A stretch of DNA of 64,000 nucleotides from contig KZ538157.1 of the NCBI GenBank assembly GCA_000934665.2, positions 1 to 64,000 of the forward strand. The letters are read 5' to 3'. Position numbers and translations under genes: made by a program. The stretch comes from Catajapyx aquilonaris. Its lineage: Eukaryota. Below, piece after piece: positions 1-64,000 of the stretch; position 1 is the stretch's first letter; the number at the start of each line of letters is the position of its first letter. The notes beneath the pieces were generated by a model. The model did not search any database and was not told the origin of the DNA. It saw nothing but the letters and a program-made list of their open reading frames with translations.

Positions 1-1412
1 CCCCCCCCCCCCCCTCCCAGAAAAAATTTCTGCATCCGCCTCTGGCTGTGGCCTATACAATAGAGGAATATAATATAGTACCGTATATTATTTCTAGAAA
101 TTACCCAGGATGGAAGTTGTGAAATTTGAATTGAAACTTTCTGGACTTATGTGGTTTTCGAAACAACTGGCATTTCAAAGCCTAGATAAATGTGTGAAAT
201 TATTATTTTTACATTGTTACAAGTTACAAATTTCATGCTTTTTTTTTGTTTCATTATCACTTTTTGCTGACCAGCTAATTAATGTTTCATAGAATACCAT
301 GTGTTCTTGGGGGGTGTACAGTTCTAGATATCTCACTTCCATCATGTAGACATTAATTTTTTTGCACTAACTGCCACTTTGCAGTATTCAAGATACGATG
401 AATATATCTTTCATTTCATTCTTAAACCCCAAAATCACGATCCCAAGGCAAGCAACATGGTAGTATTAACTCAAATATTCCAAAAAGTGGACTTATGTTG
501 TTTTCGAAACAATTGATTCAATTGCATGAACATATTTGGAACGTTTGACTTTATTCTCTTCATGGGGAATCACGTTTATCATCTAGACGGGCCAATCGGG
601 GTTTTCCCATAGCAATGTATATAAAATGATATCTAGTCCTACAAGTCAATAAAGTTTATAAGATACGAAGGGTGACCTAGGAGCTGACAGGGGTGTTGCC
701 ACATTCTTACACTTGCAGGCAAAGATTAATATATTTCCAAAAATATAGCAATGCATCAACACCGAATAGTTGCGTCAAAATCTACGTTGTTTGTAGATAA
801 TGTAGCGTGAGATATCATGCAATGGAAGAAGGAGGCTGTTGCAAAATATACTTACATAAAAATTTATAAGGTAATTCAAGCAAGGTCGAGAAATTAAATG
901 TTAGGTGACTGACGTAAGTAGCGAGTGGCATGTGTGTTCCGCGGCTTTTTTATCTCACAAATTTATGTTCCGTGTGCCTTTACATTATCAGGTGTGTTTG
1001 TTGACACTTAGGTTTTTGTAATACGTATTATTTTAGTATACAGGGGAAGAGTATACAGGCCAGATGAAGTGGCTATATAAAATTATTTCACTTAAGCACA
1101 ATATGATTACAATCCACCGGCTGTTTACAATTTACGCCGAAATATATTGAATGCAAAGGTGCTCCAGTTGTAATGTCCTTTAGTGGTTAACAATTCATGA
1201 TTTTTTGTTTTCTTATTGAAGAAGTTACTTTTGCATATTTACTTTTAGTGATTATTAAAAGTATACCGGTACTAATATGCAGCAGACTCCAGATATAAGA
1301 GACTTCAAGGGACCGTATGCCTATAATGCACACTATATACTGCATACTGATTATTGAAACTCCACAAAAATGCAAAATTAACTCAACTGTACATTACGCA
1401 GGACTTAACAAC

Positions 1413-1671
1413 ATCCGTGCATGGCTAAACCAAAGAAAAGTCTGAATGCCAATTTTTTTCGCAAGCAAAGAAATATAACGGCACCCGACTTTTTCCAGGA
1501 GACAAACTAAAAATGGATGAAATTTTATTGTTCTAATTTTAATTTGATCTCATTTAAAGCAGTACAGTCGTCCATGAAAAACCTATGAAGAGCTCATTTT
1601 ACGGTATCTAGGACCATTTTCCGATTATCCGGCGACACCCGTGCAGCCATTAGCCCGGATAATCGGGAATA
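1413..1671. mobile_element. Partial MITE, same family as 17812-18367 (lacks the Helitron insert)
   Basis: Colinear similarity with 17866-17995 plus 18228-18357; ends in CCCGGATAATCGGGA. Confidence 0.8.
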
Positions 1672-2492
1672 CGAGTGACGGTCCAATGCACCCTCAAGTT
1701 CGCCACCCTCCACTGATCTACAGTATGTCCACAATCCCCTTTGAGCGGATAAGGAATTAGTGGTTTAATTGAAGTGTGCCAAAAGGCAGGTGATCTCACC
1801 TTAAGGAGGGGGGGGGGGGATGAGATACACACAGTTGGAGTAGGCCCAATTTGAATCACGGAACATATCACAGGGTGTCTGGGTCATAAGACCACCAAAA
1901 TACCGACAACCGAAATTCCTACTGGCCAAAATAGGTTACCAACATTACCATAATATACACTTTCTACAGGCAAAAATCCCGACATTATTGTTTTTAAAGT
2001 GCATGTTATAAGTATTTCCACGAAAGAACTTCTACACAGTAACACAATGTATATTCCTAGTCAGCTAAAATATTTATTCCAGTTGGAACTGTAATAATAT
2101 TGTTGCAGCTGTAAAGTAATCACTTGTATAAACAACTTCACGTTAACAAAACAAGGCGGTGACAAACTAACCTTATGTAAAGTACGACGTAGCCTACTGT
2201 AGTCTGTAATACAGAAGTAATGTGTGAGCGGCCTATTCCTCCGGTGACCTGACGATGACTAATACCATCTATAGCACTCAACTGACCGCTCTCCTTTCCA
2301 TCTTGTAACTCCATAGTATACGCCATGAGTCTTTTGTCCCTGTGACCGATTGAACAAGTTAGTCTAATATTCAGTAATTATTTTGGTCTTGTACTGCAAA
2401 CATTATGGCAGATGGCAGTCTACTTGTAGCCGAGTCTGTCATATCCGGAGTCAACTGTATTAGCTGCTGTAACTGTTTAAAATAACCAGATT

Positions 2493-2845
2493 TTTAAACC
2501 CCGTTAGAGAGAACAGCGCTCCTTTAAGATGGTGGAACACCACCATTACCTTCAATTTTCTATATATTCTGTATGTGTTTTCTTTGGACACCGTGCAGGG
2601 AAGAAAGGACATGAGGTAGGGATGGGGATTTCTGAGGAGGAGACACGGTGCAAGTGCAATGTCATCAACAGGGTCATGTGCATTGCGAAGTCTTCCTGGA
2701 GGTAATACTCGTAGGTTGCCAGACGCCTCCAAGGCGCGGGTCAGAGACCCTCCTGACGCAGACGAAAGGGAACTCCTGGGCGGGGATCGAACCCGGGGCC
2801 TTCCGCACAGCGAGCCGAGTCCCGACTCGGCTACCACGCCTCCCC
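2493..2845 (-). mobile_element. tRNA-derived SINE, family A, full length
   Basis: A box and B box (GGTTCGATCCC) on - strand; perfect 15-bp TSD TAAAATAACCAGATT at 2478-2492 and 2846-2860; sibling at 35636-35991. Confidence 0.9.
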
Positions 2846-5375
2846 TAAAATAACCAGATTAGTGCCAAGCACGAAGGACATTTCAATTATTACAATGCCA
2901 GTTATACATGTATATAGCATGGGCGTCATTATTGGAAAGCGTGAACTGTTATGGTCATTTTATGCAGAGATGCCATTTGGTCGGTGGCGCATCACCGATA
3001 TAATTGGCTATAACACAATTTAAATGGTATTACCACGTACAGTGGAATTAATTTAAACAGCGGGCGCATCAGAGTTGTAGTAGCCAGTCATAGTGATAAT
3101 AATCAGGAGTGTGGAATGCAGGTCTAGCGACAGGGCACGTGTATTTCAGGACTTAGCACACATTTGTATCTGTTGAAATGTCGCGGACACTTAGGGATCA
3201 CATTGGTAATCCTGAACCCTCCATTTAAGTCAGCCAGAAAAAGCAAACGACAACCAGACGAGAGCATTGTTGTGGTGACTTGCTGATGCTGATATTTTTC
3301 ACACCCTGGAATATTTATTAGATTATTTTATATCGGTCATCAATTTTGCAAAATAACTGCACAATGACCTAAAAAACAACTCATCTAAATTCGTCGAGTC
3401 CGAACCACTCAAAACGATTGCTAAGGACCAGTATTTGAATGGACTTTCTAAAATCTGAAAATGAACAAACAAATGTTTAATTTTCAAACTTTGTATGCCA
3501 TTTGGTATAGACTATAGAGCAAAAACACCAGGTGTGTGGAAACAAAACAAAATATGCTGTCAGCAAATGTTTTGTTTCCACACGTACCTGGACTTTATAT
3601 AGAACCACCCAATAGAAACCTCCCAGTGTCATAGCGAGATGTCCGACAAAACTCTCATAATTATCCGAGAAACATTGTAACACACTGTGCAACATTTACT
3701 GTGGCAACCTGTTGAATATCTTATCTTACCCACTTGAATCTAGCTGGTTATTTATTTGAACCCATTTACATAAATACGTTGTCAAATATTGGAAAAACCC
3801 AGGGTGTAAGTTGCCCAGAGTGACCAGACTAGAATGGTAAGTTGAACTAAAAATAGGCGCGATACTTAAAACATTCCAGCAAAAAAGTTGTTCACCTGTG
3901 ACCTTGAACACGAGCATCAGAAGAAAAGAAAAGAAAAATCCAGCAGTAGAAAAGTATTGCGCACTGCACAGCCTCAGTCACGAGGTTGCATTTAAAAATA
4001 AGACCGGTTTAGAGCAAATATTAATAAAATGCAATGTCTTACGGGTCACAGCCCTCAACACAGAGTGCGTCAAGTGAGACACCTACAGGGCAGGATTAGA
4101 GAAATTTCAGTGTATTTTTGTAGTTATTGTGAGACTTTGGATTTTGAAATATATCCTACTGGATTTAAGAAGCGTAAAATTTCTACGCTGTAAAGTGATT
4201 GCAGTGACATCACCGCAATTAACTATAAATGTTTGTAGTCATTTGGCATTGAATTACCGTGATTGCGTCATTGCTACGGGGCCACTTGAAATGATTGCGA
4301 CGATGATGGGATTCATTGCAATTTCAGTAAAAAAGAGTCGCACCTCGTAATTACCTTCATAAAGCAGGGATTATACTGTACGTATCCTGCGTAAATCCAT
4401 ATTATCATATGTTGATAATTCAGCATTTATTCAGTGATCTAGTAGTCAATTTTTTTTGTGTGTGAACCAAATCAGGGAGCAAAATGAAATATTAACAATA
4501 TCGTTCGAATCACTCCATCAGACAGAAGGTAATATGATCATTAATTGCAATGCAATATTTAAATTTCATTTAATTTAAAATGGTTAAGTGCTGGTGTTGC
4601 TTGAAAGTTATACTTTTCACAAATACAGATGAAATTTTATACACAGTTATACACGCAGAAAATATTACATTTACCTTGGCAAGATAGTACCTTAAAGCCT
4701 ATATCTTTATAATAAAAATTCATCGATATTATTCATAATGTCATTGCTCTTTCATTTTTCCGTATTACGCCCATGACGCTGCACCTTTACGAAACAAAAA
4801 AAGGAAATAAAACAAGGTCGCACACTCCCCAAACGGCAGACTGAACGATTCCTCTCATGTAAAAGACTGCTAATAATTTGCATGATTAGGTAACACCTTG
4901 AGTCAAAACTTTCTTCCATGCCCGGAAACAACATTGTAATACCCGTAATAATTGACGGCTTGCATAAGAAAAAATCCATTTCCCCAAACTCCTCCTACCC
5001 TCATTACTTTTCCCTCCCAACTAATATGATCTAAGTGCCGATCCTTACGGTACCGATCTGAAAACAATTCCGTGACCAACCCCAGTCCTTGCTAGGTGCC
5101 AGCAGGAGCCATAATTGGTCCCATGTTACGACAAGGCCAAGTGTCGAAGGTCAACTCTGAATTCATGCGGTACAATAGTGACCAAGGCTCCGTAATACCC
5201 ACTTCCGTACCCCTAAAAAGACTAGGAACTGGAAAAAAAAGATGTAGCAAAAATACTAGTCACGCCCTCGAAGGACTATACCTCATCATCGTATTGGCCT
5301 TCATTCACCTGATGAACATCTACGTAAATTCGGACCCACTGCTGATTAGCAGTCTGAATCGTCCGTTGTGAAAGT

Positions 5376-5592
5376 AAGCACGTGCTTGGCAAACTTGAAA
5401 AAAAAAAAACGGGGTATATATTCCACCTCCAGCAAGAAAAGGCACGGAGTGTCTCACCAGTTGCGCAAACGAGTTTCCGTGCACTAACTGGTGGTTGTTA
5501 GGTGGAGAACACCTCACTTGAAAAGAGGCAGGGACACGTACCACATCTTACAGTCTGCTGGACATAGGTTATAAATCAAGTTAGAGCACGTG
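5376..5592 (+). promoter_or_regulatory. Candidate FAR proximal promoter (TATAAA and two CACGTG E-boxes)
   Basis: TATAAA 5570-5575, about 95 nt upstream of the ATG; CACGTG at 5379-5384 (within palindrome AAGCACGTGCTT) and 5587-5592. Motif position only, no transcript data. Confidence 0.3.
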
Positions 5593-5668
5593 GGAAACGC
5601 GGCTTACCCCTGCGTCACGGTAGTGGTTGGTGTCCCACACGGTACGGTACGGTCATCTTAGCGTCACA

Positions 5669-5857
5669 ATGAGCCAAGTGCAGAAGTTTTATTCCGGGAA
5701 GGACGTTTTTGTTACGGGAGCTACCGGATTTGTGGGGAAGGTCCTGTTGCAGAAGTTGTTAAGGGCATTTCCAGATATAGGTATAGTGTACTTTCTGTTA
5801 CGACCCAAACACAACCAGACGCCCAAGGATCGATTGGAGAAACTGCTCAAGAGCAAG
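5669..5857 (+). CDS. FAR: FAR exon 1 (Rossmann fold start)
   Basis: MSQVQKFYSGKDVFVTGATGFVGKVLLQKLL...; donor AAG|GTGAGT, phase 0. Confidence 0.95.
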
Positions 5858-7804
5858 GTGAGTTTTTTGACAAAAAAAAAAAAAAAATCAATTTTTTAGT
5901 GGTGTGAAAGTGGTTGGACTGCTTCTGAAGCGAAATTCTGCTTGGCACGATGCAAACTTTGACCTCGAATAGCTATTATATCACTGTGGTCAACTTGTGA
6001 ACGCCTGTCTGGGTCAGGATGTGCTATAACACCCTGAAGTGTCTTCCTGATGTAAGCTGGCGGAAAGAACATTCCGGCCAACTACTTTCACATCAATAAA
6101 ATGTCTACTTTACGTAAGTCCTTACAGGGGTACTTTTCTTCAGCTTGATAACTTCCTGCCATAGAAATATTCGCTCATAAAGTACATAAAATATGACTCT
6201 AATAATCAGTAAGTAAAAACGAACAACTACGTAACAATGAAATGTTATCGTTATTATTGCAATTATTTATAGTAGATTATTATTTATTTTGTTTTTTATT
6301 ATTTATTTTATTTTTAGTTAATTATTTTCTTTTATTTTATTTTTAGTAGATTTTTTTGCAATTATTTATAGTAGATTTATACTGTAGTATAGGGAAATGT
6401 CGTGATGTTGATAATGATGATGATGATGATTTATAGTAGAAATGTAGATGAGTTTTTATTCAGTTTTTATTCTGAAGGACATTTGAAATATTTAGACTCC
6501 AAATTTGACATAGAAAAGCTGTAAGAGGTAACGTCACACGGGGTGAGATTGTGCCAAGTGGGGGTGAGATTGTGCCAGCACATTTTCGGACGACAGTGGC
6601 AGCAGGCGTAAACTAGCGAATTTAGGCATGTTTTACTATACATCTAGGTTGGCAATGATGAGTAAAATTCACGGTAGGGCGCACTGTAGTCCAAAAAATG
6701 CGCTGGCACAATCTCACCCCTTTTGACGGTACCTCTCTTTCTTAATAGTTTTTACATTCACAATTAGTGTGAAAATAAACAGAAGCCGAGTCTTACGCAA
6801 CAAAAAAGCTGAATAAAATCACATCGCATTTCTTCAACTTCCTTACTGTGTGTTTGGCCCACATTATGGCATATTAAAAAATTCTGCTCTATTTTTTTTT
6901 AAACCGTGGCTCTCAGCTAAGTCACTGGTTTCACACGCAATTTTTAGATACCGATCAATCAAAAGTGAAATTTTTATTACTCACATTCTAGACTAAGTAT
7001 TGTTTAAAACTCCATCCGCATAGCAATCCTGGATGACACGCTGTCGAAAGGTTAATGTGCGAATAATCGAGGGAATTAACACTTCCTATGGTGTAAATTG
7101 CAGCATCAAACGGATCATTTAGAAAGTTTCGTGACATAACCGGTGTAGATACGAATCTCTTTACCAGAATTGTTTACCAAAATGACAATAGATATTGGTG
7201 CTCAGAGGACAACAACTACAGTATCGATAAATACAAACAAGAGAGTTTCAGGAAGTACTTATGCAAGCAGAAGAATGCGAAATACAGTTGATATCCTTCA
7301 GTCCTCCTCTGGCAACATTTAAAGAAACCAGTTACAGCCGCCGAACCCAAGGTTTAGCGGACACATTCACATTTTTAAATAAACGGCGGCAGTAATAAGA
7401 CAAAGGACTGGGGGGGTAGAGCAGAACCATTTTACACAAGAAAGACAGTAAATAATTATTTACCTTGGATTCTTCAATTGAGTTTGTACAAGAAAGTAAC
7501 ATAATTGAAATTGAGTTCCTCTTCTGTATACGTCTGTTACGTCACTTGAAGGCCACAGTGTTATACTCAGGTGGGCGTGGGACTAATTACTGCTCGTGAA
7601 AAGTGATTGACAAGCTATACTTCATCCTTCTTTTCTATGTACAACTTATATACTGTAGGATACATATATGGAAGTTACGTGGTATTAATAATTCTATTTG
7701 CATAATATTATAATGAACAAAATGAATTACCTGCCTGATATTATTTTACAGTTTAATTCCAGAGTTATTCGTTTCAAAGTGCCTGTGGCTCTCCAGAATT
7801 ACAC

Positions 7805-7852
<48 letters not shown>

Positions 7853-7972
7853 GTGGTGGTGGTGGTGGTGATGGTGATGATGATGATGATGTATCAGCTT
7901 TAGAAATACTACGAATTTCAGGGAATTGAACATACAATGCATTGTAATACAATATATTATTGAGGCAAATCG

Positions 7973-8053
<81 letters not shown>

Positions 8054-11000
8054 GTTTATGTATTTATTAATTAAACAAATGAAGCATGTAGATGTCCAAT
8101 ACCATTACGCAGGTTGAGGCATTCCCAAAATATGAGTAAGAATTAATGAATTGTTTATCCCGGCAACCTGTAGGAATTCGCATTCTGGGACACATTCACT
8201 TGTGGTTGTTATTATTTCCCTGGTTACTACTGGAATGGACAAATTTGCCAGTTCTTCCCTTGAATTTGGGATTTGGGCAGTGTATTGTACCTATACAGTA
8301 TATTCGGCGCATAAAAAGCCCATCTCTGTATTACGTAAACCCGTTTTTTACACAAGTGCATCCCGTAGAAATATCTACGAGCATAACCTTGGCTAGACTG
8401 TTAATCCCTACATAACTCCCTGCACATAAAATATCCAGCTAAAATTACATAATAGTGCCTATGATAAATGATTTTGTTCAAGTCTATAGACTTGTCAGCC
8501 TATAAGCTATTGGCTGTGCAAACTTGGACGAACAATCCATATTCATCTCACTCCCTGTAACTCTGCATGTAATTTTATTCAGTATTAATAGGTTAATAAA
8601 TTAATGTTGGTGAGTAGGCCTACTATGTAACATCTTACACTGTTGTAAAATTTCGAAATGTGTCTTGATTGACCTAACGACTTAGTTCCCTTGAGCATGT
8701 CTCCATTACTAAAAAGAACAATGATCATCTGTCATCCCTCGTCGATTGCTGAAGGCCATCGCCCCCATTAATATCGCAGTAGAATTTGATGAGGAAAATC
8801 CTGAATGAATATTTTCCCCTCGTGTAAATGTCCCCTTAGACACAAGTTCATTGTCGCTTTACTATCACCCCGTCACTGACACGATAACATGTTTTGTACA
8901 AGATTTTCAAACCCTCTCCTGAATCGAAAGTGATCCAAACAAGTGCCACAAAAACTCCTTCATGAGCACAAGACCACAGACGGAGTTCATTTGATAAAAT
9001 TCCCCACATTGCTGAGGATTTTCCCATGACATGATTCATTGACATTGTAAGGGAAAACTATTGGGATTCCCTACGCATCTGCTAAACCTGTTTTTGATAC
9101 CTTTAGTGTTAATAATACGATAAGCTGAAAAACTGAACAAATGAAAACGCCAAAGAAATCTTTGGCTCTTTCCCATCTTTTTCCTCCTCCAGTCGAAGGC
9201 CAACATGTTGCGGGTTTACTTTTTAAGAAATCAGTATATACAATCCATGACCTACGTAATATATTTCCTCTTGATGCTATTGTGTAACACGCGGTACACA
9301 TTACACCCACATTTCACAAAAAAAAATGTCGCGCGGCAAACGGCGCGCGTTGCGGCAAATTTTTGATTTATATTTATTGTTGCCAATTGTTGGCAATAAA
9401 TAAATATAAATAATAAATTTGCCGCAACGCGCGCCGTTTGCCGCGCGACATTTTTTTGTGAAATGGCCTTTATACGTAATATAAAAGTAGCGAATCCAAC
9501 ACCATTTTTGATCAGTTCGGCAGTGTCGCGTGTGTGCACATAGAGAAAGGATGACCATGAAGAAACGTAGCTGTCAATCACTCTTTTAAAAAAAAGAAAC
9601 AGTAAACAAGTGTCCCTTACGCTTCACCTTGACCAGCATTGTTGACCCAAACACCGGCCTATATTTAAATGAGCACCCCCCACAGAAAGGCCTTGATTCC
9701 ATGCGAAGATGAAAGTTCCTGCGCAATTGATTGACCCAACCAGTGATTTGCATGTTGATTAAATGGCTTGCCTGGGGCTTTTGTTGTTCCTTCCAGGCCT
9801 TCAGCAGAGTGAATCCCGATGACATTAAAAAATTGGTGCCCATTGTTGGAGACATTTGCGAGGATCGCCTGGGACTGAGCAACGAGGATGAGAAGACATT
9901 GTCGGAAAATGTGTCTGTTGTCTTCCATTTCGCAGCTGCGGTCAGATTCGACCAGCCCTTGAAAGCTTCTATCAACCAGAATTACATGGGGACCAAACGG
10001 GTTCTTGAGCTATGCCTCAAGATGACCAACCTCAAGGTAAACTCAAAAAATCCACAATCCCAAGGTCAGCTTCGGTTGCGACATGAATTCTGGTCAATGC
10101 ACCAAAATTATACTTCGTGATGACCAGTGCTGGTCAATTTTCTACACTTGACTCAGAATTTGAACAATGAGCATGGCACGATGTGATCTTCCACAATGTC
10201 CTTCTCACCAAGAGTTACATCATTGGTGCCATAAAAATGTGCTATTTTACAGGCGCTGGTGCACGTTTCTACTGCTTATTCAAACTGCGAAAGAGAAGAA
10301 ATAAACGAGGTCGTATATCCAACCAAAATGGATCCTGATGATGTGGTTAAATGTGTGAACCTATTCAACGACGAAATTGTGGACAACATGACACCAATGT
10401 AAGTCCCAACATCGCGGCGTATACGAAGTGTTAACAAAATATGCTCTTTCAGATTGTTAGGAGAGAAGCCAAACACCTACATTTATACCAAGTCTTTGGC
10501 TGAAGTATTAGTGGCTCGTCACAGTGATCGAATTCCAGTAGCCATCATAAGGCCATCTATAGGTAGGTGCAGGATAAATATGTTACGTACCACCAAACGA
10601 GGTGAGATTGTTCCAGCACATTTTTGCATGATGAGGGATAAACTAGCGAATTTATAAGGTTGGAAAATGCGCCCTGGCACAATCTCACCCCATTTGACGA
10701 TTTGTTGCTGTCGTACCATCTCATCATGGGAATACGAACTGGCTTTTGCTTAGCCTTGTACGTCCTCCTCGGACACGGCCACGGTAAATTATCTCGGACA
10801 AGAAATGGCCATGAACTGTGCATTCATGCAAAAAAAAAAGCGCTAATCCTACAATGCGACTTTTGGGGCGTTAATAAACACGATCGGACTTTTTGTTGGC
10901 AGTGATTGCATCGTGGAAAGATCCTATACCTGGTTGGATCGACACAATGAATGGTCCGGCAGGATTGTCCATCGCTGTCGGTAAAGGAATACTTAGAAGC

Positions 11001-12507
11001 TTCCCAGTGGACAAGAACAAGGTGGTGGACTTCATTCCAGTGGACATGATCATCAACCATGCCATTGTTGTCGGTTGGAAAACTGCAACAGACAGGTGAT
11101 TTTGACAACGTCACTAGCATCCTGTACAAAATTTCACTCATGCAGGACCGATCGGCTTTCGCGAAAAAGACACGTCTAATCGATTTCCCTCAACAACTAG
11201 TTTCGCGGCTTCGAATATACTAAGTTACGTCCAAGTATCTATACAGTATAATGATTGGGAGGCCCCTTTTTGTTGTCATACGTGAAAGCGCAAAATGTGC
11301 TGGGAAAAATGGGAAGCCAAATTTTTGCGAGAGTCCGAGTGACCTCATTCCCTCATGGTTTTGCGTGCTTTTGTGATGACGGAAGAACACTTGCCATTTT
11401 CTTCGCGAAATCACCAGAGCGGTTATATTAAGGTCAAGTTAACTTCTGATGAAGGTTAACTACTTTTTTTTTCGCACGGTTAGGAATCGGGCAGACGAAT
11501 AACGCAATTTGTGCTTTTCCAGCCCGTACCAAATGGCCGTGTACAACAATACATCCGGAACTTTGAACCCGATGACTTGGGGCGACTATGGTCATCTGGC
11601 CGTGACACATTACCTCCGCAATCCAATGCTGAATGTGCTGTGGTATCCCAGCACCACCTTCTTCCAGGGACCAATGAACCATGTTCTTAAAGACCTCTTC
11701 GTACATTACATACCAGCCAAAGCCATCGATGCAGTCCGGAAGGCTTCGGGGAAGAAACCAAGGTACGATTGAGTCATACCTCGGAAGTAACGTATATCAT
11801 GCAAATCAGGTGGGCGGACACACATGGAAAATAAGGTACAACACCTAACCTTACTGTGGGCTCGGGGCCGAGAGAGTGGCCTAATTGGTAGGCCTAGTAG
11901 GTGTTAAATGAGCATGAATGCAATGATTGCACTTGTATTAGTGGCACGTGATGCTTTTTTGTATGGCCTACATTAGTGCCGCATGGTTGGATCCAACTTC
12001 CTACTTCAAGTCACGTGCAGAAGGCAGTCTTTACTTATGTAAAAGTCACATTTTTTGATCCTGATGAGTGTTTTTTTGCAGAATGATGAAGTTTTACAAT
12101 AAGTTATTGCGCATTCATCGAGCATTGGAAGTGTTTACCAAGAAGGAATGGCGTTTCCATAATGACAACACAATGGCGATGTGGAACAGTTTGAGTCCGG
12201 AAGATAAAGAGTTGTTCCCGTTTGATGTGTCCAGTGTCCATTGGCCAACCTTCATAGCGCATTGTATGGCCATGGGAGTCAAGTGCTTGGATGACATGGA
12301 CTTTGACAGGATTCCAGAAGCACGCCGACACCTCAGAAAGTGAGTCAATCACCGCCAATGTTGACCAACCGTCGCTTATTTCATATCACACTGTAATTTG
12401 ACCCCCTTTTTCGTTTCAGGTTGTACTGGGTTCAGTTTCTGGTTCACGGACTGTGCCTGGCATTGTTGGTCCAACTTTTGTGCACGCTATTTGGCGTCTT
12501 TTCCTGA
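5669..12507 (+). CDS. FAR: Fatty acyl-CoA reductase (alcohol-forming FAR), 8 coding exons, 487 aa
   Basis: join(5669-5857,9797-10036,10253-10398,10453-10562,10903-11095,11523-11762,12082-12339,12420-12507) = 1464 nt. All introns GT-AG with matching phases. Motifs VFVTGATGFVGKVLLQKLLR, VFHFAAAVRFD, LVHVSTAY, PNTYIYTKSLAE (YxxxK), IIRPSIV, PIPGWID, D.IPVD, EWRFHNDN, FPFD; hydrophobic C-terminus. Confidence 0.96.
6531..6729. mobile_element. pogo/Tc1-type MITE in FAR intron 1
   Basis: TIR (C)CGTCA..GGGGTGAGATTGTGCCA / TGGCACAATCTCACCCCTTTTGACGG, flanked by TA. Confidence 0.8.
7805..8052. repeat. Two compound microsatellites: (AAT)n(GGT)n(GAT)n and (CAT)n(TAT)n
   Basis: Read directly at about 7805-7890 and 7972-8052. 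Confidence 0.95.
9310..9465. mobile_element. Near-perfect hairpin element (MITE-like)
   Basis: Arms of about 75 bp, CATTTCACAAAA..GTCGCGCGGCAAACGGCGCGCGTTGCGGCAAATT and its reverse complement. Confidence 0.8.
9797..10036 (+). CDS. FAR: FAR exon 2
   Basis: ttccttccag|GCC; AFSRVNPDDIKKLVPIVGDI...VVFHFAAAVRFDQPL...MTNLK; donor AAG|GTAAAC. Confidence 0.94.
10253..10398 (+). CDS. FAR: FAR exon 3 (not in ORF track)
   Basis: ttttacag|GCG; ALVHVSTAYSNCEREEINEVVYP...; donor AT|GTAAGT, phase 2. Confidence 0.93.
10453..10562 (+). CDS. FAR: FAR exon 4 (catalytic YxxxK)
   Basis: Follows a 54-nt intron; LLGEKPNTYIYTKSLAEVLV...IIRPSI; donor G|GTAGGT. Confidence 0.94.
10590..10700. mobile_element. Internally deleted sibling of MITE 6531-6729, in FAR intron 4
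   Basis: GGTGAGATTGT.CCAGCACATTTT, TAAACTAGCGAATTTA and CTGGCACAATCTCACCCC are shared. Confidence 0.75.
10903..11095 (+). CDS. FAR: FAR exon 5
   Basis: VIASWKDPIPGWIDTMNGPAG...DFIPVDMIINHAIVVGW; donor AG|GTGATT. Confidence 0.93.
11523..11762 (+). CDS. FAR: FAR exon 6
   Basis: ttttccag|C; PYQMAVYNNTSGTLNPMTWG...LWYP...HYIPAKAID...GKKP; donor AG|GTACGA. Confidence 0.93.
12082..12339 (+). CDS. FAR: FAR exon 7 (FAR C-terminal/Sterile domain)
   Basis: tttttgcag|A; MMKFYNKL...FTKKEWRFHNDN...DKELFPFDVSSVHW; donor AA|GTGAGT. Confidence 0.93.
12420..12507 (+). CDS. FAR: FAR exon 8 (terminal, predicted membrane anchor)
   Basis: cgtttcag|G; LYWVQFLVHGLCLALLVQLLCTLFGVFS then TGA at 12505-12507. Confidence 0.88.
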
Positions 12508-14420
12508 GGGTTTAAAAATAACACCCGGTATCAATTTCGCACATCTTAAAGTTATGACACAGATACATGGTGCACTTGGTTGCACTGAAAGTAAGGCTGA
12601 AGCAGGAAAGCTGCAAGAACATTAACGAAAGTTGCAACACTAGTTCTTCGAAAAGTGAAATCTGTCTCATTCTGCCTGCTTCTCCAACCTTTTTTTTTGT
12701 TTCACCTTCTACCTCCATGGCAACTTAAGCCGATCCATAATGTAGCGTAGTGATTGCCAAGTTCCGTATTGTTCACGCCTTTGGATATATAACACAACAA
12801 GATGGCGATAAACATAGATGGAACGAGGAAATGTATTTAAGTTAATAATAATTATGCACGGATGAAAACCTATTTCGGTCTAGTTTTTGTTCGTTATTTT
12901 TGTCTTGTTTTCAGCCAAGTGCCCTCTAGTGTGTCCAAAGTTGTACAACTGTAGGAGGAAATCCTTTGATGTTTTCCGGATCAAAACCGGCTAGTCGGGA
13001 CACGTACTGATCAGCATGTCAAGAGGACCACTCTTCCTTTCACCTTCAGCAGGTGCTGTAGGTTAGCAAGGGTATAAAATATGTGATGGTACTTGATGTC
13101 GAGACGATGTGACTGGTATAAACGGCCTTGAAATGGCCTTTTTAGATTGGTGGGAGTTAGGGGGAAGGAGGAGAAAAAACAAGTTCAAACAAAGAACATT
13201 AGGGAAGGAGGGAAACCACAAAATTATGGACTGTCATCAAAATATGGTAGCTAAATCATGTAGTGAAACTACACCGGGAAGCAGGTACCGGTATGGAAAT
13301 TTGTAGGCTAACCAGTACATAAAATATTACGCAATAGACAAAAATGAAAATGCAGGAAAACTCATCACAACAGGCAGTAATCCCGAGGCTGTCATAAAAA
13401 TTCTATGCTTCACTAGGAAATAAGCAAAAAAGGGTCGAAATAAACACACAACTGCCATCCACAGTGTTTCATAAATTTATACATGGATTTGGAAAGCTTA
13501 TTTAATGGGTTTTCCCATGAAGTGTGTAACTCACTGCAAAATTGAAGGTGATGCGACAGGAGCGAGAGGATTGGCAACACATTGGACCAAGTGTATTATG
13601 CAAAGAATAAACATTGAACACAAAGGAAATGTACACACTACACATGACCAAGAGGCTGACTAACTGGCTAAACTGACCTGAGGCGATTAGGCACCATGTA
13701 TGACGCAATATTATCAGGAAAGAACGGTACCTATTATTAGCTATTTTTGGCAATTCTCAAGAATTTTAATATGCCCTAGATAATGTGGAAATTGACAATA
13801 TGTGCTTTTTCGAGGTTATGGATGACGGGTAAACTCAGCCATATGTACAGTACCGGTACTTATAGTAATGAGTCAATCATGCTTGTGCTGCCGTCGTCAC
13901 GCCCACCGCGTCCAGAAGGGTATGTATCTCTAGTGTAAACTGCACATTACTTGATGCCAGTGTAGGTGAAATGGACAATTAGCGTATGTAAACAACCTTC
14001 ATGAATATAAGGTGGGAGTCAGCCAACGTGACAGCACGCTACAGTAGGGGCGGAGAGAGGACTTGGCAAAACCTGAAATAAAATCTATGACATTACTAGG
14101 ATGTCATAGACCGCTTAATCAGTTGACGTCCGCGATGTCCATTACAGTGACATAATTTATTTTGACAGTTTATTGCCTGAAAGTACGTACAATTCTTGTG
14201 CAGGTATGAAGTGCCACAACTGCGACCTTATATCTTTGAAAGGACAGGAACCGGATGTGAGTTAGCGTTCAACAACAGCAACAACAACATCAACAACAAT
14301 CAACCGAAAAAACAACCGACAGCACCAGAGATTACGTGTGTGTTTTTTCCTTTCACTTTTTTTAAATTTTTTTAACGAAGATGAATCAACCTGTGAACAC
14401 TAGCGATGATTACGTCATTA

Positions 14421-14675
14421 CAGGGCCGGATTTACTATTAGGCCGAAAATACCATGACATTTTCGAGCCTACATGAGCTGTACAAGCATGTCAGTGTTCT
14501 GCCACGCTATTCTTACGCAACTGGAGACATTTCTTCTTTCAAATATATGCAAAATCGGGAACAAACATTATATGCAACATTTTCCCCTATTCTGATAGAA
14601 GGTCTCCCGAGAGCAAGCAACATAGAAGAGTGGTAAATGGCCAGAAAGGAGCGGGGGGAAATAAATCCGGCCCTG
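14421..14675. mobile_element. Short TIR element (hAT-like termini) 135 bp downstream of the rapsyn stop
   Basis: Perfect 14-bp TIR CAGGGCCGGATTTA / TAAATCCGGCCCTG; TSD not clean. Confidence 0.7.
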
Positions 14676-14809
14676 ACATCATGTGACTAATAATAATAAT
14701 AATGTTACTGGGTCTTCAGCGGCGTATATGGATGGACAGGGGGTGAGCAAAAGGAAGGTCACCATTGGATGATGAGAGGTGATGAAGAAGAGCGAGTGAG
14801 CGACGGCTG

Positions 14810-14981
14810 TCACAGGCTGAGCTCCCGGACGGCGGTGTCGGCATCGAGACGTCGGTCGAAGGCTGCCCGTACCTCGTCGTAGCAGCTGATGGTCACTCGA
14901 GAAGCGGTGTTGTATCGGCAGGCAGGGCATGCTCTCTTGCGACGGCGACGCTCGCGGGGTCGGGCCCACTCTCGGGCGCAT
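14810..14981 (-). CDS. RAPSN: Rapsyn terminal exon (end of RING-H2; frame not in ORF track)
   Basis: ctgacag|A; CAREWARPRERRRRKRACPACRYNTASRVTISCYDEVRAAFDRRLDADTAVRELSL then TGA. Confidence 0.9.
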
Positions 14982-17900
14982 CTGTCAGGTCATAGGGTAT
15001 GGGGTCAACAGTCCAGAAAATGCATATCAGGATATTAACATCCGCACAGGCAAATAACCACAGGGCCAGGTGAAAGTTGCTGTGGTGACTACACTCATTA
15101 AGTAATCCTTGATAATCCAGAGTAATTCGCGGTAAGCCAGGATAATCCATGAATAGTAATCCAGGTGTACACTATGTCAGGCTGGTGCACTGCCCAGTTC
15201 AACATGGGGTAGGTGAAGAAATTATGGATCAGCTCGGCTACTATTTAAAGAGAAGCAACCAATCCAGCTTGTGACTTGAATAATATGCATAAGGCGCAAA
15301 TTTTGCTGTCCTAAAAATAATCATTTACACACACGCCCAGGTATACATAGGCCTACAGAATAACGAGCATCACTCCAAGGGTGCAACGTTTGCTGGGGAT
15401 GACACAGTGCTGTAGTTTCGACCAAAACCAAAATGGTGGTCCTTCATCAAAAGTGAAAGTGTTATTGGGCCGTTTCTCCTGGCGAAGTCGACTATACAGT
15501 ATATATGACATGCACTGCAACACGTAGCTGGCCATGCTTGAGCTGTTCGTCACCACACAGCTGCTGGCGGACTTGCAGCAGCATGGCGCCTCTCCCTCCA
15601 ACCCCTGCCTCCCACTGCTCCCACCCCCACTTTGCCGCATTGGGAAGTTTGGCAATGAGCGAATTTTTACATCCTGGCGGAAAATTATGGTAGGCTCAAG
15701 TGTGCCAGATGGGAACGTGAAACATTTTCCACTTCAACTTATGTTACATATAGTTACGTAAAGGCCACTAGCAATGGCGCAGTGGTATCATTTGAAGCCC
15801 AACTAGAAAACCACGTTTTGATTTCCGGGGAGGTGGTATTTAGCTGGGAAGTTTTCGGTTTGCATACAGCTCTTCTGGCAAGTTTCGGCGAATAAAGGCT
15901 GAATGGCTCGAATTTATGCATACTCCATCCTTTTAAAGGGGGTACGCTCATTATTTTATTATCTTCGCTCATTACCGGTATGCTGTGGTATGAAATATGA
16001 CTGGCCTATGCAATTGTGAATATTATGTTTTCAATAAAACAGTCATTTTGAACAAAATTCGCCATAGTGAAAATTAGGTAATTAGTCGCTTCAAATATTG
16101 CAGGTAATTGCTGGTGGAATCATGTTACGAAACGGTTGAAATGGTTTGTAAGTGATTAAGTACCCCCGAAGTGCACAATATGCATTCTGATTTGGTATAA
16201 ATAATTTGCGAACTTATGGATAACATTAACAATTAACAAGGAATTAGCGAATAATAATAATTCAGCGCCGTTTCAAAATAACACAATCGGACTTTATCAC
16301 AGGTATTCATATAAGTACTTTCCGAAACACCTTGTACAGTTATATTAAAGTCATACGGACGGAATCGTGGATTCACCGTGTATTACTACGATCGATTACT
16401 TGTTCGAGGAAGCCTTATCCGTCCAACCCAGGGCGATCCGGAATATATAATATTTGCAAGCATGACTAGAAATTATCCCGGAATCAAATGTACACTTGCA
16501 AGAGACTACCCCAAAAACTCGAGAACTTATACGGGATGTATTAGTACGGGTAGAGTAGACGGAAATTGCTCATTATACACGTCTTATACAGTAATGTACC
16601 CTTTCATTTGACATCCCTCATAATCGGATCGTGGCTTCCTGTCAGGTAAAACCAGAACATCTATTGACACCAGCTTATTCCTGTACAGCACCGCAGTGAT
16701 CTATAAGCCCAAGTATATACGTAACCTTCGACCCCAATCTGTTCTAAGCCTAGAGTGAGCCATGTCCCAAACTGCTCGACAGTCTAAGTAATGCATCTTC
16801 CCGAGTCAATGCAGTTTTCCCAACAATCCATCAAAGCTCCATTAGTCACCCCACATAATAAACCAAGCTTTCTCCGCATTCAAACGCATACAAAGTAATA
16901 AATTATTCACCCACAGGGTGAGTCACAACGCATACCTAGCGTGCAAAATATGTGCACAGGGCAGTGTTTCCAAGTGGTCGGGTTCCAAACCAAAGGGCTT
17001 CTTGCATGCACCACACTCCAGTTCCATCTCATCTTCTAGTCGTACCGCCAGCCTCTCCTCTGATTTCTGTCTCTCTTGATCCCCCAAGCTCTGGTAAATG
17101 GCTCCAAGGCGGAGATGGGCTGCCCTTAGCACCAACTGTAAACCCATACCCCTTGTCATTGCTTAACACTTTCCAGGTCATATTAGGGTGGGCCGCCCCG
17201 GTGTGTAGGGTTNCAGGGGAAAGGGGGGGAAGCCTCGCAGGGCATTTATTGATCGGACCTTGTACGAAGCCAGCTGATGCTGACAGAAGCTATTCTCTGG
17301 ACCACCTAAATATACTTGGTCAGTGTGGTTGACCAAGTTTGAACCTGGATCAGAAATTGGATTTTTCAATTTTATTCAATTTTTGTTAAAAAAAGTGGGG
17401 TCCATGGCAGCATGCAAAGGAGCGGGGCTTCATATTTCCAGCAATTTTCACACTGTTTTCAGCCCAATTTCCCACCCAACTCGGCCCACCCAACGTCAAA
17501 CTACCTCACTCTTAATTCATCCACACTTAACCGTGAAATCCGCCACATTTTGCTCATTAGCTGGGCTGGCGTCGAAAATGAAGCTGGCTGAGGAAATGGT
17601 TCAAAGCTATGCAAATAAGGCGGCGGCACAATGGGGCGCAAAATGGAACAAACCCGGGATCACTGGATGTTACATGCAGGTGCCGGAAGCTGATGTAAAA
17701 TGCGGGCACTGCTACTTTTATATGTAACTGCTACCCCACTGCTGGTTACCTAATCCGGATCAAGATATAACTCGAACAGTGAATCCCCCCACATTAAAAA
17801 TTATTTAAATACACTGTACTCCCGATTATCCGGGTGATGAGTATTACTGTATGAGAGTTTCGGATTATCCGTGTATGGCTAAAACAAAGAAAAGTTCGAA

Positions 17901-20900
17901 AAAAATGTCAATTTTTCTCGCAAACAAGGAAATATAACATACTTTTTCCAGAAGACAAATTAAAAATCTACGGAATTTTTCTAATTTTGATTAAATCTAT
18001 ATATAAATACAGCCGTTTGTGAGCTGTCTGTCTGTCTGTCCGCCTGGAACGCCGACCGCCATTTGCCTGCCATCTGTGGTCCGCCTAATACACCTCCAAC
18101 CTATCCCGTCCTTCCGACCCTGCCTTCCTTTAATTAAGATTCTTAATTACATGTATTTTGTTTGCCTATCCTTTTCAGCTTGCTTTCCATTCATTTCTTC
18201 CCGAGCAACGCCGGGTATCGCAGCTAGTCTTATTTAAAGCAAATTAAAATCTGTGAATAGCTCATTTTTACGGTATCTAGGGCCATTTTCAGATTATCCG
18301 TGTTTTCCTATTATCCGGCGACACCCGTGCAGCCATCATCCCGAATAATCGGGAGTAGGCTACAGTGTAAAAAATAACAAAATAACATTTAGAAAATGCA
18401 TGTTATTTTAATTTTAAAATAACAATAGTCCATATTTTTAATGTGTAGGCCTATATTGAATGGGGGTCCCCTTGAAGAAATTTTCTAACAGTGCCCAATA
18501 ATATGGGCAGAAGTTATTGCTGTAGCCAATCACAAAACATGCCAGTAAAAATACTGTTATTTTAATAAATTCCTAAGAAGAAATATTTAAACTAATTTTT
18601 ATGTCATTGTCACCAGCAGTTTCAGTCTTACTCTATATGGTTGAAATCAGCGCCATCTAGCTTTAATATTTTAAACCCCCGCCATTTTGGAACCTCAACT
18701 TCCGGTCACACTTCCGCTGCTAGATACCTTGCATCCAATGCTATTGGCCAATTCCAACAGCTGTTGGTTGAACCGGAGTGGTCTACACTCGCAAAGACGT
18801 CCCTGCCTCCTGAAGGCCTCCAGACACCTCGCCAGTCCTTCCATGGCGCCCAACTGCGCCAGACGATCTTCAGCACCAGCTGCTACCCTGGCTGCCTGCT
18901 CGTAATGACGGTACGCCAACTGTAAATGTCACCCACAAAACTTCAGCTCCAAGCCTTCGTCGTCAATGGAGACAAAAGAAGTGTTACAGAGGTGGGAGGA
19001 CTCATTAGCCATTTTGGAAGGTTGGCCGGATGGGGGGGNNNNNNNNNNNNNNNNNNNNNNNNNNNNNNNNNNNNNNNNNNNNNNNNNNNNNNNNNNNNNN
19101 NNNNNNNNNNNNNNNNNNNNNNNGGGGGGAAGGGGGGGGGGGGGGGGGGGGGGAAGGGGTTTCACTTGAAACGACGAGCGCCTCAACTTGATTACGTGTC
19201 CGTATTTTTCGCATTTTTTTGAGGAGCGAGTCGGGAAATTCGGTTTTCCGGAAGATCTGTCAACGATAACGTTTCTTGAACGACAGGGCCTCTTTTTGCA
19301 GGCTGGATATTCGCCGATTGCCATCGCTTTGCTCAACGGGCGCTTGCGAATTATGCCAATATCAAAATTCATCAGGGGAGGTCTCACAGGATTTTTTTAA
19401 AAAAATTGCCAGTCCGAATTTCCGAACGACCAACGATTACCCACAAAAAAAACAGCGGAATTCGCGTTGGGAATCTACTCTTGTGGATATAATCATTTGT
19501 TTTTTACATGTGTGACATGCACACACTGAGACCTCCACAAACACATTCTGACATCAAAGGGGAGAGAACGGGTCAGTTCCAAACGGTTGCCCCAACTGTG
19601 TAATTAGTAGTGTTTGTACTAAATTCATCCATGTCAAAACCACTGTTTGTTATCGAGCCTGCGTCATTGGCCCTTATAAGTTCCCGAAAGCAGGTATTTC
19701 CAACCCACTACTGTGTTGGTAACGATTTTACAAACATTTTTCCATAAATTAAATTGAGACACCTTAGAATTTTCCCCTATTTGCATTCATGCCCGGTAAG
19801 CGCCAAAAATATTCAAGAAGAAGCGAAATTTTGCTTGATTTGGAATTCCCGCCACTACTTAACTAATAACTTGATACGGAGTTAAGACCGCCGCCATGAT
19901 TAAGCCTCGTTGCATTATTCACGAGCCGGGTTAGAAAGACAGTCCAGCCAGTCGAGGGTATTAATTATTTAATTAATTAATCCAAGCCCAAGTTGGCATC
20001 ACTTTGCATTTCATGACTCCCCGATTAGAAATTATTTATCCGAAACAACTTGACGCCAAATCCAACTACAGCACGACCCCCATTGGAAATCGAACATGAG
20101 TCGATCCAACCTGATATGAAGCGCCCCTGGTGGTACACACATTTTATCAGGCCTAAATGCCGGTCGTTAAATTCACAAATATTAGTTAAGTTGAAGGCAA
20201 GTGCATCGCAGCTGAGACCCCACGATCGAAACGCCCCATTAATGTTCCTCCTCCCCTTAAATATGGCATTGTGTTAGAGTTCCCATGAATTATCCCCCCA
20301 AGTCCTACGCCTCCAGTATAAACAAAGATAACGAGCGTTTTCCAGGGTTCGAATCTCATTACAATAGATCCTCCTCCAACAGTATCAATAAATTTTGAGT
20401 TTGCACCAGGGTGAGTTATAGTCTCGGGATTTTGGGGATAACTACTCACCGATGTCTCTCCTTTCTGCCTGTGAATATCTCCAAGGACGGAAAGGGACCT
20501 GGAGTACAGGGATTCGTCCGAAGAAGATAAGGCCATCTTCATGCAATTCTGTGGAATAAACATATTCAGCAATTTAGTCATTTCCTCTGAATATTATTAA
20601 CTAGCTGCGGCACCAGGCGTTGCCCCGGGAAGAAATGAATGAAGGGAAAACACCTGCCAGTACCCCCGTCAACTGTCTGTCTTTCTGTGTGTCCGCCCAC
20701 CAATGCCATCTGTGGTCCTGCTATTCCAACACCTTGAACCTCTCCCGCCATCTGTAGTAAACCCCCAACACCTCCATCCTCTCCCGGCCTGAGGGTGGAG
20801 CACAGATGGCAGGAAAATGACGGTTGGCAGGCAGGCGGACAGACAGACTCCCAAACGGCTTTATTTATATAGATTAAAAAAAAACACACTGCTATCTCTA

Positions 20901-23900
20901 AACGTTATTTTTCGCATGGCCTTGCCCAGCCTCAATTAGTGTTCATCTCGATCTTTTAACCGTGTCTTCCTGATAGATGGTGCTTCGGACGTTCCCTCTT
21001 GACTAATGGCTCTCCCACCGTGTCTTTTTACAGCCAATAAAAAGAGGGGCCGTCGAAACTGATGAGAACCCGAGCTCTAATTACTCTGCTCTCTCTCAAC
21101 CCGCCCTCAACATTTCTTTTTGCCATTGCATTCATCACACTGGGGGAAAAAAACGAGAGACTAATTGCTCATTGGATCCTAACAGATTATGCATTGACTT
21201 GCTGGATAATGAGGATTAGTTGCTAGGGGGAAAAAAAACACAACTGGAAAGCTGTCAGAACCAACAGTTTGGCGGAAAACCCCGTTTTGTTTGGCGAGAA
21301 ATGAGAGAAAGCGGAGATGACAGACTAGAATCATATAGTGGGCGATTTGCATACATCATAGCAGATGACCACGGAAGCTTGGATTCAGCGGATGTTTCGA
21401 GACATATTGGGAAAATATGCCCCCGAGCCATTGACCGCAAAATGGTGCACCCAGATTGTGGCTTACATTGCAGAAATCTTTGGCTTCGTTGAGACGTCCC
21501 TGTTTCCTGAGGGCGCTGGCCAACTGCAGGAGTGCCAATCTTTGACACTTGGAGTTGAGGTCACACACTGGGAAGCTCCTGGACAGCTCGTAGGCCTTGG
21601 CAGCGAAGAAGAGGCTGTTCTCGGAGTCCTTTAGCGACCGGAAGAATTGCGCCAGGGCCACATAAATCTGCAGCTTGAGCGAAAGGTCCTCTAGAGCCCA
21701 CGCCACCTGAAAGATATGGACACCAGATGCTTCCAATCGATTATGGTAATCGCGCAAACCGCGGACGCTTTTATAGTTGGAAGCGGGTCTGCACCGCCTG
21801 ACAAAGATCAGCTATAATGTGGGACCCAAAGTAGGGTGACCAACCTTTTTCTCAAAGTGGGTCACAAGATTGATGCTTCAGACACTCCTACTTCAAGTCC
21901 ATGCATCAAGAATGGCTCTAATTGTGGAAATCGCAGTTTGCAGAAAAATCGCAATTTAGATGTTAATATTACGCGAATGGTGCCACATAAGCAATTTGAT
22001 AATATGTTGTACCTTGTACCCACACAATTAGAAGTGATTTTTATTATAAAACTGAACTATTTTGGATCGTTGATGTCCAGCCAAGTTGATTTATTATGGC
22101 AGAACATATTTAGGCAGAGAAATCAAACGCTTCCAAAGTTACAGCACCATCGATCCAGTAATTATGAAGCCCAATTCATGGAGTCAACCGCCTGGTTCAA
22201 AAGGACCCTTAATTCCGTCATGCACTATTATAGCTCATAACACTAACCGTTATTAATTAATGACATCACAATAATTTGGCTATAAAACGAATGTGTAAAC
22301 TAATAACACACACATAAGACGCAACCTCTGTGAAAAGGGGACTATTAGAAGCGTTCTAATCAGGACATATAAGCTTTAATTGACCAAGCATGGCATAGTT
22401 AAAATCATTCTATAACCGGATGTGGGCTGTGGGCTTACCTTGAGAGCCTGATTGAAACACTCCACTGCTCTATGGAAGTTGGATAGGTGCAGCTGAACCA
22501 ATCCAAGCCTGAGGTGCACCAGACCTGTCACCCTCTTCCTGGTCTCTCCTTCGATTCCTCCGACAGGGCTATGCAGGCTGTTGCAAGCTTGATCTCCAGG
22601 GCCTACCCCTAGGCCTAGGCCTAGTATATCCCCGTCTGGAGTCCCCGCCGCAGAATCTAAGAGGTCACCATCAGGGGTCGCCGCATCTTCGTCTTCCTCT
22701 CGAGCGCCTCCGAATGGACTTTCTAGCTCTTCTTCGCCCTGGAGCTCTTCCAAGGCTCGACCACCGTAAGCTAATGCTTTTTGAAGCCTGCCTAAGCCTT
22801 CATAGCCCTGAGCCAAGTTCAAGCAGGCCTCTGTCCGCCATCTTCCGCTCTCGGCTTCGTCGGCCAGGCTCAACTGCTGAAGACCAACTTCCACCATGCA
22901 CCTATCAATATGAAACAAAAATAGATACCACATTAGTGACTCCTAAACACTTATTTTGGAAATAGCGAGAGTAAAACGTCATCGCATTGAATAGCCGTTA
23001 CTTCAGAATATCGCGTCTGGGAGGTCTCAATAAAGCAGTGATGAGCACGTTGTCTTGCCTGATGCTACATTGAAGTGGTTGTGGAAAATTCCGCTATGCG
23101 GAATAACAGTAATTTCACAAAGGTACAGTACCTTGTAATTGGTTTCAAGATCGGCGGCGTAAGTCAAGGTAACGCTTTTAAACGCAACATTATTAAAGTA
23201 CACAGTGAGGAAAATTGTGCGAGAAATTTAACTAGATATTACATGTATATGCATGTAACATCGTCTAGGTTAATGCTGCAGGTTAAACGCCTTATTTACA
23301 CAACTAATGGAACGTGCTTAAAGTTGTGTAATCAATCTCATCTTAGCGTACTGTACAATGTACAAATACTGCTAAACTTTGTATTCAGGTGATTCAAACA
23401 CAATTAATACCTTCTCATCCTCTTGAAACCCCTAAAATCCCAGCCACTCACAGTGGCCCTTTGCGCATCAAGCTGTAATTCCTCATTGCGCATGCCCATT
23501 TCAGCCTTAGATAATGCACACCGCCACTCAACCGGCCGGAAACATGGCTGAATTGTGAAAAGTTGATCCATACACACCCGGACCTGTTTCAGATCAGCTT
23601 ATAATTTCAGCCCATTTTCCGATAGGTCCCCGGCGCGCAATTGAAATCCAAACATGCTGATTCGTGTGGGTCCTAAAATCCATCCAGTCAGCAATGAATT
23701 CAAACAAATGAACGTTACGTCGCGCCTCTCTCGACCAGCAAAACCGCAACGCCCAGGGATGATTTTTCCACCTGATTAATCCCCCACGTGCAATTCGGTC
23801 CGATTGGCCTCCCCATGACTTGCAAATGTAATACCAACATTACTTATTAGGTCCCCAAATTTCTACCCATCTCAGCAACTACATCATGTACCTGTACTTG

Positions 23901-26900
23901 CCCCTATCCAGGTGAGCCTGATACAGGTAACTGAGTGCAGTGAACTTTTCTTCCAAACGATGCAAGTGCTTCAAGGCGCTCTTCCATTTCCCAACAGCTG
24001 CCTCGTATTTTTGCTGGGTATATAACTTGATCCCTTGTTCAACCTGGAAAGAAACGGATATACTATACACCTTCTCTATATATCCAGCAACGGACTGGCG
24101 GCTGTCACTTAGCATTCTCTTACTCAGAAAAAAGGTTATTTCGTGCCAGTGTCAGGTGAAAGTTCGTGTATTAAATATAGATGCAGTTGCAGTGTACAGG
24201 TACGAAGGTGAAGTATTCTACATTTCGTGACGCTCTTACGCTGAAAAACAACATATACAGGGTGTTCCAAGTTCGTGGGCCGTTTTTAGTGATCACTAAT
24301 ATCACTCGAAGTAGTTATTTTTGTGCAGCTTGTTGTGCCCCGATCCAGGTGATCGAGTGTAGCAGTGGCTGCAAAAAAATGACAGCTTTGAGGAAAATTT
24401 CATATACCAACTATTATAAAAGACCCCAGAATGGTTACGCCACTGGCCAGCCAAGCGGGAGGCCGGGGTTCAAATCCCGTCCCCGTCACCACCTCTGCTT
24501 GGCCGGGTCCTTTTCCGCTTTTCACCCGACATGCCGGAGCGGAATTGCACTCCCTTCTCTGCTCGGGGCCAGGAGAAAAGGCCTGGTGTTAAAGAATGTC
24601 AGTAATGGCTATCGCACGGCGCCCTCCCTTGGGAACTTCCCCTTCCCACCTAAGAGGGCCTCGAGCCCTATCACGGGGCAACAAAAAAAAAGGCCCCACG
24701 AACTTGTAGCACCCTGTATTTGGCTGCATTTGGTTGAATGAAGTGTAATTTTGGTTCAGCTAATATTTTAAAGTGAAACGAAGCGATAGCAGATTGGAGA
24801 AAATCGCTTCGCTGCACTTTTCGAGTGATTTCAGGGTCCTCATGATTAAGAGGTTACAAGGGTTCTTTCGGTTATTCAAACCGAACTTGCCGGAAATCCT
24901 CTCAGCTCCCAGCTCAGTAGGGCTATATGACAAATTGCTCTTAATTTTAAAATGAGCGAAAAACTTGGCGCCAAAAGCCCACTTGTCGTCGCTTCCGCAG
25001 TGGCACTCCACGTCGAACAGACTGCACACGAATATTCTCTTTCTTGTGGTACTGACAGCTATAATGTGGACCTCTGAACAAACAATTCCTACACCGACAT
25101 CCCGTGCACCAAAACCCTCTCAATTATTCAATATCCGCTCAAAACGACACCAGACACGAGTACCTGCACCGTCAGCCTAATTAAATTCACCTCTAATAAT
25201 ATTAGTTTCAGACCCATTCACTCTCACTGCAGGCAGGATTGTCCCATAAATGTGTATAGAAATGGAAATAAAGCCGAGTTTGCGATTTAACAGCGGACAT
25301 TAAAAGGGAGCGACGAATGCATAAAGAATAGATATGTTCAAGTCCACCGCGTTCTTTTATACGTCGATTCAAGTCGCTTGTCACACACCTTGTTCCCAAG
25401 AATTTAATCAGGTTGGAATGGGGCATTTTCTCGTTAGGCACGCGTCAATTCCTTCCAATGGAGGCCCGAGGGGAAGGGGATATGGTATGGGTGGGCAGAA
25501 CTAGAGGGGGGTGTCGTCCTGATGAGAGGTCACTTCGGGACCCTTGTCCTAGGGCCAGTGTGGACATTGTACCCTTTTGTTTCCGGAGGTAGACCCCGGA
25601 CCGTAGTTGCAATCTCGGGGGACATTTGAGGGACCTGGCACAATGCTCGTTTCATGTTGCCCTTTTGTCTCGGGAAACTTGGGGACACAAACTGCGGAAA
25701 ACCGGGTGATACTATCGATCTCAGCTGGCATGAGATCCAGCCAGCTCTTACATCGCTTTGTGGTACACCACTGAATAAAACAGGACACCAAATGTCGTGC
25801 CATTGCAGATGAAATACACTGCCTGCACCTTGTCAAAATAGTGAGGGGACTGTCAGTCGCACCTGCAAACTTCATCAATTAACAGTCACCTAATTATGAT
25901 TGTCCGGCTCAGGCGCTGTTAATGAGAGTCAAGAGCAGTCAAAATACACTCGAGTCCAGTCCAGATGTCAAAAAAGTGAGTGGCTGTCAAGTGGGTTGCA
26001 TTACGACGGGATAAGTGTCCCTTATGAGCCAACTTTCGGATTAAGTGCAGGGCTGCGCATTGTTGAATTAACTCTGAGGGGTCCGTAGTTCCGCAGTTGG
26101 TTTGGGGGTGGGGGGGGGGGGCAAAGGAAATATTCTCCCAGAGCGTCTCAGGAAGTATAAGGAAGAGGAATGGCGACCTCGTTTCCGCCTTGGCATTAAG
26201 AGATCCTAATCCAGAGCTATACGGCCCAAACTTAAGAGCTCAGCGTGTTACGTACTCAAATTGACTCCCTCTAACTTCGGAAAGTTCATCTAAGTGATTT
26301 AGCAGCCTCCAGCTCATCTCCACCTGATGATCGGGATCGAAACGTCACCGCGAAATCTCTACTTTCAGGCCCCCGTACACCCACCCATTTTTACGGCCAA
26401 TTTAGCCAAGTCTAAGTGATTATAAGCGTCACGTGTGCCGCTTGCTGCACCATATGCCAGGTTTCATTTCACTGTGTAAAACTTTTAAGTAGGAATATTA
26501 ACTAACTCATAAGGAGGACTTCTAATGCCAGAGCAGGCCCATAAAGGGCATCATGCTGATATAGGGATGCGGAGAGGGATTGCGGTTTTGGGCAGTATCA
26601 TATTGTATGGGTAAAAATGTCCTGATATAGATGTTTAATTTTGAAGCAGGATACTGTTTTAGTACAATTCCTGTGAAAAGTTAATGATTCAAAATTCTAG
26701 GGATTGACCCTCCATAATTATGTAGAGGTGAATGCAAACCCTTCTTCATGACGAACTTTCGTAGAATACAGTCCTATGTGGGCCAAGGCGGTCTAGTCTA
26801 GTGGCTAAGTACACGGTGTCATTTGAGAGATTCCGGGTTCAATATCATGTGCCGATGACCATGACTGGGGTTGCATGTGGTTTTCCCTGGGTAATTCCAA

Positions 26901-29900
26901 GATAATAATGATTTCCTTTTTGGAATTACCAGCACTAACCTCATGTACAATGTGCGAAAAGGTATAGGCTATGCCTGCACTGGGTGAGTGTGATGGTAGC
27001 CCTCCAAGAGCTCAAGTACCTGATTCTCGTTTACAGTCAAGGACATATGAGGCAGTCCACAGACCTACGGCTTGACCCACGGCTTTTTCTTAATCCGACC
27101 ACCATGCAAAATATGCTAAGGTGATGAAGCCCAGTCGTTCAGAAGTTGGCAAGTCCTTTTTATCCTGTCAGTGTCACTACAACGAGCTATGGCCTCTGCA
27201 TCAGGTTATCAATTTTTCCATCCATGCCCATGGACTTCGAATAAACGTGTTTTCATATTCCCTCAATACCAGGGTGTTCAAAATTCGTGGGTCGATTTCT
27301 TATAGTAACTGATGTCGCCCGATAGCAGTTATTTTTTGTAGCTTGTGCCCCTAACCAGGTACCCCATTCTATAGCAACTGCTATATTCGACCACCTGGGA
27401 GTAATGGGGCTACTGATTAGGGGCACAACAACAACAACAACAACACCATCACGACATTTCCCTATAAGGGGTAGTCAGCGATGACGGGAGCCACAAGCTA
27501 ACCCAAAATGTGAACTAAATTAAAACTTGTAAAAATAAACCTATCAACAACCCATCCGGCCCCCCACCCCTGCCCATCTCAGACGACAAACTCTCAATAT
27601 TAAATATTAAATTTAAATATTACACGACTATGAGAATACCCCCCTGGAAGAGGAATCAGCAACTGTTAAATTCCTCCAAGTGACTAGAATATTCTCCTCC
27701 AAACGATCAGAACACCCACAGGCATACAGAAATCCACACCCTGTATATCAACTGCTACATTCGACCCCCAGAGAGTCGAATATAGCATTGCTATACAGGG
27801 TGCTCCAACTCTCCAAGTTCGTGGGTCATTTTTCTTATCACTAATATTGCCTGAAGTGGTTCTTTTTTGTAGCTTGTTGTGCCCCTAATCAGTTGCCCCA
27901 TTACTCCCAGGTGGTCGAGTAGGCCTATAGCAGTTGCTATAGAATAGGGCAACTGCTGATTAGGGGCACAACAAGCTACAAAAAATAACCACTTCGGGCA
28001 ATATTAGTGATAAGAAAAGTGACCCACGAACTTGGAACACCCTGTATAATGGGGCACCTAGTTAGGGGCACAACAAGCTACAAAAATAACTATATTGGGC
28101 GATATCAGTTATAAGAAAACGACCCACGAATTTGGAATACCCTATATATTGCAGATTGCCTTACAAATAACACTAGGGAACAAAATTTAACTTGTTTTTT
28201 GGCCCATGTACGGCATGAATGTGCGATTCCTATTGTATTTTTTGAGCTGATTGCAAATATGTTAACCAATCTCTTCTATCACCCAGAGTTTTTGAGTAAT
28301 CAGCATTTTATGGTAGCAATGAACTGCCTTCAATGTACCATATACAAGTATATGTATCACTGATCCACAAAATTGGAATTATTTTGGCGTATGTACATGA
28401 TTACTATAGTACTTTTTGTCCTGATTTTGAATCTGTTAACCATTTGATTCTATCACATATAGTGTTTGAGTAATTGGCATTTTTACAGTAAAAAAGTACT
28501 TCATTTGTATCACTGGTCAACAAAATAAACACATTTCCGGCACATGTACTATATCGCCCAAAAAGATAGAGACGATTTTGCATTTGACTCAAGTGCAACT
28601 TGCACTTGAATCAAATGCCAATCGTCTCTATCTTTTTGAGCGATATAGTACATTTATGTGCGGTTCTTATTCAATGTATATTATTCGTGCTGATTTCAAA
28701 TATGTTAACCGATATTTTCTATCGCCTACAGTTTTTGATAAATTTCCATTTTTATGGCATCAAAAAGCCTCTCTTAATGTACGATAGAGCCATACACTTT
28801 GAAATAATTTTCTGAGTAAGTAATGACTAATAGGGCCTAGTATGGGCTCACACATATTTGAAATCAGCGCAGAAAATACAATAGGAATCGCACATTCATG
28901 TACACGGGCCAAAAAAACAAGTTCCATTTTGTTCCTTAGTGATAATTTAACATTGATTAAAAATTTACTCTTTCACACAGTCTGGGATCATAGGTAAAAT
29001 AAAGTCATGCTGATAATTTTTGCCTTCATATGTTGTTTACGTTCCTCATTGGCTCATATACTAATAATTTATTTACACACATATACTATTTATTTTACAC
29101 TTTCTCCGCTTACAAAGCACTTTATTTTTAGAACTGTACTTCAGTAAAAACTTTCACAATATATTTTATGCTGCGTAGAAATTAATATTTCATTCTTAGT
29201 ATGGGCCTAAATATGATTCAACAACCAAATATTTGCACGATATAAAACCTTATAAATTGTCAGAGTGATTTTGCAACGTACATAAACATCACATACCGGC
29301 AAAGATTGTGAAATACAAGTACATCGTATCTTCCAGATGACTTTCAGAGCAGACTCTAATAACCTGTTTGGGCCGACTTGTTCTCAGGCCTTGAACATGC
29401 ACCTACTTTATCCTTGAGACAACCATATTCTAATAATTATCTCCCTTGTCAACAAACCCCACATGCAACCCAAAACAAAAGTGCAACCCCTCTCAATTAC
29501 GCAGTTTGTTCCCATCCAACCAACAAATAAACAACGCATTAAAATTTTGAACTCATTCTATTCACTTCCATCGATTACGTGTTTGAGAGGCGCCTCTTTC
29601 ATAATGGCCCCCCTCCATAGCCCTCTCCCGTCCACCACCTTCCCCCTGTAGCTGCACTTTAGGCGTCTCCCAATTAGCTATCTGGTCTAGAACATAGCTG
29701 GGCTTTGCAATCAAATAGGGCTTCCTCCGCCTATGGCTTGCTTTATGTCTCCCCCTCCCCCTGCCCTCCCCCCTCGGCGCCTAATTAATGCAATCACTGA
29801 GGCTCTGGAGGGTCCCGCCGCAGGTATCTAGGCAAACAAAGCGAAATGGCTCCTAGAAACATGACGCCTGGATTTATCACCTGATTTCGTAAGCGACGCT

Positions 29901-32900
29901 CGTTTCGCACACTCCCTCACTCCAATCTGCACTTATAGTGTCGTATATACCCTATGGACGTATACCGCACGCGTTAATTGGCCGGATGCACACTGGACAC
30001 GGTCAAGGGGAAGGTAATGTTTTCCTGGCCCGTAAAAAGGGGCCAAATGCGGCGTGCCCTAGTTTTTCTCCTGTGATGGCGCTGCGGTCCTTTGGAGGCC
30101 ATCTTTGATAGAGGGGAAAATGAGGCGCACTGTGTTAAATGAATGTGGTTTACTGCCAAAGGAGTATGGTGCAGCCTCGCAGAAGTCATTTGGCTCGTAC
30201 AGTACATGTGACACCATGGTTAAGTCAGATGTTGTCACGAGCACAACGACAAAGGGTGTGGAACACAGTTATTAATTTATAATTATTACGCTATCGAGTT
30301 TAATACCATGTGTCAAAATTGTTCACATTCCAAACGCTCGCCCGATAAAACGAGTAGGCATCCGTGCCATAGATTATGAAATAGCTTTGTAGTTTGACAT
30401 GAGTGAAAGGCATGAAGGCGTAGGAAACACAAGCTGATGTTGGGAATTTCTGGAGCAGCCTGTGTTTTACCATTGATCATAATTTTCCGGGCAGACCTAG
30501 TGCACCGTAAATCACATTTATTCGTAGAGTGTAAGTAACTCAAGGGTTAAGTGCGGCATTGCGGGCGAAATGCGGCATTTTCTAACACCACAAATTGAAA
30601 TAGCCTCGAGACGTCGCCATACATCACTGAGCAACCTACGGCAGACCCATAAATTGCATTAAAACTTTATAAGCTACTTGAAATTAGTGCGACAAGATAC
30701 CGCTTATTAAATCTTCTAAAGTACAACTTGCAAAAAATATTCATGGAACGCCTTGTGTCATCATGATGGACTTTGGAGCAACGTAATCGGATTGTTTTCA
30801 AAATCTAATGAACATGTCCTGGTCTGTTAATTATGTTGCAGTTTACCATGCTACGTCAAGTGTACTAAGCCTTCATATAGGTTCATAAATGCACTGACGT
30901 AAATGCCGGAGGAAATAATTTTAGAGGTATAACGACTAGAAAAGCACAATCAAGGACTGATTCACTGTAACAAACCCTGAGAGAAGTAAGATAATGAGGC
31001 GGTGTATGGCAGCAAATTTTTTCCTGAATGCAGCTTAATAACCTGCATATGACACTGTGGCGCAATTTGAATATTATTTGCGGTAGACGAAACCGTACAC
31101 AGATTATTACCGCACGGACCTTATGAACCTTTACAATGTTTACATACAATATCCATAATTATTGAAAGTGCAGCCAACCTGCATACAGTAGCGTTACATA
31201 TACTGTACGTGCAGCTCGAAAACCTGCCTGTACTTAATATCACTGGATCTGGCTGTGCCTCACAGCCATATTGTTCATTAATGGCCCTGTGTTAATTAGC
31301 TGATAGTGCATTTATGTTTACGATGGTCAGATATAGGCAACGTGTGCATAGCAACAATTTTCATTTTTTATTATATATTGGGCTTTTAAAATGCGTGTGA
31401 CGAGATTGATATTGTAACGAAACATACGAAAAGCGTGTTCTTACCCATATCCTTGCCGCCTATAAATATTTACTTTCCAGAGCACCTAATTCGATTCGTT
31501 AAAAAACCTCTCTTTTTGCCATGTCACGTTTTCCTTTCATGTTACGCTTTCAGCTTGGTACACAAGATCATAGGCATTTTCAGTGAGTCTCATTTTTCCC
31601 CCTCACTTTTCTCCGTAGGCACTTCCACTTCCCTCTACACGATATAGAGAGACAGAGAGAGCTGGAAAAATATGAAACATGCCAGGCTTCTAATTCAAAT
31701 TCCCGTTTTTTGGTATCCAAACACTCCAGACACTTTCGGGCCGATCCTCAAGTCCACTCTTGCCACTCCTTGTAAATATTGCAAAAGGAAAGTGTCCAAT
31801 CCCATATCCGGAGGAGTCTGATGCGAAGAATGTAACAGTCCCTTCACAACTTCAATCTGGGTCGGAAAACAACGTGAAGATCGAGTGACATGATTGTGGA
31901 AGGTATCGGGTGTGGAAAAACATGGTACTAATAATTATTACCGTCAGTACGGCCGTTTCCACCTTTGGTCTGTTGCGCCTGGTGGGTAGGCAACCCATCG
32001 TACTTGAAGCTTGCGTTCATCAGGTGTTTTGCGTGTGAAGGAGACGAAGGTGAAAACAATTGCGACACACGTGATGAACGCAAGCTTCGAGTACGATGGG
32101 TTGCCTACCCACCAGGCGCAACAGACCAAAGGTGGAAACGGCCGTACCCCTGTACGGGGGCATTTCCGGACATGGGTACCGAAGCTCAAAATACTTGCCT
32201 ATGGGGCCTCTCCCCACCCTGTGATTTTTGCCAGCGTTACCGGTAACATGCACCCTGTATAATTATTCTCGGTACAGTTTGAGTCTAATCAGGACAGTCA
32301 TTTATCATCACAGCATTTCCTAATAATTCGGATTATCATACTATGACCAAGAAGGTTGTGACGCCAATGTTCACAGAGTCAAATGTAGTTACATATTACC
32401 TACACAAATTAGTGTTCTACGGCCATTTGATGTAGGCCAAATTATCTTCACAGGGCAGGGTCAGATTATCCTCCGAGGAGCATGAGCAAATGTTTCACAG
32501 GTGGGTGACGTACGTAGCGAGATTCCACACCAGGGTTGCATTTATATACACTGTGACAGTTATAGTTACTAAGGCGAACGTTTTATGTGGATTCACCTAA
32601 TGGCGCATATTAACCTGGAATTTGGGAATTAATATCGCAACAGTCCATGGAGATCCCATTATGATTATTATTGGTCTAATGGCATAATCCAAAGCCGCTG
32701 TCCTGCATCTACAAACCAAATGTTATGGAAATAAAACAAACCTACTCAATAAAAAATCAACGTCCAAGTTCGCAATACCTAACACCTTCATACTCTCTTA
32801 CATTTACCGCTTAAAGTACAATAATGTGAAACAGACGATCATAAGGTTTAATCCAACCACAGATCACAATAGATTATTTACAGTATACGTATTGTAGTCA

Positions 32901-33543
32901 TGCAGGTAGTCCGCTTACAAAAGGTTTAAGCTTACGAAATGAAGTGTTAAAAAATAATGCACAGAGAGGCAGGTCAGGGGGTAGCTTTTAGGGTATATAC
33001 GGAGCAGAGTAATGAGCTGGAGTCAAATATGGTGGAGAGCATGAATTTAGTTAGTAAAATTCCTGCTTAAGTTTGCCCTGTACAGTACGTCCGCCATAAC
33101 TGTAAATCAGACTGGTGCCAGCCACTCAGGACGCAGTACCAGACCTGAACCACAGTACCAGTACGGTGGTACCGCACAAGTTTTTGTTCAGGGTTATTTT
33201 TAAACCTTAATTTTTTGGGGTATTTATCCACGTCCGATTACGTACAGTACTACAACGTCACTTTCCCCTGGATCATGAAAATGACACTCCTACAGGACAC
33301 CGGCTGAACAATGCAATATTACAACAAAAAAATACTCACTCTCCTCCTGGCCAATTGTTGGTCCACTTTATAACGGCATCCAGCGAGGCAGGACCAAAAC
33401 TTGGTCCTTCTGTGGTGTCGAGATGGGAGATAATCATTTGGTTCGTACTCCTCCTGCTCGTGAGAACTTTGATGAGACAACAATGCTTTCGTCGACAACT
33501 GCTGACTCGCATTCCCACTGAAAATATACGACAGTGCATTCAT
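14810..33543 (-). CDS. RAPSN: Rapsyn / 43 kDa receptor-associated protein of the synapse homolog, 8 coding exons traced, about 573 aa from ATG 33543
   Basis: complement join(33340-33543,23892-24043,22439-22901,21467-21706,20450-20548,18728-18919,16936-17135,14810-14981) = 1722 nt, GT-AG introns, phases match. VEQGIKLY N-terminal motif, TPR-like helices, RING-H2 CGAC..LPCAHILHARC..CPACR. Start codon uncertain. Confidence 0.92.
15101..15164. repeat. Degenerate 10-bp tandem repeat (about 6 units, RRTAATCCAG)
   Basis: agtaatcctt gataatccag agtaattcgc ggtaagccag gataatccat ... agtaatccag. Confidence 0.65.
16936..17135 (-). CDS. RAPSN: Rapsyn exon (coiled coil and first part of RING-H2)
   Basis: tttacag|TTG; LVLRAAHLRLGAIYQSLG...ELECGACKKPFGLEPDHLETLPCAHILHA; donor AG|GTATGC. 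Confidence 0.93.
17812..18367. mobile_element. TA-flanked MITE (Tc1/mariner/pogo type) containing a Helitron
   Basis: TIR CACTGTACTCCCGATTAT / ATAATCGGGAGTA[GGCTA]CAGTG, TA on both sides. Confidence 0.85.
17996..18227 (+). mobile_element. Non-autonomous Helitron, copy 1
   Basis: A|TCTATATATATAAA ... subterminal hairpin CCCGAGCAACGCCGGG ... CTAG|T; no TSD. Confidence 0.9.
18728..18919 (-). CDS. RAPSN: Rapsyn exon
   Basis: tttacag|TTG; LAYRHYEQA...DRLAQLGAMEGLARC...CECRPLRFNQQLLELANSIGCK; donor AAG|GTATCT. Confidence 0.92.
19039..19123. other. Assembly gap (85 N) inside a poly-G tract
   Basis: Run of N flanked by G runs; lies in a rapsyn intron. Confidence 0.98.
20450..20548 (-). CDS. RAPSN: Rapsyn exon
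   Basis: ttccacag|AAT; NCMKMALSSSDESLYSRSLSVLGDIHRQKGETS; donor TCG|GTGAGT. Confidence 0.9.
20601..20873 (-). mobile_element. Non-autonomous Helitron, copy 2
   Basis: - strand A|TCTATATAAAT ... CCCGGGGCAACGCCTGG ... CTAG|T; same termini as copies 1 and 3. Confidence 0.9.
21467..21706 (-). CDS. RAPSN: Rapsyn exon
   Basis: ctttcag|GTG; VAWALEDLSLKLQIYVALAQFF...KQGRLNEAKDFCN; donor AAT|GTAAGC. Confidence 0.92.
22439..22901 (-). CDS. RAPSN: Rapsyn exon with acidic low-complexity insertion
   Basis: CMVEVGLQQLSLADE...EACLNLAQGYEGLG...LSNFHRAVECFNQALK; donor AAG|GTAAGC. Confidence 0.9.
23892..24043 (-). CDS. RAPSN: Rapsyn exon
   Basis: tttccag|GTT; VEQGIKLYTQQKYEAAVGKWKSAL...AHLDRGKYR; donor AG|GTACAT. 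Confidence 0.92.
24258..24716. mobile_element. Tc1/mariner-type MITE (CAGGGTG TIR) interrupted by a SINE
   Basis: TA-CAGGGTGTTCCAAGTTCGTGGG ... CCCACGAACTTGTAGCACCCTG-TA. Confidence 0.85.
24432..24691 (+). mobile_element. tRNA-derived SINE, family C, 5'-truncated
   Basis: B box GGTTCAAATCCC, A tail, close match to 62943-63227. Confidence 0.9.
26780..26940 (+). mobile_element. Degenerate tRNA-derived SINE fragment (family E-like)
   Basis: GGTCTAGT..GG A-box-like and GGGTTCAAT B-box-like motifs, then GTGGTTTTCCC. Confidence 0.45.
27270..28144. mobile_element. Stack of nested CAGGGTG MITEs (outer element, complete inner copy 27796-28044, extra partial copy)
   Basis: Outer arms of about 100 bp pair with each other; the inner copy has its own long TIRs and TA TSD. 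Confidence 0.85.
27425..27736 (-). mobile_element. Probable 3' end of a non-LTR retroelement with (TTG)n tail
   Basis: Interrupts a MITE arm at CAACAA; its terminal 20 nt recur exactly at 6388-6407, followed by a trinucleotide tail. Confidence 0.55.
28171..28941. mobile_element. Non-autonomous Chapaev-like DNA transposon
   Basis: TIRs of about 90 bp, CACTAGGGAACAAAAT / ATTTTGTTCCTTAGTG; 4-bp TSD ATAA; internal partial copy of the TIR. Confidence 0.8.
28549..28648. mobile_element. 100-bp hairpin MITE nested in the Chapaev-like element
   Basis: TA-CTATATCGC.CAAAAAGATAGAGACGATT...AATCGTCTCTATCTTTTTGAGCGATATAG-TA. Confidence 0.75.
31950..32144. mobile_element. Young hairpin MITE
   Basis: Arms of about 73 bp with one mismatch, CGGCCGTTTCCACCTTTGG...; flanked by GTA / TAC. 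Confidence 0.85.
33340..33543 (-). CDS. RAPSN: Rapsyn first traced coding exon (5' boundary uncertain)
   Basis: MNALSY...FWSCLAGCRYKVDQQLARRR, donor AGA|GTGAGT in phase 0 with VEQGIKLY; possible acceptor AG at 33565-33566 preceded by CTGAC branch-like motifs. Confidence 0.75.
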
Positions 33544-33630
33544 GCCATCAGTTGTCAATATGTACTAATTCGTCAGACACAGGTCAGTGTCAGGTCACAA
33601 TTATTTAGGGCTGTAGAATAAATGAATAAA

Positions 33631-33936
33631 TCTATAAGCCGTTTGTGAGTCTGTCTGTCTGCCTCTATGTCTGTCCGCCTGCCAACCGTCATTTTCCTGC
33701 CATCTGTGCTCCACCCCCAGGCCGGGAGAGGATGGAGGTGTTGGGGGTTGACTATACAGATGGCAGGCAAATGACGGTTGCCGTTATACAGGCGGGAGAG
33801 GTTCAAGGTGTTGGAGTAGCAGGACCACAGATGGCATTGGTGGCCGGACACACAGAAAGACACAGTTGACGGGGGTACTGGCAGGTGTTTTCCCTTCATT
33901 CATTTCTTCCCGGGCAACGCCGGGTGCCGCAGCTAG
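33631..33936 (+). mobile_element. Non-autonomous Helitron, copy 3
   Basis: A|TCTATAAGCCGTTTG ... CCCGGGCAACGCCGGG ... CTAG|T. Confidence 0.9.
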
Positions 33937-35485
33937 TAAATAAATAAATAAATAAAACTGTACCAGTGTCAGGCAAGCATCTCAGGGGGTTTTCTGTCAT
34001 GGTCGCAACTTCATTAATAAAATTATTGCTGTTGATGGCTTGAAGGAAAACCCATGGAAAAACCACGCAAGCACGGTGATAACCAATCGTAAACTTTATT
34101 GGAATGAGAAAATCCATTCTTGTTAGACCCGGTGAGCGAGTTTAGGGCCAGAGGATTAAGGGTAGTGGTCCAACCCACTGCATCCCCATGCCGTCCGTGG
34201 GAAGCAATACTACTGTATAATGGGTGGGCATAATCAAGGAAACAAAGCGCAAAAAACTACTCTCTCAAGTGCAAACGTTTTAAATCGTGCAGGATAAAAT
34301 GGGTAACAACTTATAAACCACTCATATGATTTCATTGAAAGGGAGCTCTCTATGAAGTCCAGTATCAAGCACCCAAATATTACACTAATCTTACAGATAA
34401 AATTAGTCAGATATTATCGAAAAGTGAATATTAGCTAATAAATTCATTGCGGCATAAATACTATCTTATTGAAATAATATAACCTTGACTTATTGGTAAG
34501 ACAGTCCTGCTTTTCATATGTACGAGTAATTAATATTAGATGGTTGAATAAATCATTCTGTTCCAAATAAATATTAACCAACCAATTAAGATAAGTGGGC
34601 ATTAAAAATTAAAATAAATTTTTACATCTCGCGTGACAAGCAGTTGCAGGGAAAACTTTGCTACATATTTGCATCTGTTCATTAGCAAATTGTTCATCTG
34701 CAAATGCAGTCTATAATGACCGGGAGGACCGGGAGGAGTCCACTGGAACAGGCTTGAATAGATATTTCTATTTTCCACTGTTATTCCATTCCCATGACCA
34801 GTTATAAATTTGGCCACTGAATTTGCATTTAAGGCCTACAAATGTACTGAACCAGTGTAATTATTTATTATTGTAATGCACTTCGTGTTAACTTATTACC
34901 AGCTATCTGAATTTTAGGAATATACACATTTCCTAATCAGCTGCCCTCAAAATACAATAATAATGCATGCATATTTTCTACTTTGCGAGGTAAACTTTTA
35001 ATATTCTCACGAAAAATAAAGCACCGTTACCTATTGACTTCTCATGAAAGAATACATCATTGAAGTTATTGTGCTTGTCTATATACTGCTTTAGTATGAT
35101 AATAATTATCATCATAATTCCGGTAAAAATGCCCAGACGTAGATATATATTAATTCAGGTCAGTTCAATACAACGCATTCTCCGTTGGCATTCTCTCTAG
35201 CGAGACCATACGTTTCATAATCCAATTGACCGCGGTCAGTGATCTTGATCATCGAAATGACACTCGTAGTACGTGCCTCAAATTTCCGATGTTAAAAATT
35301 TCTCAGGCCCCAACTGGGAGTTTTACTCGGTCGTGTGAGTGTTTCCAAATGGGAAAAAATACTGTTCTAAATAAAAATTGCCGAGAATAAGTCACGAATT
35401 TGTGTACAGATTTTCATGCTATGAAAGCAATCTTGATAGGTGGGTATACTCCTGGTTAAGTAGGCTTAATTTTCTTTAGTTGGTT

Positions 35486-36016
35486 AGGGTCCGGTGCACT
35501 GGTGCCAGAAAACTTTTTTCGGCTGGGAAAATGACAAGAAAAGGAAAGGGTCATTCTGGATTGTTGTAAACAACGTTCAAAAAAATGTACCTTTCCATCA
35601 CTTTCCAGACCAAAAAGTTTTGTGGCAGCTCTGCATTTTTTTTAATAGTTTACCCCGTGATGACCCTTATGGGTGCTATAGGGGGGTGGCATACCACCAT
35701 CAGTTTTCTGTAGGCCTATATATTTTCTGCTTCATTCACCGGTGCAAGGAAACAGGGACAATGGGAAAGGATATGGATTTTTGGGGAGGGAACATGGGTG
35801 CAAGGTGCAATGTCGTAGTTACGGGTCATGTGCTGTTCCCCAGGAGGTTAGGTTGCCAGACACCTCCTTGGTGCAGGTCAGAGACCCTCCTGACGCAGGT
35901 GAAAGGAAAGTTCCCCAGGCGGGGATAGAACCTGGGGCCTTTCACTCAGCAAGCCGAGACGGTATACCATCTCGGCCATCTACACCTCCCCGCAGCTCTG
36001 CAATTATTGACCCTAT
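35486..36016. mobile_element. Degenerate hairpin element whose right arm is split by a SINE
   Basis: AGGGTC..TGCCAGAAAACTTTTT..CTGGGAAAATGA pairs with TCACTTTCCAG..AAAAAGTTTTGTGGCA [SINE] ..GACCCT. Confidence 0.55.
35636..35991 (-). mobile_element. tRNA-derived SINE, family A, second copy
   Basis: Colinear with 2493-2845; 11-bp TSD GCAGCTCTGCA at 35625-35635 and 35992-36002; A-rich tail. Confidence 0.9.
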
Positions 36017-37880
36017 AAGGTTAGATTAAGTTGGTTCTCACTCTACTGCATGTCTTGATAATAAATAGGTGTAGATATTACTTAAGTTGACTGGCAATTT
36101 AAGCTCCAACATGGAAGCTAAATCGCATATCATTTTGTCAACCCAAAACGCAGTGATTATTATTGATGTTGTTGACTGGTCAGAGTATACAATCAATATC
36201 ATTTTCCTCCTCAATTGTTAAAGGTGTAAAAGGGCTAACAAATGAGATAATAAATCCGTTCACAAAGCTTGCCGAAGTTAGCTGACATGTTTCATAATAA
36301 TTTTTATTACAATGGTAGCTGAAGCTCAACTTTCAACTCGAGAATCTTACTACTCAGACAGTGTATATTTTTAAAAAAATCAGGCATTAACATTAAGAGG
36401 CTTCAATAAAAATTAACGTAGTACACTGCAAAAGCAATACTGGCAGGGATGATTTGTTATATTGGAAGGCTTCTGAATCCTCCAATAACTTCTGGCTTAA
36501 TTTTTATGGAAATGGTAGATGATGGCTGATTTTAAGAGTTGCTAATTGTTCACTAATTGGAATTTGTGAATCTCATGTATCCAATATCATGCTTCCTCAT
36601 TGTACAAGCTCCCCTTGAAAATCGACTAGTAGGGTTGGAGAAAAGGGGGATCTGGATCAGTTGCGATAGCATATACTGTAGAAGTAAGATTTTCGTCGTA
36701 CAGAGCAACAGGGGATGGAGCTGTCTGCATGCCAATGCATTTTCTGTTTTGACAACAACGATCAAGTTACATAATATCAAAGTACATTTTGCAACCTCGG
36801 TGCTGCATTACTAGGTGCAAGATCAGATACGCATATCTTTGTTTTGGAAAACAAAGACTATCACAAAATGGGAAGTGGCAAGAAGACTGACCATTATCTT
36901 TGCACAAACATTAACGAGGCTCACAAAAGATGAGAATTTGGACGTGTCATTACTGGATATCTCTACCTGCTGGAAAAACTCAGGGAATTATATGCCGGTT
37001 CCAAAAGACGCCGTAACCATGGACAACAGTTTGTCAACAAATCAGTCCGTAGGTAATTGGCGTCCTAGTCGAACGTGAGATGTCTTAACGGTTTCCGATC
37101 ACCATTAACAAGACGGCGTAACTTGCGGCAACAGTATCGTCTGACACTTACAACATAAAAACAGCAATATCATCTTTCCTCATTCCCCTGTCACCTTTGC
37201 GAGAATCTGACCGGAGTTATAGAGGTTTCTATACACGGTCATGTAAGATGCGACGAGGACTGTATAAGGTCTTACTTGCCCTTTCAAATCTTATTCAAAA
37301 TTTAATATTTTGAGCAAAGCCAATCAAAGATGCTACTGTGCCACATATAGGACGTTAATGTTCATTAACCCTTGGTGAAACTTAATCTCGATGTTAATGT
37401 GCTCTATAGCAGTGTTTCCTTGGAAATCGAGAATTCGATATTGCTGGCGGTGCGCCTTATTAAGCAGACGTCCTTAATTAATTTTATTCGGATTGCGGGT
37501 TACGGAGACGATCTTTGGCTTGACATTTCCAGGCTTGTTTCGCATCGACGGGTCCTCCTGTCTGTAGGACAGGGCTTACAAGTTTAAATCAGCCATTTAC
37601 ACGAAGCCCTGCCTCTGTTGCAGGTTTCATGATCCGTGTCTAACGTCACTGATAATTTGACAAGCTGCCTAAAAGCCCTTACAACCAGGATTGCAGCAGG
37701 CACAACGTACATCGAGTCCACAACCCCTTCAGATCGTTATCTGAATGTCTAACATACTGTACTACGTCAAGAGGTGAGGCTTGAAACATGGATTTTAAAC
37801 AATGTCACCCAGAATTAATCCATATTTTGTAATTGATTTCTGTTCGCACAGTGTTGCATGAGAGACAGTTTTCGGCTACG

Positions 37881-38030
37881 CTTTCGTATCAGGAGACCCC
37901 GCACTTTTACCTATTCTCCTAGGCGCGTATCTGCTGAAGGATAGGCGTGGATCCGCTGAAGGATGGGGGTGTATCCGCCGGTGAAGAAGGTTAGGTTGGT
38001 GCAGCCACATTCGGTCTCCCATTACGAAAG
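37881..38030. repeat. Small TIR-like element with three internal repeats of about 21 bp
   Basis: CTTTCGTA..GGAGACC / GGTCTCC..TACGAAAG ends; GCGTRTCYGCTGAAGGAT-like unit three times. Confidence 0.5.
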
Positions 38031-41000
38031 TCCTTCCCAATTATCTGTACTTACTATAGTAACCACTTAACATGAAGCAAGAATGAAGAATTTTAAAGGC
38101 ATATTGTTGCTAACAGGATATTGTCGGAATCTTGGGAGTCAACAAGCACTCCCAATATACAACGGGAAATCATGACGTCATCCCCATCATGAAACTCGAC
38201 ATCGGCCTCTTTTCAGCGGAAATGCCTTCAGGAAGTGAGCCTTACACGAGCCGTCAACCCGTCATTAACAGGATGGCGTCGTCGACAGAGGGGCTCGACT
38301 ACCACAAAGACCCCACAAAGGCAAACACCGGCTATTTCAACGTCGGCCATAACGGTTGACCTCCCAATGAGAGCGAGGAAGAACGGGATTTCCAGCATAT
38401 AGCTTTACAAGGTCTTGCATTTCCCTGCCAGTGCCCGGGTTATCACCCTGCAAATCCAGCTCAAGAGTAAACTTATTACTCCAAAATAATGTAGAGCGAA
38501 TGCTTTAATTTCAGAGGCTATCCTAAAGATGAGAAGGCCGTGTGTGGATTTGACATACATACGCGATAAGGTACACAAAAATGCGTCATTTTGGGTGGCA
38601 ATGACGTCGTCTCCAACATACTATAGGTGCATCTCTCCATTAACACATTTTTCAAGTTGAAAGAAATGAAATTCAGTTTACCTATAGGGTTGGTTTGGTC
38701 GGCACTATATGTGATCTTACCGCATGAGTGAATTTCAATTATTCCTCCGTAAACCTATACATATCCCTCCAGAGCAGGTACAGTACAGTACACACACACA
38801 GAAGTTAGAAATATATGAAATTGTTTACTGTCACTTATTTTACAGTAATCCCTTGCATTTCGACGATTTCGTATGGTATGAAAAGGGTTAAACGGTCCAA
38901 GCGGGTTAAGTTTCTATCGGATAACTGGATAGCGCTAATTCGGTGTAACTCCCACTTTGTATGCAGCTAATCCGTCGTGTATCCTAACTAGCCATGCCTA
39001 CTCTTGTATAATTATGCTCGCAAAAAACAACAACAACAAAAATGAACTTTGATCAAAAGTAACGGCGGCCTGTTACGCTCAGAAAAGCTGGATACGACTT
39101 TGAAAAAAAGGCGGCAGGCCTAAGTACCATCAAAGAAAACCTCCCTCCTCCTTATAAATAACCTGCACTGTACAAGGGTGCAAAAACTGTGCAGATCCCC
39201 GGTTCTTTCAGCTCTCTTTTGCAAGTGACACATGGCTCCCAAACAGCCAAAAAAGGAAGTATGTCTGTGGCTGGAAGTGAAGACGTATCCGGATGTTTTC
39301 GGGCTGAATGAGCCGTTTCCGGGAGAAGTGTCCCCAGCAGAAGACTGCTTGCTCGATTGAGGGGTCAGGAATCGAATCATCCGGGTGAGGACCGGCCATG
39401 CCAAGTGGTCGCTGCTCCCCCAATTCCTGATTGGTCCATCCGTGCTTTCAGAGGGGAAACGGTAGGGGACAGTGGTTTAAAAGGGGATTCCCCTTAACCC
39501 AAAAAGAGGCGGAGGGAAAAAGGTGGGACAGGTAACGACATCGATCTGCTGGAGGGTGGAGGAAGTGGGTGGGATGGGGTAGAAATTGATTGTCTTCTAC
39601 CTCTTTTTCAAAAAAAAAAAATTTGGGCGACGGCTGACTTATTTTGCATAATCAACATTAATAGGACTAGTGACAGACAGGACTCATCACGTCTTTCTTG
39701 TCAGATGGGATGAATACTAAAGTAACGTTTGGGACAGAATATGGAATGTGCTAGCCTTACGGACACAAGCTTCCTGCTAGTTATGGAACTGACAAAACAT
39801 GCGGGTAATATTGTGGTATATTTTCATTTTGAAGCAAATACATCGTTGCCTGCAAAAATGGACACTAGATAACAATGACCATTAATATTCCGCACATGCA
39901 CCACCCGATCAGAAAACAACGGCATTTTATTATTTATATTCCATTACCGGGCTTTATTTATGCGCAAATTGCGCAATCATCCAATCTGTACACTGGTTGT
40001 CGTTTAAAAGATATTACGGCTCCGAAAATAGAGCGCCGCAAAACAGCGTGTAAAGCTGAGTAATGGCATCAAATGACGTGCGATAATTCACTTTGGCCGG
40101 AAAATATTTTAGCGCTACTCCCATGCGTTTTGCTACGACTAATTTCATTTCGCTACCAAGAGAACCCTTCATATATCCGTCAGCAACAGAAATTAAAATT
40201 AATGTTTCACTAATTTCTAGGCTTTTCCTCCTTCACAAAATGTTGATATTGGCATGAATTTTTGTGTTCCTGACCCCTCGCCTGCCAACCTAATAACTTT
40301 GCCATTACTGTGGTAAACAGCTAACACCCGGTCCCTGAACTCTAATGGCTACATCTATATTTCAGTAGCTCTTAAACAAATAACGATAGGGTCCTGATGA
40401 CAAGACCACAGGAGGTGAGGTAAGGGTATATGCCTAATGAGGAATTAAAAGTTCAAAATTGCATTGTTTACCAGTCTCTAACCCATGTAAATTGTCCCCC
40501 TATTTGTCACCCCTTTTCGAGCCGATCGACATAATTTATTGGATCCAGTTTCTCACTGCTTTTTTGGGGGGAGCGATCAAAATATTCGCCAAATTGGCCA
40601 AACACTTTCGCGACTGTCAGGAGAGCGCTTTTTCCAATAACACTCCGCACATGGTTTTTCCATTTGCAGCACTTCTTGATCCGAAATACATGCCCCCAGA
40701 TGCTTCAGATGGTGCTTTCAGATATCACGATTCTTTTTTTTTTCTTTTCGCTCCTTGGACAATAAAATCTGCTCCTGACTTCTATGGCTGTTATCAAATG
40801 GAAATCTAAGTGCCTCTTGACAAGAACAGATAACAGTGGAAAATAGCGTCTTGGAAGTAAAGTAACATTCTGGGTGTAATGTTATCACCACACAGCCATG
40901 AAAAAGCCGCAGTTATTTCGATAACATGCGACATTATACAGTAGAGGCTACTTTACTGTTTCCAACTTTCGATCGTTTTTTTTACTGTAGCTACCAGGAA

Positions 41001-42384
41001 AATTGGCCCTTAATGGATTCTCCAATATCCTATGCTTCCAATAATGGAATATCTTGCATTTTAGACGGAGATTCGAGTTACGAGGATTTTATTGAGCAGA
41101 ACATCAAAATATGCAATTCACGCAGATTAATCACCGTCGCATCTGTTCATCTAATAATAATTGCAGTTTTTTGTATTGTTTGTAATAAATTTGCAAGCCA
41201 GAATAATGTTCGCGCCCCTAGTGGCCCTATCTGCCAAACTGAGTTACATGCACCAGTAACAACTTGGTCAGAAAAAACTAACGCGACCAAATTGTGAGTT
41301 GATTGATCCAAAACCACAGGTGCTGACGAACTGGATCCATTTAACCCAATTCTTTAAACCGAGCGAAGCGGGGATGTTGTGAGTCAGTCAATTTTTTTCA
41401 GCATGATAACTTAGCCGAAAAGCTGGAATGTCGGATGACATCTTTTCCCGTCAGTACAGCCCGTGACGATGGCAAATTCGTCAAATGGGGCACGACACGA
41501 TCCCTTTCACCGCCAATTCAGCCAACCGACGTTTCCAAAACTCCTACCTGACTAATGATAAATTACATGCGTTTAGATGTAAAGAGCTCTTATAAGATAG
41601 ACATCGGTCGGAACAATCCACCTGTTAATAACCCGATGGTACCCTTACCCCCGACACTTGTCACCAGTCACCACTTTGGCACATATCACTACTGGTGTCA
41701 CTAAATTGTCGTGCGGTTGTGCACTCACCTGAGGTATTCCCGACTGGCAATGGATTCACTGGACATATTTGGTGCCTCGGTCTGGCCCGCCGGAGAGGCA
41801 TCTACCAACTGCCTTCAAAATCCGCCCCGACGGCATCCCCCACCCTGCCCCACCTCTAGTCGCCCCCCCCCCCCTCCCTTACCCACCGACTATGGATCTA
41901 TCCATGCGCCGCTTCATCTACGGTAGTCGAAACCTCATGGTCCACGACTAGGCTTTTTCAAAGGCCGTGTGAGCATTTGCTCCTGTTACTTATGGGGACT
42001 GCACAACCAGCCTGCCGGGTTGGTTGCGTCCCAGTCAGGATGATGGTACCACTGGGAGAAGTAATGGGGTCATCCATCAAGTACGTCAGGTACATTTGAG
42101 CTCGTCTTTAAACCATACACGCACTGTTACATAGACCAAAGTAGTGCGCTGATGTGGACCCCATTTTAGGTTTTTTCAACAAAAACCTGATTTTTCTGGG
42201 GTTTTACCACATGTCTGCAGCATACCTTCAAGTGTGCGTGTTAGTAGGTCATACAATAGGCGAATAGCTAATGTGCGCAAAGGTGGCGGTACAGAACCCA
42301 CGATATTGATTAACAACATGACTGCATTTATTAACTTTGAATTCAAGCGACTTACATTTTATCCCAAATTTTTTTGTTTTAATC

Positions 42385-42870
42385 CCATTTGTTTTTTGTT
42401 TTTTTTAGTGTCAAGCGCGACATTACGGTCGAACGGTCATCCACTCCAGAGAGACCTAATGTTACGGTCAGCGAGGCTAGAATCAACTCCTCTCCTACGA
42501 GAGTATTCTTTTCTATAGCTCTCAAATACATACACATGTTCCTTATAGTAACACCCAATGTAAACAAAGCTCCTAAAATTACTATACCAGTACAAGATAA
42601 GGAGATAAGAATAAACCACTTTTATAGTCTTACTAATCCGCCAAAATAGGATTACTTTCTCGTTCGGAAGTTCGAACCTTCTTCAAAGATATTAAAAACT
42701 ATGAATGTAAATGTCATATTGGAGATTGAAGTTTTTCCACAATAACCAATCTCCAAAAGTCCTATTTGGAGAACGATCCTCATAATAGCGTCTTTTGGCT
42801 GTGCCGTAGGATAAATAGATCTTGCATGAAAACATTGTCGGTAAATTATATCGCTATTATTTTCATACCC
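42385..42870 (-). mobile_element. Possible decayed LINE 3' end with A-rich tail
   Basis: - strand ends ...GATGACCGTTCGACCGTAATGTCGCGCTTGACACTAAAAAAAACAAAAAAC; no intact ORF. Confidence 0.3.
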
Positions 42871-43839
42871 ATCTATACCGGTGTAGCCTACCTAACTGAA
42901 ACTGTAATACGAATAATGTAGACGCATTAATCATCATTTCCACCTGCTCTCTGTTGCTAAATTTTTGCTATGAATTAGCTAAAGGTAAGATGATAAAGAA
43001 TAAAGTGAAAATATTATCGCATGTCCACATAGCAAAAAATCCACTGGGGTCAAGTTTGGTGACCTAGGAAACCATTAAACCGTCACACTTCTGCCTGCAG
43101 TTGTGACAGGAGCCTCGTATACCTAGACATGCTGGATAATTACGCTGTTCCCCATCAATTACCAGCTGGAATTGCCTTCTAACAAGATGGTGTACCACCC
43201 CAATACATAGTCATGGTGAAGCATCATCTGAATTATGATTTAACTGAGAGATGGATCGGGAGAGGTGCAGTAATATTGCATGGACTTCATCTCAGGGTCT
43301 CCTAAGTCTTCAGACTTTACAGGAGAAACTACCGGCCATAATTGTAGGCCTAATTTTGTTATTTTGAGAGAAACCATCTCCTCGTCGCTCGCGATCATTC
43401 CACTCAATCCTATGAAATATCTGAGTAACAACGAGAACTAGGTCATGTTACAACAGTATCCTTATTCAGGCATTTCCATCTCCTCCTGGTGTACTACTGC
43501 TTATTGGTTCTGACATTTGCCAATACTGTACTTTCAAAGCAATCATCTGGCTTCAGAACTCACGACAGGAGTCCTAGTGTCTCCTACTATAGGGATATCC
43601 TAAATTTACATAATTTTCATTGTGACGATTATTTAGTGTAACTAGCTGGCTATCGAGCGTCGGAGGACATCAAGCCTTAAATCAATTCCTAATGACCTGA
43701 ATAGAACATATGCTCCGATTCCTCCCACTCCTATTATTTGCTCAATTCACGGGGCAGTAGTTAGGTTTGAGTTATTTGCGTTATCATTTTAAATGACTCA
43801 ATAACTCAGCAACACTTGAAAGGCATTTGGTGTTCATAA

Positions 43840-44105
43840 CCTTACTTGTAACACAAAAGTGCTCTTGCATCCTGGAAGATACCTTCCTCATCTATACTAC
43901 AATTAAGTGGTAAGATCCGACCTCCCCAGGCCATATAATATCTCCTGCTCCAGGTCCAACAATGCACAAGATGCCAACAACCTATTAATTTGTCTAGCCT
44001 CATCCGAGGCCATCACACGACTGATACAAATCCGAAAGTCTCCCCACCACGTCCACATCCCGACATACCCCGCCATCTAGGTGCCGGGCCACAACCTCCA
44101 TATTT
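43840..44105 (-). mobile_element. Possible decayed non-LTR endonuclease fragment
   Basis: Frameshifted VVG-DF-like motif on - strand; weak. Confidence 0.25.
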
Positions 44106-44689
44106 GCTGTCATCCCTACACAAATACTAGACAGTGAAGTCAATCTTTTTCAGCCATTATTTCACATGTAGAACAACGAGATTGTGGCTACATGCACAAG
44201 TACTGTAGTAGAGCCAGCGTTGCGGTCCAACTCGCACTTTTTATGCATTTGGCTAAAGCCGGTGGCCGTGTAATGCGCATTTTAAAGGTCTTTTTTAGGT
44301 GCACTATGGAGCCCGATCAGGCCATGGCCATGCATTATACCATTATTTGTTGTTCAATTGCTACAGTATACGCTGCGCAGGACTTTATGTCTGCTGAATT
44401 TTATATGCCAAGTAGCACTGAATTCCCAATTGCAGAGACGTGCGGTGCGAATAAGGTCCTGGGAATGGAATTTAATTTGATTCTATGTTCCCGGATAAAA
44501 ATCATGCCTATTATGTCAAGCCTTTGCCAAATTAAAATTTTTGGGTACCTATGAAATAATGATGAATGTCATTTTTTTTAAAGCGACGTGGCAGTTTGCA
44601 TCATCTAACATTCACGATATAATCGTACTTACAGCCTATTTTTTGAGTTGTTAATAAATATCCTTCGATTGATTTTAAATATATATATT

Positions 44690-45040
44690 TTTAAGCCCTT
44701 GGGTAGTGCTTTTACCCCTACTGGGGTTTCTCGCACGGACCTTTATTGTACCATTGTTTGTACAGTACATAGTAGCCTACATTGGAACCATAGCTTTTTG
44801 AAATGCCCGGGCCCACGGGCAGGATGACACGAGGGGATGTACAAGGTGCAGTGCAATGTCGTTGCTGCGGTCATTTTGTGAACTCCCCGGGTAGTTTGTC
44901 TTAACGGAGATACCACCCGAGACGAAGCCAGAGATGACCCCGAACTCTGCACGAGATGAAGGGGGAACCCCAAGCTAGGATCGAACCCGGGACCTTAACA
45001 TCCGTGGGCGCATACGTTACCGCAGCGCCACTCCGTCTCC
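44690..45040 (-). mobile_element. tRNA(Arg-ACG-like)-derived SINE, family B
   Basis: Head GTGGCGC..GGTAACG..CACGGAT..AGGTCCCGGGTTCGATCC; sibling at 56188-56597. Confidence 0.88.
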
Positions 45041-45134
45041 TTCATTCTAAAGAGAATTAAAACTGCTGAGTCTGAAACTCACAGTATATTTTCAACCCAT
45101 AATATCAAACAAAGGTCATAATCATCATCGTGAT

Positions 45135-45369
45135 GATACGGTGGTGCAGTGGTTTAGGGCGCCACATGCCACTTCTGAAATCCTGAGTTTGATCCCCGGG
45201 TGAGGCAATGTACTCGTATTTCCCATGTGAGGAGAGTTTTGATAGGTTTACTCCATGCAATTGAGTCAGTTTCATCGGTGCCCTGGCTTTTCCCAAGCCG
45301 TTTCCTCAATCCTAAAAATCAATGAAGTCATTAATCAAGTAGGACAGAGTTTGAGATCAGCCCTATACT

Positions 45370-45429
<60 letters not shown>
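45135..45429 (+). mobile_element. Degenerate tRNA-derived SINE with (TAG)n tail
   Basis: A box TGGTGCAGTGG, B-box-like GAGTTTGATCCC, ends in about 20 GTA units. Confidence 0.65.
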
Positions 45430-46939
45430 AAGCTGCAGAATTTTTTGATTTTTTGGCCAAACATATGGACATTTATACAAGTACTGCACATGATATCTCA
45501 TGACTGGTTCATTTCTTTGGTCGCGGTTCGAGGGGCTGCATTTCAGCATTTTTCTTGAACCTCGCACATGATTGGCCGTCTGCTAGGATATAATAGTTTA
45601 TTCATTCTGACATGACAGAGACACAGAACTAGGCAATACAGTGGTCAGCATTTCAGGAGGAAATAAAATTTCCAACAGCCCTTCCGCTCCGTGTCCTTCC
45701 TTATCGTTTTCTCCCTCTTCCCGCCCCAGCCTCTCCCCACTTTCCCTCCTCCTCCTCGGAACAAAGTGAGGGAAGGGGGGAGGAGCAGGGGAGGCCTGCT
45801 TGGAGCAGGAGAATTCATCCGGATCCAGCATCAAACATTCAGGACCAGCATCCAATATTAATCCCTGGGCGGTCAAGAGCCGCACCTGCATCGCCAATAT
45901 CAGGCCTGCAACAATCGACTTTGTATTCAGCCTTACCTCTCCACAACGTAAAAAAAACGAACAGAGATACCGATAATTACGCTGAAAAAAAAGTCGATAT
46001 CTCATTTCGCTTCTGCTTGTACTCATATTGATACTAACTTTTAAATGGCGTGGAAGCCGATGCTGTATATCAAGTCGCATCTGGGGGAAAATAATTCCGG
46101 TCTGAAAGGGTTGCCATATTTGTCTTCCCCAAACTTTTCCAGGAGGGGGAAAAAAATAAATCTGGAGAAGATTGTAACTGCCTTCTCCGGGAGCTTATGA
46201 ATGTCTGAGTTCATAATCGCATATGAAAAAGTGACCTCTGCCGGATGATTTCAGGAGGCCATTTTTTAGAGAGGGGCCTAGAATAGTTGAAATGGAGAAT
46301 GTATATTGCGGAGTCCTTTTAACTGAGAAGCGCTTGAAAATCGATTGCGAGCAGTACGCAGACAGGTTTAATGCGCGTCATTAGCCCTGGAGCTTGATGA
46401 ACGCAATTTCGACACCTACGGCCTTTGTTTCGCACAACTCCCCGTTTGCTCCTCTCGTTTGCCCATTCTGTGAAACAGATCAAGTGAAATACCATTGTCC
46501 CCCTTTTTTACAGGCACAAAAAAAGGTGATATAGAAGCGCTTGCTTTATTTCGAGCGACGAAATTTTTTGAACATCACGTTCCAAATGCCAACTCATACC
46601 GTACAGTATATGCTGCGCTGTGTGTATACTGCACAATGCACATGCTCCCATGTTACATGAGCACCAACATATCTTTTTGGCACGTAACAAGCAGTAATAA
46701 TTTCATTTTAGGTATAATATTGCATGCAGTTTATTACCACAATGGTACATTCAACTTAAAATTAAAATTAAATATACGGATGAGATATGTCGAGGTACCA
46801 ACTGCTTGAGTCATCCTATACAAGTGTACATAATACGAGCCGTAGTTATCCCACCCCCACAATCCTGTGAACATATTGTGGGCATGGTGTAGTTTTTGCC
46901 TCTGAATGACATTTCTGCAAAACTGCTGTTTTTAATTAT

Positions 46940-47234
46940 AAATAAATAAATAAATATCATACCCCATTGAAGCCGTTCTGGCTTTTTAGGGGGGAGATTT
47001 GTTTTTTGGGCTGGAACTCTTGTAAACTTTATTTCGCTTTTTGGGACGGGATAGGGATGGAAGGAAGCGGCTGTGGCCTATTAACTAGGAAACAACGCCG
47101 GTATTCACCTGGAGGAACCGTGGGAAACCACAGAAAACCACGGTCAGAGTTGCCGGCACCGGGATTCGAACCTCGAACCCAGGACCTCCCGATTAGCAGG
47201 CGGACTCCATATCCACTACACCAACCTGCTTCGG
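46940..47234 (-). mobile_element. tRNA-derived SINE, family E
   Basis: B box GGTTCGAATCCC; (TTTA)n tail; perfect 16-bp TSD TGCTGTTTTTAATTAT at 46924-46939 and 47235-47250; sibling at 63568-63891. Confidence 0.9.
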
Positions 47235-47577
47235 TGCTGTTTTTAATTATCACGCGCTTGTTGCATGTTAAAAAGCAAGCATGTAAACACAAATTTATGT
47301 ACACTTGGCTGAAAAGTCAGATAGAATTTCGGGACAGATGCTGTAAGCCTCTGTTTATGCAGTGCTGCAGGCGTTTAAAGGGTGACCATTAGTTGTGTTC
47401 CCGATATGCAATAATCAGATGAGTTATTAAATCGTGTCAACTGCAATAGTAACTGAATGGATACGCGTCATTATTATAAAGCAATTAATCATCAGTCAGT
47501 AGATAGGTCGAGAGTCAGTACACACTGTGTTTCAATATGCTACTTGAAGCCTCAATTTAAATATGAAACTAAAATTA

Positions 47578-49730
47578 CACTGTTCTACAAAATAACACTT
47601 TTTTCTATTTTCTGAGGATTTGAATAGTGATTCTTATTGTACAAGTACTTTTTGCGCTGAATCCGAATATCTACTCAGAAGGTTCCTGTCAGGACAGTTT
47701 TCGAGATTTATCGTTTTAAAATTTTGAACGGTTTACTAAGGGTCTTTCCGAATCAAGTGGGCCTCAATGTTGCTAGACCGGCTCGGATCTTGGTGAAAAT
47801 AATCACAGATGTACTCACCTATTCCTTAATGCTGTTTATGAAGTTTCAGCCATATTGCGAAATACTATGATGAGGAAAGAAATCCCAAAAATCTGGAAAT
47901 TGCTGAAAATGAGGCTTTTTTGAAGAATTTTTTCGGTTAGTGGAAATGGTCAAAAGCAAATTAACATATATACCGAAAGAAAGAGAAACGGGATCCGGAC
48001 TTTTCGCCCCCTCCGTTTCGCCTCCGGACTTTTAGCCCCCGGCATATTGGCCCCCGTGACATATTCCACTTTGAAGCATTCGGCTGGGCATTTCTAGAGA
48101 AGTGACCTGGCCTTGTGTGTAACCTGGCAACGGCGGGGGCGGGCGCTGATTGGCTCGCTGTTTCGTGCCTGATTTATAAAATGAAATTTTGTGGTCTTCT
48201 GCTTGGCTCACAGGAATGGAGGTGCGCTTTGTGTTGGTGATGCTGTATGGTTTTTTGTTACCGCAACAGTACTGTCCATTCCTGTGGCCCTGCCAGGCAC
48301 GGTCCGTCGCCCGTGCGTGATATTTTTAGTTTTTGCGGAGCGATAGAGGAGCTGGGCGCTTATTGTGGGTTTCTGTATCCGCAACATTTACTGTCCGTCT
48401 TGTGGCGCCGCAGGCCAACGAACGTTATTGTGGCTTTGCCCACCACGACGAAATTGTCACGGGGGCCAATATGCCGGGGGCTAAACGGCGGGGGCGAAAA
48501 GTTCGAGACCCAAGAGAAACACCTGAAAAATGCGCCTATGGAATTGGTTGTCCTCTCAAATGTAAAAATAAAATTTTATAGCATTTCACTGGTCACTTGC
48601 TCAGTCACATGCCCAACAATTGTGACCTCAACAATTAGTGATGTATTTGCGTTACATCAGTCATATTTGGTGGCACTAGTTGTGACTGACGTAAGGTTCA
48701 GTATGTCATGTTTGAGGCTTGGAGCATGCAGGGTTCGCGAGAAAATAATAACTTAGATATGTTTTGCAGATATACCGTTAATTCTTCTACAAAAAACCCA
48801 TTTTTCCTATTTATGAAGGTGTGAATAGTGATTCTTATAGTACTTCTTGCCTTGAGTCCAAGTCTGCACTTAGAAGTGTGCTGTCGGGCACAGTGTTTGA
48901 GATGTACTGCATTTACTAATATGTAGTAAATACAGTAAATGCAGTGTATCGCAAACACTGTGTCCGACAGCACAATTCTAAGTGCATATTTGGACTCAGG
49001 GAAAGTACCGTACTATAAGAATCCCTATTCACATCTTCAGAAATAGGAAAAAGAGTTTTTGTAGAAGAGTGAAATTAACGGTATATCTGCAAAACATATC
49101 TATTATTTTCTCGCGAACCATGCATGACCCAGGTCTCAAACTTGACATACTGAACCTTATGTCAGTCACAACTAGTGTCACCAAATATGACTGATGTAAC
49201 GCAAATACATCACTAATTGTTGAGGCCACAATTCTTGAGCATGTGACTGAGCAAGTGACCCGCGAAATGCTATAAAAATTTATTTTTACATTTGAGAGGA
49301 CAACAAATTCCATAGGCGCATTTTCCTGGTGTTTCCCTTTCATTTGATATATATTATGTTCATTTGCTTTTGAATACTTCCACTAACCGAAAAAAATCTC
49401 CGAAAAGGGCCTCATTTTCAGCAATTTCCAGATTTTTGCGATTTTCTTCCTCGTCATGCTATTTTGCAATATGGCTGAAACTTCATAAGCAGAATTATGG
49501 AATAGGTGAGTACATCTGGGATTATTTTTACCAAGATCCGAGACGGTCTAGCAACATTTAGGCCCGCTTGAATCGGGAAGACCCCTAGTAAACCGTTCCA
49601 AACCTTAAAACGATACCCGACAGCCTGACAGCCTGACAGCACAATTCTAATTACATATTTGGAATCAGCGGCGAAAGTACCTATTGAAACACATATCATA
49701 ACCTGAGAAAACCTTCCTTGTCGAACACTG
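47578..49730. mobile_element. Large foldback DNA element (arms of about 800 bp)
   Basis: Left arm 47578-47989 plus 48512-48917 is the reverse complement of 48934-49730; termini CACTGTTCTACAA / TTGTCGAACACTG; TTA on both sides. Confidence 0.88.
47990..48511. mobile_element. Non-autonomous Mutator-like element (MULE) inside the foldback
   Basis: 9-bp TSD AAGAGAAAC at 47981-47989 and 48512-48520; TIRs of 60-80 bp built from ACTTTTCGCCCCC-like units. Confidence 0.88.
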
Positions 49731-50214
49731 TTATTTATCAGAAAAATGTAATAAGTCAGTTATATTGTTTAACAGAACCAATATGCAATAAATTATTTGT
49801 GTCTTATAACCGTAATTACTAATAAATCACTAACGTAAAATGCATTATTTTTGTGAACCGGATTTTTCGACATTTAGGAGGGAGCATGAGAACAGTACTG
49901 CTATTATTTCATGTTGAAAATAGATATGTGCATTAAAATAAGACAGTATCAGATGGTAGTTAAACATAATTACAAAACTGAGGTTTATTACTCCTCACAA
50001 ACAATTGACACTCCTTTTTGTGTACCTCACGCCTCACACAAAGAATATTTTCTTATCGCTTAACTTCAGGCATTAAAAATGCCTATAAGTCCCAACCTAT
50101 TATAGAATTAACTTTCACTATCATGCAGGTAATTATAATATCGCATCCACTGGACTTCAGTTGTTTTGTGAGTCTGCCATCGGAGCAGCCCCCGGAAACT
50201 TATACTACATTTCG

Positions 50215-50513
50215 CCTGCCGAGGAGTTTTGCAGCGGGTGCTCACCTGAGAGCGCCATGAGACATTTCCCGGAGCAATTATGTGGCGACCCTACCGGACT
50301 AGGCTGAACTTTATAGGTACAAAAGGGAAGCGCTACATTGGGGGACCCAACATGGGCGCCGGCGGCCATATTGGGCCCACATGTAGCTCTTCCGAGCGCT
50401 TCCCTTTTGTACCTATAAATTCAGCCTAGTCTGGTAGGAGCGCCACATAATTGCTCCGGGAAATGTCTCATTGCGCTCTCAGGTGAGCACCCGCTGCAAA
50501 ACCCCGCGGCAGG
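50215..50513. mobile_element. 300-bp hairpin element
   Basis: Arms of about 120 bp with few mismatches (TTTTGCAGCGGGTGCTCACCTGAGAGCGC...); no TSD found. Confidence 0.8.
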
Positions 50514-51565
50514 GGGTGGGTGGGAGTGACCTAACCTGAGTCTTCTATAACCATGCATCGGAGCCTCGTGGGGATGTGTATATTACCCTACAACACAGTG
50601 GCATGTTAGTTAGCACGCGCTCCATCTTACTAAATTACTCTCCAGTTCTCAACTCTTACCAAAAATGAAGAATTCCACACTAATAGACCGCTGTCATGCG
50701 CTTACGCGATGAAATATGCATTCAAAAGTAATATTCAGCATTGCGACCGTATTATAGTTGGAAGTACCCTACTCTCATGAAGCGAGTGCTGCGTTAAAGT
50801 CAACACGTCCCCGCAATTCCGCCAACTCATAAACTATTCAAGTGCAGCTGTTCTTTCGACTCAACACGAGGAAGTCTGCCGCTAGCTAATGTTTTAGACC
50901 TAAATGTTGCAAAACTTCTACTTTTATTTGCAAGTTTTTCTTCGGCCGTGGTCATACTTATCAGATGCACTCAAAACCTCTTGGCAATTGAATATTTAAC
51001 ACGAAGAAATTGGTTTTGGTGCTTTGAATTCGGCCGAAACTTTCGGTTCAATATTAAAAGTGTCACTTCTAAGTTATGCTTTAAGAGCGAGCCCAAGATA
51101 TGATATCAGAGATGGTGGGGCATTACTTGATCTCTGTCTTTAACCTACTTCCTTGACTCGTAAATGGAGTCGGGGTTCCATTATCTTAAGGAGAGCAAGT
51201 AATGCAAAAAGGTAACGCGCCATCTGCTCAAGGATTTATATACCCACTATGATAATGCTATAACTTGCACGGTTGTCTGGTGCTGCATGGAGTATCCAGT
51301 GAAAAATTAGAATATTTCCGTTTTTGAACGAGATGCGTCCTTCCTGTGATGGCATTAGATCATAAATCGCGTAGTAAACAGGATCTAAATTTTTTGCTGA
51401 ACAGCACACCGTGACAGTTTTGTCGGGTGCCTGACTTGACATATTCCTAACCGATTATGTTTATGAACACTAAAAATTTTCATATGACTCACTGCTACTA
51501 TGTACTGTACTATAGTCAGTCCAGCAGACGGCTGTAACAGGGCTAGTAAGTGTCAACAGGTGTAT

Positions 51566-51941
51566 ACAGGGTGGTGACAATGGTGGACACTCTTGGATTT
51601 AGCCTTCTTGATAATTTATAAGACAAAATTACCTCTAGCTGATTTTGGCGATTCAGGCTCTATTTCGGAAGTAATCGCTTGTTAAGTTTATAAGCACCCT
51701 ATACATGCTGGCAATAGGGTCATCCTGCGTGCCAGGCGATCCTCCAAACATCCCTAATATCTGGGGCGCCTGGCTTGCAGGATAAGTCCTATCACCAGCG
51801 TGTATCACGATTAACAACTGAACAAGCTATTATCTCCTTAATGAAGCCAAAATCGCCAAAATCAACTATGGTAATTTCGCTTTAGAAATTCCCCCAGAAG
51901 CCTAAATCCGAGAGGAAGTGAGCAACTTTGGCACCACCCTC
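51566..51941. mobile_element. Degenerate Tc1/mariner-type foldback MITE
   Basis: TA-CAGGGTGGTG ... CACCACCCT; internal arms GATTTTGGCGATT / AATCGCCAAAATC. Confidence 0.65.
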
Positions 51942-51964
51942 AATTACACACTGTTGTGTAATAT

Positions 51965-52222
51965 TATTGTTATTTTATTTAAAGACCCATGATATTTATA
52001 TGCCTGCGGTATTTTAGATGATCGTCAACTTTGTGTTTTCGCTGTCCTTCTGATGGATTTTGATGGTGCGAGGAAACGGCAGAACCCCAAGAAAACCCAT
52101 GAGAACATGGAGAGAACCAATCGAAACTGTTTTCACATATAGAAATCCTTTCTTCAGCAAGGGGATGAAACGCAGGACACCTCAGAACTTGAAGGCCCTA
52201 ACCACTACACTACCGTGCCGTT
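51965..52222 (-). mobile_element. Degenerate SINE with V-domain-like core
   Basis: - strand head GGCACGGTAGTGTAGTGGTTAG; + strand GAGGAAAC..GAAAACCCA..ACATGGAGAGAAC resembles the V-SINE core as recalled. Confidence 0.6.
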
Positions 52223-54621
52223 CCTCCCTGTGTAATAATATTATGCCAGAGGTTTCGCAGAGTTCCTTATCACGAGGCGACTGGGTTTATTAATGCCATG
52301 CAAAATAAACTTAAATTACAGTACAGTATCTTGTTATCACGTCTATCAAAAAGCAATCTCCATAAAGTATAGGTTCTCTTTAATCGATTACAGCGACATG
52401 AACGTAAGGTTCAAAGACAGGTTAGGGTCTATTTTAGAAATTCTACATAATCTTACAGTGTTACTGTCACTCTATCAGTCAGCTACAGTTTAGTAGCAGA
52501 TGTCATCCTCATGCGGAAATAGTTACGATGTGTTCTCTCCTGAAAACTTGAAAAATGTGCCCACGCTAAATATTATAATAATAATATCACAAGGTGCATT
52601 TTTGACCAGTATTATTTCTGCGACAAGAATGTACAGTACGTACAATAATCCCTGCTCACGCCCATTATACATTCTATAGGGTATAAACCTATACTCGCAA
52701 AATCTTGACATTGTTTGTAAAATCTGATCCTTTTAAGAAGCCATGCAACTTAAGTGTTTGCTCACCCAACTTTGATTTATTCTTGCCGAAAGGAAGGACC
52801 TGCTGAGTGGCACTTCTTTCCTTTTGGTGAAGCGGAGTTCCACTTCACCCCCTTCCAAGAGAAGTATTCTAGGAAAGCGCCGGTACTGTATACCCCCTGC
52901 ACTATCCGTCCAAACCCCCGTCTTTTGGCCCTGGCGGCGTCAGCGGCAAAAGGATTCAATATTGAATTCCGGAGCCAGCCCGCAAAACTCGAAATAACAG
53001 GCGAAAAAAAGCACTCCTTTTTGCGCCGCCATTTTTTTCTTCTTTCCCTCCCCATCCGCCCCCTAGCGGACCTATACCTACAGATTTATGAGAATAACTT
53101 CCTGGAGCGGGATTCTTTACGAGTTTTTCCAGTCATGCTCGCGGAATCAAAGTGAAGCTGCGCAGACTATCCAGAAGAAAACGTCTCCGGACCACTCTCC
53201 ATTCATATAAGGCCAGCCTTAGATTCCCCGCCACTAAGTTTCTCTTCGGGGTCTTTCATTTTTTTTAAAGGGGAACCCCCCCCCCCCCCAAACTCTGGAG
53301 GAATATTTTCGCTCCATCTGATACAGATGCGGCCCTTATCGAATGCCCTCATGCTTTTCCTTTGGGCAAGATGGGCAGAGACGCTGTTCTGGATGGTGGT
53401 AAAAGAAGAAGACCTAGTCTTAAAATTGCCTTCATTTTGTTCTGCCTCAGCGAATGGAGTCAGAAAAGTCGCTATCATGCAGACAACCAAGGCGACCTTT
53501 GTAGGCATCCAGTTTCCTTGACCACGCTGCCAATCACAAAAATAATAGCAACAGAAACTATGCCGTAGTGGGGGGCTTTGCGTTCAGAAACAACCGCTAC
53601 TACTGCAGATACGGGTGTACTTTTATAATGGAGCACTCTGGCGGCTTTTTTTTTGTTTGTTTTTTGAGAAAATAGTTTGGGAGAGAATCCGGCATTCTCC
53701 AGATGATCATGATGGCTGGCACTGAGAAAGGCGGAAACAGAACCGAGTCCAAAAATATGACGAGTTCCGCAATTTTAAAACACAAATCCGGTTTCACATG
53801 GGTCGTTGACTTTGTCTTTAGTTGGAAACCACCGATCAGCGCTGGCACAACTAACCATAACGACCCCACATCGTAACGCTGCATATCTCTACAAACCTCA
53901 TCATTTATAGTTTACCCATACTTTTTTTTTGAATCCTGCCTGTCTCTACAAAGTTATACCCAGTCTATCCCAGTATCGGAGGAAGAAAAAATGCAAATCC
54001 GAGAAAGAATTAGGTTGTGAGCTCCGTGAAAGCGAATCCCCTCCTACTCTCGGATTCACGAAGATAAGGAGCCTCACTGTACTCCAGAAGATTGAAGAGG
54101 CAGTCAGGTTGGAATAAATCTAAGGATGCCACCACCACCATCCTCTCCCCCCATTTCCTCCGCCTCCCTCCTGCCCCTTCCTCCCACCTCCCGCGTGCCT
54201 GCTTCTCAATGTAATGAGAAGATTTCCGTCTATCTCGACCCGACGTTCACCCAAGCCTTCTCACTCCCTGCTTGTTTTTTTTATAGGCTATACAATTTTT
54301 GCACACTTAGGTGACCTATTGCAGGTAATGGCGATTATAATCTCATTTAGTATTTTAATTTTATGTGATACTCGCAGGAAAGTCTAAAAGTATGATGTGC
54401 CATATTAGTGTAATAGTTGTGACTTCCCTCGTTAGAGGGCGGATATGGACCTGGTGGGGAGATATCTTTTGTATATAGTGAGTCGTGGGACGGCCTGGCT
54501 CCGGGCCAGTCGTAGTAAATGGGTTGCTCCGAACCTGTTGTATTATTGGACCACGACCCTGAGTGACCTTACGGGGTCAAGAGGGATGACCTGAGGTCAA
54601 TCCCTCACAGTCCAAATGTTA

Positions 54622-54860
54622 ACCGGCGCGGCGCCTAGTGGTTAGCGCGCTCGCCTCTGGTCCCAAAGTTGTGGGTTCGAACCCGGTCGAGGTCGGTGAC
54701 TTTTCTCCGGGTGGTAGAAAAGTGAGAGTGCGCCTTCCTCCGGAGGGGAAGTAAAGCCGTCGGTCCCGTGTGCTTGTGACATTGCGCGAGTGCACGTTAA
54801 AGATCCCCAGAGTGGCCAAATTTCCTGGATGAGGACCACCCCCTGGCGTAAATGTAAATA
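54622..54860 (+). mobile_element. tRNA-derived SINE with Deu/Nin-like central domain (family D)
   Basis: A box GCCTAGTGG, B box GGTTCGAACCC, then GGAGGGGAAGTAAAGCCGTCGGTCCC..GTGCACGTTAAAGATCCCCAG. Confidence 0.8.
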
Positions 54861-56112
54861 TGAGCTCAAATATTTTTCTACAATTTCCTTGCATTACTTA
54901 ATTCTTTAAAAACAACATACTGTAATATCACATTGTTTATAGGTATAATCATACGTAAGTATGTGAAAATGGGTGGAGCCATTTTTACAGGGAGTTTATG
55001 ATAAAATAATAAACTAACCCTAAATCAGCTCTAAAACCTTCAGTTTCAACCGCGGTCACCACTTTAAAGCAGCCGCAAACTCACAGCTCATTTTGCCAGA
55101 AAATTCCCACAATATTGTTTTTAATTAAGCAATGTTTTCATATACTGCGCAGTAAATACGGCCCGAAATAAATCGCATTAATTAATCAATTACATCGCAC
55201 GGCTATCACGTAGCTGAAATGGGATATGAAACGTCGCAAACAAATCATTAACTCCCTCCAATATGAAATTCAAAAATCCTGAAATAATTAGGCCAAAGTG
55301 AAGGCCCTGGACCCCTCTTATTCCCACACGTCCTAATTGGTCAGGATCCATTTTTCAACCAGATAGTCTTCGTTTGGCTCTTTCGGGTGGTGTGGAATTT
55401 CCTCGAGTGTCACGTCAGAAATGGTTAGTTCCAGATGGCAGAACCCCCTCTTTCTCTCGGCGGTGGTCCGCTACCCCCAAAGCCCTCCAGCCCCTACCTC
55501 CGTCTACTCTTTCGTTGCTGAAAGCTCTAGGAAAAACTGGCAGATTTTCATGGTAACGAGAGATAGGAGACCCTAATCCGACCGCGGAAGGGGGGTAGGG
55601 GGTGGGCTGCTGATAGCAAGGATCTCCTAACAGAGGGCTGGGAGGATGGTGAGGGTGTCATCCCCTAAGGCGTCTCCCAAAAGATGATGTCCTTAGAGAC
55701 AACATGACTATAGTGGGATTTTCATGCCATCAAGGCAAACTTCCGTCTGTAATATTGAAGTTTAAATGCGACGAAGAGGCACGCTTTTGCTCCCTTTTTA
55801 TTTATACAGTATTATACTTGCACCTCCGAGCGAAACTGTTCAATGTAGCCTAAATGAACATGTCCAAATCATTTATTCAATAAGAAAATGATACTGACGT
55901 CACAAGCCTTTAATTGTTACCCACGGTGGGGTAAGATGGGGGTAATGTGAATTAGAAGAGAAATGTCAATTTTTTGCCATTTTCCTAAACACTATGTAAT
56001 TCATGTACCGATTCCGGAGGTGGTATTTTGCGATCAACAAATACCGTCTACAGTACTGACTAGTAGACAGCCCATCGTTCAGATGTACTGACCTGAAAAT
56101 GGTACATCACGT

Positions 56113-56167
56113 TGTACCGATTCATGTACCGATTCATGTACCGATTCATGTACCGATTCATGTACCG
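56113..56167. repeat. Perfect 12-bp tandem repeat (TGTACCGATTCA) x4.6
   Basis: Read directly. Confidence 0.95.
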
Positions 56168-56186
56168 TCGTCAAATGAAACGCGTA

Positions 56187-56187
<1 letters not shown>

Positions 56188-56271
<84 letters not shown>

Positions 56272-56597
56272 CCGGGGTAGTTCTTGACCTCATCTGAGGT
56301 ATGCAGCACGGACCTTTATTTATTATATCAAGTACATTTTAGCCTTTTTACGTAGCGCCCGGGCCCACGGGCAGGATGACAGGAGGGGATATGCAAGGTG
56401 CAGTGCAATGTCTTAAACGTGGCCGTTTTTAGTGAACTCCCCCGGGTGGTTTAGTATGTGGAAATACCACCCGAGACGAAGCCAAAGGTGACCCTGAACT
56501 CTGCACGAGATGAAGGGGGTGTCCCCGGGCTGGGATCGAACCCGGGACCTTAACATCCGTGGGCGCATACGTTACCGCAGCACCACTCCGCCCCCCC
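56188..56597 (-). mobile_element. SINE family B, second copy, with long (ATT)n tail
   Basis: Colinear with 44690-45040; decayed 17-bp TSD (13/17 matches) at 56176-56192 and 56598-56614. Confidence 0.88.
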
Positions 56598-57591
56598 TGA
56601 AACATGTGAAATAAGGACAGACTAAGTCCACTTTTCCGGAAAAATATTTTTTCGTTCATATGATAGTATGGAGGCCCTGGAGCAGGATGGTGTGGGAGTA
56701 AGAGTTTAAGGCCGCCGGGAAGTCTCTGAAAATGGGTGCCTTCTTATTGATGCCATACTCATGTAATATAAGAACCAGACTAAGTCCACACAGTTCACAA
56801 TGCTTGGTAATGTACGGCAAGGCTAAGTCACATTTTGTTACCCTTATATCCCTGTAAGTTGGATTAATGTATTCATATCATTTTCAATAAATATTCAGAT
56901 TATGTATCACACTTAATTGTATAAATGTTAAAACGTTAAGTAGACTACCCCATCTTGCCCCAAGCTCCCCTACCATTTTCAAGTCAGTACATCTGAACGA
57001 TGGGCTGTCTACAAGTCAGTACCGTAGATGGCATTTTGTTGATCACAAAGTACCACCTTCGGAATCGGTACATGAATTACAGTAGGATGTCCAATGTGCA
57101 AATGAAGCCATGTGCATTTGTAACAGTTTTTTTCATTGCTCGTCAAGCTATTTCGAAATGAGATTCTGTATGTAGCACGACGATGCGACATTTTAATGCA
57201 TTTGATGGCTTCCACATTGAACAGAGTGCCTCCTATAGACATCCGTCAGCTTTTAACAGGGCCAGAAATTCATTGAAATCAGTCGAGCGTAATTTGAGCA
57301 GGATTTCATCATCAGGAGAGAACGTGACTTATGCGGAACAAAATGTGATACTCCAGGTGGATGATTTGATGCGCCTCTATAGCTTGTTGCAGAGAGTTGG
57401 CACACACATTCTATCGCAACTTGCAGAATGCACAAAATTATTGTCAGCCACAGAAGCGTACAGGCTTTCTCGCCATGGGTTTTGGAATTTTTTGCAAATA
57501 ATTCCAATATTAAATGCACTCGGATACGTGGCCAAAAAAGAGCGTTGAAATATAGGCCTACTTCATACTTTATAAAATCCTGAATCTTTTA

Positions 57592-58458
57592 GAGCCGGTT
57601 GTATCAACGCAAGTTTTCTATAAGCCTGCGGTTACCAGGCAGTAAATCCGTGATTAACGAAAACCACGTTGTATCAACGCGAGTTTGCGCAAACCTGCAG
57701 TTAAATCTCGGATGAACACTAACCTTCCTATTTGGCGGTTTTCTCGTTCGAACGCGGCCGTATTTCGACTTATCTAGTCGTTTTTGAGCATATTTTCAGG
57801 TGAATATGCACTGAATACCTCATCTGAAATTGTTGATGGGGACTGCACAGAGGACCGGGAGTACACTGGGTACGACAACGAGGCGAAACCACCCCGAAAA
57901 AAGGCTGGCAAAATTCAGGGGTAAAATAGTTTTGTTTGTTTGTTTGTTTGTTTGTTTGTTTGTTTGTTTTGTTTTTGGCCAGCCAACGAGTCCACCTGCG
58001 AGCGGGTCAGACATGCCCGGCGTCTAGATCAAAGATGGGGGCCGCTATGTTAGTTGGGTAATGTGACATTTGGTTGTGTGGCGTACAGTGTTGGTCATAA
58101 ATCGAGGCATATTGCTAGCGACATTTTCCGAGGCGGCAGGAGATGGAATCGAAGATAAGGATACTGCAAGCCGGGCGAGCAAGATCTTCTGCCGCTTCGG
58201 AAAATGTCGCTAGCAGTACGCCTCGATGAATGTCCAACACTGTACACGTCACGTGACATTTCCAGCCAATGGGCTACAGCAGCGGTGAGCGATGGATAAA
58301 TTTGGAATAGCCCCTGAGGTGATCGCGCGAATTTTCAAACCACAGATTAAGATAACCTGAGATGTATTGATACAACGCATGTCGGAGTTTTCTGAAAACC
58401 TCCGGTTTTGAAACCTCGGATTTTCTCCTCATTTAACTCGCGTTGATACAACCGGCCC
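57592..58458. mobile_element. Non-autonomous PIF/Harbinger-like element
   Basis: TIR G.GCCGGTTGTATCAACGC / GCGTTGATACAACCGGCCC with internal repeats of GTTGTATCAA; flanks TTA / TGA. Confidence 0.75.
58086..58242. mobile_element. Hairpin MITE nested in the Harbinger-like element
   Basis: TA-CAGTGTTGG ... CCAACACTG-TA, arms of about 58 bp. Confidence 0.8.
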
Positions 58459-60771
58459 TGAGAGTAAGAGCCAGAGTATATTTAATTAGTCATTAAACCC
58501 ATATGCTCGCTTTTTAAAGCAGGAAATGTGGTTATTAAGTGAAAAGTGCCTGAAGTGCTTTTTTTGGAGGAATCAATACATGCAACGTACACATAGCGCT
58601 GTAGGCATGTATAAAGTTCATGATCGGTTGGATGCCAATGAGAACAAGCAAGTGGTTAACGTTTCCAATTACTCGTGCGTGGTTCTACAGGTAGGCTACT
58701 AATCTACTTAAGTAACTTGACTGGTTGTTTACTCTCAACTTGGTCGCCACAGCAAAACATATAATCGCAGGAGACCGAACTACAGTGCTTGTTGTTCAAG
58801 GTGATAATTACGTAACCGAATAAACATAATTATAGATGCTCTAATTATATTTCTAAAGTTCTAAACGCTCTCTGGCTCAGATAATGACATCTGAATTAAT
58901 AAAATGTAGGAGGTCCCGTACCTGTCCTAATTATTTACAACAGTGCAGTGTAATCCAAGCACTTTACACTAGAGTAATGCCAAGTTTAGAAATTCAATTT
59001 AAATTGTCGAGCTATTGTAATCATGCGATTGAAGAACGATAATGGATCTCAATCAAGCTTACATTGTATAGCCTACCCGTGTAAGGTGTTGGACTAAAAA
59101 AGTAATGAGGCTTCTCCCCTGCCAATAAGAATTCAGGGACATACGGAAGGCCCAGATAACAAGACTCGAATCTCAAAAAAGGTCCCTACTACTGCGGAAA
59201 GTCCTCAGCACAACTATTGGCCTTTGAGGACAAAAGAGGATCCCAGGAGGAAAAGTTCCCACGACTGGAAAGACTAACGACTAAAACACCCACTACCGAA
59301 ATGGCCTACCGGCAAAAAGTCGTCACCACCAGTCGTCCCAATAGGTCCTCACCTCCACAGGATGGTAAAAAATTGGCGCACTTCCTATCGTACCGTACTT
59401 TGTCTCCTGGTAACATATTGCTATAAGATTTTTTAAATTGTTTAATTTATTTTGACATTTTTTTTAGATAAGAGGATGATAATTTTTGTTATAGCCAGAC
59501 AGAATATTCTGAAGAAAATATTATCTCCCAATATGTGCAATTTCCACAATACAAACTGTGGAGACCTTTTAGGCAATAATGTAGGCCTATCATCAGGTCA
59601 CTTATTATAGGTTGGGCAGTTCGGTACTAGACCAACCCTGCAGGAAGCGAAGGTTTGTGAAGTAGCTCTGAATATCCTGAGTCATTACAGTGTCAAGTTT
59701 AACAATGCAAAATTCTGGCATGATTGTCCCAAGAGAAGTTATTCGTCGATCGTCCCCCCAACCGAAACTGATGTCCCGACCGGTTCTTTCTATTGCTCAA
59801 GGTCCTAGAAAGTTTAGGATCTAGGCCTACTTGATTCTTCAACCAAAACGGTTCAGCATTTCTCTTTCTACAAATCTATGAATGACTATTTTATCTACCC
59901 GACACCTTCACTGTGAATAAGTGCAGTTATGTAAATGCCTACATTTATTACATTAGAATTGAAATGTACTGTATGTAATGAACGAATGATTCAGTATTTT
60001 TAAACAATATAGCCTGCAGTATTAGTGAACACAATGCTGTGCAGAAGATCTCGTCGAAAACATCGTCGCAAGCAGAGAGTAACTTCCGAATGCGATGCGA
60101 TCCCTAGACAGCTGCAGGGCAGTTGTGTGCACGTGCTTTTAGTCGCTAAGTACTAAGAAAATTCCGAGTCCCTTCTGCACGTATTATCCCTGTCCTAAAG
60201 GGCCGGGCGTGGAAATCTCATCGCAGTTTAACGCCATTAGGGGGAAGCCTCTGTAGACCTCATCCTCCGCGCATTTTGACGCTGTTAACAAGGATAAACA
60301 CAAACAATCGGAGGCTTCCGGGCCCTTCCTTCGGGGGAATTCCTGGTCTAAATGGTGAGGCTGATGCCTTCTCCAGACACAGGATCTCAAAAACCCAGCA
60401 ATAAGTCAAACTTGGACTCAAAGGTCAGTTCAGCTCAAAATGTGGCCTGCCTGGACCATGCCTCTCAGTGCTCATCTGGAAATGCGTTCACAGACCCCCA
60501 TGTGGCAACGCTGTCATTACGTAAAGTGGGATTTGATGTTGCAATTAAACGGGACACCATGACTGTCAAAAGCGTCAAGAGGTATTAATCGACACCAAAA
60601 CCAATCAAACCGCAGACCTGTTCAAACACTCGTCCAGAAGTCATGCAAACTTGTTACCTCACTGAAACTTGATCATGTTCAAATTGTGTGGTTTACGTTT
60701 ATATTATGCATATTATAAGTTCAGCATTGGTCTACTCTAGGAATAGCTGTGAAAGTGCCTCATCAGGTGTA

Positions 60772-60913
60772 CTATGGGGCACAAATTGTTTTGGCCACTT
60801 TATCCTGGTCTTGAAGCAACCCTTCGCACAGGCCCCAAGGTGAGCAAGGGTGTCTGTGTGAAGGGTTGCTTCAAGACCAGGATAAAGTGGCCAAAACAAT
60901 TTGAGCCCCATAG
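60772..60913. mobile_element. Young hairpin MITE
   Basis: TA-CTATGGGGC.CAAATTGTTTTGGCCACTTTATCCTGGTCTTGAAGCAACCCTTC and its reverse complement -TA. Confidence 0.85.
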
Positions 60914-62942
60914 TACATGTACAGGCAAAGGCTTGACGAGGACAACTTTAATAAAATATATATCACGAGGCACAGGGTATCTCACTGGATAACTCTTACG
61001 GTTCGTGCATCATTTCCTTGGATACAATGCCCAATGTGTTCCATTATTAAACCTGCAATTTTTTGACCCTTCCAACTGAACCCTTCTCTCTTTTCAAAGG
61101 AATTCCCGATACTTATTTGGTACAGTAGTCCCATTCGTGCCGCAAGTGCTGTAGAGACCTTTCAGTGTGCAACAGCTGAAGGAACAGGCAACGGCACAAA
61201 CTTCTCCAATATATACTCTTTGCTTCTGCTGGCACGCAAGCTTTCTCCCAGTGAAAAGACCAGGATGGGAGCTTCCCAGCTACTACAATAACAGCAGAGC
61301 CATCCCTAAAGAGGGTTTTCTCCCCACCCTCCTCCCAGGCCCCTCAGGGAATTAAGACGCACACTACCCGACAGAGTAAATTAGTTCACCTAGCACAACT
61401 TGAAACGCATGAGGTCTGCTGTCTTTCCCCGTACTCCTGTGCTGCCTACTGCGGAATAATAACATGGCCAGGCTCAGTAATGTTGGGGCAAGGTCAGAGC
61501 AGTTAGGTGCTAATGGGTGTAGTGCATGTTGCATTAGGCTATAGGCTGCATTTATGTTGTACTCGCATTGGCTAGCAAAAAAAAAGTGTGGTCTGACGAC
61601 GTTAAGAGCCTCCACCACAAAAATTCAATTAGCCTTTATGCAAATTACATGAGTAACCAGGAATGTTGCAAGTTTCTAGGGAAATGTTTGCTGCAGTTAG
61701 AAAACTGGACATTATAGTGGATCTGATTGTCGACATGAAAACGTTTCTGAAAATGCATTTTGGACACGGTTCGAGAAAGCAGTTGCACTGACCCACAAAA
61801 TTGCAGGAGAGGAAGACTATGTAACTGCCATTAGTCACTAGCAACTTTGAGTTACTGCCTAATCATTAGCACTGACAGTTCATGTAGAAAACTGACAACA
61901 TGATAAATGAAGTCAAAGATCACTGCGATGTTACTATGGTCAAAAATGACCTCCCATCCATATACAGAGCTATATACCTTTAAACACGACGGGGTTGGGC
62001 CGGAAATGGGTCCGGTGAAGTAGAATAAACCATTATTTTACGCACTGCTATTTTTGAACGCTACCAATTTCCAACACTTTGCAGATTAATCCAAACTGGT
62101 CATCTATAATTCTAATTTTACAGTAGTTGAACAGGGCTCCCTGCTATGAAGCTTTTTTGCCCGTAGAAATACAAGGACAAGAGTGACGGCAAATTACACA
62201 TGGGCTTTATTTCAACCTACTGCATACACTGCAATAATCGGTACAAAAGAGTGGTTTCAACTAAATGAAAAAAAAAGCATTAAAAGTTGTCCGGGAGGCG
62301 TTGTAATACGCGACGGCACCAAATGGAATAGTGTTCCATGAAAGTGTGTTGTTCAATCCCATAATAATGAGGAGCATCACCATGAGATCATTTCAGTTGT
62401 ACTTGCAAGTGAGTGTATGTAACTGACGGATTACCCTCATTGCAATGACAGATGACACCGATTTAGAATAGGCTGTTTGCTCTAATTTTATGAAAGCAAC
62501 AATTGCTAACAGTTGCCAACAGAAATGACATGTTTGGAGATATTTCACACTATAACCAGAAGTGGAGAGAAATTTCATATTTCAAGTCAGTTTCAATGGA
62601 GTATATAATATGATTTCGAGTAACTTGGAACCGTCCATTCTTACTAGAAATATTTAAAAAGAAATTCTACAGTAATACAGTATTTTGTAAAATTGTTATA
62701 AAATTGCAGATTCTCAACGTTATACAAACTGCAATTCAGCTAGAATTACCACATTTCATTTTTAGTAAACACTTTCACTCACACACCTTTTGTAAAAAAA
62801 ATACATATACGGGTACTTCAACTATTCGCCAAAATAATCATGCAGATTCCCTACAGGTTACGTATAATTACAGTATATAAAATAAAAAAGTTATGCATAT
62901 ACAGTATAGTTGGTATCCTTCTGAAACCAAATAAATTGACAT

Positions 62943-63227
62943 GGGGCGGCATGGTGGTCTAGTGGTTACGCCACTGGCCAGCCAAGCGGGAGGCTGGGGT
63001 TCAAATCCCGTCCCCGTCACCTCTGTTAGGCCGGTCCTTTTTCCGTTTTTCACCCGACATGCCGGAACAGAATTGCACTCCCTTCTCTGCTCGGGGCCAG
63101 GAGAAAAGGCCTGGTGTTAAAGAATGTCAGAAATGGCTATCGCACGGCGCCCTCCCTTGGGAACTTCCCCTTCCTACATAAGAGGGCATCGAGCCCTATC
63201 ACGGGGTATTCAAAAAATAAGAAAAAA
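62943..63227 (+). mobile_element. tRNA-derived SINE, family C, full length
   Basis: A box TGGTCTAGTGG, B box GGTTCAAATCCC, body shared with 24432-24691, A-rich tail. Confidence 0.9.
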
Positions 63228-63565
63228 GGCATAAACAGGACGATTGAACAATCAGTCACGTTTGACCTCGCCCCATTGTTGTGTTCAATATGAAGCCGGA
63301 GAAATGGTATAGTCACCACAAAACTCTGGAATATTCATTCGTAAAGCTCTATCGAGTCCCGATAATGTTACCTATTATTTTCTAAATGCTCACTAATTCG
63401 CAAAACAATAATCTAATATGTATACCGCTACGGTTTATTACGACTCGTACTACAGCTGTCCATAAAGTGCTGGTAGCGGTGGACAGTGCTAGGATGGAGT
63501 GGTATCTGATAGTGCCAGACAAAATATATAGGGTAATGGTGTAAAATCCGCAACTTATTGTTACG

Positions 63566-63567
<2 letters not shown>

Positions 63568-63627
<60 letters not shown>

Positions 63628-63891
63628 TCATACCCCGTTATCAGCCAGCGGGTCTTTAGCGGGGATTTATTTTTTTGACTGGAACTCTTCGTTTCGTTTT
63701 TACTGCGCTTTTTGGGATAGGATATAGGAAAGGAAGGAGGCGGCTGTCGCCTATTAGTTTAGGAAACAACTCCGGAGGAACCGTGGGAAACCACAGAAAA
63801 CCACTGTTAGAGTTGCCGGCACCGGGATTCGAACCCAGGACCTCCCGATAAGCAGTCGGATACCATATCCCCTCCGCCACCACTGCTTCGG
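63568..63891 (-). mobile_element. SINE family E, second copy, with (ATT)n tail
   Basis: Colinear with 46940-47234; flanks TATTGTTA(TA)CGAT duplicated. Confidence 0.88.
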
Positions 63892-64000
63892 TATTGTTAT
63901 ACGATTATAGACTACCCTTTACCACAAAAAGGCCAACATTTCTCGCACACGAGTCAACGGCCTCACTTTGATTATTGCGTATCGACGTGAGCCACCTCAC

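Follow-up and report, generated by a model that had tools for sequence, protein, structure and literature searches.

Short TA-bounded motifs in the genome of Catajapyx aquilonaris as probable excision footprints of transposable elements, with a candidate parent for the GG series

The window and its TA-bounded motifs

The window analysed here, a stretch of 64,000 nucleotides (1..64000), contains a fatty acyl-CoA reductase-like gene together with several repeats bearing inverted ends. As an earlier note on this DNA had claimed, CAG-ended MITEs are present, and searches for terminal inverted repeat (TIR) pairs placed one at 24256..24718, which is of the donor type of the CAG series described below, carries TA on both sides, belongs to repeat family D3/D16 and holds a SINE-like insert, and another, a TA-flanked hairpin MITE, at 58084..58244. 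The window also has a CGG-bounded hairpin at 31948..32146, whose boundary is uncertain because a near-constant run of G precedes most of its 72 genome matches. CCG-ended MITEs, which the same note had listed, were not found in the window.

The window is also rich in short words bounded by TA, which fall into three series. Exact counting of the five pooled motifs gave 91 sites: 53 CAG 7-mers, namely 35 TACAGTA and 18 TACTGTA (about 50 had been counted by eye; 10.9 are expected under an order-2 and 18.4 under an order-4 Markov model); 11 GG 7-mers, TAGGCTA/TAGCCTA (4.6 expected), and 12 GG 8-mers, TAGGCCTA (0.6 expected, or 1.4 at order 4); and 10 CC 7-mers, TACCGTA/TACGGTA (5.0 expected), and 5 CC 8-mers, TACCGGTA (0.6 expected). 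The 12 copies of TAGGCCTA, put earlier against an expectation below one, lie precisely where they had been reported, and the other two 7-mer pairs recur as claimed. Since about 22 of the 91 sites are expected by chance, a lone window site with no sibling cannot be called a scar. The excess of ~69 sites (1.08 per kb) bears out the proposed density of roughly one per kb inside the window but not elsewhere, where it is ~0.51 per kb, the window being about twice as dense in motif excess as 718 kb taken from elsewhere in the genome. The motifs of the tested stretch 26000-45350 are not an assembly artefact: its unique parts are matched with 0-2 differences by long contigs of four runs, all from one sample that is possibly the source DNA.

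Four sites had been singled out as demonstrable insertions, and two of them are clean. The TAGGCCTA scar at 27920..27927, within a CAG-ended MITE, is a 6-bp insertion at TA that is missing in 2/2 siblings, and a separate test found three siblings empty and none filled. TAGGCTA at 18356..18362, in the right TIR of a MITE, is a 5-bp insertion missing in 3/3 other TIR copies, a call that rests on reading the alignment by eye, as MAFFT put the gap elsewhere. TACCGTA at 49006..49012, in a foldback arm, compares ambiguously with the opposite arm (net +2 bp) but is empty in one other copy (L141), and is regarded as a probable scar. The fourth, TAGGCCTA at 35711..35718, does not stand as a demonstrable insertion, for it lies in the tail of a SINE-like repeat, a part that varies freely among nine copies. 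The motif count adds probable GG scars of the form TAGGCCTA at 8615..8622, in an intron of the fatty acyl-CoA reductase-like gene, at 11889..11896, also in an intron, and at 15348..15355, 18446..18453, 43345..43352, 57553..57560, 59582..59589 and 59822..59829, whereas at 22610..22623 two copies with one TA in common form either a chain or a local duplication. A longer relative, TAGGGCCTA at 28831..28839, is a 3+2 member of the GG series, a class with 13 observed against 2.8 expected. Scars of different series also share a common TA in mixed chains, GG then CAG at 2190..2201, CAG then CCGG at 13846..13858 and CCG then CAG at 46597..46608, and two CAG scars do so at 38779..38790 and at 52317..52328.

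Excess over background and insertion at TA

The excess over higher-order Markov models, a check proposed in the earlier note, also holds outside the window. In 718 kb, the three leading words of 32 TA-nnn-TA words were TACAGTA (305 observed, 96.9 expected), TAGCCTA (107 and 38.9) and TACCGTA (77 and 38.7), and, microsatellites apart, TAGGCCTA (36 and 5.1) and TACCGGTA (27 and 4.3) headed the 136 8-mers. Genome-wide, TAGGCCTA occurs 17,585 times against 1,881-2,339 expected. By extrapolation, ~0.5 excess sites per kb in the three series would amount to roughly 150,000 sites, 0.75 Mb or 0.3% of the genome, the CAG series alone contributing ~83,000. This density bears out only in part the proposal that scars are a major source of small insertions, as they make up a small minority of repeat indels (2/55 of five bases and 1/37 of six). 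Within 82 kb of long ORFs, largely of transposases, CAG 7-mers are close to expectation (7 against 5.8, 1.2x), compared with 387 against 117.7 (3.3x) outside them, and TACCGTA reaches 2.3x in these same ORFs; host exons in the window hold no motif site in only 1,456 bp, where ~2 would be expected.

Repeat alignments allow filled sites to be compared with empty siblings. TAGGCCTA was empty/filled in 8/3 cases (8/11 empty), compared with 9/299 (9/308) for other TA-N4-TA words (p 1.5e-9), and the three 7-mers in 12/39 (12/51 empty), compared with 11/258 (11/269) for control words (p 2.8e-5), two of these 12 empty calls looking like alignment artefacts; under the stricter criteria applied to the 7-mers at first, the difference fell short of significance (5/60 against 16/425, p 0.17). 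A pairwise empty call from one sibling does not polarise insertion against deletion. The motifs are flanked by mirror-symmetric sequence, and mixed-series chains on a common TA number 16 against 4.85 expected, with 17 against 12.3 for control chains. The claim that the motifs are insertions at TA is thus upheld, and because of the Markov enrichment, the empty siblings, the symmetric flanks and the mixed chains they are most likely excision footprints; that excision made these insertions is very probable.

Proposed mechanism, candidate donors and rival readings

The motifs are probably footprints, now fixed, of the excision of cut-and-paste elements that target TA (Tc1/mariner, pogo), in the three series as proposed. 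An element duplicates TA as it inserts and, according to the presumed chemistry, the transposase would on excision leave 3' overhangs of 2-3 bases from the element at both flanks, which end joining would seal between the two TAs. In the CAG series, three-base CAG overhangs would pair through their outer bases and produce TACAGTA/TACTGTA, as for Sleeping Beauty. The GG series would most likely derive from GGGG-ended DD35D pogo-like elements with a Fot-like signature and from MITEs thereof, whose G overhangs would be filled in because they are unable to pair, 2+2 giving TAGGCCTA, 2+1 TAGGCTA/TAGCCTA and 3+2 TAGGGCCTA. For the CC series, the source would be CCG-ended elements of Passer type or others with CC ends. 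Since two TAs remain at a scar, often in the favoured G-TA-C context, sites would be reused and chains would form.

The earlier note had traced the series to CAG-, CCG- and GGC-ended elements, and this stands for the first, CAG-ended donors being abundant (741 kb yielded 14 TA-CAG TIR pairs, of which some have transposase), but CCG and GGC donors were not found: the sampled part of the genome holds no CCGTA-ended TIR pair, and CC-ended elements were seen singly, one CCT-ended (L058) and one CCA-ended (L037). The genome does contain TA-flanked, GGGG-ended, DD35D pogo-like elements and their MITEs, with 249 end matches against 19 for the control and TA on both sides of 16/16 two-ended copies examined; the window itself holds no G-ended element. 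Two copies, L111 and L119, carry ORFs of 514 and 478 aa with DDE_1, HTH_psq and DD35D, L111 having HTH_Tnp_Tc5 in addition (the HTH scores being just over the cut-off), and DDE_1 with DD35D was also found in L126, L127 and L112. In a tree of this genome's 12 proteins alone, the G-ended ones fall within one group of 8 rows (100/100, with a flag for long branches).

The flanks also point to this family. The G-donor profile is fitted better by GG scars than by CAG scars (p 1.1e-4), with G-donor/CAG-donor mixture fractions of 0.49/0.14 for TAGGCCTA and 0.18/0.41 for TACAGTA, control TAG words leaning to G as well (0.12), and G stands at -1 in 71/100 donors by hand tally against ~52% of corrected scars. 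The 4+2 ten-mers, 33 among the first 50 sites listed (also a hand tally), scale to ~480 against 217-249 expected. The 3+3 words left GGG and GGC ends unseparated (9 against 8 of 50), and the ten-mer class as a whole (732) falls short of its reversed control (1,049); slippage within existing copies of TAGGCCTA could account for the 3+2 and 4+2 excess. Other members of the series show no enrichment (2+0 0.98x, 3+0 0.92x, 3+1 0.94x, 1+1 1.19x). The C. elegans Tc1 2+2 footprint has the form TACATGTA. This 2+2 word of CA-ended elements is not in excess here (1.33x), and fill-in would therefore need to be specific to the GGGG family. The link to this donor is indirect, since no site came to light at which one copy has the element where another has a scar. 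On balance, we lean towards the GGGG family as the maker of the GG series.

A different parent would be a GGC-ended TA element that has escaped notice, being rare or extinct, and that leaves three-base overhangs; the 7-mers would follow from pairing at the outer bases and TAGGCCTA from pairing between the GC tips, which are self-complementary, CCG ends behaving likewise and CAG ends yielding no 8-mer, as their AG tip is not self-complementary. This single rule covers 8-mers in GGCC and CCGG and their lack in the CAG series, as well as the 2+0 and 3+0 G words without enrichment, and CCG-ended pogo elements are real, CCGTA having 150 whole-word matches in the table of pogo elements in PMC7386202, in which the rows shown are Passer TIR motifs. 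It does not predict the 4+2 excess, and the six GGC-starting five-letter motifs looked for (6/16 possible) have no whole-word match in that table, so far as the accessible part of the source goes. As the earlier note had stated, no TA-GGC-ended donor emerges, none being found in the ~1.0 Mb searched for such TIR ends, which is 0.35% of the genome and leaves room for a rare family. We regard this origin as rather unlikely: GGGG-ended elements, which are present in the genome, explain the GG series equally well, and a GGC-ended donor is not needed.

A 462-bp MITE was considered as GGC donor and rejected: 24/30 copies, tallied by hand, have an identical 3-bp ANT duplication and AGGC ends, and position -2 is A in 96% of its sites, compared with 34% for TAGGCCTA. 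These features agree with the definition of Pangu (PHIS) elements, that is, a 3-bp ANT duplication and ends starting with AG or GG (PMC4482050, in the part consulted).

Visible donors are far fewer than scars (a few hundred visible G ends for ~40,000 GG scars), as would also be expected if repair or a nuclease added a fixed palindrome at TA, or a transposase cut abortively, with no resident element involved. We know of no such process operating without an element, and the duplicated TA, the agreement of the inner bases with the ends of TA elements resident in the genome, and flank profiles that follow the donor families make such an origin very improbable. Slightly less probable still, and largely refuted already, is that the words belong to abundant repeats, as their ends or as internal sequence (Tigger-type ends for TACAGTA, Passer-type for TACCGTA): roughly a dozen sampled TACAGTA are by eye Tigger-like ends, and a few motifs in the filled rows of the empty-site test are ancestral parts of repeats, but the excess survives removal of redundant repeat copies, just 4/53 window CAG 7-mers lie in sequence matching other sampled loci, just three weak inverted partners exist for window motif sites, and the symmetric flanks and empty siblings also speak against it. 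Finally, selected binding sites, for which short palindromes are typical, or products of substitution bias would hardly appear as complete insertions within transposons and within SINE-like repeats, or form mixed chains, which makes them the least credible source of all.

Relation to known systems

Excision footprints as such are an already known phenomenon, textbook matter from single experimental events, which here becomes countable genome-wide, making testable the lifetime excisions per family, the cut depth of unassayed families and the germline repair route. What may be new is the GGGG-ended pogo-like family as candidate parent of the GG scars, by which TAGGCCTA gains a concrete candidate, equipped with long open reading frames and open to assay. 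If the same is true in other animals rich in TAGGCCTA, the spectrum of TA-bounded words would be a fossil record of the families that jumped, their cut depth and germline repair, readable even after the elements are gone. On a practical note, scans for regulatory motifs will report such words as false positives.

The following comparisons draw on parts of the cited papers. Canonical Sleeping Beauty and Tc1/mariner footprints follow the rule of the first or last 2-4 nucleotides (PMC6943129), and TACAGTA/TACTGTA agree with them letter for letter, in the duplicated TA and in inner bases from the element ends; there, single experimental events are described, whereas here there is a fixed record with two further series. 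Tc1 footprints in C. elegans arise from non-complementary 2-nucleotide 3' overhangs (PMC4490562), and such unpairable two-base overhangs are a model for TA-GG-CC-TA; the germline repair of worm Tc1 is polymerase-theta driven and gave 26 products in 103 animals, in contrast to the few stereotyped products seen here.

The proposed donors resemble Fot and Fot-like pogo elements in DD35D, HTH_psq (with HTH_Tnp_Tc5 in L111) and TA duplication, the duplication in that group being TA, TAA or TAAA (PMC7386202). The same source tabulates Fot-like GGGGG or GGGGT ends in a red alga (TAAA duplication) and Entamoeba (TA duplication), and its accessible part gives no match to GGGGA as an end motif and no description of Fot-like footprints. 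The TIRs here, of ~26 bp, fall outside the 40-60 bp of most Fot-like members but are close to the 24-26 bp of the red-algal G-ended ones, and Fot-like elements are placed there in protists and algae, not animals, in contrast to the present candidates (PMC7386202). A tentative proposal is that GGGG-ended, Fot-like DD35D pogo elements form an animal lineage whose excision leaves TAGGCCTA and the related 7- and 9-letter words as stereotyped, filled-in scars, of which tens of thousands would be fixed in this genome, about a hundred times the number of surviving elements. Passer pogo elements, with CCGTA ends, TA duplication and 0-4 bp footprints (PMC7386202, PMC9976928), would be the natural candidate for the CCG series, although their CCGTA-ended TIR pairs are missing from the genome sample. 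Finally, a rice survey also described fixed excisions as a source of indels, which were mostly deletions and fillers, with 8/94 perfect, and came from genome comparison rather than from over-represented words (PMC4423477).

Words framed by TA in the window and the genome

The window, an intron-rich and animal-like stretch (42% GC) where SINE-like repeats, MITEs and foldbacks are plentiful, contains 53 copies of TACAGTA/TACTGTA (the CAG series), against 10.9 expected under an order 2 Markov model or 18.4 under order 4, and 12 copies of the 8-mer TAGGCCTA, against 0.6 expected. TAGGCTA/TAGCCTA, which forms the GG series with this 8-mer, occurs 11 times (4.6 expected), and TACCGTA/TACGGTA 10 times (5.0 expected), so that the counts of an earlier note proved exact and the recurrences it reported were borne out. 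The companion of the latter words in the CC series, TACCGGTA, occurs 5 times (0.6 expected). The enrichment over a Markov background proposed in the same note extends beyond the window, as the same three words top the 32 TA-nnn-TA words in 718 kb of non-redundant DNA (TACAGTA 3.15x, TAGCCTA 2.75x, TACCGTA 1.99x). Among the 136 TA-nnnn-TA words of those 718 kb, TAGGCCTA (7.0x) and TACCGGTA (6.3x) are the top two that are not microsatellites, and 7-letter words reach at most 1.9x with an AT or GC frame and 2.2x with a CG frame. Redundant repeat copies were masked in these counts, as in those of series classes, two-ended copies, chains and flank profiles.

Across the whole assembly (285.6 Mb), TAGGCCTA occurs 17,585 times, for 1,881-2,339 expected and 6,335 occurrences of the reversed control. 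The window is richer than the genome sample both in total excess (1.08 vs 0.51 per kb) and in TAGGCCTA (0.19 vs 0.06 per kb). An extrapolated genome excess of about 150,000 sites, or 0.75 Mb, is a rough figure because the sample is not random, with 400 kb from large contigs (C1-C30) and the remainder chosen around repeats and transposases. Transposon excision footprints are an established phenomenon, and the observation made here is real: a known process at unusual scale. In an incomplete literature coverage, with Repbase and Dfam outside the search, no treatment of the genome-wide over-representation of these words as a footprint record was found.

Two further words are enriched in the 718 kb sample. 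TACGTA (1.64x) possibly represents 1+1 scars, with one base kept from each end, of C-ended elements, and TACTATA/TATAGTA (1.71x) possibly scars of CTA-ended MITEs such as those at 28547-28650 and 60770-60915. The TACTAGTA excess predicted from CTA-ended MITEs is absent (7 vs 5.5 expected).

Insertion at TA sites

The best explanation of the motifs is that they are excision footprints of TA-targeting elements, in which case sibling repeat copies should include the empty site, a plain TA. For each motif in a repeat alignment, siblings were scored as filled or collapsed, excluding microsatellite-like and nested-TA words (also from the gap test) and alignments that exceeded both 99.5% identity and 300 bases in length. 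TAGGCCTA was empty at 8 of 11 distinct sites, compared with 9 of 308 for other TA-N4-TA words (p 1.5e-9), and the three 7-mers at 12 of 51 versus 11 of 269 in the control (p 2.8e-5); two of these 12 look spurious, and much of the signal comes from TAGGCTA/TAGCCTA (6/13). Under a stricter test requiring an exact gap, the 8-mers reached significance (5/16 vs 13/458) and the 7-mers did not (p 0.17), a class for which its power is low, as was that of the first indel scan. Of four insertions that the earlier note considered demonstrable, those at 27920 and 18356 hold, the one at 49006 is backed by a single other copy, and the one at 35711 cannot be shown. Four sequencing runs of one sample yielded no allelic indels, in tables dominated by repeat-derived contigs. 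In the unique parts of 26000-45350, independent contigs from these runs agree almost letter for letter with the window, and the sample may be its source; the near-lack of allelic differences there reflects either low heterozygosity or collapsed alleles.

The motifs are very unlikely to be element ends. Among the 53 CAG 7-mers in the window, no more than 4 fall in sequence shared with other sampled loci, and looking for inverted partners of the window motifs turned up just three weak matches. Their flanks are mirror-symmetric, with G/A on the 5′ side and C/T on the 3′ side, as expected of a palindromic target site. Moreover, scars share one TA as chains, and those mixing series number 16 for 4.85 expected, compared with 17 for 12.3 in control chains. 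Slippage is no possible source of such mixed chains, present in the window at 2190, 13846 and 46597, which could derive from one target reused by different elements.

The pattern in coding DNA fits the footprint reading weakly. Within long ORFs, a poor proxy for host exons, CAG 7-mers reach 1.2x over 82 kb, vs 3.3x outside; frame-keeping TAGGCCTA copies are still present there in 9 rows, of which some 7 are distinct and most belong to transposase ORFs. Host exons contain no motif site in 1,456 bp, where about 2 are expected. A fatty acyl-CoA reductase-like gene spans 5671-12508, with about 8 exons read by eye (the first boundary is approximate), one of them matching PF07993.

Candidate donors of the three series

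In Tc1/mariner transposition, the cut in the non-transferred strand falls a few bases into the element, and after end joining 2-4 bases from the start or the end of the element stay behind between two TAs (PMC6943129, text available in part). Since this rule yields TACAGTA or TACTGTA for Sleeping Beauty (PMC6943129), the CAG series is accounted for, and 14 TA-flanked CAG-ended TIR pairs, Tc1- and pogo-type elements among them, were found in 741 kb. For the CC series, Passer elements with CCGTA ends are a published candidate (PMC7386202, in its available part); none was found in the sampled DNA, where single CCT-ended and CCA-ended elements are present. A CGG hairpin of about 200 bp at 31948-32146 was rejected as a general donor, with the same G-run and TAC upstream in most of its 72 genome matches; it is either target-specific or a piece of a larger composite element.

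For the GG series, DDE_1 loci contain TA-flanked elements with GGGG ends, among them L111 (2,592 bp, 514-aa ORF) and L119 (2,304 bp, 478-aa ORF), both DD35D with an HTH_psq domain. Together with L126, L127 and L112, they make up several diverged pogo-like lineages with long open frames, side by side. One GGGG end pattern has 249 matches for 19 of a control, TA flanks both sides in 16 of 16 two-ended copies examined (44 bp to 3.2 kb), and the base before TA is G in 71 of the first 100 end matches listed, by hand tally. By features rather than by a reference tree, these elements resemble the Fot-like family of PMC7386202, whose table includes G-ended members from a red alga and Entamoeba; in the part of that source available, Fot-like elements are listed only outside animals, whereas the G-ended ones described here belong to an animal genome.

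Excision of G-ended elements would leave overhangs unable to pair, as described for the two-base non-complementary overhangs of worm Tc1 (PMC4490562, in part). Two G kept from each side (2+2) would produce TAGGCCTA, 2+1 would produce TAGGCTA/TAGCCTA, and 3+2 TAGGGCCTA, which occurs 13 times for 2.8 expected; the 4+2 ten-mer class is at about twice expectation. The flank profile of G donors fits GG scars better than CAG scars (p 1.1e-4), while that of CAG donors fits CAG scars better, with G-donor/CAG-donor mixture fractions of 0.49/0.14 for GG scars and 0.18/0.41 for CAG scars, a comparison based on 56 partly hand-selected G ends that may include chance matches. Counting against a G-ended donor, the 2+0, 3+0 and 3+1 words show no enrichment. 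All in all, the G-ended family may well be the parent of the GG series.

A rather unlikely alternative is a GGC-ended element, so far unseen, whose overhangs would be 3 bases long; a single pairing rule would then account for both 7- and 8-mers. However, the TA-GGC-ended donor put forward in the earlier note did not appear in a relaxed search of 1.01 Mb, apart from a rejected 462-bp MITE, nor were TA-GGC ends found in any of 12 PIF/Harbinger-type loci fetched out of 153 DDE_Tnp_4 matches. A ten-mer 3+3 test did not separate GGG from GGC ends, and an 11-letter pattern of a length unsuited to that question showed no excess (269 vs 387 in the control). The rejected MITE (L034:119-584) is young, with copies 98% identical and 242 end matches genome-wide; it seemed TA-GGC-ended, and really has a 3-bp ANT duplication, AGGC ends and the wrong flank profile. 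It is thus like Pangu elements, for which this duplication and AGGC-type ends are given as the signature (PMC4482050, in part), and its autonomous partner was not found. The target duplication of ISL2EU is AT, not TA (PMC4482050).

The pairing of G-ended elements with GG scars is new, and plausible but unproven. The present contributions are the empty-site statistics, the chains, the false donor ruled out and a testable candidate parent for the GG scar. Near the DDE_1 loci L111-L130, TAGGCCTA occurs 11 times in 60 kb (0.18 per kb vs 0.04 in random stretches); since the surroundings of PIF loci are also dense in GG scars (0.14 per kb), this density was not taken as local hopping. In or beside the DDE_1 elements of L114, L122, L126 and L127, two to three GG-series motifs cluster within about 15-45 bases.

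Other elements of the window

A nested foldback occupies 47709-49615; its arms measure 225 and 239 bp. At 55995-57081, long inverted ends bound an element some 1.1 kb in size, which carries a SINE-like copy besides an AAT microsatellite and a 12-bp tandem repeat.
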